This document shows, one piece after another, positions 1 through 64,000 of a DNA stretch of 64,000 nucleotides; position 1 is the stretch's first letter; each line of letters begins with the position of its first letter. The position numbers and the translations under genes were made by a program. The notes under the pieces were generated by a model. The model did no database searches. It saw only the letters and a program-made list of their open reading frames with translations, and was not told the origin of the DNA. The stretch comes from an uncultured cyanobacterium. GTDB lineage: Bacteria > Cyanobacteriota > Cyanobacteriia > Phormidesmidales > Phormidesmidaceae. The stretch is from positions 128,001 to 192,000 of the forward strand of contig CAWBZI010000002.1 of the NCBI GenBank assembly GCA_963793265.1, read 5' to 3'.

Positions 1-84
1 AGGTGGCTAGCTTTTCTTGTTCAATCATCTGTAATAATTTACGAGGAAGGTATTGAATAACGCTTGCTGCTAGCCAGTCACTAT

Positions 85-390
85 TCATAAAATGCTAGCC
101 CAGCCTATTGTGAATAGCACAGCGAGATTAGCTAGCCAAAAATAGAAGATCAGCTATAGTACGCCAGTTAACAGCTTGTTCTTTAGCAGCGGTCTTCGAG
201 CGGATTTTATGAGCTGTAGCCCCTGCCAAAGCTGCCAAACTCGAAAGGCTGTGTAGAGCGTGCCAATAGGAACCACCAGGCTAGGCATCCAATTCGTACT
301 AATGACTTGTTCAGTCACTATTTGAACGATCACAAGCAATAGGTAGAAGCCAAAGATTTTTCGCTTGTTGATATTGTTATGTATTTGCAT
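85..390 (-). pseudogene. Degenerate small membrane protein (internal TAG, probably 5'-truncated)
   Basis: The hydrophobic 78-aa ORF stops at TAG (154-156), but the frame continues as LIFYFWLANLAVLFTIGWASIL to TGA at 85-87, consistent with a TGG>TAG nonsense change. Confidence 0.45.
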
Positions 391-506
391 AGTTATATGG
401 AAAACGTGCGTATAGAGACTCTTCTCCTAGAGGGCAGTGGCATTTTAACAATTCGCTTATTACTCATTTATTGGCTACTCGTCTGGCTACTCATCTATGG
501 GTCGTC

Positions 507-591
507 GAAATTATGCGGCACTTTGAATAAAGGTATAAATTTAATGATTGAAGTCAGTATTATTGACTATTTGTTTCTTCTCTGATTAAGT
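507..591 (+). promoter_or_regulatory. Conserved upstream/promoter element, copy 1
   Basis: GAAATTATGC..GTATAAAT..N21..ATTGACTATTTGTTTCTTCTCTGATTAAGT; colinear with 29827-29910 (last 30 nt 28/30 identical); contains TTGACT -35-like box. Confidence 0.7.
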
Positions 592-638
592 TGATCCCAA
601 GCATCACACTTAGCCTCATAACCTTTCTCTCTCGCAAT

Positions 639-3362
639 ATGTCGATGCCTCAAAAAAATCTGCGATTGCGCCTTCTTAAGTTTTGCTCGCTAGCCTGCGC
701 CACTTGGCTGAGCGTATGCCTGTTTCACGGCTCAGCCGCTCGTGCCAATCCGCCCGCCACCTTGGCAGCTAGCCCAGCCATTTCACAACAAACCATTTCA
801 CAACAAACCATTTCACAAGCAGATCCAGCCTCGCTAGAGCAGCGGGGAAAAGCACGCTACGAAGCCGGTTACTTTACAGAAGCCGTTGAGCTTTTACAGC
901 AGGCCATTCAGACTTATCGGCAGCAGGGAGAAACGCTGCATCAGGCGATCGCACTTAGCAACCTAGCGCTTACCTACCAGCAGCTAGGCAACTGGCCGCA
1001 GGCCAACAACACCATTCAACAAAGCCTTATCCTCTTAGCTGATGCCGCTGGTCAGCCTGCAAATCGCTCGTCAGCGATCGCTCAAGCGCTAGACATTCAA
1101 GGTCAGCTGCAAATAAATCAGGGCCAGGCTGAACAAGCGTTGACGAGCTGGCAGCAGGCCGCTGACTATTACAAACAGATCAATGCCACCAGTCGCCTGA
1201 CCAAAAATCAAATAAACCAGAGCCGCGCGCTGCAAACCCTGGGGTTCTACCACCAGGCGCTGAGCTTGCTGAGTGAGCGATCGCAAGCATTAGCCGCTCA
1301 GCCAGGCTCTTTGAACAAAGCCGCAGAACTCCGCAGCTTAGGAGAAGGGTTGCAGGCCGTTGGAAACTTACAAGAAGCGGAGGCTCGGCTGCTAGAGAGC
1401 TTAGCGATTACTCAGCGACTAACTCACCTATCCGACCCCGGTCAGGCAGTCGAGGCGATCGCCCTGACGCAGCTTAGCTTAGGCAATACAGCACGCGCAC
1501 AGCAAAACACAGCCGCCGCACTTGACTGGTATCAGCAGGCAGCAGCGATCGCAAACTCAACGGCAACGCGGCTACAGTCCAACCTAAATCGTCTGAGCCT
1601 GCTCGTCGAGGCTGCTCAACCTGCTCAGGCTCAATCTGCTCAGGCCCAGTCTCTGATCCCTGAGGTTCAACAGCAGCTAGCAGCCCTCCCGCTTAGCCGA
1701 ACCGCCGTCTATGCGCGCATAAACTTAGCCAGCAGCCTCAGCAAAACAACAGATGTCTCGTCTTCTTTAGAAGCTGCCACACTGCTTTCTACCGCCGCTA
1801 AGCAAAGCGAACAGCTCGGCGACAGGCGGACTCAATCCTATGCAATAGGGCTGCTAGGGGGGCTTTACGAATCCACTCAGCAGTGGTCTGAAGCTGAAGA
1901 TTTAACGCGGCAAGCCCTACAGATAGCGACATCGGCTAACGCTGCTGATGTGACCTATTTATGGCAGTGGCAGCTAGGCCGTATTCTCAAGGCTCGCGCT
2001 GAGCCAGGTAGCGCTCAATCAGGAGATTTAGTAGAGAATAGAAAGGAGGCGATCGCTCTTTATACGCAGGCTATCAAAACGCTGCAATCTCTACGATTAG
2101 ACGTGGCCTCTATTAATTCAGATCAGAAGTTCTCCTTCAAAGAGAGCGTAGAACCTGCCTATAGAGAACAGATCGGGCTACTGCTTCATCCGATAGAAGG
2201 TGCGCCCAATCAAGCAGATTTGAGGGCCGCGCGAGATGCACTAGAGTCTTTGCAAACGGTTGAACTACAAAACTTCTTTCGCGAAGCCTGTCTGGACGTT
2301 CCTATCGCCATTGATCGCGTTGTAGAGCAAACCGAGGCGCTTTCTAAAAGCTCAAATAGCGCCCTTGCCGCCGTTGTTTATCCCATTGTTCTAGCCGACA
2401 GCTTTGAGGTTGTGCTGAAGCTGCCGAACCAAGATAAACTGCTTCACTACTCAACACCTATAGGGCAAAAAAGCGTAGAGAAAACGCTGCTTAAGCTGCG
2501 CGATCAAATCACTCAGCCTGATAGTCAACTGTCTGTTGAAGTGCTTTCTGAGCAGGTTTATGACTGGTTAGTTCGTCCTGCTGAACTAACCTTGCAGGAG
2601 AGTCATATTAGTACATTGGTCTTTGTCTTGGACGGTTTTTTAAAGAACATTCCTATGGCTGCGCTGTATGACGGCGATCGCTATCTGGTTGAAACCTACG
2701 GCATCGCGCTAACGCCCGGACTAGAGCTTGTCGATCCTAAACCGATGGAGCGAGAAAACATACAAATGCTGTTTGCCGGACTCAGTGAAGCCGTTGAAAA
2801 CTTTACGCCGCTCGTGGCTGTAGAACAAGAGCAAGCAGGGATTGCTGAAGAGATTTCAAAGACGACTGTTTTATTAAACGATTCGTTTACAGCTAAAGCC
2901 TTAGAGACTCAGGTTGAGCAAACGGCCTTTCAGGTTGTTCATTTAGCGACCCACGGCGAATTTAGCTCCGATCGCCAAAAAACCTTTATCCGCCTGCGCG
3001 ATCGCCGCATGACCACAGACGAACTCAGCCGCATTCTCAAAACCCGACAAACGCAGCCAAACCCGATTGAGCTATTAACGCTAAGCACCTGCGCAACCGC
3101 CGAAGGTGACGAAAGAGCCGCGCTTGGCTTAGCGGGCGTTGCCGTTCAGTCTGGGGCGCGCAGCACGCTTGCTTCTCTGTGGAGCATTGACGATCGCGCT
3201 AACGCTTTTTTGATGGTTGAGTTTTATCATCAGCTCATGCAAAACCCATCTTTCTCCAAATCCCAAGCCTTACGTCAGGCGCAGCTCAAGCTCGTCAACC
3301 ATCCCAACTACGCCCATCCTTCCTACTGGGCTCCTTACGTACTGCTAGGAAACTGGCTCTAA
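639..3362 (+). CDS. Secreted TPR-CHAT protease (HetF-like caspase superfamily)
   Basis: Signal-peptide-like N-terminus (..GSAARA), TPR repeats, CHAT with HLATHG and LSTCAT dyad, C-terminal HPSYWAPYVLLGNWL; ATG 639 preferred over TTG 591, which lies in the promoter element. Confidence 0.93.
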   Translation: MSMPQKNLRLRLLKFCSLACATWLSVCLFHGSAARANPPATLAASPAISQQTISQQTISQADPASLEQRGKARYEAGYFTEAVELLQQAIQTYRQQGETLHQAIALSNLALTYQQLGNWPQANNTIQQSLILLADAAGQPANRSSAIAQALDIQGQLQINQGQAEQALTSWQQAADYYKQINATSRLTKNQINQSRALQTLGFYHQALSLLSERSQALAAQPGSLNKAAELRSLGEGLQAVGNLQEAEARLLESLAITQRLTHLSDPGQAVEAIALTQLSLGNTARAQQNTAAALDWYQQAAAIANSTATRLQSNLNRLSLLVEAAQPAQAQSAQAQSLIPEVQQQLAALPLSRTAVYARINLASSLSKTTDVSSSLEAATLLSTAAKQSEQLGDRRTQSYAIGLLGGLYESTQQWSEAEDLTRQALQIATSANAADVTYLWQWQLGRILKARAEPGSAQSGDLVENRKEAIALYTQAIKTLQSLRLDVASINSDQKFSFKESVEPAYREQIGLLLHPIEGAPNQADLRAARDALESLQTVELQNFFREACLDVPIAIDRVVEQTEALSKSSNSALAAVVYPIVLADSFEVVLKLPNQDKLLHYSTPIGQKSVEKTLLKLRDQITQPDSQLSVEVLSEQVYDWLVRPAELTLQESHISTLVFVLDGFLKNIPMAALYDGDRYLVETYGIALTPGLELVDPKPMERENIQMLFAGLSEAVENFTPLVAVEQEQAGIAEEISKTTVLLNDSFTAKALETQVEQTAFQVVHLATHGEFSSDRQKTFIRLRDRRMTTDELSRILKTRQTQPNPIELLTLSTCATAEGDERAALGLAGVAVQSGARSTLASLWSIDDRANAFLMVEFYHQLMQNPSFSKSQALRQAQLKLVNHPNYAHPSYWAPYVLLGNWL
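778..818 (+). repeat. 15-bp in-frame tandem repeat (ISQQT)
   Basis: CAAACCATTTCACAA, about 2.7 copies. Confidence 0.85.
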
Positions 3363-3396
3363 TAGTCAGCTTTCTGATGGTGTCGCGGCTAACCCA

Positions 3397-3442
3397 TGAC
3401 AAATGTCATAGCTTCAATGCGAGTCATCTATGACATTTGCGA
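3397..3442. promoter_or_regulatory. TGACAAATGTCA operator-like palindrome upstream of caspase operon
   Basis: TGACAAATGTCA at 3397-3408 and TGACATTTGCGA at 3431-3442. Confidence 0.6.
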
Positions 3443-3634
3443 TGAATAAATGAGTGTTTGTCAAAATGCGGTTGCCAGTCAGTTTTTGTGCTTTATATTG
3501 AAAAGAGAACAGATTTCAAAAAGAGAATATTGCACCAGCAGAGAAAACACCGTAACTGCATCAGGGCTCATTCTCTTCACCTATACAGCATTGGAACCTA
3601 TCTGGGACTTATTCAAGTTCTTTAAGCATTCACC

Positions 3635-4222
3635 ATGACCCATCATCTCTATGCTCTACTGGTTGGTATTAATGAGTACGATAGGCGATCTGGCATCTCT
3701 TCACTACAGGGATGCACCAATGACGCCAACGCAATGAAAGCCTATCTGGAAGCTCGGGTTGCTAGCGACAAAACGCAGCTACATACCAAAATGCTGCTCA
3801 ATGAGCAGGCCACCCGGCAGGCAATTATTAATGGCTTTAGAGAGCATTTACAGCAGGCAAAAGCGGGCGATACCGTTCTCTTTTACTATGCAGGACACGG
3901 CTCTCAAGACAAAACACCAGAAGAGTTTTGGCCAACCACGCCTAGCAGACTTAATGAGACATTAGTATGCCACGATAGCCGCACGCCTGACGTTTGGGAT
4001 TTGGCAGATAAGGAACTCTCTAAGCTGATTGCAGAAGTGAGCCAGCAAAATCCTCATATTGCAATCGTGCTGGACTGTTGCCATTCAGGATCGGGGACTC
4101 GCAGTGATGAAAGAGCGGTGTTTAAAAGAGAACGACACCAATGGATCAGCGCGATCGCCCAGCTAGCAGCTTTTTGGTATCGGTTCAAGAATTGGAACAA
4201 ACGGAAAGAGAAAAATCCCTAA
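3635..4222 (+). CDS. Caspase-like C14 protease, p20-like catalytic half (frameshift-split from next ORF)
   Basis: ALLVGIN, GCTNDA, YAGHG (His), DCCHSGSGTR (Cys); similarity ends near 4130. Confidence 0.85.
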   Translation: MTHHLYALLVGINEYDRRSGISSLQGCTNDANAMKAYLEARVASDKTQLHTKMLLNEQATRQAIINGFREHLQQAKAGDTVLFYYAGHGSQDKTPEEFWPTTPSRLNETLVCHDSRTPDVWDLADKELSKLIAEVSQQNPHIAIVLDCCHSGSGTRSDERAVFKRERHQWISAIAQLAAFWYRFKNWNKRKEKNP

Positions 4223-7200
4223 CCTCTACACGCGCTCGTAGCCTCGATTTTTCAACAACAGGATGGCATTTGCCACAGGGGCGTCATGTGTTGATGGCAG
4301 CCTGTCGCGATGTTGAAGAGGCCAGTGAGTATCGTGCTCATGGAGAGCCCTGCGGCGCATTCTCCCACTTTTTGCTAGACACACTGCAAAGAACAGATAG
4401 CACACTGACTTACCGAGATCTTTTTAACGCAACCGCTGCTAAAACGCGAGCCAACGTATCAGCTCAGGCACCTCAGCTAGAAGCGCCCTATCTCGAAGAC
4501 CTTGAACAGCTTTTTTTAGGCGGACTGGTTGAGCCTTTCCCGCCTTACTTTACGCTCGCGTATTTGCCTGAACTCGGCTGGTGTGTTAACGGCGGCGCGC
4601 TGCATGGTGTTCAGCCACCGCTTAATAATGAAGCAACACAGCTAGCGCTGTTCTCTATCGAAGCTCAGCCAGAGAATCTCCATCGGTTAGAAGGTGCGAT
4701 CGCCAACGCTACCGTCACCGACGTACAGCCACACCTCAGCCAAATTACAACAGAGGCTGAGCTAGATACTGGCTTAACGTACAAAGCGATCATTACCTAC
4801 TTACCGGTGCCGCCGCTGAACGTTGTTTTAAAAGGAGATACCGAGCGCCTCGAAATACTTCGTCAGGCCATGCAAACGCCAACTGCCGCCTCTTCGAGCT
4901 ATCTCAAAGAAGTAACAGAGATTGCAGCAGCAAACATTTGCGTCACTGCTCATTCGTCGGGATATGTGATTGAACAATCGCAAGCGCAGTCAAGAGCGAT
5001 CGCAGTCGTTGAAGCGGCTGTTGAAAATGGGGCTCGGATCCTAGATAGTGCTGATAGTGTCGTTCGTTTGCTAGCGCATATTGCTCGATGGACAGGCGTT
5101 GCTGAGCTAGCGCCACCGCTAGGCAATCAGCTACCGGCTAACGCGGTAGAGCTTCAGATTTATGATGAAGATTGGCTTGTACAAGGCGAGCAGATACAGC
5201 TTGAATACGAACAGCACGCACAGCAGTCGCGTCCGCCAAGCTTTAGAGCCAAGCTGATTAATCATAGCGATCGCCCGCTCTACTGCGCGCTGCTCAACCT
5301 AACCGAAGAGTACTCAGTCAGCGCCCCTTTCTTTGGCAGTGGCGGCACCTGGTTGAACGCACATAGCGAAGTTTGGGTCACCGTTGCAGGCGCAACTCAG
5401 CTCAGCGACCTAATTCCGACCACGGTTCCTCAACGGCTATGGGAGCAGGGTGTAAGTGAATATCAAGATCGGCTGAAGCTGATTGCTAGCACAGCAGAGT
5501 TTGATCCCACTGTTCTGTTGCAAAACAAAATTGGTCAGGCTGAGGCGATCGCACAAAGAAGCATCGCTGTATCGAAAGACAATCTGTTTCGCCAGTTTGC
5601 CAGTCAGACAGCCAGTCAGACAGCCTCTCGTGATATTGGCATGGCCGAAGCGGTTGAGACTGTAGATCAGTGGATGACCAGTCAGCGGCTCATCACAACC
5701 AGACGACCGCAGCCGGACGTGCAAATATCGGCAGAAAATACTGTTTCTTTGGCAACAGCAGATGCGAGTAGAAGCATAGAACGGATCGCCATTCGCCCTC
5801 ATGCTCAGCTCAAAGCAAAAGCGAGACTTGTGAGTGCTGCTCAGACCACGCGAAATGCAAATGTTCCAGGCTTACCACCACTGCTTAGAGAACAGACTCA
5901 GCCTCTGGTGTTCGCCGCGCGTCGTAGCGTGTCATCTGCTCTAGACGCATTAGAACTCAGTGAAATCGATAGTGCAGATTCAGTAACGCCCAGCAATCCG
6001 CTGACGTTAATCATAGATGCACCGCTGGCACCAGGAGAATCTGTTCTGCCGGTTACCTACGATGGTGAATTCTTCGTGCCGCTAGGATATGGTCACCGCC
6101 GGGGCGACCAGCAAACTGAAGTTGTACTTCATCACCTTCCTGAACACGCTGCGCCAGCCGATTCTGACGAAAGCGGCAAGAGAGGGATTAGCAGCGCGCT
6201 CCAGATTGTTTTCAGAAAGATAGCGAGTCAGACGTTGGGTACAACGCTCAGTCAGAAGCTAGGCATTTTTTTTGAATATCCCATTCTGGCCTCTGTAGAA
6301 AAAGAGCATGGGCAAAATGATTTGCTTTATACCACTGATACTGATGCGATCGCAACGCTTGTCGCCAAAGCCGAGAACATCGCCATTTACATCCACGGCA
6401 TTACAGGTAATACAGAATATATGATGCCAAGCATTCAGACAGCTTGCATTGAGATGTCAGGCCAAGCTCGCCCCGTCAGTGACCTGTACGATCTGGTATT
6501 AACCTACAACTATGAGAGTCTCAATACCTCTATTGCTCAGAGTGCTGTTCAGCTCAAGCAAAAGCTAGCCGCTGTTGGCATTCTGCCTGGGCACAACAAA
6601 ACAGTTCACATCGTAGCGCACTCTATGGGCGGTCTTATTAGCCGCTGGTTTGTTGAACAAGAAGGCGGTAAAGAGATTGTTCAGCATCTGATAATGCTGG
6701 GCACACCCAACGCCGGATCGCCCTGGCCAGTTGTGCAAGCCGGACTCTTTAAGTCGCTTAGCTTTGCCCTCAATGGCCTGGCTACGGTGGCCTGGCCGCT
6801 GTCTCTTATTGGCGGCGTCCTAACAGCGCTCGAAGCAATCGATATTGCGCTAGATGAAATGGATCCTGGATCGGAGCTGCTAGCGCACTTGGCCGAAAGT
6901 GAACCGCCGATTCCCTACAGCATCGTAGCGGGTAATACTAGCCTGATACCAGTAGATGAAAAGGCCAAACTAAGAGATCGGCTCGCGCAAAAGCTGAACA
7001 AGCTCGCTGAGCTTCCTTTTTTGAAAGAAGACAATGACGTGGCAGTCTCTGTCAGCAGTATTCGACATGTGCCTGCGGGCAGACTCCACGCGCCCCAAGT
7101 TCGCGAGGTGGCCTGTAATCACATGGTTTACTTTATCGATCCGGCGGGGCTATCTGGGCTCAGTTGGGCCATCAATAGAGCCTTTGCGATGACCAAAAAA

Positions 7201-7224
7201 CAGCTTCAGAGTGCGACTCACTGA
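4141..7224 (+). CDS. Caspase p10-like region + linker domains + C-terminal alpha/beta-hydrolase (lipase-like)
   Basis: AACRD..GAFSHFL..QAPQLE (caspase C-terminal half); IHG, AHSMGG nucleophile elbow, GTPNAGS, NDVAV, CNH catalytic His. Confidence 0.82.
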   Translation: MDQRDRPASSFLVSVQELEQTEREKSLTSTRARSLDFSTTGWHLPQGRHVLMAACRDVEEASEYRAHGEPCGAFSHFLLDTLQRTDSTLTYRDLFNATAAKTRANVSAQAPQLEAPYLEDLEQLFLGGLVEPFPPYFTLAYLPELGWCVNGGALHGVQPPLNNEATQLALFSIEAQPENLHRLEGAIANATVTDVQPHLSQITTEAELDTGLTYKAIITYLPVPPLNVVLKGDTERLEILRQAMQTPTAASSSYLKEVTEIAAANICVTAHSSGYVIEQSQAQSRAIAVVEAAVENGARILDSADSVVRLLAHIARWTGVAELAPPLGNQLPANAVELQIYDEDWLVQGEQIQLEYEQHAQQSRPPSFRAKLINHSDRPLYCALLNLTEEYSVSAPFFGSGGTWLNAHSEVWVTVAGATQLSDLIPTTVPQRLWEQGVSEYQDRLKLIASTAEFDPTVLLQNKIGQAEAIAQRSIAVSKDNLFRQFASQTASQTASRDIGMAEAVETVDQWMTSQRLITTRRPQPDVQISAENTVSLATADASRSIERIAIRPHAQLKAKARLVSAAQTTRNANVPGLPPLLREQTQPLVFAARRSVSSALDALELSEIDSADSVTPSNPLTLIIDAPLAPGESVLPVTYDGEFFVPLGYGHRRGDQQTEVVLHHLPEHAAPADSDESGKRGISSALQIVFRKIASQTLGTTLSQKLGIFFEYPILASVEKEHGQNDLLYTTDTDAIATLVAKAENIAIYIHGITGNTEYMMPSIQTACIEMSGQARPVSDLYDLVLTYNYESLNTSIAQSAVQLKQKLAAVGILPGHNKTVHIVAHSMGGLISRWFVEQEGGKEIVQHLIMLGTPNAGSPWPVVQAGLFKSLSFALNGLATVAWPLSLIGGVLTALEAIDIALDEMDPGSELLAHLAESEPPIPYSIVAGNTSLIPVDEKAKLRDRLAQKLNKLAELPFLKEDNDVAVSVSSIRHVPAGRLHAPQVREVACNHMVYFIDPAGLSGLSWAINRAFAMTKKQLQSATH

Positions 7225-7295
7225 GCAGCGCTCAGATACAATCAGATACAACCTTTCCAACACACACGTTCAAACACACCAACACTCAAAACATC

Positions 7296-8042
7296 ATGAA
7301 ACTCATCACCACAGCCGACACCTATCTCAAAGCACAGCCTGCTGAGACTAACCAGCTTCAGTCTCAAAACAAACCAGAACTTCTTATTCCTATCAAGAAA
7401 GGAACAGCGTTAGAAGTTGCTGAACATTTCTTCTACGAAGGTAGCAGCGATACTCAAGCAGACAATCATATTTTCGTTCAGCTAGCTCAGCCATTTGCAG
7501 ATCAACAAAACCTGAGTTGGTTTGTAGAAAATCCTCATATCAGGATAGAAAGCTCCGAATTAAAAGACGAGCCCGCGCCAAAGCTAACTAGAGGCGTTGA
7601 CTACGGAAGCGATATTCATTTGCCCGGCATTAGCCGCCCGGTTGGCGTTAACGAGCCTATCTACCACGAGCCCAACCCTTCTCACTTTACCTGGAGTGAA
7701 CTGACAAAAGGCGGTACGCGAATTCCTGAAAACGATGCTATCACGCAGCGCATTGTCAGACTTTGCAAGTATATGGACGGGGTTCGAGAATTCTTGGGTA
7801 ACAAGCCGATTACGATAAATTCAGGCTATCGAGATCCTGATTCTAACTGGGCTGTACATGGAGCCTCTGATTCTCGGCACTTATATGGCGATGCCGTTGA
7901 CTTTTGGGTAGAAGGAATGGACGTAGAAGAGACTTTTCAACGGCTAAAAAGCTACCATCGCACAGGCGGGCTGGCTGTTGGCAACGGGTTTGTTCATTTA
8001 GACATGCGCCCTAGCGATAGATTGATAACGTGGAATTACTAG
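7296..8042 (+). CDS. Peptidase M15A (Zn D-Ala-D-Ala peptidase family) with N-terminal cyanobacterial SH3-like domain
   Basis: INSGYR, SRHLYGDAVD, FVHLD motifs; no signal peptide. Confidence 0.85.
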   Translation: MKLITTADTYLKAQPAETNQLQSQNKPELLIPIKKGTALEVAEHFFYEGSSDTQADNHIFVQLAQPFADQQNLSWFVENPHIRIESSELKDEPAPKLTRGVDYGSDIHLPGISRPVGVNEPIYHEPNPSHFTWSELTKGGTRIPENDAITQRIVRLCKYMDGVREFLGNKPITINSGYRDPDSNWAVHGASDSRHLYGDAVDFWVEGMDVEETFQRLKSYHRTGGLAVGNGFVHLDMRPSDRLITWNY

Positions 8043-8100
8043 AAACCTTAATTCTGCTAAATACTGACGGAAAATACAACATTTTTTGAAGGATAAAGAC

Positions 8101-9168
8101 ATGACGACAACACAAGTGCAACCAAGGGGTCTGCTAGAGGCTAAAAGCTGCTGGTTTGTGCCGTGGGCAGAACTTAGCGATCTAGACAATGCAGCTAGCC
8201 CAGATCATGGAAAGCTAAGAAAAGTTGATTCGGAACTCTCTGAAGCGGGTACTTTTCTTGAGGCGGGTAGCCCGTTTACGATTTCTCTAGAAGCCTTTGC
8301 CGTGCAGAACGCTCACGACAGTGATGGCACAAACGATCTTCTGGTCAGAACGTTTGTGCGCTATGGAGATGAGCCAAAAACAGAAACTATAAATTATTTC
8401 GGCACTGACATCGCTGCGGCATCCTTTGTAGACAATCTGGAATATGAGCATGTCTTCTCCAGGCGTGATTTTTCTGAAAATGTTCGGATATGGCTCTCGC
8501 TAGAAATTGCAGAAATCGATAAGGGACTAGCAAAAGACGACGTTGCTTCTGGCCTAGAAAAAATGCGCGCTCAGTTTGGGGCTGTTTTTTCCTCATTCAT
8601 TCCGTTTGCGACAGTCGCTGGGGTTGCGATGGATACAGTTTCAGGGCTCAAGAAGATTAGAGAATCTGCTAGCCAGAACAAAAAAATTCTCTCTAGTCAG
8701 ATAGATCTTTATGCAATGACTTTTAGCGGCGGAGATGCGCCGCTGCGCTGCGGTGCATACGTTTTCTTTAATGAGGACGTGCCAGGCGTTCAGTACCGTT
8801 TAGGCTCAGGATTTAAGCTCAAACGCGCTGCTATAAAGGATAAAGACGTGCCGATTCTGCATGACTACGCGGTGGTAAAAATTACGCCCGGCTTTATTGA
8901 CTCAGGCAAGAATCCTGAGGAGATACTGAAGAATCAGGAGCTGGCCAAAGTGCTAAGTTCCGAAGATGACGGTGCCAGCGCAGAGCAACGTTCCGATCAC
9001 TTTGACTTTTTGTCTGGGCTGATTGATAGCGCCAATAAGCTCAAAGATATTGATTACTACCGCGAAGTAACAACAGCCGCTAACACGTTCAACCGTCCGC
9101 TTACGCCCGCCCAAGAAAATAGGCTCGTTGAGATTAAAACGAGACTAGGCCAGTATCTTTCTGACTAA
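8101..9168 (+). CDS. Hypothetical protein with central hydrophobic/amphipathic segment
   Basis: Long ORF in operon, AAGGA upstream of ATG 8101; segment FGAVFSSFIPFATVAGVAM. Confidence 0.75.
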   Translation: MTTTQVQPRGLLEAKSCWFVPWAELSDLDNAASPDHGKLRKVDSELSEAGTFLEAGSPFTISLEAFAVQNAHDSDGTNDLLVRTFVRYGDEPKTETINYFGTDIAAASFVDNLEYEHVFSRRDFSENVRIWLSLEIAEIDKGLAKDDVASGLEKMRAQFGAVFSSFIPFATVAGVAMDTVSGLKKIRESASQNKKILSSQIDLYAMTFSGGDAPLRCGAYVFFNEDVPGVQYRLGSGFKLKRAAIKDKDVPILHDYAVVKITPGFIDSGKNPEEILKNQELAKVLSSEDDGASAEQRSDHFDFLSGLIDSANKLKDIDYYREVTTAANTFNRPLTPAQENRLVEIKTRLGQYLSD

Positions 9169-9205
9169 AAAGTTTCAGCAACAAAACTCTCTAGAGGTAA
9201 TTAAA

Positions 9206-10105
9206 GTGATTTCAAGCGACAAGTTAAGAGACGGTGCACAGGTAGGAAAAGTTGGAAATCAATCGTTTGAGCTAATGAGACAAAATATAGCGCAAGTGAA
9301 AAGCGGGTTGTCTAGGGGCGATCGCGCACCCTCTTTCTCAGATACGCTCAAGCTAACAACACCTTTTATGCAGGGTGAAACGGTAAAGGCGCTGCAGTAC
9401 AATCTGTCAGACCTGAGCTTTGCAGCCCATGCAGACGGTACGTTTGGGCCATCGACCGAGGCCGCCGTTAAAGCTTTTCAACAGTCTCACGGACTGACGG
9501 CTGATGGCGTTGCAGGCCAGATCACCCTGACAAAAATTCGCGAGGTGAAGCGACAGGCCGTGACCAGTTCGGCCATGCCCGCTCACATGATGGATAGCGG
9601 CATGGTGTCTGACTGGGCAGGCGGCGATAAGCTTGCTGCGGTTGAGGCGATTAAACGAGAGGCCAGACGACAGAAGATTTCGGAGCGATCGCACATAGCC
9701 TACATCTTAGCCACTGTCGATCACGAAACAAACGGATCGTTTCAGCCAGTAGAGGAGGGCTACTATCTAGGAGCCAATGCAGAGGCTCATCGTCAAACGC
9801 TGGACTATTATCCTTACTACGGTCGAGGCTATGTGCAGATTACCTGGGCCGAGAACTATCACAAATACTCGAAGCTAACAGGTTTAGACTTGCTCAATCA
9901 GCCAGAGTGGATGCTGCGGCCAGACGTTTCTCTCTTTGTTTTGATAGATGGGATGAAGCGAGGCGTGTTCACAGGCAGGCGGCTGGATGACTTTACTACG
10001 GGTAGCCGTTTTGATTTTGTCGAAGCTCGTAGGATCATTAACGGTAAAGACAGGGCCGAAGAGATAGCGAGCCTGGCCGATAGCTGGCTGTCTGGAACTG
10101 CCTGA
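9206..10105 (+). CDS. Peptidoglycan-binding domain + GH19/lysozyme-like (endolysin-type) hydrolase
   Basis: DGTFGPST..AVKAFQ..GLTADGVAG (PG_binding_1); YILATVDHET, YYGRGYVQITW.ENY, ARRIING.DRA. Confidence 0.85.
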   Translation: MISSDKLRDGAQVGKVGNQSFELMRQNIAQVKSGLSRGDRAPSFSDTLKLTTPFMQGETVKALQYNLSDLSFAAHADGTFGPSTEAAVKAFQQSHGLTADGVAGQITLTKIREVKRQAVTSSAMPAHMMDSGMVSDWAGGDKLAAVEAIKREARRQKISERSHIAYILATVDHETNGSFQPVEEGYYLGANAEAHRQTLDYYPYYGRGYVQITWAENYHKYSKLTGLDLLNQPEWMLRPDVSLFVLIDGMKRGVFTGRRLDDFTTGSRFDFVEARRIINGKDRAEEIASLADSWLSGTA

Positions 10106-10128
10106 GCTGCTGCTGTACGCTATTGAAT

Positions 10129-10157
10129 AGTCGCTGTTGTTAAACGGCAGCGACTTT
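10129..10157 (+). terminator. Intercistronic stem-loop / possible terminator
   Basis: AGTCGCTGTTGT-TAA-ACGGCAGCGACT followed by TT. Confidence 0.5.
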
Positions 10158-10186
10158 ATGCATTTACCTTCTGCGTATCTACTACT

Positions 10187-12430
10187 ATGCCTGTTCTTCG
10201 AGTCTGTAAAATTCTAGTTTTAGCTGCCAACCCTCAAGACACGTCAGGGCTGCGGCTAGATGAGGAGGTGCGCGGCATTCAGCGCAGTATTCAGATGGCA
10301 AAAGAGCGCGATCGCTTCCAAATCATCTCTGAATGGGCCGTAAGAACAGAAGACCTGATCCAAATACTGATGACCCATCAGCCGCAGATTGTTCATTTTA
10401 TTGGGCACGGCAGCGGTCAACAGGGCTTAGTGCTAGATGACGGCAGGGGGCGTAGCCAAACGGTGCCCACGCGGGCGCTGGCGAGACTGTTTCAGCAGGT
10501 GAGCAGCGTGGAGTGCGTACTGCTAAACGCCTGCTATTCTGACACGCAGGCGAAAGCGATTGTTCAGTTTGTTTCCTGCGTGGTGGGAATGAATCAGCAG
10601 ATTGGCGATCCGGCAGCGACCAGCTTTTCGCGGGGTTTTTATACCGCGCTAGGGCACGGCAGCGCCTATGAAGCCGCTTATGAAATGGGGCGTACGGCAA
10701 TTGACTTAGAAGGGATTACAGAAGTGGAAACGCCTGTGCTGAGAACCCGTACGGGCCGAGTAATCAATGAGCGGTCTGCGCTAGATACTCAGCAAGACAG
10801 GCAGGCGAGGGCTCAGCGCGGCGAACAGGTGAGGGCTCAGCATGTATTTATCAGCTATCGAGATCAGTCGCCAGATAAAGATCTTGCTCAAGTGTTTTAC
10901 GATGCTTTTATCGACGCTGGGCATAGCGCTTTTATGGCGGCGGAGAGTATTAGATTAGGGGAAGACTGGCGCGATCGCATTGCGCTAGAGCTACGCCAGT
11001 GCGACTACTTTTTGCTTTTACTCTCGCCGCTATCAGCGATGAGCGAGATGGTGACAGAAGAGGTAAAAAGAGCGCGATCGTTTAGAGATCGGCGCGAAGA
11101 CGGCAGGCCCACCATCTTACCGATTCGGGTCAAGTTTCCAATAGACGATCCGCTAAACTACGAGCTACGAGGATATTTGCAGAAGATTCAGCAGCGAGAA
11201 TGGCAGTCTGAGGCCGACACGCCCGCGCTATTGCTAGAGCTAATAGCATTGCTGCAAGATGAGGTAGCGCTGCCGATTAGTCAGCCTGTCAGCACAAGAG
11301 ATATCGGCCTTGACCTTAGCCTTGAACAGGACGAAAGGCCGCTGCTGCCGCGTTCTGTTGTAGAAAGCATTGACCAGCCGCCGCTGCCAGTCGCAGAGCC
11401 GGAGCTGAAAAGAGAGCCGGGTGGGTCGGTGCCGCTGAAGTCGGGGCTGTATGTAAATAGGTCACCGATTGAAGCGGACTGTTTTGCTGAGATTGAACAA
11501 CCCGGTGCGTTGATTCGGATAAAAGCGCCGCGTCAGATGGGCAAAACATCGCTGATGGCACGCATTCTCAATCATTCTAGAGAGCTGGGCTATCAGACGG
11601 TGCCGATTAGCTTTCAGCGGGCAGATAGCTGTTTGTTTAACGATTTAGACCTGCTGCTGAAGTGGTTTTGCTCGCAGGTGGGGCGCAGGCTCAAAAAGCT
11701 GGCTGCGCTGGAAGATTACTGGACTGGCTTTGGCAGTAAGGACAAGTGCAATGCTTATTTTGAAGAATGCCTGCTGGCAGATTTGGAAGCGCCGCTGGTG
11801 CTAGCGCTTGATGAGGTAGACATGGTGTTTCCACATCCGGCGGTAGCGGACGACTTTTTTGCGCTGGTGCGCTCCTGGTATGAGTCGGCGCGCTATGGAG
11901 ACTTTGGTAGCGAGCTGTGGGAAAACCTGCGGCTGGTGATTGTTCATTCTACCGAAGTCTATGTGCCGCTGAACATCAACCAGTCTCCTTTTAACGTGGG
12001 CAAAAATGTAGAGCTGATGGAGTTTACCGCCGAGCAGGTGCAAGATCTAGCTGAGCGCTACGATCCGTCTGCTCGGATGAGTCAGACGCAGGCGCTGATG
12101 GCTTTGGTGAACGGGCATCCCTATCTAATTCGCAAAGCGCTGTACCACCTGCGGCGAGAAGATTTAACGCTGAATGAATTGGCTGAAACGGCGGCGACTG
12201 AAGCAGGCATCTATAGCGATCATCTGCGGCGGCATCTATACGTATTGCAAGACTATCCGCGGCTAGCAGAGGCATTTCGGCAGGTGGTGACCAAGCGTCA
12301 GGGCGTAGATATCGATGCGGAGTCGTCGTTTAAGTTGGAGAGTATGGGGCTGGTGAGACTGTCGGGTAATGAGGCAGCGCCGCGCTGCGAGGTGTACCGC
12401 GAGTATTTTTGCGAGCATCTAGAAGGCTAA
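10187..12430 (+). CDS. CHAT-TIR-AAA_35 protein
   Basis: [32 protein letters not shown]; Walker [10 protein letters not shown], Walker B LALDEVD, SPFNVG. Confidence 0.9.
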
Positions 12431-12468
12431 AGGAAGGTCAAAAGGAAACTCTAAAAAGGAGGTCGGCG

Positions 12469-15400
12469 GTGAGAACAGCAACGGCAATTCAGTATACAGT
12501 TGGCGGAGCGCTGCGGCAGGATGCGCCTACTTATGTGGTTAGACAGGCAGATAGCGAACTTTACGAGGCGCTGATGGCCCGAGAGTATTGCTATGTGTTC
12601 AACTCTCGGCAAATGGGAAAGTCTAGCCTGCGGGTGCAGGTAATGCAGCGGCTGCTGAGTGAGGGCATGGCCTGCGGAGTTGTTGAGGTGACCAGTATTG
12701 TTGAATCAGGGACGACTTCAGAGCAGTGGTATCTGGGACTGATTCGGCGGCTGGCTCGGAGCTTGCGGCTCAAGGTGAAGGTATTGGAATGGTGGCGCGA
12801 TCGCACGGGCCTTTCGCCTATTCAATGCTTCAGCGAGTTTGTTGAAGACGTGCTGCTGCCCGCAATTGATCGCCCTGTTGTCATTTTCATAGACGAAATT
12901 GACAGTTTGTTTAATTTCGACTTCAACGACGATTTTTTCGCGCTGATTCGCGCTTTTTATCAGGAGCGTGCGGAAAATGAGGCGTATCGGTACTTGAGCT
13001 TTGTGCTATTAGGCGTAGCAACACCAGGCGATTTGATTCGTAACAAGCAGCGAACATCGTTTAATATTGGCGGCCAGTTTATCAACTTGAAGGGGTTTCA
13101 ACCGACTGAAACCAAACCTTTAGAGGCTGGCATTATCCGGCAAGCAGACAATCCGACAGCGGTGCTAGCGGCAATTCTAGACTGGACAAAGGGACAGCCG
13201 TTTTTAACACAACGGCTGTGTCAGCTTATTGCTGAAATGGATTTTAAGATTGTTGCAGGTGAGGAGCAGGCGCAGGTTGATCAGATAGTGCGATCGCGCC
13301 TTATAGAAGACTGGGAAGCCCAAGACGTATCGGTGCATTTGAAAACGATTCGCGATCGCATCCTCATTGATGAAACGCAAGCGGGCCGACTGCTGGGCCT
13401 ATACGAGCGCATTCTAATAGCTCAGAAAGTGCCTGCAACGGGCAGCGATGAACAAATTCAGCTACGGCTATCAGGGCTAATCCGTGAAGAGAATGGCTGC
13501 TTGCGGGTAGCCAATCCCATCTACCGGGCCGTATTTAATCAAGCCTGGATTGATGCGAGATTGTTGAGGCTGCGACCCTATGGCAGAGAGATTGCCGCCT
13601 GGTTGGCTTCAGCGAAAAAAGATGAGTCCCGGCTGTTAGAAGGAAAGGCTTTACAGAATGCGAGAGATTGGGCAGCCGGAAAGCTACTGAGCGACGACGA
13701 TCGGCTCTTTTTAGATGCCAGCCAGGAGCTAAGTCAGCGAGAGTTGCGTAAAGTGCTCTCTGCTGAGCAGCAGGCCAAAGAGATTTTGGCAGCGGCGAAC
13801 CGAAAGGCCGAGTCTCGGCTGCGGATAGGACGACTGGCTTTGGGCGGCACGGTTTTGGGTGCGATCGCTGCGGCCAGTGTAGCTGGATACGGGCTTTGGA
13901 ATGTAAGGCACCAAAAAGCAAACCTGGCACTTGAAATATCAGGAACTAACGCACTGCAAAAGTTTCAAAACAGGCCCATAGAAAGCTTGGTGGATGCGAT
14001 GAAAGCTGGGCAGCAGCTTCAGCAGCAGTCTAGACGCTCAGTAGACACTGATAGCTATCAGCACGCTGTTTATAGTCCATTAGTGGCGCTAGATAAGATT
14101 CTTCGAGAGATAACAGAAGTTAATCAAATTGAAATTTACAGCCGGGTTAGCAGTGCTAGCTTTAGCCCTGACGGACGGCGGATTGTAACCGCCAGCGAGA
14201 ATAGCGGCGCGCAGATATGGGATGCTGAGTCAGGCAAGGAACTACAGCAGTTCGAAGGCCATTCGGACGAGGTGACCAGCGCTAGCTTTAGCAGTGATGG
14301 ACAAAGAATCGTAACGACCAGTTACGACAATACCGTGCGGATATGGGATGCCGACTCAGGTGAGGAGCTACAGCAGCTCGACAGCGACTGGGAGAGGGTG
14401 AACAGCGCTAGCTTTAGTAATGACGGACGACGGATTGTAACGGCTAGTTATGACAACACCGTGCGGATATGGGACGCTGCGTCGGGCGCAGAACTACAAC
14501 AGCTTAAAGGCTATCCATCCACAGTCATCATTGCAAGCTTCAGCCCTGATGGGCAACAGATTGTAACGATCAGTGAGGCCACCGTGCGGATATGGGATGC
14601 CGAGTCGGGTGCACAACTACAAAAAGTTGAAGGTCATTCATCCATCGTGCACAGTGCCAGCTTCAGCCCTAATGGGAAGCAGATTGTAACAGCCAGTGCC
14701 GACAACACCGTGCGGATATGGGACGCTGCGTCGGGCGCAGAACTACAAAAGTTTGAAGGTCATTCGTCCATCGTGCACAGTGCTAGCTTTAGTGAGGATG
14801 GGCAGCGGATCTTAACAGCTAGTAATGATAACACCGTGCGGATATGGGACGCTGCGTCGGGCGCAGAACTACAAAAGTTTGAAGGTCATTCGTCCATCGT
14901 GCACAGTGCTAGCTTTAGCAAAGATGGGCAGCGGATTGTAACGGCCAGTTACGACAACACTGTGCGGATATGGGATACCGAGTCGGACAAGAAGATACAA
15001 CAGCTTGAAGGTCATTCATCCATACTGAACAGTGCTAGCTTTAGCGAAGATGGGCAGCGAATTGTAACGGCCAGTGGCGACACCACCGCACGGGTATGGA
15101 ATGCCAATTCAGGCGCAGAACTACAACAGCTCAAAGGCTATGAATACGGAGTCAACAGCGCCAGCTTTAGCCCTGATGGGCAGCGGATTGTAACGGCTAG
15201 TTGGGACAACACCGTGCGGGTATGGAATGCCGAATCGGGCAAAGAACTACAACAGCTCAAGGGACATTCATCTGCGGCGTATAGCGCCAGCTTTAGCCCT
15301 GATGGGCAGCGGATTGTAACGGCTAGTTGGGACAACACCGCGCGGGTATGGGATGCCGAATCAGGCGCAGAACTGCTACAGCTTGGCGGTCATTCATCGT

Positions 15401-16533
15401 CAATGAACAGTGCTAGCTTTAGCAAGGATGGGCGACGGATTGTAACGGCTAGTTGGGACAACACCGCGCGGGTATGGGATGCCGAATCAGGCGCAGAACT
15501 GCTACAGCTTGACGGTCATTCGTCTATAGTGAACAGTGCTAGCTTCAGCCGCGATGGGCAGCGGATTGTGACGGCGAGTAATGATAACACCACGCGGGTA
15601 TGGGATGCCGAATCAGGCGCAGAACTACTACAGCTTGACGGTCATTCATCGTCGGTGCGTAGTGCCAGCTTCAGCCGCGATGGGCAGCGGATTGTGACGG
15701 CGAGTGATGACTACACCGCACGGGTATGGGACGCCGAGTCGGGGGCGCTACTACAAAAGCTTGAAGGCCACACAGCGCCGGTTCGGGGTGCTAACTTCAG
15801 CCGCGACGGGCAGTGGATTGTAACGGCCAGCGTTGACAACACGGCTCGGATTTGGCCAGCACACAACCTGACTCAGCTACTCGAACAGGGCTGTGACTAC
15901 CTCAATGCTTATTTTGTGACGCATCCATATGATTTGGAGACACTGACAAGCTGTCAGACTGACGCTCGCAAGATAGCGGCTGCTCCCGCTTTTATCAAAG
16001 CAGGCGATCGCAATGCTGCCAATCATCAAATTGAACAAGCCATTGCCAGCTACCAAGACGCACTCCGGTGGAATCCGAGCGTCAGTATACAGCCTGAGCA
16101 ACGTGCCCAAGTTCAGTCTGCCCCTTTTTGGATTGGGCAGGGTAAAAACGCCATGAGCAAAGATGATACTTTAAAAGCAATAGAAGATATTGAAACAGCC
16201 TTTCAATTAGATCCCTCTGTTAGGGTTTCTGCCGTAGTTTTGAGCAGCCTCTGCTGGGTAGGAAGCCTTGAGGACTATGCAAAAGAGGCGATTTCCATCT
16301 GTGATGAGGCTGTAGAACGCCTGCCAACCGCTAATGTCTATGACAGTAGAGGAGTTGCTAGAGCTTTGATAGGAGACTATAGCGGCGCTGTTGCCGATTT
16401 GGAGAAAGCAATAGCGCTAGGTCTTGACGAGGAGTATGAGGTGAAAAGAAAAGCCTGGGTTACAGCGCTCAAGGCGGGCAGAAATCCATTGACGCCTAGT
16501 GAGCTAGAAGCTTTAAAGGCTGGCGAAACGTGA
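12469..16533 (+). CDS. AAA_35 NTPase-TM-WD40(x14)-TPR protein (NLR-like)
   Basis: GTG 12469 after [29 protein letters not shown]; hydrophobic helix; 14 WD40 repeats; C-terminal TPRs. Confidence 0.9.
14140..15860 (+). repeat. 126-bp WD40-coding repeat array with high nucleotide identity
   Basis: 14 units; 14704-14792 is identical to 14830-14918 (89 nt). Confidence 0.9.
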
Positions 16534-16565
16534 TAAATGTCACGGCCTGACAATGACATTTATCA
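16531..16565. promoter_or_regulatory. Paired operator-like palindrome
   Basis: TGATAAATGTCA-N11-TGACATTTATCA, perfect inverted pair about 80 bp before the caspase-STAND gene. Confidence 0.7.
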
Positions 16566-16641
16566 GATGTTTTTGAAGCGGCTGGTCTTGTAGGTTGAGG
16601 TTATCTTTCTAGCGAGTAACCCTTTGTAGCGGTAGCCTGTC

Positions 16642-19600
16642 ATGTCTGAATTCTCTCACAATCTAGCCGTTGTTGTTGGCATCGATCGCTACACCAACGG
16701 CATTGCACCCCTTCAGACGGCGGTGAGCGATGTGAGGGCGATCGCACATCAGCTACAGCAGGCCCATCACTACCAAGTTCTCTCATACATCAACGAGCAG
16801 GCCACATTAGCCAACTTGCAGCACTTGCTAACGGTCATTTTGCCGCAGCAGGTCAAGCCCGATAGCCGCCTGCTCCTTTACTTTGCGGGGCACGGCATTG
16901 CCCTCAACGGTGACGAGCAGCCGGAAGGCTACCTAATTCCGCAAGATGCTACGACTGGAAACACCAGCGGCTACCTCTCGATGCCGATGCTACAAGCGGC
17001 GCTGAGCAAGCTGCCCTGTCGGCACTTTTTAGGCATTTTAGACTGCTGCTTTGCAGGCATGTTTCGCTGGTCTAGCACGCGCGATATCAGCTACGTTCCA
17101 GACGTAATTTACAAAGAGCGCTACGACCGCTTTATTCAAGATGCGGCCTGGCAAATTATCACGTCTGCCGCCTACGACCAGCGGGCCTTAGATTCTCTAT
17201 CTATCGAGACTGACCGGGGACAGGTTGGCAATCACTCTCCTTTCGCCACGGCGCTACTAGAAGCCCTTTCTGGCGAAGCAGATCTCTATCCTGCTGCAAA
17301 GAAAAGTATATCTGCTGGCGACGGTGTGATTACAGCAACAGAGCTGTATTTATATATACGAGATCGGGTTGAGCCGATAGCAGCAGCCAGAGAGCAGCGG
17401 CAAACACCGGGTTTGTGGCCGCTGCGAAGACACGACAAAGGAGAATATATCTTTCTGTCGCCGGAGCATCCGCTCAACCTGCCGCCTGCCCCAGTGCTGA
17501 GTCCATCGAAGAATCCCTATCGTGGACTGAAAGCATTTGAGCCCGCTGATAGCGATCTGTTTTTTGGCAGACAGAGATTGAGCCAGCAGCTTTTTAAGGC
17601 AGTGAGCCAGCAGCCTTTAACGGTCGTGCTAGGCGCTTCGGGCAGCGGTAAGTCTAGCCTGGCAAAGGCCGGGCTGGTTGCCAAGCTGATGCAGCAAGCG
17701 CGTAGCGAGGCGGTTAGCGGAGTCGTTGACCACTGGCAGGTTTTGCCGGTTCTGCGTTTAGGTGATGACCCATTTTCAGCTTTGCAACAGATGTTGAGTG
17801 AGGAAGGAGAAGGACAGGAGACGCTAACTGACTATGTGAACGATTGGCGTCGGCGCGTGCCTGGCTGTCGGGTGGTGCTGGTGATAGATCAGTTTGAAGA
17901 ATTGATTACGCTTGGGGCAAGTGAGCCTGAAAGAGAGTCTTTTTTGGAGATGCTGAATCGCACGATCGCTACTCACCCAAACCAGCTACGCCTTGTCCTC
18001 ACACTGCGCTCTGATTTTGAACCTCAGCTTCAAAGCACTGCCCTCAAGCCCTATTGGCACGACGCTCGCTTTATCGTTACACCGATGAGCAGAGCCGACC
18101 TGCGCGCTGCCATTGTTCAACCTGCTGCCGCACGCGTTATTCATTTCCAATCAGACGACGCTGAGCATTCGCTTGTCGATCGGCTCATTGACGAGGTAGC
18201 AGAGATGCCAGGTGCGCTGCCGCTGCTCTCTTTTACGCTTAGCGAGCTATATCTGAAATATCTAGAGCGACAGAATGAGGCAAAGCGTAAAGGGCAGATC
18301 ATTGAGCGAACGATTACAGAGGCCGACTATAGAGAATTAGGAGGAGTTGCCCGTAGTCTGACTCAGCGAGCCGACGAGGAGTATGAGACGTTAGTTGCTC
18401 GCGATCCAAAGTACGCGCTGACCATCCGCAATATGATGCTGCGCCTGGTGGCCGTGAACGGCGCGCAAATTGCTCGCAGAAGCGTTTTATTAGAAGAGTT
18501 TGACTATCCAACGATAGAGAATCAAAGGGTGCAGACGGTGATTCAACAGTTTACGGCGGCGCGTTTGCTTGTGAAGGGCGAGGGCGCTGACGGGCGGATC
18601 TATGTAGAACCAGCTCACGATGCTCTGGTGCTGGGCTGGCAGCGATTGTTGGCCTGGCAGCAGATAGAAAAGGCCGATTTGATATTGCAGCGGCGGCTAA
18701 CATCAGCGGCACAGGAGTGGCGATCGCGTCCCGCCAAAGAGGCACCCAAGTTCCTTTGGCACGCGAACCCCTATCTCGATGTTTTCCAGCAAATGCTAAA
18801 GATAAATAGCCACCGATTAAACAAACTCGAAACCACCTTTGTTCAAAAAAGCTTACTGCGCAGGCGTCAAAATGCAAGCTGGCGATGGCGAATTGCGATC
18901 GCGACTATTCTAGGGCTTAGCGGCCTGTCAATTGCCGCCATTGCCGGACGTAGAGATGCCCTAGTCGGCCAAATTAGCACCGCTCAAAATGCGGCAGACG
19001 TCAATTTTCGCGCAGGCCAATCGCTCGACGCCCTGCGCGATAGTCTGGTAGCTGCGCAGATTTTTGAGCAGCCGCTGCTACAGATTTTTAGACCTGATCA
19101 ACAATTGCGATCGCGGGTCACCGGAATGCTGCAAACCATGGTCTATGCCACCCCAGAGCGCAACCGCCTAATCGCACATCAGGGCACTGTTCGCAGCGAT
19201 ACGAGCCCAAATGGTGAGTTTGTTGTCAGCGCTGGGGAGGATGACAGGGTTGTTGTTTGGAACCAGCAAGGACAAAAACAGGCCCAGTGGACAGCTCAGC
19301 AGGAGCAGATATACAGCGTTCGCATTAGCCTCGATAGCCAGACGATTGCAACTGGCGGGGCAGACGGCAGCGTTCGTTTGTGGAACGCTCAAGGGCAGCT
19401 ACTTACAGAATTAAAAGGACATCGCGATATTGTCAGAGGGATTAGCTTTAGTCCTGATGGGCGATCGCTGGCGACCGCTGGCCAAGACAAAGCAATTCGA
19501 CTTTGGGATTTACAACAGCAGCAGATACGCGCGACCTTGGCAGGCCATAAAGCAGCCGTTTGGAGCATTGCCTTTAGTCCCAACGGCCAGCAGCTAGCCA

Positions 19601-20613
19601 GCGCCTCTGACGACGGCACGTTTCGACTTTGGAGCGCGCAGGGCAGGCCGATACAGACCTTTGAAGCGCAGCAGGGAAACCTTCACGCTATTCGGTTTAG
19701 CCCCCAGGGCAATCGCCTGGCAACAGCCGGTGAAGACGGTCGAATTCTCCTGTGGAACTTAAAGGGTGAGCCCTTGGCAATTTTGACAGGGCATCAGGGA
19801 CGAATATGGAGCCTGAACTTTAACGCGCAGGGGCAGCTTGGCAGCGCTTCAGGAGATGGGACGATACGTCTGTGGTCAGAAGTGGGGCAAACGTTAGAAG
19901 TGTTGCAGAGTCATCAGGGGCCGGTGAGAACGGTTAGTTTCGCCTCTAATTCTCAACAGTTAGTAACCAGTGGTGATGACAGTACAGTCCGCCTGTGGGA
20001 TTTCCAAAGGCAGCAGGCGGCGGTGCCGGATTATATTAAAGATGAGATGGACGGAAGTTTGGTTGCGATCAGTCCTGATGGGCAGCAGACGGCTACCGCC
20101 GGAGACGATGGAACTGTAAGATTGTGGAGCTTTGAAGGTGAGCTGCTAGGCCAGTTTGGAGGACACTTGGGAGCGGTGAAAAGCGTTGCTTTTAGCCCTG
20201 ATGGCGAGCAGCTTGCCAGTGGTGGAGAAGATGGTACCGTCCGTCTGTGGAACACGCAGGAGAATAGTCAAGACTTTCAGAGCGCCGTCTTCCAGGTTCA
20301 GAGTGCAGCGGTGAATTCAGTTTCGTTTCAGCCTACCGGAGGGCTTCTCGCTTCTGGCGACAGCGCGGGTAACGTGCAGCTATGGGATCTCAATGCTAAA
20401 GAATTGTTTGCTAGCTGGCAGGCGCATCCGGGCTCAGCCATTCGCGATATTAGAATAGGCGATAGAGAGATTGTGACTGCAGCAGAAGGGGATGCCTATG
20501 TGTGGCCTTTAGAAGATTTTGGCCAGCTTCAGGAAAGAGGATGCGGGCTGATAGAGAACTATCTGAGCCATGCAGAAGGTAGAAGTGGAGGCGATCGCAA
20601 CCTTTGCTCGTAA
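16642..20613 (+). CDS. Caspase C14-STAND NTPase (nSTAND1-like)-TM-WD40 protein
   Basis: FAGHG/DCCF dyad; NPYRGL..FFGR; GASGSGKSS; IDQFEE; GALPLLSF; AHDAL; WD40 repeats. Confidence 0.92.
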   Translation: MSEFSHNLAVVVGIDRYTNGIAPLQTAVSDVRAIAHQLQQAHHYQVLSYINEQATLANLQHLLTVILPQQVKPDSRLLLYFAGHGIALNGDEQPEGYLIPQDATTGNTSGYLSMPMLQAALSKLPCRHFLGILDCCFAGMFRWSSTRDISYVPDVIYKERYDRFIQDAAWQIITSAAYDQRALDSLSIETDRGQVGNHSPFATALLEALSGEADLYPAAKKSISAGDGVITATELYLYIRDRVEPIAAAREQRQTPGLWPLRRHDKGEYIFLSPEHPLNLPPAPVLSPSKNPYRGLKAFEPADSDLFFGRQRLSQQLFKAVSQQPLTVVLGASGSGKSSLAKAGLVAKLMQQARSEAVSGVVDHWQVLPVLRLGDDPFSALQQMLSEEGEGQETLTDYVNDWRRRVPGCRVVLVIDQFEELITLGASEPERESFLEMLNRTIATHPNQLRLVLTLRSDFEPQLQSTALKPYWHDARFIVTPMSRADLRAAIVQPAAARVIHFQSDDAEHSLVDRLIDEVAEMPGALPLLSFTLSELYLKYLERQNEAKRKGQIIERTITEADYRELGGVARSLTQRADEEYETLVARDPKYALTIRNMMLRLVAVNGAQIARRSVLLEEFDYPTIENQRVQTVIQQFTAARLLVKGEGADGRIYVEPAHDALVLGWQRLLAWQQIEKADLILQRRLTSAAQEWRSRPAKEAPKFLWHANPYLDVFQQMLKINSHRLNKLETTFVQKSLLRRRQNASWRWRIAIATILGLSGLSIAAIAGRRDALVGQISTAQNAADVNFRAGQSLDALRDSLVAAQIFEQPLLQIFRPDQQLRSRVTGMLQTMVYATPERNRLIAHQGTVRSDTSPNGEFVVSAGEDDRVVVWNQQGQKQAQWTAQQEQIYSVRISLDSQTIATGGADGSVRLWNAQGQLLTELKGHRDIVRGISFSPDGRSLATAGQDKAIRLWDLQQQQIRATLAGHKAAVWSIAFSPNGQQLASASDDGTFRLWSAQGRPIQTFEAQQGNLHAIRFSPQGNRLATAGEDGRILLWNLKGEPLAILTGHQGRIWSLNFNAQGQLGSASGDGTIRLWSEVGQTLEVLQSHQGPVRTVSFASNSQQLVTSGDDSTVRLWDFQRQQAAVPDYIKDEMDGSLVAISPDGQQTATAGDDGTVRLWSFEGELLGQFGGHLGAVKSVAFSPDGEQLASGGEDGTVRLWNTQENSQDFQSAVFQVQSAAVNSVSFQPTGGLLASGDSAGNVQLWDLNAKELFASWQAHPGSAIRDIRIGDREIVTAAEGDAYVWPLEDFGQLQERGCGLIENYLSHAEGRSGGDRNLCS

Positions 20614-20705
20614 AAGCTGCATAAGTTTATGCGCCCCTATCCTAGTTATAGCTAACCCCTAATAAATATCTAATGGCCGCAAGCGGCTACAGAGGTGCCT
20701 ACTTT

Positions 20706-22169
20706 ATGAACGCTCTATCTAAATACTGGTCTAAATATTGGACGATGTGGCGTATTAGCCCTAGCGACGATCGGTATCGATATCAGCCTAAGGGCATCGC
20801 ACCCGCCAAAGCCTTCTGTAGCCAACAGGTAAATAGAAGTGAAATAGAGGCTAAGCCACTGACTATCAGCGTGCAAAAGATCTTGCTTTCTCAGTTTCAA
20901 GAAAATGGTAAATTTTCAACTGATGATTCTTCTGACCTACTAAAGCAAGCCTACGCGGGACTTTGCTTACGCTGCTACGTATCTGCGCCGATTCTCAAAG
21001 CCTGTCAGAAAATAGACGCCTTGTTTTCGAGCAACAAGTCTTTTAGCTATCAAGACCTGCTGCCCTTTGTGCTCAATGATGACGGGCGATCGCTGATCGT
21101 AGTCGATGACAAGCAGACTCAACAAACGGTGAGTGAAGCTGGTGAGCTAAAACCTTCTGCTTTTAAGGTGTTTTCCGTTGAGGTGCTGAAAACTTATAGG
21201 GGCGATCGCGCCAATAGCATGAGCCTGGACAACTGGACTTTTTTGCGAACCAAGCAGCAGCCAGACCTGAAGCGTTTTCTAACCGAGTTTGGCTTTCAGC
21301 CCTTCAGCGATTGGACGCTTTTGAACCGCATACAGGTCAATCAGCTAGAGCGACTTTCAAAAAGAGAGCAGGCGATTGTAGCCGCGTTTCATCAGGTGTA
21401 TCGGCGTGATCGCAGAGCCCGCAAGCAAGTGAGCCGCTGCAAAGATCCCACGCCCGCGCAGCTAGCCGAAATGAACCAGCAGCTCCAGCGAAAGGTTATG
21501 GCTTTTGATAAAAACACCGAACTGCTAAAAGCACTCAAGCAGATAGCAGAGCAGCTCAGGACGTTCGACATTTGGCAGGCCCGAGAGCCGCTAGAAGTGA
21601 GGGATACAGAGACAGGCGACTACACAATCAGAGCAGATCTACCTGCAAATACTATCGATGAATCGACGGTAGAAGAGCAGGAATTTATAGCCTATTTACA
21701 GCAGCAGCTCATGATTGCGCTCACCCATGCCGTTGAACAAGCCGTTCAAAGCAAGATTGCAAAATTAAGGAAAAGTAAAAGATACTCGCCCTTTGCAGAC
21801 GCTTACCTGATCGGCCTTCAGCGCTATTATCAAAAAGGGCTATCGCTCAAAGATATTGGGCCGCAGCTAGGGATGAACAATTGGGATCAAACCCGGCGCA
21901 TCCTCAACCCAGGAGAACTGCTTACTCAGGTGCGGCAGCTTACCGTACAACAGCTATTAGCAGCTATTCTAAAAGCCGCTCAGGACAAAGGACTAGCTGC
22001 TACGCCTGCCGAACCTACCTATCTACGCACCTTAATGGAACAGATAGAGACATTTGTTGACAGCAAACTCTTTATTGAAGCCGCCTCCGAAATCAAAGCT
22101 GGGAAGAGTCGCTCTTTAGACAGTGATTATGCAAAGGCTCTGATTTGCTATATCGAACAGTTCAGTTAA
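20706..22169 (+). CDS. Cyanobacterial sigma-like/HTH putative transcription regulator
   Basis: All-helical protein with YYQKGLSLKDIGPQLGM..TRRIL HTH-like segment; directly upstream of DUF1822, like the sigma-like gene at 54910. Confidence 0.55.
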   Translation: MNALSKYWSKYWTMWRISPSDDRYRYQPKGIAPAKAFCSQQVNRSEIEAKPLTISVQKILLSQFQENGKFSTDDSSDLLKQAYAGLCLRCYVSAPILKACQKIDALFSSNKSFSYQDLLPFVLNDDGRSLIVVDDKQTQQTVSEAGELKPSAFKVFSVEVLKTYRGDRANSMSLDNWTFLRTKQQPDLKRFLTEFGFQPFSDWTLLNRIQVNQLERLSKREQAIVAAFHQVYRRDRRARKQVSRCKDPTPAQLAEMNQQLQRKVMAFDKNTELLKALKQIAEQLRTFDIWQAREPLEVRDTETGDYTIRADLPANTIDESTVEEQEFIAYLQQQLMIALTHAVEQAVQSKIAKLRKSKRYSPFADAYLIGLQRYYQKGLSLKDIGPQLGMNNWDQTRRILNPGELLTQVRQLTVQQLLAAILKAAQDKGLAATPAEPTYLRTLMEQIETFVDSKLFIEAASEIKAGKSRSLDSDYAKALICYIEQFS

Positions 22170-22201
22170 ACAACGCGCCAGCTTTAACAGAATTTGACGC
22201 T

Positions 22202-22230
22202 CGAAAACGCCCGAAAACGCCCGAAAACGC
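22202..22230 (+). repeat. 10-bp tandem repeat
   Basis: CGAAAACGCC x3 (last copy partial) just upstream of ATG 22242. Confidence 0.8.
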
Positions 22231-22241
22231 TTAGTGCAATC

Positions 22242-23297
22242 ATGGCAATCTCTCTTATAAACACTTCTCACTTACGCCTCTCTTTACCTGAACCCCTCTG
22301 GCTAGAGCCGGAATATTTTGAGCAAGCAAACGCAGACAGTGAACATCTGCGAAGCGAGCCTGATAGGTGGAAAGCCTACCTTAACAGCTTGAGCCTGTCT
22401 GCCTTTGAAGCTTGGGCTAAAGAGAATCTTCCGGCTGCGACTATCCGAGCGATCGCACCCCAAACAGCAGCGACCAGACATTTCAATAGGCATCTCAACA
22501 TAGAAGGCTTTAAAACATGCTTGATAACAACTGAGCACGTTCTAGACGAGACGATAAGATTCCCCGAGAGCATTATCCAACAGCCTGAGCTAGCAGCGCA
22601 TCTCTATGTTGTCATCGAAGTTTTAGAAGAACAGCAGGAAGCCGTCATAAGAGGCTTCTTACGCTATGACGAACTCATACAGCAGCTTAGCCGGGTTACC
22701 CAGCCGTCTGCCTCCCAAGCGTCTGACCAACGACTGCTGCCCCTGTCGCTTTGGGATCAGGAGATCAATCACCTTCTAGGCTACGTTCAGTATTCTCATC
22801 CGAGCACCGTTCAGCTACCAGAAGCAGCCGTCCAGCCAGCCGCCGCTGCTACCAAAGAGAGCATTTTCACTCGATTAAGCCAGTGGTTAGACAACGCCTT
22901 AACGGGAGAATGGCAGTCGATCAATCGACTGATTAATCCACAGGCAAGTTTAGCTTGGAACGCTCGCCAAAACACACTGGGTACGAAAGGTGGCAAACTG
23001 CTTAACTTAGGAATGCAGATAGATCAGCACCCAGTTGCGCTAATTATTACAGTGGTTCCTGAAGAGGAGAGGATTGGGGTTAATGTTCAGGTTTTGCCGA
23101 CAGGAGAAGACTTGGTTTTGCCAATGGGCCTAACGGTGACGCTGCGATCTAGTGCAGACGTGGTTTTGCAGACGGTGACGGCTAGAGCGCAGGATAATTA
23201 CATTCAGCTCAGGCCGTTTAGAGGTAACCCTGGCATTCGCTTTGTCGTGGAAGTTGTGCTGAATGGCGTTACAGTAAGCGAAGCGTTTGAGCTGTAG
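22242..23297 (+). CDS. DUF1822 family protein
   Basis: W.AYLN.L, AAHLYVVIEV.EE..IRGF, LSQWL....W, KLLNLG, LP.GL..L, DNYIQL..F.G..G..F.V.V. Confidence 0.85.
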   Translation: MAISLINTSHLRLSLPEPLWLEPEYFEQANADSEHLRSEPDRWKAYLNSLSLSAFEAWAKENLPAATIRAIAPQTAATRHFNRHLNIEGFKTCLITTEHVLDETIRFPESIIQQPELAAHLYVVIEVLEEQQEAVIRGFLRYDELIQQLSRVTQPSASQASDQRLLPLSLWDQEINHLLGYVQYSHPSTVQLPEAAVQPAAAATKESIFTRLSQWLDNALTGEWQSINRLINPQASLAWNARQNTLGTKGGKLLNLGMQIDQHPVALIITVVPEEERIGVNVQVLPTGEDLVLPMGLTVTLRSSADVVLQTVTARAQDNYIQLRPFRGNPGIRFVVEVVLNGVTVSEAFEL

Positions 23298-23298
23298 G

Positions 23299-26200
23299 GT
23301 GGATAAAACAGTTGTTATTAACTTAGGAAAGGGTTCTCTTAAGCAAGGCTTTCCTCATATCACGGCTCGCCTATCTGTGGGCAAGCGATCGCAGACCGAA
23401 CAGAGAGTGGGTAGCCTGCCACCTGCACCTGCACTTATAGAAATCTACCGTATTTGGCAGTCTACTTATCGAGCGCTGTCTAACCGATTGAAGCTGCGAT
23501 CGCCTTCTAAAAACCAAGCTCAAAAGCCATCAGAAGACGAGCTGGAAATAGACCCAGTTGGCATCACCCAAGTATCCCAGCAGAGCTTTGAAGCGCTGAG
23601 CGGGCAGCTTAAGCAGGCCGTGAATGACTGGCTTGATGCCGATGGACTGCGGGTGTTAGAACAAGGGTTGCGATCGCAGCTAAACCCCACCGACACCATT
23701 CGAGTCATCTTTGAAACCGACAATGACTTACTTAGGCGTTTGCCCTGGCACTGCTGGGATTTCTTTCAAGACTACCCTCATGCCGAAATGGCGCTAAGCC
23801 AGCTTACGTACCAGCGAGCAGAGCCCATCCACGCTCAGCGACAGCAGGAACAAGTTAGAATTCTAGCTATTGTTGGCGACCGTCGAGGCATTGATATAGA
23901 GCCAGAGCGCCTGGCCCTTCAATCCCTACCAGATGCTGATATCACCTTTTTAGCGAGCCCTTCTCGTCAGCTATTTGACAGGCACCTGTGGGATAAACGC
24001 GGCTGGGATATTCTCTTTTTTGCAGGCCATAGCCAAACAGAGGGCCAAACCGGGCGGCTGTATATTAACGAGGATGATGTTCATAACAGCTTGACGGTTG
24101 AACAGTTAGAGGAAGGATTGAAGGGGGCGATCGCTCGTGGCCTACAGCTTGCTATTTTCAATTCCTGTGATGGGGTGGGCCTAGCTCAAGCGATCGCCCA
24201 GCTACAGATTCCTCAAGTCATTGTAATGCGAGAGCCCGTGCCCAACCGGGTAGCGCAGACCTTCTTACAGTATTTTTTGACGGCTTTTGCAACTGAGAGT
24301 CTTACTTTATATTCAGCCGTACGGCAGGCCAGAAGACAGCTACAAGGATTAGAGAACGAATTTCCAGGAGCCTCTTGGCTGCCAGTACTGTGTCAAAATC
24401 CTGCTGCTGAGCCGTTTTCATGGCTTCAACTGGGCGGCGCTTCAGCGTGTCCTTACCGAGGACTATCCACTTTTAAAGAAGCAGACGCTCATCTTTTTTT
24501 TGGGAGAGAAAAGGTAAAAGAAGATCTTTTGCTAGCGGTCACGCAGCAGCCGTTTGTTGCAATCGCCGGGCCTTCTGGCAGCGGTAAATCTTCTGTTGTG
24601 TTTGCAGGGCTGCTACCCCGATTAGAACAAACTCGTAAAGACTGGCAGATCGTTTCTACTCGCCCCGGCAGCGATCCTTTTCAAAGCTTAGCCGAGGCTT
24701 TAGGCTCAACAGGCAGTGAAGGAAACGCTGCCGAACAGTCACGGTTAAAGGTACTAAAATTAGCCGTTAGCTTTCAACAAGATGAACAGGCGTTGCAGAA
24801 TGCGATCGCTGATCAAAATCAACAGAAGAAAGGCCGATTGCTGTTAATCATCGATCAGTTTGAAGAACTCTATACGCTTTGCCCCTTTGAAGAGCGACAG
24901 CCTTTTGTAAATTTGTTATTGAATGCCGTGCAGTTCGCGCCCGCTTTCACCCTGCTCATAACTTTGCGCGCAGACTTCTATGGTGAAGCCCTGAGCGATC
25001 GCCGCTTAAGTGATGCCTTGCAAGCTGGTGGATACAACCTGGGGCCGATGAATAAGGCAGAGTTGGAATGTGCGATCACCCAGCCCGCTGCTAAAAAGCG
25101 AGTGACCCTAGAGCCTGGCCTTACCGATCAGCTTATTCAGGCAACCGCTAGTCAGACCGGACGCCTGCCACTGCTAGAATTTACGCTCACCGAGCTGTGG
25201 AAGCAACAGCAAAATAGTTGTTTAACCCATCAGGCTTATCAGGCAATCGGTGGCATAGAAAAAGCGCTGGCCAATCATGCCGAGGCCGTTTATGAAAAGC
25301 TGCCTTCAGGCGATCAGCAGCGCGTACAGCAGATTTTTGTGCAGCTCGTCGAACCTGGTCATAACAACCAGGCCACTCGCCGCATTGCTAGCCGGGATGA
25401 GGTCGGTGATAGCAACTGGAATTTAGTCTCAGAGCTAGCATCCGCTCGGCTAGTGGTTACCAATCGCAATCCGCTGACTGAGAAAGAGAGCGTTGAGATT
25501 ATTCATGAGGCTTTGATTTTAAGCTGGGGTCGCCTGCGCTATTGGATGCAGGTAGACGGAGATTTTCGGCGCTGGCAGGAAGCGCTGCGGCAGGCTAGAA
25601 GACAGTGGGAGAAAAGCGAAAGAGAAGAAGCCGGACTGTTGAGGGGTAGATCGCTTGAGACTGCAAAAGATTGGTACGAGCGTCGCTCAGACGAGCTGAG
25701 TACAGCAGATAGGGCGTTCATCGAAAGCAGTTTAGCGGCTCAGCAAAAGCTAAAGGTGCAACAAAAGCGTCGTCGGAGCCTAACGTTAAGTGCGCTATGT
25801 GCAGGACTAGCCATCACCTCCGCCCTGGCGGCTGTTGCCTGGTGGGGAAGCCGACGCGCTCAAATCAGTGAAGTAAGCGCTATTACAGCTTCATCGAACG
25901 CTCTTTTTGCGTCGGATCAGCGCTTAGACTCGCTTGTTTTGGCCCTGCAAGCTGCGCAAAAGCTGGACAATTTAAGGTGGGTAGGGCGTGAGACTCGCCG
26001 AGACGTTGAAACAGTTCTTCGCCAGGCCATCTCTCAAGCTGACGAGAGAAATCGCTTGATCTCTCATCAGGCGGGGGCTACTGCAGTTGTTTTTAGTCCA
26101 AACGGACAGCTCATCGCTTCAGCAAGCCAGGAGGGCACGATAAAGCTGTGGCAATCAGACGGCACCTTGTTAGCAACCCTGGAAGGCCATAGCTCAGAAA

Positions 26201-27870
26201 TTTGGGGATTGGCAATTAGCCCGGATGGTCAAACGCTCGCTTCTGCTAGCGATGATAGAACGGTCAAGCTATGGAAGACGGACGGTACTCTAATGGAGAC
26301 GCTTACGGGTCATACCGCAGCAGTCAACGCGATCGCCTTCAGTCCAAACGGAAAGCTAATGGCGGCTGCGAGCCAGGATGGGTTTGTTCAACTTTGGCAG
26401 CGCAACGGTAAATTGATTAGGCGGTTTGAGGCGCATAAGCAGGTGAAAATAGATGCGATCGCCTTTAGCCCTGATGGTCAAAGTCTCGTAACTGGCGGCG
26501 GTGACGGACTTATCAAGCTGTGGAATCCTATGGGTGCGCTACAAAAGGTGCTTGAAGGTCATACCGATAGCGTTCGAGATCTTGCATTTAGCCCGGATGG
26601 TGAAACGCTTGCTTCTGCTGCAGCAGACGGGCTTGCGCAGCTTTGGAATATAAAGGATGGTTCCAGGCAGGTTTTAGAGGAACACTACAATACGGTGTAT
26701 GCGATCGCCTTTAGCCCAAACGGCCAGCGCATTATCTCTGCTAGCGACGATACAACCCTGCGCCTCTGGAAACGCGATGGCACTTTGCTATCTATTTTTA
26801 GGGGTCACAGCAACGGCGTTACCGACAGTGCCTTTAGTCCCGATGGGCAAACGGTAGCCTCAGCCAGCTTCGATGGCACCGTTAGACTTTGGCAGTGGCA
26901 CAATCCCCTACTCACCGTTTTAGACAGTCACAAAGATACGGTCTTAGACGTCGCCTTTAGTCCTAACAATCAGCTAGTTGCTTCCGGCAGCGCAGACAGT
27001 ACGGTTAAGCTATGGAACCCCAACGGCATGCTAATTCAAACGCTGAGAGGCCATACGGACACAGTATACGGCCTCACTTTCAGTCCAAACGGCCAGTTTA
27101 TCGCTTCCGCCAGCAAAGACAAAAGCGTTCGGCTTTGGCAGTCAGACGGCACGCCAATCTCCACGCTTACAGGCCATACGGACTGGGTTACCGACGTTGC
27201 CATAAGCCCTAATAGCCAAACAATTGCCTCGGCTAGTGACGATGGCACTGTCAAACTATGGCAGCGTAACGGTGAGCTAATCACCATATTAAACGGACAT
27301 ACCGAAGGCGTAAACGCGGTTGCGTTTAGCCCAGACGGCCAGATCATTGCTTCAACCAGTGATGATAGAACTATTCGCCTCTGGCGGTCTGACGGCACTA
27401 GCATTGCAACACTAGAAGGACACACCGCAGGCGTCAACGGCATTGCTTTCAGCCCAAATGGTCAGATCATCGCCTCGGCCAGTGATGATAGAACCATTCG
27501 GCTCTGGCAACCAGACGGTACTTTTATCACCGCTCTAGAGGAGCATCAGAATGCTGTTATTGACGTTGCCTTCAGCCCAGACAATAAGCGAATCGCTTCG
27601 AGTAGTGCAGACGAAACCGTTCGGCTATGGGAGCCAGACGGATCTTTGCTAACGACTTTTACCGGCTACCGGAGCGGTATAAACGGTCTTGCCTTCAGCC
27701 CCAATGGTGAGAAACTAGCAACGACTACTGTAGATACAACAGTTTCAATATGGGCGTTAGAACCTGGAATGCGCTCAAGTGCCCTGTTGGAAATAGGCTG
27801 TCAGCAGGTAGCGGATTATCTAAAGAGCAATCGCGCGCTAGCGCACGCTGAGATAACTGTTTGCGACTAG
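23299..27870 (+). CDS. CHAT-STAND NTPase-TM-WD40 protein
   Basis: GTG 23299; FFAGHS/FNSCDG; CPYRGL; GPSGSGKSS; IDQFEE; LPLLEF; IHEALI; about 14 WD40 repeats. Confidence 0.92.
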   Translation: MDKTVVINLGKGSLKQGFPHITARLSVGKRSQTEQRVGSLPPAPALIEIYRIWQSTYRALSNRLKLRSPSKNQAQKPSEDELEIDPVGITQVSQQSFEALSGQLKQAVNDWLDADGLRVLEQGLRSQLNPTDTIRVIFETDNDLLRRLPWHCWDFFQDYPHAEMALSQLTYQRAEPIHAQRQQEQVRILAIVGDRRGIDIEPERLALQSLPDADITFLASPSRQLFDRHLWDKRGWDILFFAGHSQTEGQTGRLYINEDDVHNSLTVEQLEEGLKGAIARGLQLAIFNSCDGVGLAQAIAQLQIPQVIVMREPVPNRVAQTFLQYFLTAFATESLTLYSAVRQARRQLQGLENEFPGASWLPVLCQNPAAEPFSWLQLGGASACPYRGLSTFKEADAHLFFGREKVKEDLLLAVTQQPFVAIAGPSGSGKSSVVFAGLLPRLEQTRKDWQIVSTRPGSDPFQSLAEALGSTGSEGNAAEQSRLKVLKLAVSFQQDEQALQNAIADQNQQKKGRLLLIIDQFEELYTLCPFEERQPFVNLLLNAVQFAPAFTLLITLRADFYGEALSDRRLSDALQAGGYNLGPMNKAELECAITQPAAKKRVTLEPGLTDQLIQATASQTGRLPLLEFTLTELWKQQQNSCLTHQAYQAIGGIEKALANHAEAVYEKLPSGDQQRVQQIFVQLVEPGHNNQATRRIASRDEVGDSNWNLVSELASARLVVTNRNPLTEKESVEIIHEALILSWGRLRYWMQVDGDFRRWQEALRQARRQWEKSEREEAGLLRGRSLETAKDWYERRSDELSTADRAFIESSLAAQQKLKVQQKRRRSLTLSALCAGLAITSALAAVAWWGSRRAQISEVSAITASSNALFASDQRLDSLVLALQAAQKLDNLRWVGRETRRDVETVLRQAISQADERNRLISHQAGATAVVFSPNGQLIASASQEGTIKLWQSDGTLLATLEGHSSEIWGLAISPDGQTLASASDDRTVKLWKTDGTLMETLTGHTAAVNAIAFSPNGKLMAAASQDGFVQLWQRNGKLIRRFEAHKQVKIDAIAFSPDGQSLVTGGGDGLIKLWNPMGALQKVLEGHTDSVRDLAFSPDGETLASAAADGLAQLWNIKDGSRQVLEEHYNTVYAIAFSPNGQRIISASDDTTLRLWKRDGTLLSIFRGHSNGVTDSAFSPDGQTVASASFDGTVRLWQWHNPLLTVLDSHKDTVLDVAFSPNNQLVASGSADSTVKLWNPNGMLIQTLRGHTDTVYGLTFSPNGQFIASASKDKSVRLWQSDGTPISTLTGHTDWVTDVAISPNSQTIASASDDGTVKLWQRNGELITILNGHTEGVNAVAFSPDGQIIASTSDDRTIRLWRSDGTSIATLEGHTAGVNGIAFSPNGQIIASASDDRTIRLWQPDGTFITALEEHQNAVIDVAFSPDNKRIASSSADETVRLWEPDGSLLTTFTGYRSGINGLAFSPNGEKLATTTVDTTVSIWALEPGMRSSALLEIGCQQVADYLKSNRALAHAEITVCD

Positions 27871-27949
27871 CCCACAGGTGTAACTTGCGATCGCTGCATA
27901 ATTTCTGCTACGCATAGCTGAGTAGTTAATAACGCTTACTAAAAAAACG

Positions 27950-28705
27950 ATGAAAATACTTGGACTGATGGGATTACTCCTCGGCAGCCTCACCGTAGCA
28001 CCTGCGGCACAAGCTGCACGCTTAACGCTGGATTTCGACGCTTTTATTCCCACTGAGCGAGTCGCAAATCCGGCAGTAGACCTGCTGCCACCTTTCTTTA
28101 CAGAATTTGTAGGAGACAATAGAGGCTTCAGCCTAGAAGCTACTCGAAACGGTCAATCTCGTCTGTTTTCACAGGTTGTAATAGACACACAGAGCCCAGA
28201 TCTTATTGTCAGCAGCTTTGCAGAAGCTGGCACAAGCGTTGGATTTTTAGAACAAAATGGAGTAGAAGTTTCGCAGTCTGATAAGACAACGCCAGTTAGT
28301 AGCTTCGAGGCGACGAGAGTAGGCGAGAATAGTATCAAGCTTAAAGTCGCTGCGCAGGCTACCAATCCGCTGATTGAAAAATTCCTACCCCCAGATATAG
28401 AAACCACACCCGCTGAGTTCATTTACGATATCGATCTAACGCTATCTGACGACGGCATTATCTACGATTTAACGGGCACAAACCGGGCGTATCCAAACTA
28501 CTCTGTTTTCTTGAATGGAGAGCCTATTTTACTAAACCCAACTGACGATGTTAACAATCCTGAACTGCTAAACGTTATCGAGTCGGTTCAAGCTAGTGGA
28601 AAGGTTTCTGTAGCTGCTGTAAATGAGCCCAGTAGTTTACTCGGGTTAGGACTAATCGCTATAGCCGTTTTGCTATGGAACTTAAGGTCAGTGGCGGCAG
28701 CATAA
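27950..28705 (+). CDS. Secreted PEP-CTERM-like protein
   Basis: Signal peptide (..APAAQA); C-terminal VNEPSSLLGLGLIAIAVLLW TM segment. Confidence 0.75.
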   Translation: MKILGLMGLLLGSLTVAPAAQAARLTLDFDAFIPTERVANPAVDLLPPFFTEFVGDNRGFSLEATRNGQSRLFSQVVIDTQSPDLIVSSFAEAGTSVGFLEQNGVEVSQSDKTTPVSSFEATRVGENSIKLKVAAQATNPLIEKFLPPDIETTPAEFIYDIDLTLSDDGIIYDLTGTNRAYPNYSVFLNGEPILLNPTDDVNNPELLNVIESVQASGKVSVAAVNEPSSLLGLGLIAIAVLLWNLRSVAAA

Positions 28706-28720
28706 CGGCGACGGCTTCTC

Positions 28721-29785
28721 TTATTTTTGTTTCTTCAGCATAAGCAAACCCAACAAACCGCCAAATATACCCGCTACCGAAAACGGCTCAGGCACAGATT
28801 GAGCACTCTCTGCTGCCAGTTGTCCTTCTACACGAATAACAACAGGATCTGTGCTCGCACCAGACTCAAACACATAATCAAGCGCTGCTTGATCGCCCTG
28901 AATCGTGCCGCTTAGAAATAGGCCGCTCCACCTCGCGACCGTCTCGATAGAAGCCTGCTGCGAAACTGTCTGTAGATTAGAATCTGGAATTGCTCCATCC
29001 GGCACATTGACGTCTGTGATGCCAAAATGGTTAACACCGTCAAGCTCAATCAGCGCCTTAGGTGGCGTTTGAATTTGCGCGAACGTGCGCTCAGCATTAG
29101 CCGGTAGCGCTCGCCCGTCTTGATTGCCTTGAATTAGTGCAACGCCGATACCCTCTTTGTCGATAGGAAAGAAAACATCGTTTCCATCGCGTAGGTTGGC
29201 ACCAAAAAAAGCGCCGCTTACCAGCGCGTCGGGCCGAACAAAAGGCGCTGAGCAAAGTCCGGGAGCACAAATCTCGCCAATCGTAGATAGACCAACCGCA
29301 CCGCCGAGAGAATGGCCTAAAAGTCCAAACTTCTCGGTATCGACTTTTCCACTCAAAGGTGAAGTAGGGCTGTTTGACTCAAAGATAAATTGGTCTAAAC
29401 CGGCTTGAACCTGAGATGTATCAGGCGCTAGAACATCGCCTAGCCCAGGAATAGATTGGACGTGGTTAGGCACAGAGACTGCGAAGCCGTATTGCGCAAC
29501 CTGGCTCGCGTAGTCAGCATAAAAGCCTTTATCAACCAGTGCACCTTGAAGAAGTAAAACAGCAGGCAAATCGTCTACAGCCCTACCGTCATCAAGCGTT
29601 GGGAAGTAGATATCTGTGGCGTTACCGCTGTTAGGGTTGGTGGCAGTGTAGCTGTCGAAGCTATTGTATGGGCGAGTTGGAGGGGAGGCGATCGCAGGTG
29701 CCGCGCCAGCTTGAACGACTGCAAGTGAGATACCCGCAATAAAAAGAGATGGTCGGTTGAGAAATCTTAGGTTTGAGGTCAGCAT
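28721..29785 (-). CDS. Chlorophyllase/cutinase-like alpha/beta hydrolase with PEP-CTERM
   Basis: Signal peptide, GHSLGG, GVNHFG, VPEPFSVAGIFGGLLGLLMLKKQK. Confidence 0.82.
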   Translation of the reverse strand: MLTSNLRFLNRPSLFIAGISLAVVQAGAAPAIASPPTRPYNSFDSYTATNPNSGNATDIYFPTLDDGRAVDDLPAVLLLQGALVDKGFYADYASQVAQYGFAVSVPNHVQSIPGLGDVLAPDTSQVQAGLDQFIFESNSPTSPLSGKVDTEKFGLLGHSLGGAVGLSTIGEICAPGLCSAPFVRPDALVSGAFFGANLRDGNDVFFPIDKEGIGVALIQGNQDGRALPANAERTFAQIQTPPKALIELDGVNHFGITDVNVPDGAIPDSNLQTVSQQASIETVARWSGLFLSGTIQGDQAALDYVFESGASTDPVVIRVEGQLAAESAQSVPEPFSVAGIFGGLLGLLMLKKQK

Positions 29786-29826
29786 GGTTCGCGGGTGTTT
29801 GAATAAGTACTCAGCTAAATGCAATA

Positions 29827-29910
29827 GAAATTATGCACGACTCGAAAATAAGTATAAATATAACAACGAATGTCTGTGTAATTGACTATTTGTTTCTATT
29901 CTGATTAAGT
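29827..29910 (+). promoter_or_regulatory. Conserved upstream/promoter element, copy 2
   Basis: Colinear with 507-591. Confidence 0.7.
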
Positions 29911-29973
29911 CTATACGTGCGTCATCACCATTTTCATTAGTTGCAAGATAAATTGCCGACAAGAGTAATTTTT

Positions 29974-32900
29974 ATGCGTCATATTCGGCGGAAAGCTAGG
30001 CTGGCAATAGTGATAGCTGGCATACTATTTCCTTGGATGGGTTCAGTCTCAGCACAGTTGATGCCAATTCCTGACGACACGTTAGGAGAGGAGTCTTCTA
30101 CGCTCAGACCTATCAGTCCCGACTATCCTGGTGATGTTATTGAAGGCGGATCGAGGCAGGGAAATACTTTGTTTCACAGCTTTGAAGCATTTCACGTTGA
30201 AGCAGGTCGGGCCATCTATTTTGACGATCCTGGCGTAGACAATATCTTAAGTAGGGTAACTGGCGGTGTTGAATCGCAGATTCTAGGATTGCTAGGCGTT
30301 TTTGGCGATGCCGATCTTTTCCTTATCAATCCGAACGGTATCATTTTTGGCAGAAGCGCCCGGTTAGATTTAAGGGGCGGCTCTCTTTTGGCAACCACTG
30401 CTGATGCTGTTGAACTTAATATCATCGACACTGGCCTTCCTAACGAACCGAGGCTGACGATTTGGCCCTCTGCATTTCTGTTCAATCAGGCGAATCCTGC
30501 GGCAATTGTTAATAATTCTCGAACGTTACCACCGACGGGCTTAGACAGTGCTCCTGGTGGCGGGCTGCGCGTGACAGATGGCGAGCGCATAACGCTGCTA
30601 GGCGGAAATGTCAGCCTGGATGGAGGCGGACTAAGTGCCTTGGGTGGACGCATGGAGATGGGTGGTATTAGCAAGCCGGGAGCAGTCACGTTTAATAGAA
30701 ATGGCGGCTTGGAATTTCCATCGGGTATTGCCCGAGCGGACGTATCAATCGCCAACGGCTCCCGTTTAGTTGCGTCAGATTTTACGATTAGCGGCGGTAG
30801 TGTGGCAGTGACGGCTCACACGCTAGAGATTCTGAACGGTAGCGGCGTATCAGCAGGAACAGTTGGCGAATCCGAACTCGTAGGAGGCCAATCTGGAGAT
30901 ATCACACTCGATGCTAGCCAGATTCGAGTGGTTGACTCTACTATTGATAACATTGTTCGGAGCCGTAGTGGAGATGGCGGCAATGTTTTAATTACAACAG
31001 ATGATTTTTTTGTGTCTGGTCGCGGTGGTAGTGGTGTGCAGTCAACGCTTTTGGGTGCGGGCAGTGCAGGCCGAGTTGAGATTAATGCGCGCGATCGCAT
31101 CACCATGGATGGCGGTATTGTCTTTAGTAATCTTGGCGGTAGTGATAGAACGCTGATTGCAACAGGCAGCGCTGGCAACATCGAGATAACAACGCTGGTA
31201 CTGCTACTAAAGAACGGTGCGCAGCTAGCGTCCGGCACCTTTGGTCGAGGTGACGCGGGCGATGTGATTATCAATGCCCCTGAGAGCGTTACGTTAGAGA
31301 ACAGTGCTGTTTTCAGCGGTGTGTTCACTAACCAGGCGGGTATTGCCGCTACTGGTGACGGTGGCAATATTCAAATTACAACCTCTGTGCTGTCGCTGAC
31401 CGATGTTGCTCAGCTCTCTTCTAGAACCGATGGCGTAGGAAACGCTGGCAATATCCAAATGACGACAACTTCTCTGTCACTCAATAACGATGCGCGTGTC
31501 TTTGCAGATACGAGAGGTAGAGGAGATGGTGGTGATATTACAATTGAGACTCAAGATCGTACTATTCTTGATCAAAGTGGCATCGTGAGCAGCCTCGGGC
31601 AACTGTCAGAAAGCACAATATTTTTAGGCAGTGCGGACGATGCTCGTAGTGCAGGCAACGTTCAAATTACAACAGGTTCGCTGGATATCGTTAATGGCGC
31701 GCAGCTCCAACTGACGACGAGCGGACGGGGTAATGCTGGTGATGTGGCTATTCGGGCTCGCGATTATATTTCTATAGACGGCGCATTATTAAATGACCCG
31801 CGATTCTCTAGCGCGATCCTCGCTTCTACCGATGCAGAGGCTCAGGGGCGTGGAGGAAATGTCAGCCTAATGGCTGATTCGGTTCGTCTATCTGATAACG
31901 GCGTTATTTCTACGACGACTTCTAATCGCTTTCCAGGTGGAAACGTCACGGTTGATGCCAACAGTCTTGAACTTGCAGGCGGTGGACAAATTGAGACTGG
32001 AACTAGAGGTGATGGACGCGCAGGCAACATCGACCTAGAGATTGCTAGTCAAACCATTCTGACCGGCACCAGCGCCGCTAGAATTGACAACGGTCTATCA
32101 TTTTTCAGCGGTTTATTCGCAAATACTGCCCAAAACTCGGCTGGTGTTGGGGGTACGGTGCGACTGGCTACCCAAGATTTACAGGTGCTAGACCAGGCCA
32201 GGATAGAGGTAGATAGTCAGGGTCGCGGCACGGCTGGCAATATGGCGATCGCAGCGAATACAGTACGTTTAGACAACGGGCGGCTCACTGCCGAAACCGC
32301 ATCGGTGAATGGCGGTAACATTGCGTTAGAGAATCTTGATGTCTTGCTGTTGCGCAACGGCAGCTTAATCTCAACAACAGCAGGAACAGATGGCGCAGGT
32401 GGAAACGGTGGCAATATTGACATTGAGTCAGCGACAATTGTCTCCGTTTCTGGCGAAAACAACGACATTCTAGCCAATGCATTCAGCGGCAGCGGCGGCA
32501 ACGTTCGCATTGACACTTCAGGGCTGATTGGTATCGCCGCTCAATCTCAAGATAACCTGCTCACGAATGACATCACAGCAAGCTCAGAGCAGGGCATTCA
32601 AGGAACGGTAGATGTTGCTACGCCAGAGACTGATCTTAGAAGCGGCCTAGCTGAACTGCCGGTTGCTTTTACAGATGTCTCTAACCAAATTACTCAGACC
32701 TGTTCTGGCAACAGAGACGGGCAGGATAGTGAATTTGTAGTGACAGGGCGGGGGGGACTGCCGCAAAGTCCTGTCGATGCGCTAGTAGGCAATATGCCCG
32801 CGTCAGAATGGGCCACACTAGACGAATCTGTAGAAGCAACAGATTCGATTTCGAGCGCGCTACCTGACCCTACGCTTGCTACACCAAACGGCATTGTAGA

Positions 32901-32991
32901 AGCGCAGGGTTGGGTAAGAGAGAATGGCAGAGTAAAGCTAGTTGCAGCTTCGCCTACAAGCGCTGTTCAAACGGCTGTGGCTTGTCAGTAA
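29974..32991 (+). CDS. Filamentous haemagglutinin-family (TPS-domain) exoprotein
   Basis: LFHSF..F, NILSRVTGG, LINPNGIIFG, G.GG.I.I beta-helix repeats, FVVTGRGGLP, IVEAQGW. Confidence 0.92.
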   Translation: MRHIRRKARLAIVIAGILFPWMGSVSAQLMPIPDDTLGEESSTLRPISPDYPGDVIEGGSRQGNTLFHSFEAFHVEAGRAIYFDDPGVDNILSRVTGGVESQILGLLGVFGDADLFLINPNGIIFGRSARLDLRGGSLLATTADAVELNIIDTGLPNEPRLTIWPSAFLFNQANPAAIVNNSRTLPPTGLDSAPGGGLRVTDGERITLLGGNVSLDGGGLSALGGRMEMGGISKPGAVTFNRNGGLEFPSGIARADVSIANGSRLVASDFTISGGSVAVTAHTLEILNGSGVSAGTVGESELVGGQSGDITLDASQIRVVDSTIDNIVRSRSGDGGNVLITTDDFFVSGRGGSGVQSTLLGAGSAGRVEINARDRITMDGGIVFSNLGGSDRTLIATGSAGNIEITTLVLLLKNGAQLASGTFGRGDAGDVIINAPESVTLENSAVFSGVFTNQAGIAATGDGGNIQITTSVLSLTDVAQLSSRTDGVGNAGNIQMTTTSLSLNNDARVFADTRGRGDGGDITIETQDRTILDQSGIVSSLGQLSESTIFLGSADDARSAGNVQITTGSLDIVNGAQLQLTTSGRGNAGDVAIRARDYISIDGALLNDPRFSSAILASTDAEAQGRGGNVSLMADSVRLSDNGVISTTTSNRFPGGNVTVDANSLELAGGGQIETGTRGDGRAGNIDLEIASQTILTGTSAARIDNGLSFFSGLFANTAQNSAGVGGTVRLATQDLQVLDQARIEVDSQGRGTAGNMAIAANTVRLDNGRLTAETASVNGGNIALENLDVLLLRNGSLISTTAGTDGAGGNGGNIDIESATIVSVSGENNDILANAFSGSGGNVRIDTSGLIGIAAQSQDNLLTNDITASSEQGIQGTVDVATPETDLRSGLAELPVAFTDVSNQITQTCSGNRDGQDSEFVVTGRGGLPQSPVDALVGNMPASEWATLDESVEATDSISSALPDPTLATPNGIVEAQGWVRENGRVKLVAASPTSAVQTAVACQ

Positions 32992-33014
32992 GCGGTAGAT
33001 GAACAGTATGAGCA

Positions 33015-33743
33015 TTACTCAGATGCAGGCGTTGTCAGCGCCATAGACTCAAGAATTGTTGAGAGTGCCGTTGGATACGTTTCACTACCTTCAGAGGGTA
33101 CGTATTCAGCAGGCGGTCTGTACGCGGTTATTATAACCATCAGACCGTTCGCGGCATGAAAAATAATGCCATCATATTCAAACAGTGACCTGTAGGAGAA
33201 CGTCCACGCGTCTTGACCAGCAACGGTTGTGTCGGGTGTCCGTCCTGTTATACCCTCTATTTCTACACCAAGCGACTCACCAGGCCGACCAGATATCCAA
33301 TCTAGGGCAGGAATTCTGTCGGGATTGCTGTATACAGATATTCTGAGCTTGTCTGGAAAGTCTCCTAGCTCATCACCCGCATTTTGAATTGCTAGATAGT
33401 CTTCCTTGCTCCAAAGGGACGTAGAGCTTCTCAGAAGAGATAGGGGATCGCGCTGCTCTGGCCTAGAAGATGAGAGTACGAACAAGTTTGGATCGTAGTC
33501 AAACTGAATAGCGGGCTCGTTCAGCGTATACGTAGCTTTGCCAATTGCGGTACTAAGCTGTTCGGATGACTCCTCTGATAGGGTCTGCGATATTTCTTTG
33601 GGTAGAGCTTGCGTAGACATGTTTGTTTCAAGGAGGTTTGTATTAGAAGCCTGACTGGGACTGAGATAGCCTAGCGATGCTACGGCTGTTATAGTTATCG
33701 TAGAAATTGCAGTAGAGAGTAGAAGCTTATGCTTAGGGTTCAT
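33015..33743 (-). CDS. Secreted hypothetical protein
   Basis: 242-aa ORF with Sec-type signal peptide (..SPSQA). Confidence 0.7.
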   Translation of the reverse strand: MNPKHKLLLSTAISTITITAVASLGYLSPSQASNTNLLETNMSTQALPKEISQTLSEESSEQLSTAIGKATYTLNEPAIQFDYDPNLFVLSSSRPEQRDPLSLLRSSTSLWSKEDYLAIQNAGDELGDFPDKLRISVYSNPDRIPALDWISGRPGESLGVEIEGITGRTPDTTVAGQDAWTFSYRSLFEYDGIIFHAANGLMVIITAYRPPAEYVPSEGSETYPTALSTILESMALTTPASE

Positions 33744-34065
33744 GACGCTTTTCTCAAATGGTTTTTACATGCAAAAGTGAATGTGCCTGTAGCAGCACCG
33801 GTTAGTGAGATTCACTCTATCTACATCTGTATAGGTGCGGAAAAATCGACCTTATGCACATTTTTTTAAAATGCTGCCTATTGCTCATAGAGAACAAAAT
33901 TGGTAACCTTACCGATATCTCTCATCCATATCGCGATGATTATGCAACCCACTCTAAAGACAATTTTAAAGTTGTTCTCGTCGAGGCGCTGCATAATTTT
34001 TACCTTCTGTCGCTGAGATCTGACATGCGGCAAAGCACTTTACCTAAGTAGTATTTTCTCTCGTC

Positions 34066-34956
34066 ATGGAATCAAACTTTTTAACGGCTGTCTTTCTTCC
34101 CCTGGCCTTGTTTGTCATTATGCTCGGCATGGGGCTAGGACTGAGTGCCGCCGACTTTAAGCGGATTGCGATCGCACCCAAAGCAGTCATCATCGGTCTA
34201 CTTGCGCAGCTAGTAATGCTCCCGCTAATCGGCTTTCTCTTCGCCTCCATTTTCCCCCTTTCACCAGAGCTAGCCGTTGGCGTGATGATACTAGCCGCCT
34301 GTCCTGGCGGGCCAACGTCTAATCTGGTGACCTACCTGGCAGTAGGAGATGTGGCACTTTCTATTACGCTCACGGCAATCAGCAGTATCATCACCGTATT
34401 CACCATTCCGCTCGTGGTCAATCTAGCCACGAGTAGCTTTATTGGGCAGAACGTTTCACTTCAGCTACCCTTTGGAGAAACAGTGCTCCAAATTGCCGTT
34501 ATCACGATTATTCCTGTAGCACTAGGCATGTTACTGCGCCGCTATGCACCCCAGTTTTCAGCCAAAGTTGAGAAAGGAGTGAAGTGGCTTTCGTTATTTT
34601 TTTTAGCGCTGATTATCTTTGGCCTACTGCTAAAGGAGCGGGCGAGCGTGGTTACTTTCTTTTTGCAAGTCGGCTGGGTGACGCTAGCGCTGAACGTAGC
34701 GACAATGGTTCTAGGCTACTTAATTGCAACGGTAGCTAGGCTTGGGCAAAAAAGTGCGGTTGCCGTTACCTGCGAAGTGGGGATTCAAAATGGAACGCTT
34801 GCGATCGCAGTGGCAAGCGCGCCAACGCTGCTAAACAATCCAACGATGGCCATTCCAGCCGCCATCTATGCGCTGCTTATGTTCGCAACAGGCGGGCTCT
34901 TTGCACTATGGGCAAGAGGCAAACAGAGTCCTCGCGCTATCAAAGATTCTGTTTGA
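34066..34956 (+). CDS. Bile acid:sodium symporter (BASS) family transporter
   Basis: MLGMGL, CPGG.TSN, GDVALS, EVGIQNG motifs; multiple TM helices. Confidence 0.93.
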   Translation: MESNFLTAVFLPLALFVIMLGMGLGLSAADFKRIAIAPKAVIIGLLAQLVMLPLIGFLFASIFPLSPELAVGVMILAACPGGPTSNLVTYLAVGDVALSITLTAISSIITVFTIPLVVNLATSSFIGQNVSLQLPFGETVLQIAVITIIPVALGMLLRRYAPQFSAKVEKGVKWLSLFFLALIIFGLLLKERASVVTFFLQVGWVTLALNVATMVLGYLIATVARLGQKSAVAVTCEVGIQNGTLAIAVASAPTLLNNPTMAIPAAIYALLMFATGGLFALWARGKQSPRAIKDSV

Positions 34957-34957
34957 A

Positions 34958-36607
34958 TTAAGGCATGAAGATGTTTGCAATACCAATAGTCTTGCTACGT
35001 TCTTCTTGAGTGTGAAATTTCTTTCTAGCCCTACCGTCTTTACGCCTAATGCCGCTGCTACCGCTTTGATCCTCAGCACCTCTTTTTTCTAACTTTCGCT
35101 GCACAGTAACCTTTGGCCTAAACTGGTTAAGCTTTGGGATGCCAAGCCCTCGCAGACTCGTCGTTTCTGGAGCGGCAGGCTGATTGAACAATACAGAAAA
35201 CAAACTTCTCGGCTCAGCTAGACTACCAGGCGGCTCAGTCAAAAGAGAATCGCTCGCAACTATCTTCTCCCAGTCCAGCGGCTTTAGTAGCGGTGACTGG
35301 CCTTTAGCACACCAAACCTTCTCCATCGCCTGCAGAAATTCATGGGCAATGATGCCATAGCCAAGCGTCGTCGGGTGCGTACCGTCGAGACTGAACAAAC
35401 CGCCTTTGTAAATATTATCGGGCGTTTTAGGCTCTGGGTCTAGTCGGAAATACCTCGTATCGAGAAGCACCTCATCGTCGGCGGTAACCCGGTTGTTCGT
35501 TCTAGGATTAGCGCGCAGTGCGGCTACTAGCTCGGAGGGGAAGGTGTAGCGACTCGCACCCTGCTGACGGCGAAACGCCAGCTTGTCTAAGCTGTTCGCC
35601 ATATCAACTAAGTGCCAGCCGTAGCGGTTAGCTTCGACTTGAATCAGAAAGTTGTATTCATCGACGACGGCATCTATTTTTTTGACCTGCGATCGCGTCA
35701 AATGAGGATGCTGCTCTGGGTCAAACTCGCTGTCCCAAATCCAAAAGTGAGTGTAGTACTCAAAGTAGCCGTCAGCGTCCTGCCCTTCACCGGGCGCTGC
35801 CCCAGGCGTCACGCCACGACTAACGGGTGGAATTGTCACATGGGGAACATTGCCGATAAACACATTTTCTGCGCCCAACGCCGCTACCTTTTTGGCCACG
35901 CGGCGTAGCACTGGCTTGAAGTGCTCAGGCCGCCACAGCGTCGCTGTTCGTAGATGTAGCGGCTGGCTAGCTGTCTCTTCTGTAGACCATTCCACATTGA
36001 GATTGACCATCGTTTGCAGGCAGTGGTTGCTACCTAGCCAAAAAATAAGATTATCAATACCGTCTGCCTCAGCAATCTTCTGAGCAACGCCTAGCTGAGC
36101 TAGCGACTGATACTGCCGTGTCTGGCTAGGATTTAGCGTTCGCCGGGCCGTTCGATACAGCGCAAACTCAGGCTGCTGCTCAACAGGGTCATCTTCTGCA
36201 GGTGGGATGAACTGCTGAACAACCTCATCAGAGAGCGTATCGCAATCTGGCAGTTGAAAGCCCCAAACAGAAAGATTACGGTGCAGCGGGCCAGTTGCCG
36301 ATGGGAGAGTTCCTTCGCCTCTCTCCCAATAGTCTTCAACAATATCCATAAACTGTCCAATAGCGAGCTGTAGTAGTTCAGGGTTCGCCTGAAATAAGCA
36401 GCTACCAAACTGAGCCTCTAGATAGTTCAGCAAGGCTTCTAGATTGAGCGGCAAACCGTCTGCACCTGAAAAGTCAGGGATATGGAAGTCACAGTCTCTC
36501 AAGCACTCAGCAATCAAAGCTGGGAAAGACAAATGCGTTTTAGAAATACTGCCATTGAGAAAACCCTCACTAACACTATCACCAATAACAACAAGTTTTG
36601 CAGGCAT
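34958..36607 (-). CDS. SGNH/GDSL-like hydrolase
   Basis: IGDSVSEG block I, WLGSN block III, SLDGTHP (DxxH) block V; AGGAGG upstream. Confidence 0.8.
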   Translation of the reverse strand: MPAKLVVIGDSVSEGFLNGSISKTHLSFPALIAECLRDCDFHIPDFSGADGLPLNLEALLNYLEAQFGSCLFQANPELLQLAIGQFMDIVEDYWERGEGTLPSATGPLHRNLSVWGFQLPDCDTLSDEVVQQFIPPAEDDPVEQQPEFALYRTARRTLNPSQTRQYQSLAQLGVAQKIAEADGIDNLIFWLGSNHCLQTMVNLNVEWSTEETASQPLHLRTATLWRPEHFKPVLRRVAKKVAALGAENVFIGNVPHVTIPPVSRGVTPGAAPGEGQDADGYFEYYTHFWIWDSEFDPEQHPHLTRSQVKKIDAVVDEYNFLIQVEANRYGWHLVDMANSLDKLAFRRQQGASRYTFPSELVAALRANPRTNNRVTADDEVLLDTRYFRLDPEPKTPDNIYKGGLFSLDGTHPTTLGYGIIAHEFLQAMEKVWCAKGQSPLLKPLDWEKIVASDSLLTEPPGSLAEPRSLFSVLFNQPAAPETTSLRGLGIPKLNQFRPKVTVQRKLEKRGAEDQSGSSGIRRKDGRARKKFHTQEERSKTIGIANIFMP

Positions 36608-36689
36608 TTTTGCTTCCTCCTTAAAGGATTAGGGGTTTCAGGGAGTTGTTTAGATTTCAAAGATAAAATCTCAGTGACCATCAGGCATC

Positions 36690-36725
36690 TTATGAATGTC
36701 ACCATCTAGACCATGACAAATGTCA
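36690..36725. promoter_or_regulatory. Paired operator-like palindrome
   Basis: TTATGAATGTCA-N12-TGACAAATGTCA upstream of SGNH gene. Confidence 0.65.
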
Positions 36726-36981
36726 TAGCAACGAACCTGATGGGGACTGCTAGTAAGTAGGAAGCCACCGAACAAACCTATGCACTCTTAAACGAATTGC
36801 AGTCCAGCTTTTTGTGCCGCTGCCAATGCTAATCGGAGAAGAAAGCACCTTTCATAGCGCTATCATCATCCACCTACAGCGTCTCTATGTGGTTAGACGC
36901 CCGCGTTAGCGCCGCCATACCCCCCCGCAGTAGAGACGATAGCCGCTACGCCTGAGTGAACTGAGGCACTGCCAGCAGCGG

Positions 36982-38058
36982 CTAGTTCAAATTGTCAGTA
37001 CCTGTCAACGTAAGCACGATTTCGGTCGGGGCGGTATCAACAAGGGTGCTGCTGTGTTCGCATTTATCGTCATAGGGAAAAGCGTAAGACTTTCCATCTA
37101 TACTCAACTCGTGCAAAATTTTGGCATAGTAATGAGTGGTTGAATTGAAATAGTACTTACCTGCATCACACCAAGTAGACGAATCGCTATTGAGTAGAAT
37201 TGTTCGATTTAAGGCTGCTGACACCTGATTTTTGATGTCTCCATCAATGATGCGAGCTAAGCCACTACCTGCCGGGTTAAAAACGCCATCACAGCCAAAG
37301 ACATTGTTAGAAGTTGGTTTGGGAATTGCGTGTGTGGTATTACCTGGCGCTGTCACAAAGTTAAATACGTTGTTGCCATCAACACTTCCCTTTGAAATGT
37401 AGGTCGCGCCGACAAAGGGCAGGGGCTGCAGTGTCAGCGATCGGCTTCGATACTGTTGCCAGCATTTGTCGATGTAGGCATTGAAGTAGTTTTGTGGAAA
37501 CGTGGCATCTTTCTGTGGCGCTAGAATTCTTAACTGCTTGTCGCCAGCAGCACGAATTAATGAATTAAAGGGAGACGCTTTTTGAAATGCCTTGAATATC
37601 TGACTTCTAGAAGCAGACATGCCTACGCTCTGCTTTCTACTGCCAATGAGCGTCGCCGTAATCGGCATTCCAAAAAAGTCTACGCTAGTCGTATTGCAGT
37701 AAACTGTTTTGTCTGGATTGTAGGTAAACTCAAACTTATCAAAAATGATGCTGTAATTAGGGTCTGTTTCTACATTAAATGCTGGCCCTGTAAAGCCTAA
37801 ATCCCAGAGAGGAACGGTCAAAGGCCGACCTATTGAGATCCAGCATCGACCAGAAATAATAGGTGGCGACAAGTGAATTGATCCTCGATCGGAGAGCTTA
37901 AAAAACGGCACGTTTACTTTTTGGGATTGGGGCGGCGCTTTTTGCCAACTGCCATTAGGCGTGATGTATCCCCACTTACCCGATTGTTCTCCGATAATGC
38001 CAAAATAAATATCTTTGTTGCTGTACTGGTTTGTATTGTTGATAATTGATAATTCCAT
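36982..38058 (-). CDS. GH64 beta-1,3-glucanase (GH64/thaumatin-like fold)
   Basis: DKFEFTYN, NTTSVDFF, RILAP, AALNR, YAKILH...IDGKSYAFPYDD; AAGGAG before ATG 38058/38061; no signal peptide. Confidence 0.88.
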   Translation of the reverse strand: MELSIINNTNQYSNKDIYFGIIGEQSGKWGYITPNGSWQKAPPQSQKVNVPFFKLSDRGSIHLSPPIISGRCWISIGRPLTVPLWDLGFTGPAFNVETDPNYSIIFDKFEFTYNPDKTVYCNTTSVDFFGMPITATLIGSRKQSVGMSASRSQIFKAFQKASPFNSLIRAAGDKQLRILAPQKDATFPQNYFNAYIDKCWQQYRSRSLTLQPLPFVGATYISKGSVDGNNVFNFVTAPGNTTHAIPKPTSNNVFGCDGVFNPAGSGLARIIDGDIKNQVSAALNRTILLNSDSSTWCDAGKYYFNSTTHYYAKILHELSIDGKSYAFPYDDKCEHSSTLVDTAPTEIVLTLTGTDNLN

Positions 38059-38108
38059 CATTCTCCTTTGCAAATGTTGTAACGTATCGCTAATAGCAAG
38101 CATCATAT

Positions 38109-39107
38109 TTACTTGCGGACATACTTACCTTGAGCGTTAAGAAACCAAATGCCATAGTGTCCTTCGGCTCCCTTTGGCCCTTTCCACGGTTCTGAGGAAG
38201 GAGATTTACCGTCCTGCGCGCTTTTCCAAGGTTCATCGATCGCTTCAAACAAGTAGGTCATCACACGGTTCGTTTTGGCCCACTGGCCCATTGCTTCGTA
38301 GTAGGCACGAAGATTCGATACAGTATTGTCTGTTTTATTGAAGCTATATCCTTGCGATGGCCATCCCGTTTCGCCAATCATCACCTCACACTGCGGATTT
38401 ATTTTGGCAACCGCCGTAAGGATTTGTTTAAAGGCACGATCCACCTGTTTAACGCCTTCGGTGGGGTTAGGAGCATGTTCACCCGGATAAAGATTGCACT
38501 GGATGAAGTCGCAATTTTGGATGAGTCTTTTTAGTTCGTTGTAAAAGGAGCTGTTGGGGTTGGCAATTTCTCCAAAAGTATGCGATCGCACACCCACCTT
38601 TATATTCAGTTCGTGCGCTTTCTGTTTGTTATTTACAATCATGGTGTTAACAGCATTCGCCGTTTCTGCGTTAACCACATACTCATTTGTAAAAACAAAA
38701 GAAGTTACCGTGCCAGGATAAACAGCATTCGCTGCTTTAGCCGCAGAAAAAGCAGCCTCAATTTCTATCTGCTGGTACGTCGGATTGTCGTGCTGATATA
38801 TTCCCTGCGCTACTTGAATTGCTAAAGTGCCCCTTTGCTGATTCAACCGGGAAGCCGCACCTGCAACCAGACAGTTAGCATCGAGCTTATTCCAGGGCGT
38901 TGTCGGCGGATAGTACCCTGCATAGCCCATACTGTAGGTGCTAATTCGGTCGAACTCGGTAGAGACGACCTCAAGCATTTGAATAATATCCTGCTGGCTG
39001 TATGAGTCCCAAAGGGGGACTTTAGCGTTCGGCGGTGTTCCTATCCAATGACCAACATAGGGGCTAAAAGCCACACCGAGAAATTGAGGGCCAAAAATAG
39101 TTTTCAT
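38109..39107 (-). CDS. GH17 beta-1,3-glucanase
   Basis: GVAFSPY, TNE (acid/base Glu), NLYP, IGETGWPS (nucleophile Glu), FEAIDEPWK, EGHYGIW. Confidence 0.88.
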   Translation of the reverse strand: MKTIFGPQFLGVAFSPYVGHWIGTPPNAKVPLWDSYSQQDIIQMLEVVSTEFDRISTYSMGYAGYYPPTTPWNKLDANCLVAGAASRLNQQRGTLAIQVAQGIYQHDNPTYQQIEIEAAFSAAKAANAVYPGTVTSFVFTNEYVVNAETANAVNTMIVNNKQKAHELNIKVGVRSHTFGEIANPNSSFYNELKRLIQNCDFIQCNLYPGEHAPNPTEGVKQVDRAFKQILTAVAKINPQCEVMIGETGWPSQGYSFNKTDNTVSNLRAYYEAMGQWAKTNRVMTYLFEAIDEPWKSAQDGKSPSSEPWKGPKGAEGHYGIWFLNAQGKYVRK

Positions 39108-39162
39108 GTTTTCTCTCTTGAATTAAATTGATTTGAGATGGCCAGTGCGTCGATGTGCAGCT

Positions 39163-39885
39163 CTAAAACGGTTTTTGGCCTCTAAAGTTACCTTGAGAGG
39201 TATAGCGACAAACCAGCCTATCCCTACCGTCTCTACCTTTAACTACGGCGCATCCTACTTTTGTTGTCTTTCGCCACACTATCTGCGTGTAGTGGCCCAC
39301 ATCGGCCCAGTTACCCGTCTTGCTAACATTAGGGAATGTGCCATAGACAAAGTGTTTCTTTTCATCTCCCCAGCTACCCACCATTTGGGTATAGCTAAAC
39401 CGGCCAGAGGTACCCATCCAAAGATTTTCACCTTCTCCTTTAGCCCCGCTATGCTTAAATCCGTTAGTGGCTGCAAGATGATTGGCCCATTCTTTAGCAT
39501 GATTAGCCAGCGTGTTTGACCAGGCGAGCGGCGCGACCCCAACCTGCGAGCGGTAGGAATTATGGGCATTCAAAAGCTCTTGAACCATACCGCCACCGCC
39601 TGAGGGATTGCCGGGCGGGTTGCTAGGCGACGTGCCCGATGAGACTTGCTTAAAAGAAGAGATCGCGTCGTTCCACTCATTAGTGACATAAGAATAATCA
39701 CCTGGGGCTAGCCGGAAACTCCTGCCCTGGTAGTTTGCGTGTTCAAAAAATTCCCAGGTACCCGATTCGACCTTAATTGAAGAGATTTTGTCATTCCAAA
39801 AGTCTCCGACATAGGGATATGATTTGCTCAGAGAAAGCGAGGCAGAACCAGAGAATTGAGCGTCTGTAAAAATTTTGACTGACAT
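39163..39885 (-). CDS. Beta/gamma-crystallin + CAP (SCP/PR-1) domain protein
   Basis: WNDKISSIKV..W.FFEH..YQG crystallin; HN.YR, GENLW, GHYTQIVW..T..VGC, VCRY..QGN. Confidence 0.9.
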   Translation of the reverse strand: MSVKIFTDAQFSGSASLSLSKSYPYVGDFWNDKISSIKVESGTWEFFEHANYQGRSFRLAPGDYSYVTNEWNDAISSFKQVSSGTSPSNPPGNPSGGGGMVQELLNAHNSYRSQVGVAPLAWSNTLANHAKEWANHLAATNGFKHSGAKGEGENLWMGTSGRFSYTQMVGSWGDEKKHFVYGTFPNVSKTGNWADVGHYTQIVWRKTTKVGCAVVKGRDGRDRLVCRYTSQGNFRGQKPF

Positions 39886-39946
39886 CGTAAATGTTCTGTT
39901 TTTCTTGAAAGGACAGTTTGGAAAAATTGTTCTGAGCATCAGGTAT

Positions 39947-39977
39947 CGTAGGGGCATAGCAGTGCTATGCCCCTACG
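39947..39977. repeat. GTAG-type REP-like palindrome (small dispersed repeat)
   Basis: CGTAGGGGCATAGCA-G-TGCTATGCCCCTACG, perfect 15-bp arms. Confidence 0.8.
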
Positions 39978-39990
39978 GCATTCGGCAGTC

Positions 39991-41013
39991 CTAAGTGCTT
40001 TCAACAATAATTGAGGAGGCCATATCGTTAAAGTCATCACCCAAATAAGGCGCATCCTTCGTAAACGTCTTGCGCCGCCCCTGGAATCCACCATGTTCAA
40101 AGAGAGTTACTTTCAGTCCTTTGGGCACTTTCATAGAGCTAATCGCATCGTTGGTAAATCCTCCATCATATCGACCTATGCTCAAAGCCTTGGCAGGTTC
40201 GCCATAGTCAGCGTGGCGGTAGATGTAGGCAACAGCCTGGCTGCCCGTACCGCCACCATCGGAGAAGGGATAAATTGAACGAATGAAGGCTTTGTCTGTA
40301 TCTGAAAGATATGAACTCGACTTGACCTCATAGCCATTCGTCGTTAGCTCTTTGCGAACGGAATAAAGCATGATCGACTTCGTGTCGAACTTAGAGAATT
40401 GAGTGATATCTTTTCCATACCGTGAGAACAAGTTGCTATCAACTCTCTCTCTGGGCCAGTTGTTCGGCGGCCCCATGTAGTAGCGGTAAACGGCATCGCG
40501 GTTCCAAGGAATGCCAGCTTCTGGATGCTGATGCTCGTGGATACAGCCTAAGGCATGTCCAAACTCATGCAGCACCACGCCAGAATATTCTCTATCAGAG
40601 CTATCAGGCTTTAGCCAGCCGTAGTTCATCGTAGCTTCGTTCTGATTCTTCCTGCTAAGCGCATCTGTTCCTAGCAGTGACCAAGAGCCACCGGGCTTAA
40701 AAGAAATGCGAATTTCAGCTTGTTGATGATTGCCAAAGTTGAATTTAATATTGGCAAACTGGCTCCACTGATGGGCAAACGCCTCAACTTTACGATGAAC
40801 GCTTGGATCGCCATCTAAGAAGCGAACCCGCAGCGTCTGACCGGGCTTCCACTTTTTACGCGTAATTATCGCACCGCGAGAAAGGGGCGCTGAGGGACTA
40901 TCGCCTTCTAGCAGACTATTGCTTTCTAACGGACTATTGCTCTTTAACAGAAGATCGTCTTCTGGAGAAACGTCAATACAAACCTTAGCTGATTCAAGTA
41001 GACTATCAAACAT
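39991..41013 (-). CDS. Metzincin (astacin/M12A-like) metalloprotease + beta/gamma-crystallin
   Basis: HEFGHALGCIHEH, Met-turn SIMLY, C-terminal NDAISSMKVP.G..VTLFEH..FQG. Confidence 0.88.
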   Translation of the reverse strand: MFDSLLESAKVCIDVSPEDDLLLKSNSPLESNSLLEGDSPSAPLSRGAIITRKKWKPGQTLRVRFLDGDPSVHRKVEAFAHQWSQFANIKFNFGNHQQAEIRISFKPGGSWSLLGTDALSRKNQNEATMNYGWLKPDSSDREYSGVVLHEFGHALGCIHEHQHPEAGIPWNRDAVYRYYMGPPNNWPRERVDSNLFSRYGKDITQFSKFDTKSIMLYSVRKELTTNGYEVKSSSYLSDTDKAFIRSIYPFSDGGGTGSQAVAYIYRHADYGEPAKALSIGRYDGGFTNDAISSMKVPKGLKVTLFEHGGFQGRRKTFTKDAPYLGDDFNDMASSIIVEST

Positions 41014-41064
41014 CGTTTATTTCCTGCGTGTAGTAAGGTGTCAAAAAAATAAGTTCAGCAGTCT

Positions 41065-42183
41065 CTAGCAAGAAAGGTTGCTGCCTGGAGAGACACCTAG
41101 CTCGCTAGTAAACTGCTTATAGAGCTGTATTCTGTGCTGAACTTTCGGGTTATTTTGCTGACCGCACTCAAGGCCGCCATTGATGATGTTGATGGTCGCA
41201 CCAAAGCCAGATGCGTTGATGGCCGTGTGACAGGCAGCTTTGGGCGGCTGGGGGGTCATCCAAAACCACAGAGCGCTCATAAAGGCAACGGCACTGTCTG
41301 TTGCAACCCGGTCAGGATTGTTGAGCAGGTCGATACCTAGCGCTTTTCCACAGGCGGCATAGTTGTAGTTCCACGAAAGCTGCATCGGGCCACGACCGTG
41401 ATAGGTTTTACCCGGCACGCAAGGGTACTGACCTGTCTGGCAGTAGTGGGGCCAGTTGGCCTTGTTCTCTTCTTCAATGGCTTTCAAGCTCCCTGTTTCA
41501 TGAGAGATGTTGGCCAAAAACGCCGCGGCCTCACGCTTGTTTTGCTCGCTTGTTCCATCGTTACAGAACTTAGGGTATTTTTTTGTAGCAGCGACTAGCC
41601 CGCTATAGGTGTAAAACCTATTTCGATTTGGAAACATCGTCTCAAAGGTTTGCTGTGATACGATCTTTGCAAAGCCACTGCTCGTACCAGTCGTCGGGCC
41701 AGTAGACGGGCCAGTTGTTGGAGAAGAGCCGTTAGCCTTGATGATAAGAGAAGAGGCTGTGTCGTTGAAATCATTACCCACATAAGGGGCATCGGCTGTG
41801 AATGCCTTACTCGAACCGCCAAACCGAGCGTGCTCATAAAGGACAACCGTCATTCCAGAGGGAACTTTGAGAGAACTAATGCTGTCGTTTTTAAGCTGAC
41901 CGACGTCGTATTTGCCTACTTCAAAGGTTTGGCTATCGCCAGTATACTCAGCGTGCTGATAGGCAACTACTTTACCAGTTGTTGTCGGCTGAGGCTGCGA
42001 GCTAAGAGAGGGAATTTTGAGCGTTTGCCCCAGCTTTAAATCAGGGGGCTGAATATTGCCATTGGCAGCGGAGATCTTTGACCACTGATCGCCTGCGCCG
42101 TAGTAGGCTTGAGCAATATCAAATAGAGAATCTCCTGCCTCTACAGTATGAGTAGTGGGAGGATTGCCTTGTTTCCTAGCCAT
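41065..42183 (-). CDS. LysM-beta/gamma-crystallin-GH19 chitinase (plant/Streptomyces ChiC type)
   Basis: HTVEAGDSL..IA LysM; crystallin; FYTY, KREAAAFLANISHETG, YHGRGPMQLSWNYNY, SALWFW, INGGLEC, PGSNLSC. Confidence 0.93.
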   Translation of the reverse strand: MARKQGNPPTTHTVEAGDSLFDIAQAYYGAGDQWSKISAANGNIQPPDLKLGQTLKIPSLSSQPQPTTTGKVVAYQHAEYTGDSQTFEVGKYDVGQLKNDSISSLKVPSGMTVVLYEHARFGGSSKAFTADAPYVGNDFNDTASSLIIKANGSSPTTGPSTGPTTGTSSGFAKIVSQQTFETMFPNRNRFYTYSGLVAATKKYPKFCNDGTSEQNKREAAAFLANISHETGSLKAIEEENKANWPHYCQTGQYPCVPGKTYHGRGPMQLSWNYNYAACGKALGIDLLNNPDRVATDSAVAFMSALWFWMTPQPPKAACHTAINASGFGATINIINGGLECGQQNNPKVQHRIQLYKQFTSELGVSPGSNLSC

Positions 42184-42298
42184 TGTTTTTCTTCCAAAGA
42201 GTTTAGATGGGACTGTACTTGGGACTGTGCTGTAGTAAGTCTGTAGCTGTTAACGGGCTGGCGGCTCTCTGGCCTGCCTATTCTCACTGTGCTGCTTG

Positions 42299-51365: not shown

Positions 51366-53158
51366 GCTAAACAATCTTCAATTTTGCCTAGCAAACGCGG
51401 TAGGTCAACGGGTTTGGTGTCGTAGTCATCACAGCCTGCGGCCAGGGCTCTATCGCGATCGCCTGCCAGCGCATGAACCGTCAGCGCAATCACAGGGATC
51501 TGGCGAGTCCGCGCATCGGCCTTAAGCTGCCCGGTTGCCTGCCATCCGTCCATCACTGGCAAACTGATGTCCATTAGAATAATCTGGGGCTGTTCTGAAA
51601 GGGCTTTTTCTACGCCTTCTACACCATCGCTAGCAACAATAACCTCGTAGCCCGCTCCCGTCAGGCGACGAGCGAGCATATCAGAATTTAGCGTATTGTC
51701 TTCTACGAGCAATATTTTTGGTGAGAGCGCCGCCTGTTGCGGCCAGTTCTGATTGTTGCGTTGATTGTTGCCACTAGCTTCACTTCGGCGCGCGGCGCGC
51801 TGCCGTATTAAAGCCTTATGCTGCTGCCTTAGCTGTTTATGCTCTACATGCTGAGCGACCTTGGTTCTGAGCATCACTGACTGATACGGACGCATCAGAT
51901 AGTCAGTCGCGCCCATGGCGATACTCCGCACGACCGCCGCCCACTCATCGGGCGCTGCCATCACCAAAATAGGGGTTTGCTGGCCGTTCTGATGTTGTTT
52001 AATCTGCGTTAACACGTCCTGCCCGCTGGCTTCTAACAGATTTATCTCCGATAGAATTAGGTCGTATGGCGTCATCGCGATCGCGTCTAATGCCACCTTT
52101 ACTGTCGTCGCCACCGTCACCTGAAACCCCTGCCGCTCAAGATGCCGAGACAGCAGCGCGCAGTTATAGGCATCGCTATCTATCACCAAAATCCAACTGT
52201 CTTCAGTATTAAGAAGCGACGCCTCTTCTGGCGCAATCCGCTGTAAATAGGGCCGAGCTACTACAGGATCTTGACTTTCGTCTAGCTGATCGGCCTCAGA
52301 GGCTTGAATGAATTTAATATGCCGTTCTACCAATCTATCCAGTCCATTTACCTTACTAAGCAAGTTCTGCGCTGACATATAAATTCGGTCTAAATCCGGC
52401 CTAAAATCCACAGGCGATTCTTCTAGCAATATCTCGCAGTAGCCAACAATCGTGCTGAGCGGCGTCAGCATCTCCCTACGGAGAATAGGGGCAAACAAAT
52501 TCGACTCCTGCTGTTGCACTTCAACCAATGCCGGATTTAAAACGGCATGGATCAATCGCTGTAGCTGCTCGCTAGAGGTCAGAATCTTCTGAATATCGTT
52601 GCACATAGTATCCGATGCATCCGAGTCCTGACTCTGACTCAGTGAATCTAGGAGCAGATCGCAGTAGCCAATAATACTGTAGAGGGGTGGATCAAAATCC
52701 TGGTGGCGCAGTCGGGTTCGCAGCAGCCGTTGGAGGTGCAGGTGGGAAGGCGTTTGTTGAGAAGATCCAGGCTTTGCGGCAGCAGGCGGCGCGGTGAGCG
52801 TTAGCAGCCGGGTCATTTTAGCGACAAGCTGCGGCAAATCAACGGGTTTGGTATCGTAGTCGTCGCAGCCTGCGGCGATTGCCTTCTCGCGTTCGCCTGC
52901 AATGGCGTCGGCAGTTAGCGCAATCACCGGAATCATCTGGGTTTGAGGATTGGCCTTAATCTGCTGGGTTGCCTGCCAGCCGTCTAAGATCGGCATATGC
53001 AAATCCATCAAGACTAGATCAGGTCGCTCTGATAGGGCTTTTTCAACAGCTTCGACGCCATCAGATGCGATCGCTACTTCATAGCCCTTTCGCTGCAACC
53101 GACGAGAAAGCATATCTCGATTGATCTCATTGTCTTCGACCAGCAGAATCTTGTGCAT
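51347..53158 (-). CDS. Multi-receiver protein: REC-(degenerate HisKA x2)-REC-REC, no ATPase domain
   Basis: DivK-like RECs at both ends; RHQDFDPPLYSIIGY and RREMLTPLSTIVGY H-box-like segments. Confidence 0.85.
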   Translation of the reverse strand: MHKILLVEDNEINRDMLSRRLQRKGYEVAIASDGVEAVEKALSERPDLVLMDLHMPILDGWQATQQIKANPQTQMIPVIALTADAIAGEREKAIAAGCDDYDTKPVDLPQLVAKMTRLLTLTAPPAAAKPGSSQQTPSHLHLQRLLRTRLRHQDFDPPLYSIIGYCDLLLDSLSQSQDSDASDTMCNDIQKILTSSEQLQRLIHAVLNPALVEVQQQESNLFAPILRREMLTPLSTIVGYCEILLEESPVDFRPDLDRIYMSAQNLLSKVNGLDRLVERHIKFIQASEADQLDESQDPVVARPYLQRIAPEEASLLNTEDSWILVIDSDAYNCALLSRHLERQGFQVTVATTVKVALDAIAMTPYDLILSEINLLEASGQDVLTQIKQHQNGQQTPILVMAAPDEWAAVVRSIAMGATDYLMRPYQSVMLRTKVAQHVEHKQLRQQHKALIRQRAARRSEASGNNQRNNQNWPQQAALSPKILLVEDNTLNSDMLARRLTGAGYEVIVASDGVEGVEKALSEQPQIILMDISLPVMDGWQATGQLKADARTRQIPVIALTVHALAGDRDRALAAGCDDYDTKPVDLPRLLGKIEDCLARLVTR

Positions 53159-53161
53159 CGT

Positions 53162-53340
53162 TTAAGCGCCTCCTTTAGGCAACTTCGATGATTCTACGTC
53201 TTCACGCTGAGGCGCTGCGAGTAAATAATCAATCTCATCAATCAAAATCACCGGCAGCGATCGCCACTGTGGATGCTGGCGTAGCTCGCGAATAAATTCA
53301 AAGCCGTCCATGTCTGGCATCATTAAATCAAACAAAATAA
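53162..53340 (-). pseudogene. Receiver-domain fragment
   Basis: ILFDLMMPDMDGFEFIRELRQHPQWRSLPVILI lacking both N- and C-terminal REC parts. Confidence 0.6.
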
Positions 53341-53382
53341 AGCTTCCGTAGACTATAGAACTCAACTCTGAACACAAACATC

Positions 53383-53418
53383 TAACCAATGTCATGAATA
53401 GGAGCGTGACATTTGTCA
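53383..53418. promoter_or_regulatory. Paired operator-like palindrome
   Basis: TAACCAATGTCA-N12-TGACATTTGTCA in divergent intergenic region. Confidence 0.65.
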
Positions 53419-53575
53419 TATTGCCTTTCTCGCTCAATCGCGCTTCCCCTTTCTTGGCTATCTAAATAGAAAATGCCTAACGCTAAACGGATACTCTGTT
53501 TGTAAAAAATGCATAATAACAGCCCCATATTCTTGAGAAGTTGATGTATGGAAAATACGTTTAAGAGACTTCGTA

Positions 53576-54808
53576 ATGGGACTTTTACAATCTGCCCTCC
53601 AACAGCAAACCGCGAGATTGATATATCGTCGCGGCATTGGCTACGAGCAGCGGCAGCTTCACAAGCAGGCGATCGCATCCTTCACTCAAGCGATCGCAAA
53701 AGGATACACACCAACTGCCAAAGCCCTCATTCACCGCGGCATCAGCCGACTGAATACGCAGAATACAGCAGGCGCGATCGCTGACTTTGACGCAGTTATT
53801 CAAACAGCTATCCAACAAAATGACGCGTCCTCATATCTCGCAGCGCAAGCCCTGTTCTTCAAAGGTAAAATCTACAGACAAAAAGGAGACAACAAAGCCG
53901 CCTGGATTAGCTGGGCCGCAGCTATCGACTATTGTCCTACCTACGCGCAGCCCTACTATCACAGAGCTTTATTTTTGATTGAACAAGACAGGCCCAATAA
54001 AGCTTTGTCTGATTTAGATGCGGCCATAGAAATAGACCCTTCTATGGCGATCGCCTATCTTCAGCGCGGAAACTTGCGCTATCAAACCGGCAATATCGAG
54101 GGGGCGATTTTCGACTGGCAACATGCTCTGTGCAATGACTTCACCCTTAAGAGCGCCAAACAAGCGCTAGCAAAGCTTCAGCACGATACCTATCAAGATC
54201 AGCTTAGCCAGGTTCTAGTAGCGCCCTTGGCAGAAAAAGAGCTAAGCGTAAAAGTTCGCTACCAAAGCGATCGCAGCCAAGATAGCAGCCAAAGCAACTG
54301 CCTCAATATCTACGTGCACAGAGAAACCGGCAAAGGCGTTAACTACTACACGCTGCCCGATCTTATTCGTCAGCATTTAGTGCCACTACAGCTAGATAGC
54401 ATTAGTCGCTTTCGGCTCATTGGCACAGTTGGCAACGCAACTGGGCCCGACTGGGATAAATCTTACGACCTCTATAAAAATCAGCCCTGTCCGCCTAGCA
54501 ACTGGCAGGCCGCTATCTTCGCAACCCTGCTGTTTCCACCCCTGGCGGTTCCTGCTTTCATTCAAGCTGCGAGCGTAAAACGTACCTATGCAAAAGGTAA
54601 ATATATTAACGCGCTCAACGCCTCTAAACTGGTCGGCATTTTTAGCGCTGCCAGCAGTATTCCATTTTGCTTTTTCGTATTTTTGATGGTCATCTGCGCC
54701 AGCTACGACGAAACAGGAATCAAGTTCAGCGATCGGCCCGCTGTAAGAATTGTAAGCTGTTCAAAGGATTCGTACTCACTCTGCATAAAAACGACGCCTG
54801 GCCTTTGA
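53576..54808 (+). CDS. TPR protein with C-terminal CD225/dispanin-like membrane domain
   Basis: TPR repeats; PPSNWQAAIFATLLFPPLAVPAFIQAASV...Y..G.Y..A..AS fits the CD225 pattern. Confidence 0.72.
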   Translation: MGLLQSALQQQTARLIYRRGIGYEQRQLHKQAIASFTQAIAKGYTPTAKALIHRGISRLNTQNTAGAIADFDAVIQTAIQQNDASSYLAAQALFFKGKIYRQKGDNKAAWISWAAAIDYCPTYAQPYYHRALFLIEQDRPNKALSDLDAAIEIDPSMAIAYLQRGNLRYQTGNIEGAIFDWQHALCNDFTLKSAKQALAKLQHDTYQDQLSQVLVAPLAEKELSVKVRYQSDRSQDSSQSNCLNIYVHRETGKGVNYYTLPDLIRQHLVPLQLDSISRFRLIGTVGNATGPDWDKSYDLYKNQPCPPSNWQAAIFATLLFPPLAVPAFIQAASVKRTYAKGKYINALNASKLVGIFSAASSIPFCFFVFLMVICASYDETGIKFSDRPAVRIVSCSKDSYSLCIKTTPGL

Positions 54809-54909
54809 GAGCACTGTAGAGGTTGCTGTGAGCGAACCTTAATGCTTAAAAAATAGTCAAAAGCTGGATAGCTAAAAAAACTTGATAGCCGAAAACTTGC
54901 CTAGAACCG

Positions 54910-55587
54910 ATGAACCTATCTGCCGAACGTTTAGAACAAACCCAGCTAGACGCTCACCTGCGGCAGCTAGCCATCACCGCCCAAAGGCAACCCAAGGGAA
55001 GCCTGGCCAGGCAGCGCGCGCTAACTGAGCTAATTAGCACAATGTTGCGATCGCACAAGCTATGCCGTCCTCGTCGGGGTCAGTTCAGGCTTTTGTACGA
55101 AGAAATCTACGCAGAAGCGCTCCAACGGCTGTTTTCGTTTGTGTGCGATCGCATTGACGACTACAGCGAGCAAAAGGGCGAGGTTCTGCAGTGGGTCAAC
55201 TTCTTACTCAGCCGACGTTTTTTTATCGAAGCCAGCCGAGACTATCTGCCGGTTGTGTACAAAGGAATGGATGCTAGAAGCGTTAAGCGACTGACGCTAG
55301 AGCATTTAGACCAAAGCAACCCTAGCGAGCTAAACCCCCAGCTCACCCCGTCACTCTCTCAAGAAGTGAAAGCCTGCTTGGAAGAAGACCCAGAGAGCCT
55401 ATTCAAAGCGGCCTGCGTTGCCGACGCTCCCGCCGCTAATTTTCAGTACATTGCACTGAAGCGGCTAGAAGGCTATTCCTGGCAAGATCTCTCTACTGAA
55501 CTCAATATCTCGGTGCCAACCTTGAGCAGCTTCTATCGCCGAGCGCTGGCCCGGTTTGCACCTAAATTAAGAACCTATCTATCTTAA
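54910..55587 (+). CDS. Cyanobacterial ECF/sigma-70-like factor
   Basis: YAEALQ......IDDY......WVNF (region 2-like); EGYSWQDLSTELNISVPTLSSFY (region 4 HTH). Confidence 0.75.
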   Translation: MNLSAERLEQTQLDAHLRQLAITAQRQPKGSLARQRALTELISTMLRSHKLCRPRRGQFRLLYEEIYAEALQRLFSFVCDRIDDYSEQKGEVLQWVNFLLSRRFFIEASRDYLPVVYKGMDARSVKRLTLEHLDQSNPSELNPQLTPSLSQEVKACLEEDPESLFKAACVADAPAANFQYIALKRLEGYSWQDLSTELNISVPTLSSFYRRALARFAPKLRTYLS

Positions 55588-55650
55588 GTTTTTATCCTAG
55601 CTTTTATCCGCTCACCTTCCGACTTAATTTCAATCGCTAGAGCACCTGAA

Positions 55651-56655
55651 ATGACCTATTCTACCAAGCAATCGTTAACGCTGACTGTTCCCCTCACCCT
55701 AGCAAGTCACCACAAGGCGCAGCTATTCTATCAGCGCCATGCCAACCCGCACAAAGCAAAGCAAATCTATCTCAACACGCTGGCAGTCACGGCTGTTCAC
55801 ACCTACTTAAGCTGGCTTGGCATCGAGAGCGATTTGCAATCGAGCGACAGTTGGAACCCGGTAATGCAAACGCTCGCAGACACTGCCGATTTAGAAGTTT
55901 TGGGGCAAGGTAGGGTGGAGTGTCGCCCTGTATTGCCCAAGGCCACAGCCTGCTATATTCCCGCTGAAGCTAGCGCACATCGCATTGGCTATCTGCCCGT
56001 TCTTTTAGATGCAGACTTGCAAAAGGCGACGCTGCTCGGCTTTATTCCTGGCACAGAGGTTAGCGCCGAAACCCCAGAAGTGCCGCTGACAAGATTGCAG
56101 CCCATGACCTCCCTTTTTGACATGCTTTTTGATCCGCTCAAACCGCCTTCTGATCTGGCTAGCAAACGCGTTTGCCTGAGGCGGTGGCTCGCAGGAACCA
56201 TTATAGATGGCTGGCAGTCTGTAGAAGCATTGCTGGGGCCGCAGCCCGACTTTAGCTTTAGAAGCTTGGAGCTATCTAATCCAAATGATATTGATGGAAG
56301 CGACACTGCTAAAGCTGCTGTACGCGGTAAGCTGCTCGAACTATCGCGGCCCGCTACAAACAACCTTCAGACAGAGCAGCCTCAGCCGGGCCGGGTTGCG
56401 CTGGTTGTAAATATTGCGCCGACTGATGCGCTGCAATCGAATATTTGGATTAAGCTTTGTCCGGTTGGGGGCGATCGCTATCTTCCAGAAGCGTTAGAAA
56501 TTAGAATTCTTGACGATCAGCAGGCGGTGGTAATGGAGGCACAATCTAGACAAACAGACATGATACAGCTTCACTTTCGAGGCATGTTGAACGAACAGTT
56601 TGCCGTTGAGGTCGCGCTGAACGGTGTTAGTTTGGTAGAAAAGTTTGTCATCTAA
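55651..56655 (+). CDS. DUF1822 family protein
   Basis: KAKQIYLNTLAV.AV..YL, SDSWNP, ADL.V...GRVECRPV, RIGY..V, LLGF, L..WL....GW. Confidence 0.9.
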   Translation: MTYSTKQSLTLTVPLTLASHHKAQLFYQRHANPHKAKQIYLNTLAVTAVHTYLSWLGIESDLQSSDSWNPVMQTLADTADLEVLGQGRVECRPVLPKATACYIPAEASAHRIGYLPVLLDADLQKATLLGFIPGTEVSAETPEVPLTRLQPMTSLFDMLFDPLKPPSDLASKRVCLRRWLAGTIIDGWQSVEALLGPQPDFSFRSLELSNPNDIDGSDTAKAAVRGKLLELSRPATNNLQTEQPQPGRVALVVNIAPTDALQSNIWIKLCPVGGDRYLPEALEIRILDDQQAVVMEAQSRQTDMIQLHFRGMLNEQFAVEVALNGVSLVEKFVI

Positions 56656-56670
56656 GCAACGGGAAGCATC

Positions 56671-59232
56671 GTGACTGTTGGTGGAAAGGGTGGTGAAAAT
56701 GGGAAGCTCGTTATCCTTAAGTTTGACGGCGATCTTCATCAGGGATTCAGGGTTTCGCTAGAGATTGGTGATGAGGGCGATCGCCCTACCATTGAGCTAG
56801 CGGGCGCGCTACCGCCTAGCCCGGAGCTGGTGTCGCACCTGTGTCAGTGGCAGGAGCACTACCGTAGCTTAAGCGCTCACAGCCCAACTAATAGTAGAAT
56901 TCAGCCGCAGCAGATTATTTATGGGGGATCTGTCAACCGCCTGGAAGAATGCTGGCGATCTGCAACAGCGCTATATCAGCAAATGGCGGTGTGGCTAGAG
57001 TCTTCTTCCTTTCGCCGCCTCGATTTGCGATTGAGAGAAAGCTTGAGCCTGAGCGATCCGATTAGAGTCCTCATTCGCAGCGAAGATCCGCTATTGCAGC
57101 GGTTGCCCTGGCATCTGTGGGACTTTACAGAACGCTACGTCAAAACAGAGATCGCGCTGAGTGCCCCGGTTTCTGAGCGGATTGAAGTAGAAGCAACCGC
57201 TGCGCTCACTCACAGCGTCAAGATTTTAGCCATTTTAGGCAGCAGCGAAGATATTAATATTCAAGCCGACAGGCATTTCTTGGCGGCCTTGCCTGATGCC
57301 AAAGTCACTTTTTTAGTCGAACCTTCTAGAGAAGAGATTAACCAGCAGCTATGGCAGCAGTCTTGGGATATTTTGTTTTTTGCCGGACATAGCTCAACCG
57401 AAGGCGATCGCGGCTTAATCTACATCAACCCCACCGAAAGCCTAAACCTCGAGGAGTTGAAATACGGGTTAAAGCAGGCAATATCGAGAGGACTTCAGCT
57501 TGCTATTTTCAACTCTTGTGATGGCTTAGGACTCGCTCGGTCATTAGAGTATCTGCATCTGCCACAAATGATTGTGATGCGAGAGCCTGTACCCGATCGC
57601 ATTGCGCAGTCGTTTTTGAAGTCTTTTCTCAAAACATTTTCGAGTGGCAAATCTCTTTATCTCTCCGTACGCGAAGCCAGAGAACAGCTTCAGAGCTTAG
57701 AAGATCGGTTTCCCTGTGCCACCTGGCTTCCCGTCATCTGTCAGAACTCGGCTAGAATTCCGCCAACCTGGCAATCGCTGATCGAAGGGAGGCCGTCTGA
57801 TCGTTTGGGCCTTAGTAGTGCTAGCGATCGCAACGCTGGTACCGAAAACATCGCCCAGGGTTTGCCCGCAACAGCGAGCGCAGCCACAGCACAGCCATAC
57901 CGTCGCACTATGCAGCAGTATGCGCGGCGGTACGGGCCCTTACGGCATTTTTCCCATCAGATTCGTAGAGGATGGATTGTACTGCTTGTTAGCTTAGTCG
58001 TAACGCTGGGGCTGAGCAGTCCTTTTGCGCTCAGTCAGATGCAGCCTTTAGAAATCGGCATTTATGATCGCATGGTGCGGCTACGGCCCGATGAAAGGGC
58101 TGATTCTCGCTTGCTCGTCATTGGCGTGACCGATACCGATATTGAAATGCAAAAAGAGAATGAAGAGCTGTTGAAGCGGCAGTCGCTTTCAGAACAAACG
58201 TACGGACAAACCTTTGAAACCTCTCTCTCAGATCAGTCTCTCAACCGCCTGCTAGATAAGCTCGCGGAATATCAACCGCTGGTGATTGGCTTAGATCTAT
58301 ACCGTGACTTTGCTGCTGCATCTGACCAAAGCGCTCTATCCGATAAGCTACAGCAAAACAGCGAGCTAATCGCCGTCTGTAAAGCTGAGGACTTTGAGGA
58401 TCTTTCTATCTCTAGCATCGATCCGCCGCCAGAAGTTCCGCTGAACCGCGTCGGTTTTAGTGACTTTAGAGAAGATAGTGACGGTATTTTGAGGCGACAT
58501 CTCTTAGGTATGCTGCCGCTGGTGAGAACTGAAGCCTCACGTTGCAATACCGACTGGTCTTTTAGTCTACAAGTTGCGTCTCGATATTTGCAGCAGCAGC
58601 AGATAGCCACTGAGTTTCAAGACTCGGGAGACTTGCGGCTAGGGCGTCAAACTGTAGATGTTTTGCGATCTGGCTCTGGCGGCTATCCACCTGATGCCGG
58701 GGGCAGTGAGATTATGCTTAACTATCGCGCCACGCCAGAAATCGCGCCGACGGTAACGCTTCAACAGTTCTTAAACCAACAGACGAATCCTAACTATCTT
58801 GCAGGCAAAATCGTGCTGATTGGCGTGATTGCAGAAGGCGAAGAAGATCACTGGCTGACGCCGACCTGTCCTTCTACAAAAATGCCGGGTGTGATCGTGC
58901 AGGCGCACATGATTAGTCAACTGCTGAGCGCTGCCTTAGACAATCGCCCGCTTTTGAAACCACTGTCGCGATCGCAGCAAATCGGCTGGGTGAGTACGTG
59001 GGCAATTGTCGGCGGATTTCTAGCGTTTTGGCAATGGCCCTCAAAGCGTAAGGCGTGGGCGATCGCTCGAATAATGCTGAGCCTGGTAGGTGCGATCGCC
59101 CTCCTCTACGGGCTGAGCTTCCTTGGCTTGCTCAGGGGCCACTGGCTACCCTTCGTTTCACTGGCGCTGGCTTTGGTTTCATCTAGCATACTTGTGACCA
59201 TCTATTTGTTCGCTAGTCCTCAGAAGCAGTAG
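56671..59232 (+). CDS. CHAT-TM-CHASE2 sensor protease
   Basis: FFAGHS/FNSCDG; D.RLLVI, IGLDLYRD, VGFSD...D.DG..RR, GKIVLIG, PGV..QA; three C-terminal TM helices. Confidence 0.92.
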   Translation: MTVGGKGGENGKLVILKFDGDLHQGFRVSLEIGDEGDRPTIELAGALPPSPELVSHLCQWQEHYRSLSAHSPTNSRIQPQQIIYGGSVNRLEECWRSATALYQQMAVWLESSSFRRLDLRLRESLSLSDPIRVLIRSEDPLLQRLPWHLWDFTERYVKTEIALSAPVSERIEVEATAALTHSVKILAILGSSEDINIQADRHFLAALPDAKVTFLVEPSREEINQQLWQQSWDILFFAGHSSTEGDRGLIYINPTESLNLEELKYGLKQAISRGLQLAIFNSCDGLGLARSLEYLHLPQMIVMREPVPDRIAQSFLKSFLKTFSSGKSLYLSVREAREQLQSLEDRFPCATWLPVICQNSARIPPTWQSLIEGRPSDRLGLSSASDRNAGTENIAQGLPATASAATAQPYRRTMQQYARRYGPLRHFSHQIRRGWIVLLVSLVVTLGLSSPFALSQMQPLEIGIYDRMVRLRPDERADSRLLVIGVTDTDIEMQKENEELLKRQSLSEQTYGQTFETSLSDQSLNRLLDKLAEYQPLVIGLDLYRDFAAASDQSALSDKLQQNSELIAVCKAEDFEDLSISSIDPPPEVPLNRVGFSDFREDSDGILRRHLLGMLPLVRTEASRCNTDWSFSLQVASRYLQQQQIATEFQDSGDLRLGRQTVDVLRSGSGGYPPDAGGSEIMLNYRATPEIAPTVTLQQFLNQQTNPNYLAGKIVLIGVIAEGEEDHWLTPTCPSTKMPGVIVQAHMISQLLSAALDNRPLLKPLSRSQQIGWVSTWAIVGGFLAFWQWPSKRKAWAIARIMLSLVGAIALLYGLSFLGLLRGHWLPFVSLALALVSSSILVTIYLFASPQKQ

Positions 59233-59279
59233 GTTATATCTTGGTATAATTACGCACAAAGCCGCCCAAGAATAACTAG

Positions 59280-60035
59280 ATGAAAGCTTCCGCTCGACGC
59301 TTCAAACAACTTCCTAAGCGCTTCCTGGCGATCGCAGGTGCTATTACACTAGGGGCGACTGCAATCACCCTGACCACGCCCCCGGCAGAAGCTAGCCTGA
59401 GTCTATTGTCTGCCACCAAAAGCAAGCTAGCCAGAGGCAGAGTTCCTGGCCGCAGACGCGGTGGAGCCCGGCGCGGATCTTGTTCCAATACGCAAACGCC
59501 CTTGGTCGCAATCGTTGCTGCCACCGAGGTTGACACTGAAACGCTGCCTGAAACCTATGTAGGTGGAATAACTGCTGCCGAGTATCCTACCTTTTGGTTT
59601 GATGTGCCCTACTCACTTACGAATGAGCTAACCGCCGAGTTCGTTTTGCAAGATGACCTTGGCCAGGATGTGTACCGGGCTACTTCTGCTGAGTTTGCGA
59701 CGGCTGGGCAAACGCCTGGTGTGATGGGCATTGCGCTCCCGCCTGAGCTGGCACCGCTAGAAATTGGCAAAGTCTATCAGTGGTATTTCAAAGTTAACTG
59801 TGGTTCAGAAACGCCGCCTTATGTGCAAGGTGGAATTGAGAGAGTTGCGATCGCGCCTCGTCTGGCCAATCAGCTACGGGCGGCTACACCGTTAGAGCAA
59901 GCCGCGCTCTTTCAAGAAAATGAGCTTTGGTACGATGCGGTGACAATCCTCGCACCGCGCCATCGCGCCGAGCCTGATAATTCAACTATCCAGGCTATTT
60001 GGAACGATCTGTTGCAATCTTTAGATCTGCAATAG
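59280..60035 (+). CDS. DUF928 family secreted protein
   Basis: Signal peptide; PGRRRGGARRG.C, PTFWF.VPY, L..GK.Y.W, LWYDA. Confidence 0.9.
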   Translation: MKASARRFKQLPKRFLAIAGAITLGATAITLTTPPAEASLSLLSATKSKLARGRVPGRRRGGARRGSCSNTQTPLVAIVAATEVDTETLPETYVGGITAAEYPTFWFDVPYSLTNELTAEFVLQDDLGQDVYRATSAEFATAGQTPGVMGIALPPELAPLEIGKVYQWYFKVNCGSETPPYVQGGIERVAIAPRLANQLRAATPLEQAALFQENELWYDAVTILAPRHRAEPDNSTIQAIWNDLLQSLDLQ

Positions 60036-60316
60036 GCTAACTTCTCGCCTTTGTAGGCAACCGTCTCATATGTTAAGAAACGCCCATTGTCGCCTGCTAC
60101 TGCATAAATAACCCCTTAGAACTCAGAGATAGTCTTGGTTTAGCAATGACTTCTACCGTCTAAAAGCTATGAACTTTCCTTTGATAGACTATCTCGATCA
60201 ACTGTTCTTTAATACAGGCAATCCTCTTGTCTTAAGCCCAAAACGATACTGGCGTACTTATCGCGTTCGACATCTCAACCTATGTCTCAAAAAACAGCAA
60301 GACGTTTGTATATCCC

Positions 60317-60346
60317 GTAGGTTGGGTTAAGTCCCCGAAACCCAAC
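60317..60346 (+). repeat. REP element (GTAG type)
   Basis: GTAG-GTTGGGTT...AACCCAAC hairpin. Confidence 0.85.
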
Positions 60347-60402
60347 AATCTCAACTCAAAATTCATACATGACGTGTTGTTATTTCTCTTTATCTTTTGG
60401 GC

Positions 60403-60491
60403 GTTGGGTTTCACGTGCGTTTAACCCAACCTACGGTGGATGCTGGGATATGGTCGGGTGTTGGGTTTCACGTGCGTTTAACCCAACCTAC
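60403..60491 (-). repeat. Two tandem REP elements (57-bp spacing)
   Basis: GTTGGGTTTCACGTGCGTTTAACCCAACCTAC at 60403 and 60460. Confidence 0.85.
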
Positions 60492-60828
60492 GGTGGATGC
60501 TGGAATATGGCCAGTCGTGGGGAGATTTGACGAATCCGTGATTGACGGGGTTGTTGTGGATGTATTTGACGTGATTTACGAAATCGCGCTCATCGCGAAT
60601 CTGATGCTCCCAAAAACGTCGCTGCCAAATAGCCTGCTCTTTTTTCTTAAGACGAGCTGACGATTGGTGATGCTTATACGCCGTTGGGCAACGACGACTA
60701 AAGTTAGATTTGATCAGCCGCCAGCGGGTCGAGAAATCAGCATCTCCATTGGGCAATGTCCAGATGCAGTGAAGATGATCGGGCAGTAGAACGATGGCGT
60801 CGATGTCAAACGGATGGCGCTGCTTGAC
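60478..60828 (-). mobile_element. 5'-truncated REP-associated tyrosine transposase (RAYT/TnpA-REP) pseudogene
   Basis: PFDIDAIVLLPDHLHCIW (HuH), IWQRRFWEH.IRD, YIHNNPV, W.YSS; N-terminus replaced by REP sequence. Confidence 0.88.
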
Positions 60829-60829
60829 A

Positions 60830-60887
60830 GTTGGGTTTCGGGGGCTAACTGGGGGTGGTTGGGTTTCGGGGGCTCAACCCAACCTAC
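60830..60887 (-). repeat. REP elements (partial + complete)
   Basis: GTTGGGTTTCGGGGGCT twice, the second ending CAACCCAACCTAC. Confidence 0.8.
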
Positions 60888-60967
60888 ACGTATTTACTTT
60901 TTTTAATGGTTCAAAAGCTAGCTGGGAAATCTATGGGTGAACCAAGCTAGCTGAGTGGGCAAAGACG

Positions 60968-64000: not shown

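Follow-up and report, generated by a model that had tools for sequence, protein, structure and literature searches.

Several described systems resemble parts of the locus analyzed here. Excerpts of Kaur et al. 2021 describe EACC2-caspase/ECF-sigma/DUF1822 systems, and bacterial STAND and TIR proteins are, according to extracts from the literature, established anti-phage sensors and effectors. In Serratia, chitinase export needs a holin together with a peptidoglycan endopeptidase, as reported in excerpts of two studies (PMC4259817, PMC5778951). We set against these a 64,000-nucleotide stretch of cyanobacterial DNA (the window), which is 1.1% of a 5.68-Mb genome (G000 in our genus comparison of 40 other genomes, 41 including this one). 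The genome encodes HetR, so the organism is probably filamentous, and the public DNA runs containing the stretch are labeled as macroalgae and sediment metagenomes from two studies.

A preliminary description had read the whole window as an innate immunity island resembling that of plants, and the parts that it listed are present. The window has genes for six clan-CD proteases with intact His and Cys (g1, g2, g7, g9, g12 and g34), a TIR domain (TIR_2, in g7), three lipase-type hydrolases (g3, g14 and g18), two lytic peptidoglycan hydrolases (g4 and g6), a PR-like set in g19-g23 (GH19, a weakly assigned GH17, GH64, CAP and metzincin), an oxylipin enzyme (g24) and a di-haem peroxidase paired with a kinase (g27 with g26). 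The three NLR-like WD40 proteins (g8, g9 and g12) were also found, among four NTPases of STAND/AAA_35 type, but these are typed as nSTAND1 and AAA_35, not NB-ARC.

Five transcription units (g9, g18, g23-g19, g30 and, in a 22-nt-spacer variant, g2/g3-g8) are preceded by a composite promoter, which consists of the near-palindromic box1 TGACAWWTGTCA, a spacer of 11-12 nt, box2 TGACATTT..GATGTTT (consensus form TGACATTTRT..GATGTTT) and a -10-like TAnnnT hexamer about 18-26 nt past box2. Geometry and direction were taken from 13 instances in four genomes, and the -10 and -35 assignments were made by eye. The five sites are as follows:

3397..3442, plus strand: variant operator of g2/g3; box1 TGACAAATGTCA, 22-nt spacer, box2 TGACATTTGCGA
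16531..16596, plus strand: g9 promoter; box1 16531-16542, box2 with GATGTTT 16554-16572, -10-like TAGGTT 16591-16596; 45.7 bits
36683..36725, minus strand: g18 promoter; box1 36714-36725, box2 36683-36701; 42.0 bits
42657..42699, minus strand: g23-g19 promoter; box1 42688-42699, box2 42657-42675; 42.4 bits; a leader of roughly 440 nt lies between it and the operon
53376..53418, minus strand: promoter facing g30; box1 53407-53418, box2 53376-53394; 45.7 bits

The composite occurs in this genome only within the window. A genome scan with a composite position-weight matrix, trained partly on the window's own sites, returned six matches of at least 20 bits, every one of them in the window. All four box pairs of the genome also fall there, all intergenic, and the exact 12-mer TGACA[AA/TT]TGTCA has four copies in the 5.68 Mb, three of them in the window and all three intergenic. 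We consider it very probable that the five units constitute one shared regulon.

The g30 unit adjoins a set of signaling and oxylipin genes:

42879..45680, minus strand: g25, no assigned function, and g24, plant-type fatty-acid alpha-dioxygenase
45801..51341, mixed strands: signaling core g26-g29
g26, minus strand: DAHL-HisKA-HATPase-REC hybrid kinase with two transmembrane helices
g27, minus strand: membrane-anchored di-haem CCP/MauG/MbnH-like enzyme (CCP_MauG)
g28, plus strand: REC-HisKA_3 kinase
g29, plus strand: REC-GerE regulator, NarL-type
51347..53437, minus strand: g30, three receiver domains and a HisKA-like region; the entry includes a receiver-domain remnant ORF (53162-53437) that precedes g30

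Ahead of g28/g29 and of g26/g27 themselves, no composite turned up in this genome. Over its full length g24 matches plant fatty-acid alpha-dioxygenases (4kvj, E 2e-118); a lone weak palindrome, TAACAAATGTTA, lies beside g25/g24 at 45685-45696 with no box2 there, so the regulation of these two genes is uncertain. All three genome loci with clustered boxes encode a HisKA_3 kinase and a GerE regulator, and the whole genome has 19 GerE matches.

Comparison with relatives tied the boxes to the same four genes. A DAHL kinase orthologue (at least 57% identity) is present in 4 of the 40 other genus genomes, all of which keep the four-gene unit, g29 not being seen on the 26-kb contig of G035; all five loci retrieved from other genera keep the core as well. 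In G016, G017 and G032 the orthologous cores carry boxes, as do three of the five loci from other genera (with at most one mismatch; paired in L045), and no intergenic box was found in four island-like loci without the core. A stricter promoter pattern matched 3 of the 41 genus genomes (two matches each in G000 and G032, one in G046), while its reversed version, used as a control, matched nowhere in the 41. In other cyanobacteria, judging from these loci, the boxes accompany the four-gene core g26-g29. The shared operator of the preliminary description is real, specific to the island, conserved in relatives and linked to the local peroxidase-kinase signaling genes. A sensor-gated regulon is well supported, and co-occurrence makes g29 the likely activator.

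Promoter targets are also conserved in part. Orthologous targets are g2/g3 in G000 and G032, where the 22-nt-spacer arrangement is retained as well, and g18 in G000 and G016; in G016, g5-g6 have a site of their own and the g9 orthologue adjoins the kinase core. Approximately 130 nt upstream of the GH19 operon align column for column with the sequence upstream of a GH18 chitinase in G032. Behind the conserved promoter, that genome has GH18 chitinases, non-homologous to the window's GH19, where this one has GH19, GH17-like and GH64 enzymes.

The protease and STAND genes of the window are the following, with the neighbors of g2/g3:

591..3362, plus strand: g1, secreted TPR-CHAT protease (Pfam CHAT E 4e-54; an N-terminal hydrophobic leader as signal peptide)
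3635..7224, plus strand: g2/g3, C14 caspase (clan CD, 3635-4222), about 700 aa of unassigned function, DUF7379/PGAP1-like alpha/beta hydrolase
7296..10105, plus strand: g4, M15 peptidase; g5, C2-like conserved protein; g6, PG_binding_1 plus GH19-like
10187..16533, plus strand: g7 (10187-12430), CHAT-TIR_2-AAA_35, and g8, AAA_35, one predicted transmembrane helix, WD40 repeats
16642..20613, plus strand: g9, C14 caspase, nSTAND1, one predicted transmembrane helix, WD40
23287-27870, plus strand: g12, N-terminal module, CHAT, nSTAND1, transmembrane helix, WD40
56671-59232, plus strand: g34, N-terminal module, CHAT, CHASE2

The window holds 6 of the genome's 35 clan-CD matches (23 CHAT and 12 C14), against about 0.4 expected. 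Catalytic His and Cys are invariant both in the four aligned CHAT domains and in the two C14 domains (AGHG; DCC[HF][SA]G). In g8, g9 and g12 the predicted transmembrane helix separates the NTPase from the WD40 repeats, which suggests that these proteins sense extracytoplasmic signals. The caspase and hydrolase g2 and g3 (nucleophile elbow AHSMG) are one gene, split in the assembly by a 1-nt indel in an A-run at 4124-4127: contigs of all three public runs covering the site (X1, X2 and X3) have an extra A after 4123, and the G032 orthologue is a single 1206-aa ORF. Downstream, g4 (Peptidase_M15_3) is a peptidoglycan peptidase and g6 a GH19-like muramidase/chitinase. The predicted model of g5 (pLDDT 76.7, pTM 0.80) combines a beta-sandwich with a hydrophobic helical hairpin; C2 domains rank first in both fold searches, with a middling match (Z 6-7) that points to a C2-like lipid-binding fold. 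The ends of g7 and g8 overlap, so these two probably share an operon with g2-g6, making g2-g8 a single unit; the g7-g8 pair is retained in G032, G003 and G035.

The second large unit encodes the PR-like enzymes, next to a lipase gene with its own promoter:

36982..42183, minus strand: PR-like operon, in the order g23, g22, g21, g20, g19
g23, minus strand: LysM, beta-gamma-crystallin, GH19 chitinase (PDB 2cjl, E 5e-69)
g22, minus strand: myroilysin-type metzincin plus crystallin (5gwd, E 2e-65; HEFGHALGLIH)
g21, minus strand: crystallin plus CAP (PR-1-like)
g20, minus strand: GH17-like, weakly assigned (Pfam 33 bits; PDB 6fcg, E 8e-6)
g19, minus strand: GH64 beta-1,3-glucanase (Pfam E 6e-72)
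34958..36607, minus strand: g18, SGNH/GDSL-type lipase with an N-terminal GDS block and no signal peptide

Homologues of the crystallin-CAP protein are 229-242 aa long, and CAP homologues of other cyanobacteria carry fusions to LysM, mannan-binding and ricin-type lectin modules. By inspection of N-termini and Kyte-Doolittle windows, rather than a dedicated predictor, signal peptides are absent from the chitinase, the glucanases, CAP, the metzincin, the lipases and g4-g6, which include both peptidoglycan hydrolases; the PETase-like hydrolase g14 has one. Prochloraceae homologues and the G032 GH18 chitinases are leaderless too. One Prochloraceae MAG carries a leaderless GH19-GH17-GH64 cassette, with no homologue of the window's caspase or STAND genes in the surrounding 10-15 kb. 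Leaderless PR-like and wall enzymes fit release by lysis. We saw no small membrane protein of holin type in the window, so the exit route from the cell is one that we infer.

We propose that a local phosphorelay acts through a single composite promoter of activator type to switch on five or more transcription units. In this model, g26 and g27 would sense a periplasmic cue, which may be oxidative because a di-haem enzyme and a neighboring alpha-dioxygenase are encoded here; phosphate would pass by way of g30 and g28 to g29, and phosphorylated g29 would bind box1 and box2 (at roughly -65 and -42) to activate the regulon. The output would arm death modules of caspase/CHAT-STAND-TIR type, with WD40 sensors that may sit on the far side of the transmembrane helix. 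The membrane and the wall would then give way to the SGNH lipase and the caspase-lipase fusion, together with g5 (C2-like) and two wall enzymes, the M15 peptidase and the GH19-like muramidase. The dying cell would release cytoplasmic enzymes against chitin, beta-1,3-glucan and possibly sterols, substrates that to our knowledge cyanobacteria do not make, and these would hit a eukaryote with a cell wall, for instance a parasitic fungus or oomycete that has attached itself to the filament. As a whole, a phosphorelay-switched regulon with cell lysis and enzyme release onto a eukaryotic parasite is our best explanation, held at slightly below an even chance; its final step, lysis-dependent release against a eukaryote, is a tentative proposal on the doubtful side.

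Alternatively, the regulon might be shared without any suicide: the phosphorelay would induce chitinase, laminarinase-type glucanases, protease and CAP as antagonistic or foraging enzymes, and live cells would export these along a non-classical, type-10-like route with the help of the M15 peptidase and the muramidase. The enzymes would serve to compete, or to scavenge nutrients, on the surfaces of algae or detritus, and the STAND, caspase and TIR genes would belong to ordinary conflict systems that had acquired the same promoter cassette. The two peptidoglycan hydrolases and the Serratia precedent speak for this, as do the macroalgal and sediment labels of the runs and a promoter that acts as a portable cassette ahead of differing cargo. 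GH19 also includes lysozymes, and laminarin-type (algal) glucans are also cleaved by GH17 and GH64, the glucan cleavage again agreeing with foraging. We nevertheless judge it unlikely: the window shows no holin-like gene and none for chitobiose or laminaribiose uptake or catabolism, the organism is a phototroph, and the promoter stands directly on g9 and on the caspase-lipase fusion, which shares an operon with wall hydrolases.

The regulon with lysis does not extend to the entire window. Approximately one-third of the genes (g1, g13-g17 and g31-g35) lack the element and have other shared motifs. They are listed here together with the cassette g10-g12:

20673..27870, plus strand: EACC2-type cassette of g10 (no assigned function), g11 (DUF1822) and g12
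27950..34956, mixed strands: g13-g17, genes without operator
g13: signal peptide and PEP-CTERM-like tail
g14, minus strand: PETase-like hydrolase with signal peptide (GHSLG)
g15: TPS-domain protein, filamentous-haemagglutinin-type
g16, minus strand: secreted, no assigned function
g17: SBF transporter
53576..60035, plus strand: g31-g35, EACC2-type system in which the operator was not found
g31, plus strand: TPR plus CD225 membrane domain
g32 and g33, plus strand: sigma-70 region-4-like protein; DUF1822
g35, plus strand: DUF928, secreted

Motif TGCATAATTTC occurs upstream at 27895, 29827 and 33990, with a further copy at 507, and g1, which lacks the TGACA operator, shares a 5' region of about 85 nt with g15 (repeat D13). 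The cassettes g10-g12 and g32-g34 are paralogous (g12 and g34 N-termini, 43% identity over 391 aa, E 2e-98). The former is retained in G032, G015 and G003, while G035 and G032 also have g31-g34 close to the kinase core, and a g17 homologue lies beside the regulator gene in G016, G017 and G057. Co-inheritance fared no better: of the 40 other genus genomes none yielded the GH19 catalytic domain, 8 yielded g5 and 13 full-length g7 (at least 74% identity), both frequently without the kinase. Neighborhoods without the core include g17-g2/3-g5-g18 in G044, g5-g10-g11-g12 in G015 and g7-g8-g10-g11-g12 in G003. The modules recombine between genomes and turn up without the sensor system, rather than being co-inherited; what travels together is the boxes and the four-gene core. 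The window is not the single circuit first described but a mosaic island of accessory genes.

Such a mosaic invites a reading in which conflict genes merely pile up at a hotspot and the repeated promoter is a local duplication with no common purpose. Consistent with it are the many module combinations, some without the kinase core, the 29 further clan-CD genes elsewhere in the genome, a transposase beside one relative's locus and a REP/RAYT remnant at 60.0-61.0 kb of the window. We regard this as quite improbable, however, as the composite is kept across genera, direction and spacing included, with the same four signaling genes and ahead of chitinases that are equivalent in function without being homologous, and the same modules are repeatedly neighbors in unrelated arrangements.

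Developmental death, in which single cells (necridia) undergo programmed lysis for filament fragmentation or dispersal and the glycosidases remodel sheath or exopolysaccharide, is very unlikely. Necridia serve fragmentation, HetR points to a filamentous lifestyle, and wall hydrolases, lipases and caspase homologues come under common regulation; but we know of no cyanobacterial sheath containing chitin, chitinase is the cargo in two genomes and comes from a different, unrelated family in each, CAP homologues elsewhere carry the lectin-type fusions noted above, and the island is missing from most species of the genus, which would be odd for a core developmental function. Highly improbable, too, is anti-phage abortive infection, with STAND, caspase and TIR proteins sensing phage, lysis genes aborting infection and the PR-like operon as unrelated cargo: the established anti-phage roles of STAND and TIR proteins and the generic PADLOC caspase and CHAT models matching g2, g7 and g9 favor it, but PADLOC matched no complete system on the window, the helix ahead of the WD40 repeats suggests extracytoplasmic sensing, and the same promoter drives enzymes without a phage substrate.

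The regulon that ends in lysis keeps part of the original idea of a circuit that sacrifices the cell and releases antifungals. Leaderless hydrolases of fungal-type polymers and endolysin-like enzymes in a co-regulated operon make that mechanism plausible, the fungal target and the cell death being the parts that we infer. Collectively, these data suggest a plant-like defense that kills the cell and releases antifungals, and a suicide-and-antifungal defense of this kind is now testable.

The cassettes g10-g12 and g32-g34 correspond to the EACC2-caspase/ECF-sigma/DUF1822 systems, as these are presented in excerpts of Kaur et al. 2021. Chitinase export in Serratia is holin-dependent in the excerpts cited above; in the window no gene of holin type was seen, and the peptidoglycan hydrolases g4 and g6 are present. 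With plant immunity the window has a few enzyme families in common; as its NTPases belong to nSTAND1 and AAA_35 rather than to NB-ARC, the resemblance is otherwise one of analogy.

The window (C2:128001-192000) makes up 1.1% of a 5.68-Mb genome in 7 contigs and carries 37 genes (g1 to g37, from an ORF listing and Pfam). These include every class that the preliminary description had named: proteases, NTPases, a TIR domain, lipases, lytic enzymes, PR-like enzymes, an oxylipin enzyme and a peroxidase-kinase pair. The six clan-CD proteases (g1, g2, g7, g9, g12 and g34) account for 6 of the 35 clan-CD matches in the genome, and the window also holds 2 of 15 nSTAND1 matches (10 of the 15 being above the cut-off) and 1 of 7 TIR_2 matches; relative to its share of the genome, it is enriched in all three. 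There are three lipase-type hydrolases, with nucleophile motifs AHSMG (g3), GHSLG (g14) and GDS (g18), and two peptidoglycan hydrolases, g4 (M15) and g6 (PG_binding_1 plus a GH19-like domain). Along its entire length, the protein encoded by g24 is similar to plant fatty-acid alpha-dioxygenases (E 2e-118), and the g27/g26 pair comprises a di-haem MauG/MbnH-like enzyme and a DAHL hybrid kinase. PADLOC recognized only its generic caspase and CHAT models in the window, NCBIfam gave the window proteins no name at the equivalog level, no tRNA gene and no Rfam family at gathering score was found in the window, and no RNA runs were listed among the public runs containing the stretch. The genome encodes HetR (Peptidase_S48, E 8.5e-70), and the repeat listing contains many copies of the octamer GCGATCGC; taken together, these indicate that the cyanobacterium is filamentous.

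By k-mer counting over intergenic regions, we identified a shared operator, TGACAAATGTCA. Its exact box, in either central orientation, is present in four copies in the genome, three of which are in the window (at 3397, 36714 and 53407). With up to one mismatch, 6 of the 26 boxes in the genome fall in the window, as do all four box pairs (each box with at most two mismatches, starts 18-40 nt apart). Read toward the downstream gene, the architecture consists of box1, 11-12 nt, TGACATTTRT..GATGTTT (containing box2), ~18-26 nt and a TAnnnT hexamer. If the hexamer is a -10 element, box2 is centered near -42 and box1 near -65; provided that this reading, made by eye, is correct, the geometry is that of an activator-dependent promoter. 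The composite faces g9 (an nSTAND1 NTPase gene), g18, the operon of PR-like genes running from g23 to g19, and g30 (encoding a triple-receiver protein), and g2/g3 is preceded by a variant whose spacer is 22 nt. When we scanned the whole genome with a weight matrix of the composite, trained partly on these same sites, only the window sites were recovered, at 42-46 bits, with nothing else reaching 20 bits. For the other genomes of the genus we used a stricter pattern (a 12-13-nt spacer after TCA), which misses the sites with an 11-nt spacer (g9 and those of genomes G016 and G017) and that of g23; a looser box pattern was noisy, with at least one match in 21 of 31 genomes. The existence of a regulon co-regulated through this shared promoter is well supported, and we consider it highly probable.

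The leader of g23 (42184-42656) extends ~440 nt from promoter to start codon, has no Rfam match, and is conserved with genome G032 only over its first ~70 nt. Upstream of g30, a 91-aa ORF (53162-53437, minus strand) covers just the central part of a receiver domain (..MPDMDGFEF..), with the g30 promoter at its 5' end; this ORF is probably what is left of a gene that was once longer or had been duplicated.

The signaling genes form a four-gene core in which g28 (REC-HisKA_3 kinase) and g29 (REC-GerE) are divergent from g27/g26. The best named NCBIfam models for g28 and g29 (MctR and NarL) score under the respective equivalog cut-offs, and the genome contains 19 GerE matches. Orthologs of the DAHL kinase are present in 4 of 40 other genus genomes (G016, G017, G032 and G035, 57-78% identity), and homologs of the DAHL region (E ≤1e-30) in 9 of 200 other genomes across the class. 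Boxes accompany the core in G016, G017 and G032, where they lie upstream of kinase or regulator genes and of variable cargo that includes an ortholog of g18, g5-g6, a LanM/papain/hydrolase cluster, and a TPP-enzyme/amine-oxidase pair adjoining a CHAT-nSTAND1 gene. In G016, a protein-arginine deiminase gene (PAD, E 9e-124; locus L006, 14582-16729), of a family that is rare in bacteria, adjoins the g9 ortholog and the kinase core. Elsewhere in the class, all five fetched loci keep the four-gene unit and three have boxes with at most one mismatch, one of them (L045) in pairs; cargo around the cores of L041 to L045 was examined by tblastn with window proteins. Overall, boxes co-occur with the core in G016, G017, G032, L041, L043 and L045 and are absent from L046-L049, the four island-like loci examined that lack the core (in G015, G044, G003 and G035, contig C45); these have no intergenic box, their one box with a single mismatch being inside a coding region. 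Because boxes and core occur together, we assign the operator to g29, which is a probable candidate for the operator-binding regulator.

Two further clusters of related boxes in the source genome, at 450.9-459.2 kb and 333.6 kb of contig C7, each lie beside a HisKA_3 kinase and REC-GerE gene pair. In these loci (L001, C7:444001-464000, and L002, C7:326001-340000), the related boxes TGACTTTTGTCA and TGACAAACGTCA precede genes for an S9 peptidase, an HlyD-FtsX-ABC exporter, a beta-lactamase-family protein and proteins of no assigned function. They resemble paralogous regulons whose operators differ slightly.

Among the six proteases, which have a predicted catalytic His-Cys dyad, the His and Cys columns are invariant in all four CHAT domains and in both C14 domains (AGHG; DCC[HF][SA]G). 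In this assembly, the g2 frame ends after the Cys motif of the C14 domain, and the C-terminal part of the domain continues in the g3 frame. In contigs of three public runs from two studies, the A-run after 4123 is longer by one A, and the G032 counterpart is a single ORF of 1206 aa; the g2/g3 split is therefore an assembly indel or a rare variant, and the intact gene is predicted to encode a caspase-lipase fusion.

The window encodes four STAND-type NTPases, with AAA_35 in g7 (E 4e-135) and g8 (E 1e-28) and nSTAND1 in g9 (E 9e-97) and g12 (E 1e-120). They follow the STAND layout of an N-terminal effector (C14, CHAT or TIR), a central NTPase and C-terminal repeats, which are WD40 repeats in three of the four (g8, g9 and g12). 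Pfam scans of the N-terminal parts of these proteins yielded no NB-ARC or NACHT, the NTPase regions being nSTAND1 or AAA_35. The only TIR_2 domain of the window is in g7 (E 1.4e-17); its single PDB alignment, to 7uxr, places a Glu opposite the target's WTEYE segment but is too weak (E 0.055) to be relied on. The three WD40 proteins each have one hydrophobic stretch of ~19-23 aa flanked by Arg/Lys (aa 476-494 in g8, 751-769 in g9 and 832-850 in g12), located exactly between the NTPase and the repeats. Because this stretch separates the two, the WD40 propellers may be periplasmic sensors. The WD40 repeats of g8 (14079-15887) and g12 (26057-27535) are encoded by tandem DNA repeats of 123-126 nt that are up to 84-100% alike, and these are a substrate for recombinational diversification of the sensor.

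The five PR-like genes lie in a run on the minus strand, as follows.
g23: LysM, crystallin and GH19 domains; the GH19 domain matches Pfam (E 1e-55), PDB 2cjl (5e-69) and plant class I/IV chitinases (E 1e-42 to 1e-54).
g22: myroilysin-type metzincin; assignment as AbsR1 was rejected, as the NCBIfam match is partial and the myroilysin match much stronger.
g21: crystallin plus CAP (E 6e-25).
g20: weak GH17 (E 5e-8, 33 bits against a cut-off of 28; PDB 6fcg, 8e-6).
g19: GH64.

N-terminal signal-type leaders are present in g1, g13, g14, g15, g16 and g35; we found none in g4, g5, g6 or g18-g25. Each ORF was already taken at its greatest possible length, so a leader cannot have been missed upstream. 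A GH19-GH17-GH64 cassette in a Prochloraceae MAG is likewise leaderless, and crystallin-CAP homologs from Tolypothrix, Calothrix, Nostoc and Scytonema, at 229-242 aa, leave no room for one. Related CAP proteins carry LysM, mannan-binding or ricin-type lectin modules. Enzymes acting on chitin or beta-1,3-glucan have no substrate in the cytoplasm if they are retained there.

The co-regulated, operator-bearing g2-g8 operon encodes the caspase-lipase fusion, the M15 peptidase g4 (Peptidase_M15_3, E 1.5e-18; PDB 1lbu, 2.5e-9), g5 and the muramidase-like protein g6 (PG_binding_1, E 1.8e-17, plus the GH19-like domain), which places two peptidoglycan hydrolases under common control with the cargo. Judged by its predicted products, this operon encodes what opening the cell requires. 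A first structural model of g5 (9 sequences, pLDDT 36.8) was discarded; the second (28 sequences, pLDDT 76.7, pTM 0.80) consists of a beta-sandwich and a hydrophobic helical hairpin, and the sandwich resembles lipid-binding C2 domains (Foldseek and VIA-align; E ~3e-4, with a middling Z of 6-7). Protein-atlas matches to g5 were unnamed clusters only. A search in and beside the operon for a holin, as a small ORF with multiple hydrophobic segments, found none, g5 having a single hydrophobic hairpin and a C2-like fold. We also looked for g4-like N-termini in the Prochloraceae locus, where tblastn gave no match and the ORF proved to be a Peptidase_C39_2. Elsewhere in the window, the g13 product (27950-28705) begins with a signal peptide and ends in a hydrophobic tail and then basic residues; by eye, we take this ending to resemble a PEP-CTERM sorting signal.

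The regulon retains its promoter across genomes as its cargo changes. G032 keeps g31-g34 (inverted), g2/3, g4-g8, g10-g12, g14, g16, g21-g22 and g26-g30, and lacks g1, g9, g15, g17-g20 and g23-g24. In place of the GH19, GH17-like and GH64 genes, it has two leaderless GH18 chitinase genes whose promoter aligns with that of g23 column for column over ~130 nt, with no similarity beyond. Because the same cassette fronts unrelated enzymes that act on the same polymer, this is our strongest hint that chitin degradation is the selected output. At the position of g24 in G032, between the hydrolase operon and the kinase, is a GT28/UDPGT-type glycosyltransferase gene (locus L027, 15828-17096).

The GH19 catalytic domain is found in none of the 40 other genus genomes, two of which match the crystallin part only. 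Eight of the 40 have g5, and 13 have a full-length g7 (at least 74% identity), with two more carrying g7 in two pieces; the kinase is missing from most genomes with g5 or g7. The modules are thus not one unit of inheritance. They nevertheless adjoin again elsewhere, as g17-g2/3-g5-g18 in G044, g5-g10-g11-g12 in G015 and g7-g8-g10-g11-g12 in G003. Modules that assort INDEPENDENTLY had been named in advance as the finding that would speak against a single island: they do shuffle between genomes, which weakens the idea, but they shuffle among themselves, with recurrent neighbors, which favors it. The claim that the whole window is one plant-like island was overstated, as the regulon leaves out about one-third of the genes and the likeness to plants is mostly analogy.

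Further repeats in the window were observed between genes, as follows.
507-591 and 29826-29910: elements of ~85 nt with 78% identity, directly upstream of g1 and g15.
507, 27895, 29827 and 33990: TGCATAATTTC with at most one mismatch, all intergenic and upstream of genes for signal-peptide proteins (neighbors g1, g13, g14/g15 and g16/g17).
Upstream regions of g13 and g14: a 34-nt stretch, 79% common.
3557-3588 and 33827-33858: a 32-nt inverted match (75%; TGCAT.A.G ... CACCTATACAG), 50-80 nt upstream of the g2 and g16 starts.
60036-60967: a 932-nt gap containing a REP-associated tyrosine transposase-like ORF fragment (60478-60756, minus strand), two tandem 57-nt repeats (60399-60512, 95% alike) and 30-nt inverted repeats at 60317/60858.
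The element upstream of g1 and g15 has only these two copies genome-wide, which suggests a common promoter or leader for the secreted TPR-CHAT protein (g1) and the secreted TPS-domain protein (g15). Neither of two shorter candidates held up as a wider motif: the 16-mer TTGACTATTTGTTTCT has 68 genome matches at up to three mismatches, as expected by chance, its real copies being those upstream of g1 and g15, and TGCATAATTTC has 105 matches at up to one mismatch, which is close to chance, only the clustering of four in the window being notable.

How might leaderless enzymes reach an extracellular substrate? Full lysis seems likelier than gated export because lipases, caspase homologs and a C2-like protein replace the holin. 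We tentatively infer that lysis releasing anti-eukaryote enzymes is the best-fitting mechanism, a possibility rather than an expectation. In the scheme that we propose, g26/g27 would provide periplasmic input and g28/g30 would act as relay components, such that, in a multicellular cyanobacterium, a phosphorelay responding to a periplasmic signal would arm NLR-like receptors that span the membrane, along with executioners of the caspase-lipase kind. Lysis of individual cells would be deliberate, with C2-like, lipase and endolysin-type proteins doing the work of a holin, and would expose an attached parasite (a fungus or oomycete) to a cytoplasmic store of chitinases and beta-1,3-glucanases, together with a metzincin and a CAP protein of the PR-1 type. 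That the whole forms a bacterial counterpart of the plant hypersensitive response, joining phosphorelay-armed NLR-like receptors, programmed lysis and discharge of anti-eukaryote enzymes, with swappable cargo behind a conserved promoter, is a more speculative proposal that we judge unlikely.

Bacterial NLR-like, caspase and TIR systems have been studied almost only as antiphage devices, and, to our knowledge, little has been established on how filamentous cyanobacteria withstand eukaryotic parasites, chytrids among them. A search of the literature for cyanobacterial chitinase defense against chytrids yielded nothing on point among the matches listed. Cyanobacteria are known to make a few antifungal hydrolases, a field that one review calls "poorly explored" (PMC10300848, section 3.3). 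The island supplies a defined cis element, a candidate regulator and sensor, and a concrete prediction, namely that regulated lysis releases leaderless chitinase, glucanase and CAP proteins. If true, this would constitute an anti-eukaryote innate immune program in bacteria, extend altruistic-death immunity to bacterium-eukaryote conflicts, demonstrate a modular promoter-plus-cargo design, and help to explain, in functional terms, the CAP-lectin fusions that are widespread in cyanobacteria and the EACC2 and STAND cassettes.

Parts of the island resemble known systems. As in NarL/FixJ systems with HisKA_3 kinases, a family that g28 and g29 fit, a kinase is paired with a REC-GerE protein; the operator here is a palindromic 12-mer in two copies. 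Unlike those systems, the window adds an upstream DAHL hybrid kinase with a di-haem MauG/MbnH-like partner, as well as a triple-receiver protein. A narrow full-text search found no literature on a DAHL/di-haem/NarL regulon or on DAHL-domain histidine kinases.

By sequence, g10-g12 and g32-g34 fit the already known EACC2-caspase/ECF-sigma/DUF1822 systems, as predicted in the available text of Kaur et al. 2021. In both sets, a DUF1822 gene (TPR-like, PF08852; g11, E 9e-51; g33, E 2e-57) lies directly upstream of the gene with the caspase domain (g12 and g34, respectively), and g12 and g34 combine a constant N-terminal module (43% identity over 391 aa) and CHAT (E 9e-17 and 2e-15) with a variable C-terminus, which is nSTAND1-WD40 in g12 and CHASE2 with transmembrane helices in g34. 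This assignment rests on the shared N-terminal module and CHAT, the EACC2 domain itself having no model with which to score it. In contrast to those systems, the sigma-like partner g32 is weakly recognizable (Sigma70_r4_2, E 8.5e-5, 22.6 bits, below the cut-off of 25.7), and a two-component regulon, lipases and chitinases are not mentioned in the available text. As a sigma-like protein, g10 was rejected, having no Pfam match and no similarity to g32.

The fusions of caspase, CHAT or TIR effectors to STAND NTPases with WD40 repeats are like those of the NTP-dependent, NLR-related STAND/caspase/TIR conflict systems of multicellular bacteria, whose genes are enriched in filamentous bacteria and for which altruistic death was proposed (Kaur et al. 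2020, eLife e52696). Here, however, several of them lie behind a promoter common to secreted-type hydrolases and tied to a dedicated phosphorelay, and the available text of that paper makes no mention of lipase, chitinase, two-component or DUF1822. In type 10 secretion, as far as the available text of the two reports goes, chitinase export in Serratia marcescens (ChiWXYZ) depends on a holin and a peptidoglycan hydrolase, and what the chitinolytic enzymes need is a peptidoglycan endopeptidase, not one of the classical secretion machines of the outer membrane (PMC4259817, PMC5778951). The window similarly has peptidoglycan hydrolases (g4 and g6) in a co-regulated operon; unlike that system, no holin or spanin was detected in it, and its cargo is entirely without signal peptides.

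Compared to the plant hypersensitive response, the NTPases of the window are nSTAND1/AAA_35 rather than NB-ARC, control is exerted by a bacterial two-component system, the enzymes are predicted to be cytoplasmic rather than secreted, and a GH64 enzyme serves as second glucanase, with no thaumatin-type protein in the window. By analogy, both would combine receptor-gated local death with chitinase, beta-1,3-glucanase and PR-1/CAP proteins, and four plant families have real homologs in the window: GH19 (PR-3), GH17-like (PR-2, weak), CAP (PR-1) and alpha-dioxygenase.

What the first reader, a model, noticed from the sequence alone, without database searches (positions are those of the whole stretch)
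36982..42183. Wall-degrading enzymes all lack signal peptides
Seen: N-termini MARKQG, MFDSLL, MSVKIF, MKTIFG and MELSII have no hydrophobic h-region, although their substrates are foreign walls and the chitinase keeps disulfide-type cysteines. Inference: they either wait in the cytoplasm for invading rhizoids or are released by lysis of a sacrificed cell or by non-classical export.
Basis: partly seen in the sequence, partly recalled or inferred. Interest (0 to 1): 0.7.

Follow-up and report, generated by a model that had tools for sequence, protein, structure and literature searches.

The report
Signal-less antifungal-type enzyme operon in cyanobacterium
A cyanobacterium carries five neighbouring genes for enzymes that attack fungal-type cell walls, and none of them (nor their close relatives in other cyanobacteria) has the usual export tag, so they are probably stored inside the cell and reach their targets only when the cell envelope is opened.

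Summary
Observation confirmed and extended. Window 36982-42183 (- strand) holds five tightly spaced genes: LysM-crystallin-GH19 chitinase, a pro-myroilysin-like M12 zinc protease with a crystallin domain, crystallin-CAP (PR-1-like), GH17 and GH64 beta-1,3-glucanases. None has a Sec/Tat/lipoprotein-type N-terminus, and only 1-22 non-hydrophobic codons are open upstream, so no hidden signal peptide is possible. This is a lineage trait, not a local accident: 0 of 120 M12 relatives, about 115 of 117 LysM-GH19 relatives, all about 45 cyanobacterial GH17 orthologues and the nearest GH64 relatives also start directly with the mature domain, whereas more distant homologues (Bacteroidota M12 23 of 24; GH64 78 of 142; arthropod GH17; most cyanobacterial CAP proteins) carry signal peptides in front of the same domain start. 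A second, unrelated cyanobacterium (G180) has the same five families clustered, all signal-less. Domains fill the proteins end to end, leaving no room for terminal secretion signals; no holin-like gene lies in the window. Best reading (about 0.45): a latent cytoplasmic stockpile exposed by lysis or envelope breach; active non-classical export (0.28) and intracellular roles remain open. Localisation was not testable here.

The parts
41065..42183 (-). Gene 1: LysM - beta/gamma-crystallin - GH19 chitinase, 372 aa, starts MARKQG, no signal peptide
42010..42150 (-). LysM domain (residues 12-58) beginning 11 residues after the start codon
   Evidence: Pfam PF01476 1.1e-11
41734..41982 (-). beta/gamma-crystallin domain of the chitinase (residues about 68-150) with two N/D-N/D-x-x-S/T-S motifs
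   Evidence: (Clostrillin 3SO1 7.1e-14)
41068..41664 (-). GH19 catalytic domain (residues 174-372), runs to the last residue
   Evidence: Pfam profile 1-232 of 232; 2CJL 5.4e-69
39991..41013 (-). Gene 2: pro-myroilysin-like M12 zinc metallopeptidase with C-terminal crystallin domain, 340 aa, starts MFDSLL
40876..41013 (-). N-terminal prosegment (residues 1-46) with invariant Cys12 in the motif KVCID; mature myroilysin (5ZJK) aligns from Gly47, after Arg46
   Evidence: (Cys12 invariant in 26 of 26)
40264..40875 (-). M12 catalytic domain (residues 47-250) with HEFGHALGCIHEH and SIMLY
39994..40224 (-). C-terminal beta/gamma-crystallin domain of the protease (residues 264-340)
39948..39976 (.). 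Perfect 13-14 bp palindromic hairpin between genes 2 and 3; covers the ATG of the longest CAP ORF; a dispersed repeat (6 exact places in the genome)
   Evidence: (-29.2 kcal/mol, z -5.4)
39163..39885 (-). Gene 3: beta/gamma-crystallin - CAP (PR-1-like) protein, 240 aa from MSVKIF (longest ORF from 39957, also without signal peptide)
38109..39107 (-). Gene 4: GH17 beta-1,3-glucanase, 332 aa, starts MKTIFG; conserved FLGVAF domain start at residue 9
36982..38061 (-). Gene 5: GH64 beta-1,3-glucanase, 359 aa from MMELSII (longest ORF from 38106)
36844..36861 (-). Terminator-like hairpin about 120 nt after the GH64 stop; the only one on this strand in 36600-43000
   Evidence: weak: 2 sites found, 6.8 expected in shuffles

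Best explanation
The five genes form an operon-like module (gaps of 51, 105, 55 and about 47 nt or an overlap) that encodes a cocktail aimed at eukaryote-type surfaces: chitin (LysM-GH19), beta-1,3-glucan (GH17, GH64), protein (M12) and a PR-1-type CAP protein, three of them tethered by a Ca-binding-type beta/gamma-crystallin module. The proteins are made without any export signal and stay in the cytoplasm in a harmless state (no substrate there; the protease is a cysteine-switch zymogen). They meet their substrates only when the producer's envelope is opened: by lysis or regulated death of some cells, or by the attacker breaching the cell. In a filamentous, clonal organism the loss of one cell then protects its neighbours, much as vacuolar chitinase and glucanase are released from collapsing plant cells (recalled). 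Shown: gene content, intact motifs, absence of signals, conservation of that absence, recurrence of the cluster. Inferred: targets, cytoplasmic storage, release by breach.
For: (1) No N-terminal signal and no room for one. (2) The trait is conserved: M12 0 of 120 relatives flagged and 0 of 20 ORFs from non-Bacteroidota loci; LysM-GH19 2 of 117 flagged, both non-cyanobacterial; about 45 cyanobacterial GH17 orthologues begin M-S-x-F-L-G-V-A-F; nearest GH64 representatives begin at the domain. (3) The same domains are extracytoplasmic elsewhere: Bacteroidota M12 23 of 24 with lipoprotein-type signals before the same VC(I/V)D motif; GH64 78 of 142; arthropod and some bacterial GH17 14 of 109; CAP homologues of other cyanobacteria 7 of 10 by the strict rule plus 2 with weaker hydrophobic leaders; GH19 about 60% identical to a Streptomyces 'secreted chitinase'. 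(4) Domains fill the proteins to both ends (GH19 to residue 372 of 372; GH17 from residue 9; GH64 2-351 of 359), so there is no spare N- or C-terminal segment for T1SS, T3SS, T9SS or double-glycine type signals, and the five N-termini share no motif. (5) No holin-like small membrane ORF outside long ORFs anywhere in the 64 kb. (6) Latency: invariant Cys12 in the motif shared with pro-myroilysin, whose cysteine switch is documented (PMC9848320 passages). (7) Six canonical N/D-N/D-x-x-S/T-S motifs in the three crystallin domains, a motif known (recalled) for Ca binding, fitting activity outside the low-Ca cytoplasm. (8) The same five families, all signal-less, are clustered on one strand in G180, a cyanobacterium of another family, the only one of 300 sampled that has the GH17 and chitinase orthologues. 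(9) In three other cyanobacteria the LysM-GH19/M12 pair sits beside Peptidase_C14 caspase-type and CHAT/NACHT genes.
Against: No localisation, expression or activity data: no RNA run holds the locus. Lysis release is argued by exclusion. The caspase link is not general: 0 of 6 further cyanobacterial M12 loci from the even sample had a caspase homologue within the fetched 15-20 kb, none was seen in the 40 kb read around the G180 cluster, and in this window the nearest caspase-type gene (3635-7224, apparently split) is 31 kb away. Serratia shows that signal-less chitinases can be secreted by living cells (PMC4259817), and a holin could lie elsewhere in the genome (not searched). Cysteine conservation does not discriminate. 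A Streptomyces relative of the M12 domain (SCO6992/AbsR1) is discussed as having an intracellular substrate (PMC9705864; NCBIfam 117.6 bits vs cut-off 650).
Confidence: 0.45

Rival explanations
1. Active non-classical export from living cells, for example a holin-like pore plus a peptidoglycan hydrolase as in Serratia marcescens ChiWXYZ, or an as yet unknown cyanobacterial route, possibly in a subpopulation.
For: Precedent: ChiB and ChiC lack signal peptides and need holin-like ChiW and endopeptidase ChiX, without lysis (PMC4259817 passages). The window does hold signal-less wall hydrolases of endolysin type: Peptidase_M15_3 (7296-8042) and PG_binding_1 plus a weak GH19 match (9206-10105). Signal-lessness across several phyla suggests a widely available route.
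Against: No small ORF with two or more membrane-type segments outside long ORFs in the 64 kb; the M15 and PG_binding genes lie 27-29 kb away among caspase/CHAT/TIR/STAND genes; no shared terminal motif or spare terminal segment; none of the proteins matches PADLOC models (not a secretion library). Holin families were not searched genome-wide.
Confidence: 0.28
2. Strictly intracellular defence: the enzymes stay in an intact cytoplasm and attack walled feeding structures (rhizoids, haustoria) that push into the cell.
For: Fits absence of all signals and the wall-directed modules.
Against: No evidence that this organism is parasitised by such fungi; holders of near-identical DNA are macroalgal and sediment metagenomes. 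Ca-type crystallin motifs, cysteines shared with a secreted chitinase and a zymogen needing activation fit a changed milieu better than an intact cytoplasm. A penetrated cell is in practice a breached cell, so this grades into the best explanation.
Confidence: 0.12
3. Ordinary cytoplasmic roles: breakdown of imported beta-glucan or chitin oligomers for nutrition, or a regulatory role of the M12 protein as proposed for Streptomyces SCO6992.
For: SCO6992, a signal-less relative of the M12 domain, affects antibiotic production and its authors seek an intracellular substrate (PMC9705864). Laminarin is abundant on macroalgae, where near-identical DNA occurs.
Against: LysM, crystallin and, in relatives, B-lectin, ricin and PPC modules bind polymers, not imported oligomers; a CAP protein and a latent protease have no place in sugar salvage; no transporter or sugar kinase lies in the operon; the SCO6992 assay used an MBP fusion that may have kept its prosegment.
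Confidence: 0.1
4. Artefact: mis-called starts, decaying genes, or foreign (contaminant) DNA.
For: Two genes have alternative starts (39957/39885; 38106/38061).
Against: Neither alternative gives a signal; stops close upstream; all ORFs intact with catalytic motifs; orthologues at 69-82% identity share the same N-termini; flanks are typical cyanobacterial genes and the assembly is 98.97% complete with 0.51% contamination.
Confidence: 0.03

Closest known systems
Serratia marcescens chitinolytic machinery secreted through ChiWXYZ (holin-like ChiW, endopeptidase ChiX); PMC4259817, passages read
   Same: Wall-polymer-degrading enzymes (ChiB, ChiC) without canonical signal peptides that nevertheless act outside the cell; phage-lysis-like logic; expression in a subpopulation.
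   Different: There GH18 chitinases for nutrition, with the holin and endopeptidase genes in the same locus; here GH19, GH17, GH64, M12 and CAP, no holin-like ORF in 64 kb, and no secretion data at all.
Myroilysin (Myroides; PDB 5GWD, 5CZW, 5ZJK), M12A metzincin with cysteine-switch latency (PMC9848320 passages)
   Same: About 50% identity over the catalytic domain (2.3e-65); HExxHxxGxxHE and S-I-M-x-Y; prosegment motif K-V-C-x-D-V-x-P; mature N-terminus right after the conserved Arg.
   Different: Myroilysin is a secreted enzyme (abstracts in the listing) and its Bacteroidota relatives carry lipoprotein-type signals (23 of 24); the window protein has none and adds a crystallin domain.
Cyanobacterial LysM-GH19 chitinases, groups CHIT 11-I/II of the GH19 Engineering Database (PMC8547705, passages read)
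   Same: Same architecture and lineage; LysM found only with cyanobacterial GH19 chitinases; mainly Nostocales and lichen-associated strains.
   Different: In the passages returned for my search terms that paper does not remark on missing signal peptides (its single 'signal peptide' hit concerns a plant reference enzyme), nor on the crystallin insertion or the gene neighbours.
   Same: Same three protein families acting together against fungi and oomycetes; storage inside the cell and release at cell death in the vacuolar forms.
   Different: Plant proteins enter the secretory pathway with signal peptides; here a bacterial operon, plus GH64 and an M12 protease, with cytoplasmic synthesis.
Phage endolysins
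   Same: Signal-less wall hydrolases with LysM or PG-binding modules that wait in the cytoplasm until the membrane is opened; GH19 also contains endolysins (PMC8547705).
   Different: The GH19 domain here is of the chitinase type (full-length match to plant and Streptomyces chitinases); no phage genes adjoin it.

Membership tests
GH19 chitinase (chitinase subfamily) | Full-length GH19 catalytic domain resembling characterised chitinases | tested here: met
   PF00182 1.2e-55, profile 1-232 of 232; 2CJL 5.4e-69, 1WVU 9.6e-64, plant enzymes about 1e-50
GH19 chitinase (chitinase subfamily) | Acidic catalytic residues in the H-E-T-G and following Glu-rich segment (identity of catalytic residues recalled) | tested here: met
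   Alignment to 2CJL and Anc4 shows the HETG segment and the downstream Glu conserved
Secreted chitinase (Sec/Tat dependent) | N-terminal signal peptide | tested here: not met
   LysM starts at residue 12
Astacin/myroilysin M12A metzincin | HExxHxxGxxHE zinc site and Met-turn with Tyr | tested here: met
   H149 E150 H153 H159 E160 and S213 M215 Y217 invariant in 26 of 26 aligned sequences; 5GWD 2.3e-65
Astacin/myroilysin M12A metzincin | Prosegment conferring latency (cysteine switch in myroilysin) | tested here: inconclusive
   Cys12 invariant and motif shared with pro-myroilysin residues 26 onward; zinc ligation by this Cys not testable here
Astacin/myroilysin M12A metzincin | Signal peptide (stated as part of the minimal astacin architecture, PMC9848320) | tested here: not met
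GH17 beta-1,3-glucanase | Match to the family model and the two catalytic Glu motifs (motif identity recalled) | tested here: met
   PF00332 33.4 bits over cut-off 28.2 but only the C-terminal part of the profile; T-N-E-Y and G-E-T-G-W-P segments visible in the translation; orthologues named GH17 by their sources
GH64 beta-1,3-glucanase | Full-length GH64 domain | tested here: met
   PF16483 6.3e-72, profile 3-369 of 370; 3GD0 LPHase 6.5e-30; catalytic residues not checked
CAP / PR-1 superfamily | Full-length CAP domain | tested here: met
   PF00188 6.4e-25, profile 1-117 of 117; 56-66% identity to cyanobacterial CAP proteins
Microbial Ca-binding beta/gamma-crystallin | Crystallin fold match and two N/D-N/D-x-x-S/T-S motifs per domain (motif meaning recalled) | tested here: met
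   PF00030 2.6e-15 in the CAP gene, below cut-off in the other two; Clostrillin 7.1e-14 and 1.2e-09; 6 of 6 motifs
Holin/endopeptidase secretion (ChiWXYZ-like, 'T10SS') | Holin-like small membrane protein encoded with the cargo | tested here: not met
   No 40-200 aa ORF with two or more membrane-type segments outside long ORFs in the window; rest of genome not searched
Holin/endopeptidase secretion (ChiWXYZ-like, 'T10SS') | Signal-less peptidoglycan endopeptidase partner | tested here: inconclusive
   Peptidase_M15_3 at 7296-8042 without signal but 29 kb away and in another gene context
T1SS / T9SS / double-glycine leader cargo | Dedicated terminal signal (C-terminal RTX-type or CTD, or N-terminal GG leader) | tested here: not met
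   Catalytic domains reach the termini; Pfam reports no such domain; no common N-terminal motif
Known anti-phage defence systems (PADLOC) | Match to a PADLOC model | tested here: not met
   0 families for 12 proteins

The most novel reading that the evidence does not exclude
A bacterial counterpart of the plant hypersensitive response: in filamentous cyanobacteria, NLR-like STAND sensors with caspase-type (Peptidase_C14/CHAT) effectors kill an attacked cell, and this death both releases and switches on a cytoplasmic arsenal of PR-like enzymes. The Arg-specific orthocaspase would cut the M12 zymogen after the conserved Arg46, exactly where mature myroilysin begins, while Ca influx and oxidation ready the crystallin modules and cysteines. 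The signal-less state of whole clades (LysM-GH19, myroilysin-like M12, GH17, GH64) would then be an adaptation to death-coupled release.
Probability: 0.15. Interest if true: 0.85.

Novelty: new variant of a known kind. Interest (0 to 1): 0.58.

Why it matters
Each family is known, and signal-less chitinases have a precedent in Serratia, but I found no paper that notes that whole cyanobacterial clades of chitinase, glucanases and a myroilysin-type protease lack export signals, or that they recur as one PR-like cluster. If these enzymes work only after cell breach, they give cyanobacterial cell death a concrete benefit to kin and a measurable output, and they offer a test of what orthocaspases do. 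It also bears on how cyanobacteria resist fungi and oomycetes in biofilms, lichens and blooms, and warns that signal-peptide-based secretome predictions miss such enzymes.

Tried and rejected
RNA evidence: no RNA holder listed for the locus; read laying was therefore not used. Rfam: no match at E<=0.1 in 34000-46000. Promoter/terminator scan: fewer sites than in shuffles, nothing usable upstream of the chitinase. Holin hunt by small multi-TM ORFs in the window: none; holin Pfam families were not searched in the genome. PADLOC: nothing. NCBIfam: only sub-threshold hits. Cysteine conservation as a proxy for an oxidising destination: inconclusive; some cysteines are shared by signal-bearing and signal-less groups (GH17 Cys204 12 of 14 vs 63 of 79; GH64 Cys256 17 of 19 vs 38 of 43), others are specific to the signal-less clade (GH17 Cys240 0 of 14 vs 49 of 79). 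Caspase adjacency as a general rule: rejected, 0 of 6 in the even sample. A conserved roughly 320-aa neighbour of M12 genes (Cyanobacteria, Gemmatimonadota, Acidobacteriota) was considered as an export or partner factor, but it has no Pfam match, no hydrophobic segment by eye, and no homologue in this genome. Earlier notes of this scan: nothing on this locus or sequence; two notes on other parts of the genome are unrelated. Exoproteome literature gave nothing on these families. Structure prediction, fold search and complex prediction were not used: they would not tell localisation.

Full report
WHAT IS THERE. Window 36982-42183 carries five co-directional genes on the minus strand. Pfam gives: (1) 41065-42183, 372 aa, LysM (residues 12-58), a beta/gamma-crystallin-type domain (about 68-150; Inhibitor_I36 4.8e-06, Crystall 1.7e-04 below cut-off, but Clostrillin 3SO1 at 7.1e-14) and a complete GH19 chitinase domain (1.2e-55) that ends at the last residue; (2) 39991-41013, 340 aa, an Astacin/M12 domain and a C-terminal crystallin domain; (3) 39163-39957 as the longest ORF, crystallin (2.6e-15) plus CAP (6.4e-25); (4) 38109-39107, 332 aa, GH17; (5) 36982-38106 as the longest ORF, GH64 (6.3e-72). 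Gaps are 51 nt (1-2), 105 nt (2-3, if gene 3 starts at 39885), 55 nt (3-4) and either a 2-nt gap or 47 nt (4-5). The likely true starts of genes 3 and 5 are MSVKIF (39885) and MMELSII (38061): the ATG of the longest CAP ORF lies inside a 14-bp hairpin, and the G180 orthologue of the GH64 gene starts MMKFSF at the aligned place.

The maximal 9-residue hydropathy in the first 45 residues is 0.72-1.41 for the five proteins and 2.04-3.18 for window proteins with evident signal or anchor segments. A stricter rule of my own flags 6 of 7 such controls and none of the five at either start. The ORF listing reports the first ATG/GTG/TTG after a stop, and only 22, 1, 5, 5 and 6 codons are open further upstream, none hydrophobic. 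So upstream starts cannot supply signal peptides. No trained predictor was available, and my rule is crude (one control and one plant chitinase were missed).

IT IS A LINEAGE TRAIT. M12: of 5928 hits the best 120 were read; 0 of 120 have a signal-like N-terminus and nearly all begin, within about 5-25 residues, with a motif like I-K-V-C-I-D. In DNA loci from named genomes, 0 of 20 ORFs from Cyanobacteria, Chloroflexota, Gemmatimonadota, Acidobacteriota, Myxococcota, Lysinibacillus, Paenibacillus and Nitrososphaeraceae are flagged, against 23 of 24 ORFs from Bacteroidota (Pedobacter, Mucilaginibacter, Chryseobacterium and others), where a lipoprotein-type leader precedes the same Cys motif (of the 48 loci, those without an ORF that matched my zinc-motif pattern are not counted). 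Six further, more distant cyanobacterial M12 ORFs are also unflagged. Chitinase: of the best 120 hits, 117 start with M and 2 are flagged (a plant and a CBM5/12 bacterial enzyme; a second plant enzyme has an evident leader that the rule missed); the roughly 110 cyanobacterial proteins start directly with LysM. GH17: 14 of 109 flagged, none among the first about 48 hits, which are cyanobacterial by the names that sources give and start M-S-x-F-L-G-V-A-F; flagged ones are springtail and mite proteins and a few bacterial ones, with the leader directly before the same motif. GH64: 78 of 142 representatives flagged, but most of the nearest ones (for example P0242-P0244, P0249, P0252, P0257, P0258) start at the domain. 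CAP is the exception that proves the point: of 10 homologues in other cyanobacteria, 7 are flagged, 2 have weaker hydrophobic leaders, and 1 has none. In this genome the leader's place is taken by a crystallin domain, and the one leaderless homologue is in G180.

THE CLUSTER RECURS. G180, a cyanobacterium of another family, has on one strand of contig C66 GH64 (12208-13284), LysM-GH19 (11316-12146), an unknown 298-aa gene, CAP (9897-10313), an M12-like gene (8445-9497) and GH17 (3973-4953), none with a signal-like start. In even samples of 300 other cyanobacterial genomes, the GH17 orthologue was found in 1 (G180), a close chitinase in 1 (G180) and M12 relatives in 7; the one same-family genome (G264) had none of the three. 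LysM-GH19 lies directly upstream of an M12 gene in a Calothrix MAG (L014) and Leptolyngbya sp. Prado105 (L058), and 3 kb away in Tolypothrix tenuis PCC 7101 (L013). Three closest metagenomic homologues (M12 69%, GH17 82%, chitinase 81%) are each listed on a contig of 110914 bases, probably the same one. The crystallin domain occurs in this genome only in these three genes and sits at the N-terminus, the middle and the C-terminus respectively, so it is a shuffled binding module, not a positional signal. Relatives of the M12 gene carry LysM, B-lectin, ricin or PPC modules instead.

THE ENZYMES LOOK FUNCTIONAL AND BUILT FOR THE OUTSIDE. The GH19 domain aligns over its whole length with Streptomyces coelicolor 'secreted chitinase' 2CJL and plant chitinases, with Cys248/255 and Cys340/372 conserved. 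The M12 domain is about 50% identical to myroilysin; the zinc ligands, the family Glu and the S-I-M-x-Y turn are invariant in a 26-sequence alignment, as is Cys12. Pro-myroilysin carries K-V-C-K-D-V-Y-P followed by R-G-A-V-V, like K-V-C-I-D-V-S-P ... R-G-A-I-I here, and the mature form 5ZJK aligns from Gly47, just after Arg46. Myroilysin's latency by a cysteine switch is stated in PMC9848320 (passages), which also states that astacins minimally have a signal peptide, a prosegment and a catalytic domain. All three crystallin domains have both N/D-N/D-x-x-S/T-S motifs, known to me (recalled) as the Ca-binding motif of microbial crystallins.

HOW IT MOST LIKELY WORKS. Any route that reads a terminal signal is unlikely: the domains reach both termini, Pfam finds no secretion-related domain, and the N-termini share nothing. 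That leaves non-specific opening of the envelope or no export at all. No holin-like ORF lies in the window. I therefore favour a cytoplasmic stockpile that is harmless in an intact cell (no substrate, latent protease) and meets its targets when the envelope is opened by lysis, regulated death or the attacker. Support from context is mixed. In L013, L057 and L058 a Peptidase_C14 gene, with CHAT/NACHT or CHAT/TPR genes, adjoins the chitinase/M12 pair, and L015 shows a caspase-like N-terminal fragment by eye. This window also holds CHAT, a caspase-DUF7379 gene that seems split into two overlapping ORFs (3635-4222 and 4141-7224), TIR-AAA_35 and STAND-WD40 genes, plus signal-less Peptidase_M15_3 and PG_binding_1 proteins. 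But these lie 27-38 kb from the operon, and 0 of 6 further cyanobacterial M12 loci had a caspase homologue nearby. The death-coupled version is thus kept as the novel case, not the main claim. Orthocaspases cut after basic residues (abstract of PMC6426788 as shown in the listing), which fits the Arg46 maturation site, but this is inference only.

RIVALS. Active export as in Serratia ChiWXYZ is a real possibility. Intracellular action on invading structures grades into the main reading. An ordinary cytoplasmic role gains some support from Streptomyces SCO6992/AbsR1, a signal-less relative of the M12 domain with a regulatory phenotype, no protease activity as an MBP fusion and a reported beta-glucuronidase activity (passages of PMC9705864; weak NCBIfam match). 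The polymer-binding modules and the CAP partner argue against it for this operon.

WHAT IS KNOWN. LysM-GH19 chitinases of cyanobacteria are a described group (CHIT 11; PMC8547705). Reviews of cyanobacterial antifungal enzymes describe other enzymes, with signal peptides (PMC10300848 passages). My six literature searches returned nothing on missing signals in these clades or on this five-family cluster; subscription journals are not covered.

VERDICT. It is a new variant of known kinds (signal-less lytic enzymes; PR-type antifungal sets). Interest 0.58.

Noticed in passing
window 38109-39107; proteins P0184, P0204, P0214, P0221, P0223, P0224: The closest non-cyanobacterial relatives of the GH17 gene (36-46% identity) are from springtails (Folsomia, Orchesella, Allacma) and mites (Oppia, Dinothrombium), most with eukaryote-type signal peptides: a likely bacterium-to-arthropod gene transfer in which a leader was gained.
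   Followed up: partly
window 39948-39976: Perfect palindrome (13-nt arms, 3-nt loop; -29.2 kcal/mol in context) between the protease and CAP genes; the same palindrome occurs at 6 places in the genome with loop variants, so it is a dispersed REP-like element.
   Followed up: partly
L058:10542-11555, L057:11091-12050, L014:2827-3789, L015:4809-5774, L022:8849-9922, L029:8717-9685, L069 about 3777-4697: A roughly 320-aa protein without Pfam match (conserved start region R-I-x-I-G-x-R-F-S-V-S-F-Q-R-T-L-R-I-P-D-D-G) sits next to signal-less M12 genes in Cyanobacteria, Gemmatimonadota and Acidobacteriota; absent from this genome by tblastn. A second conserved neighbour of about 600 aa occurs in Lysinibacillus, Paenibacillus and Chloroflexota loci.
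   Followed up: partly
window 3635-7224: Caspase (Peptidase_C14) plus DUF7379 protein appears split into two overlapping ORFs (3635-4222, 4141-7224), whereas L057 has one 1135-aa protein of that architecture; two intact paralogues lie elsewhere in the genome.
   Followed up: partly
window 7296-10105: Signal-less Peptidase_M15_3 (7296-8042), an unknown 360-aa gene and a PG_binding_1 protein with a weak GH19 match (9206-10105) lie between caspase and CHAT-TIR-AAA_35 genes: a second case in this window of wall hydrolases without export signals, here beside cell-death-type genes.
   Followed up: no
window 42879-45680 and 34958-36607: Upstream of the operon lie an animal-haem-peroxidase-family protein (592 aa, 1.7e-112) and an unknown 322-aa protein, downstream a weak GDSL-like 549-aa protein; all without signal-like starts. 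They might add lipid-derived chemistry to the module, but G180 lacks them near its cluster.
   Followed up: no
window 36900-42900: Near-identical DNA (0.68-0.89 of sampled words) is held by macroalgal and sediment metagenome runs of two studies; one may be the source of the assembly.
   Followed up: no
window 42184-42878: About 700 nt without a long ORF precede the chitinase gene; only two short overlapping ORFs (65 and 66 aa), no Rfam match, no clear promoter.
   Followed up: partly
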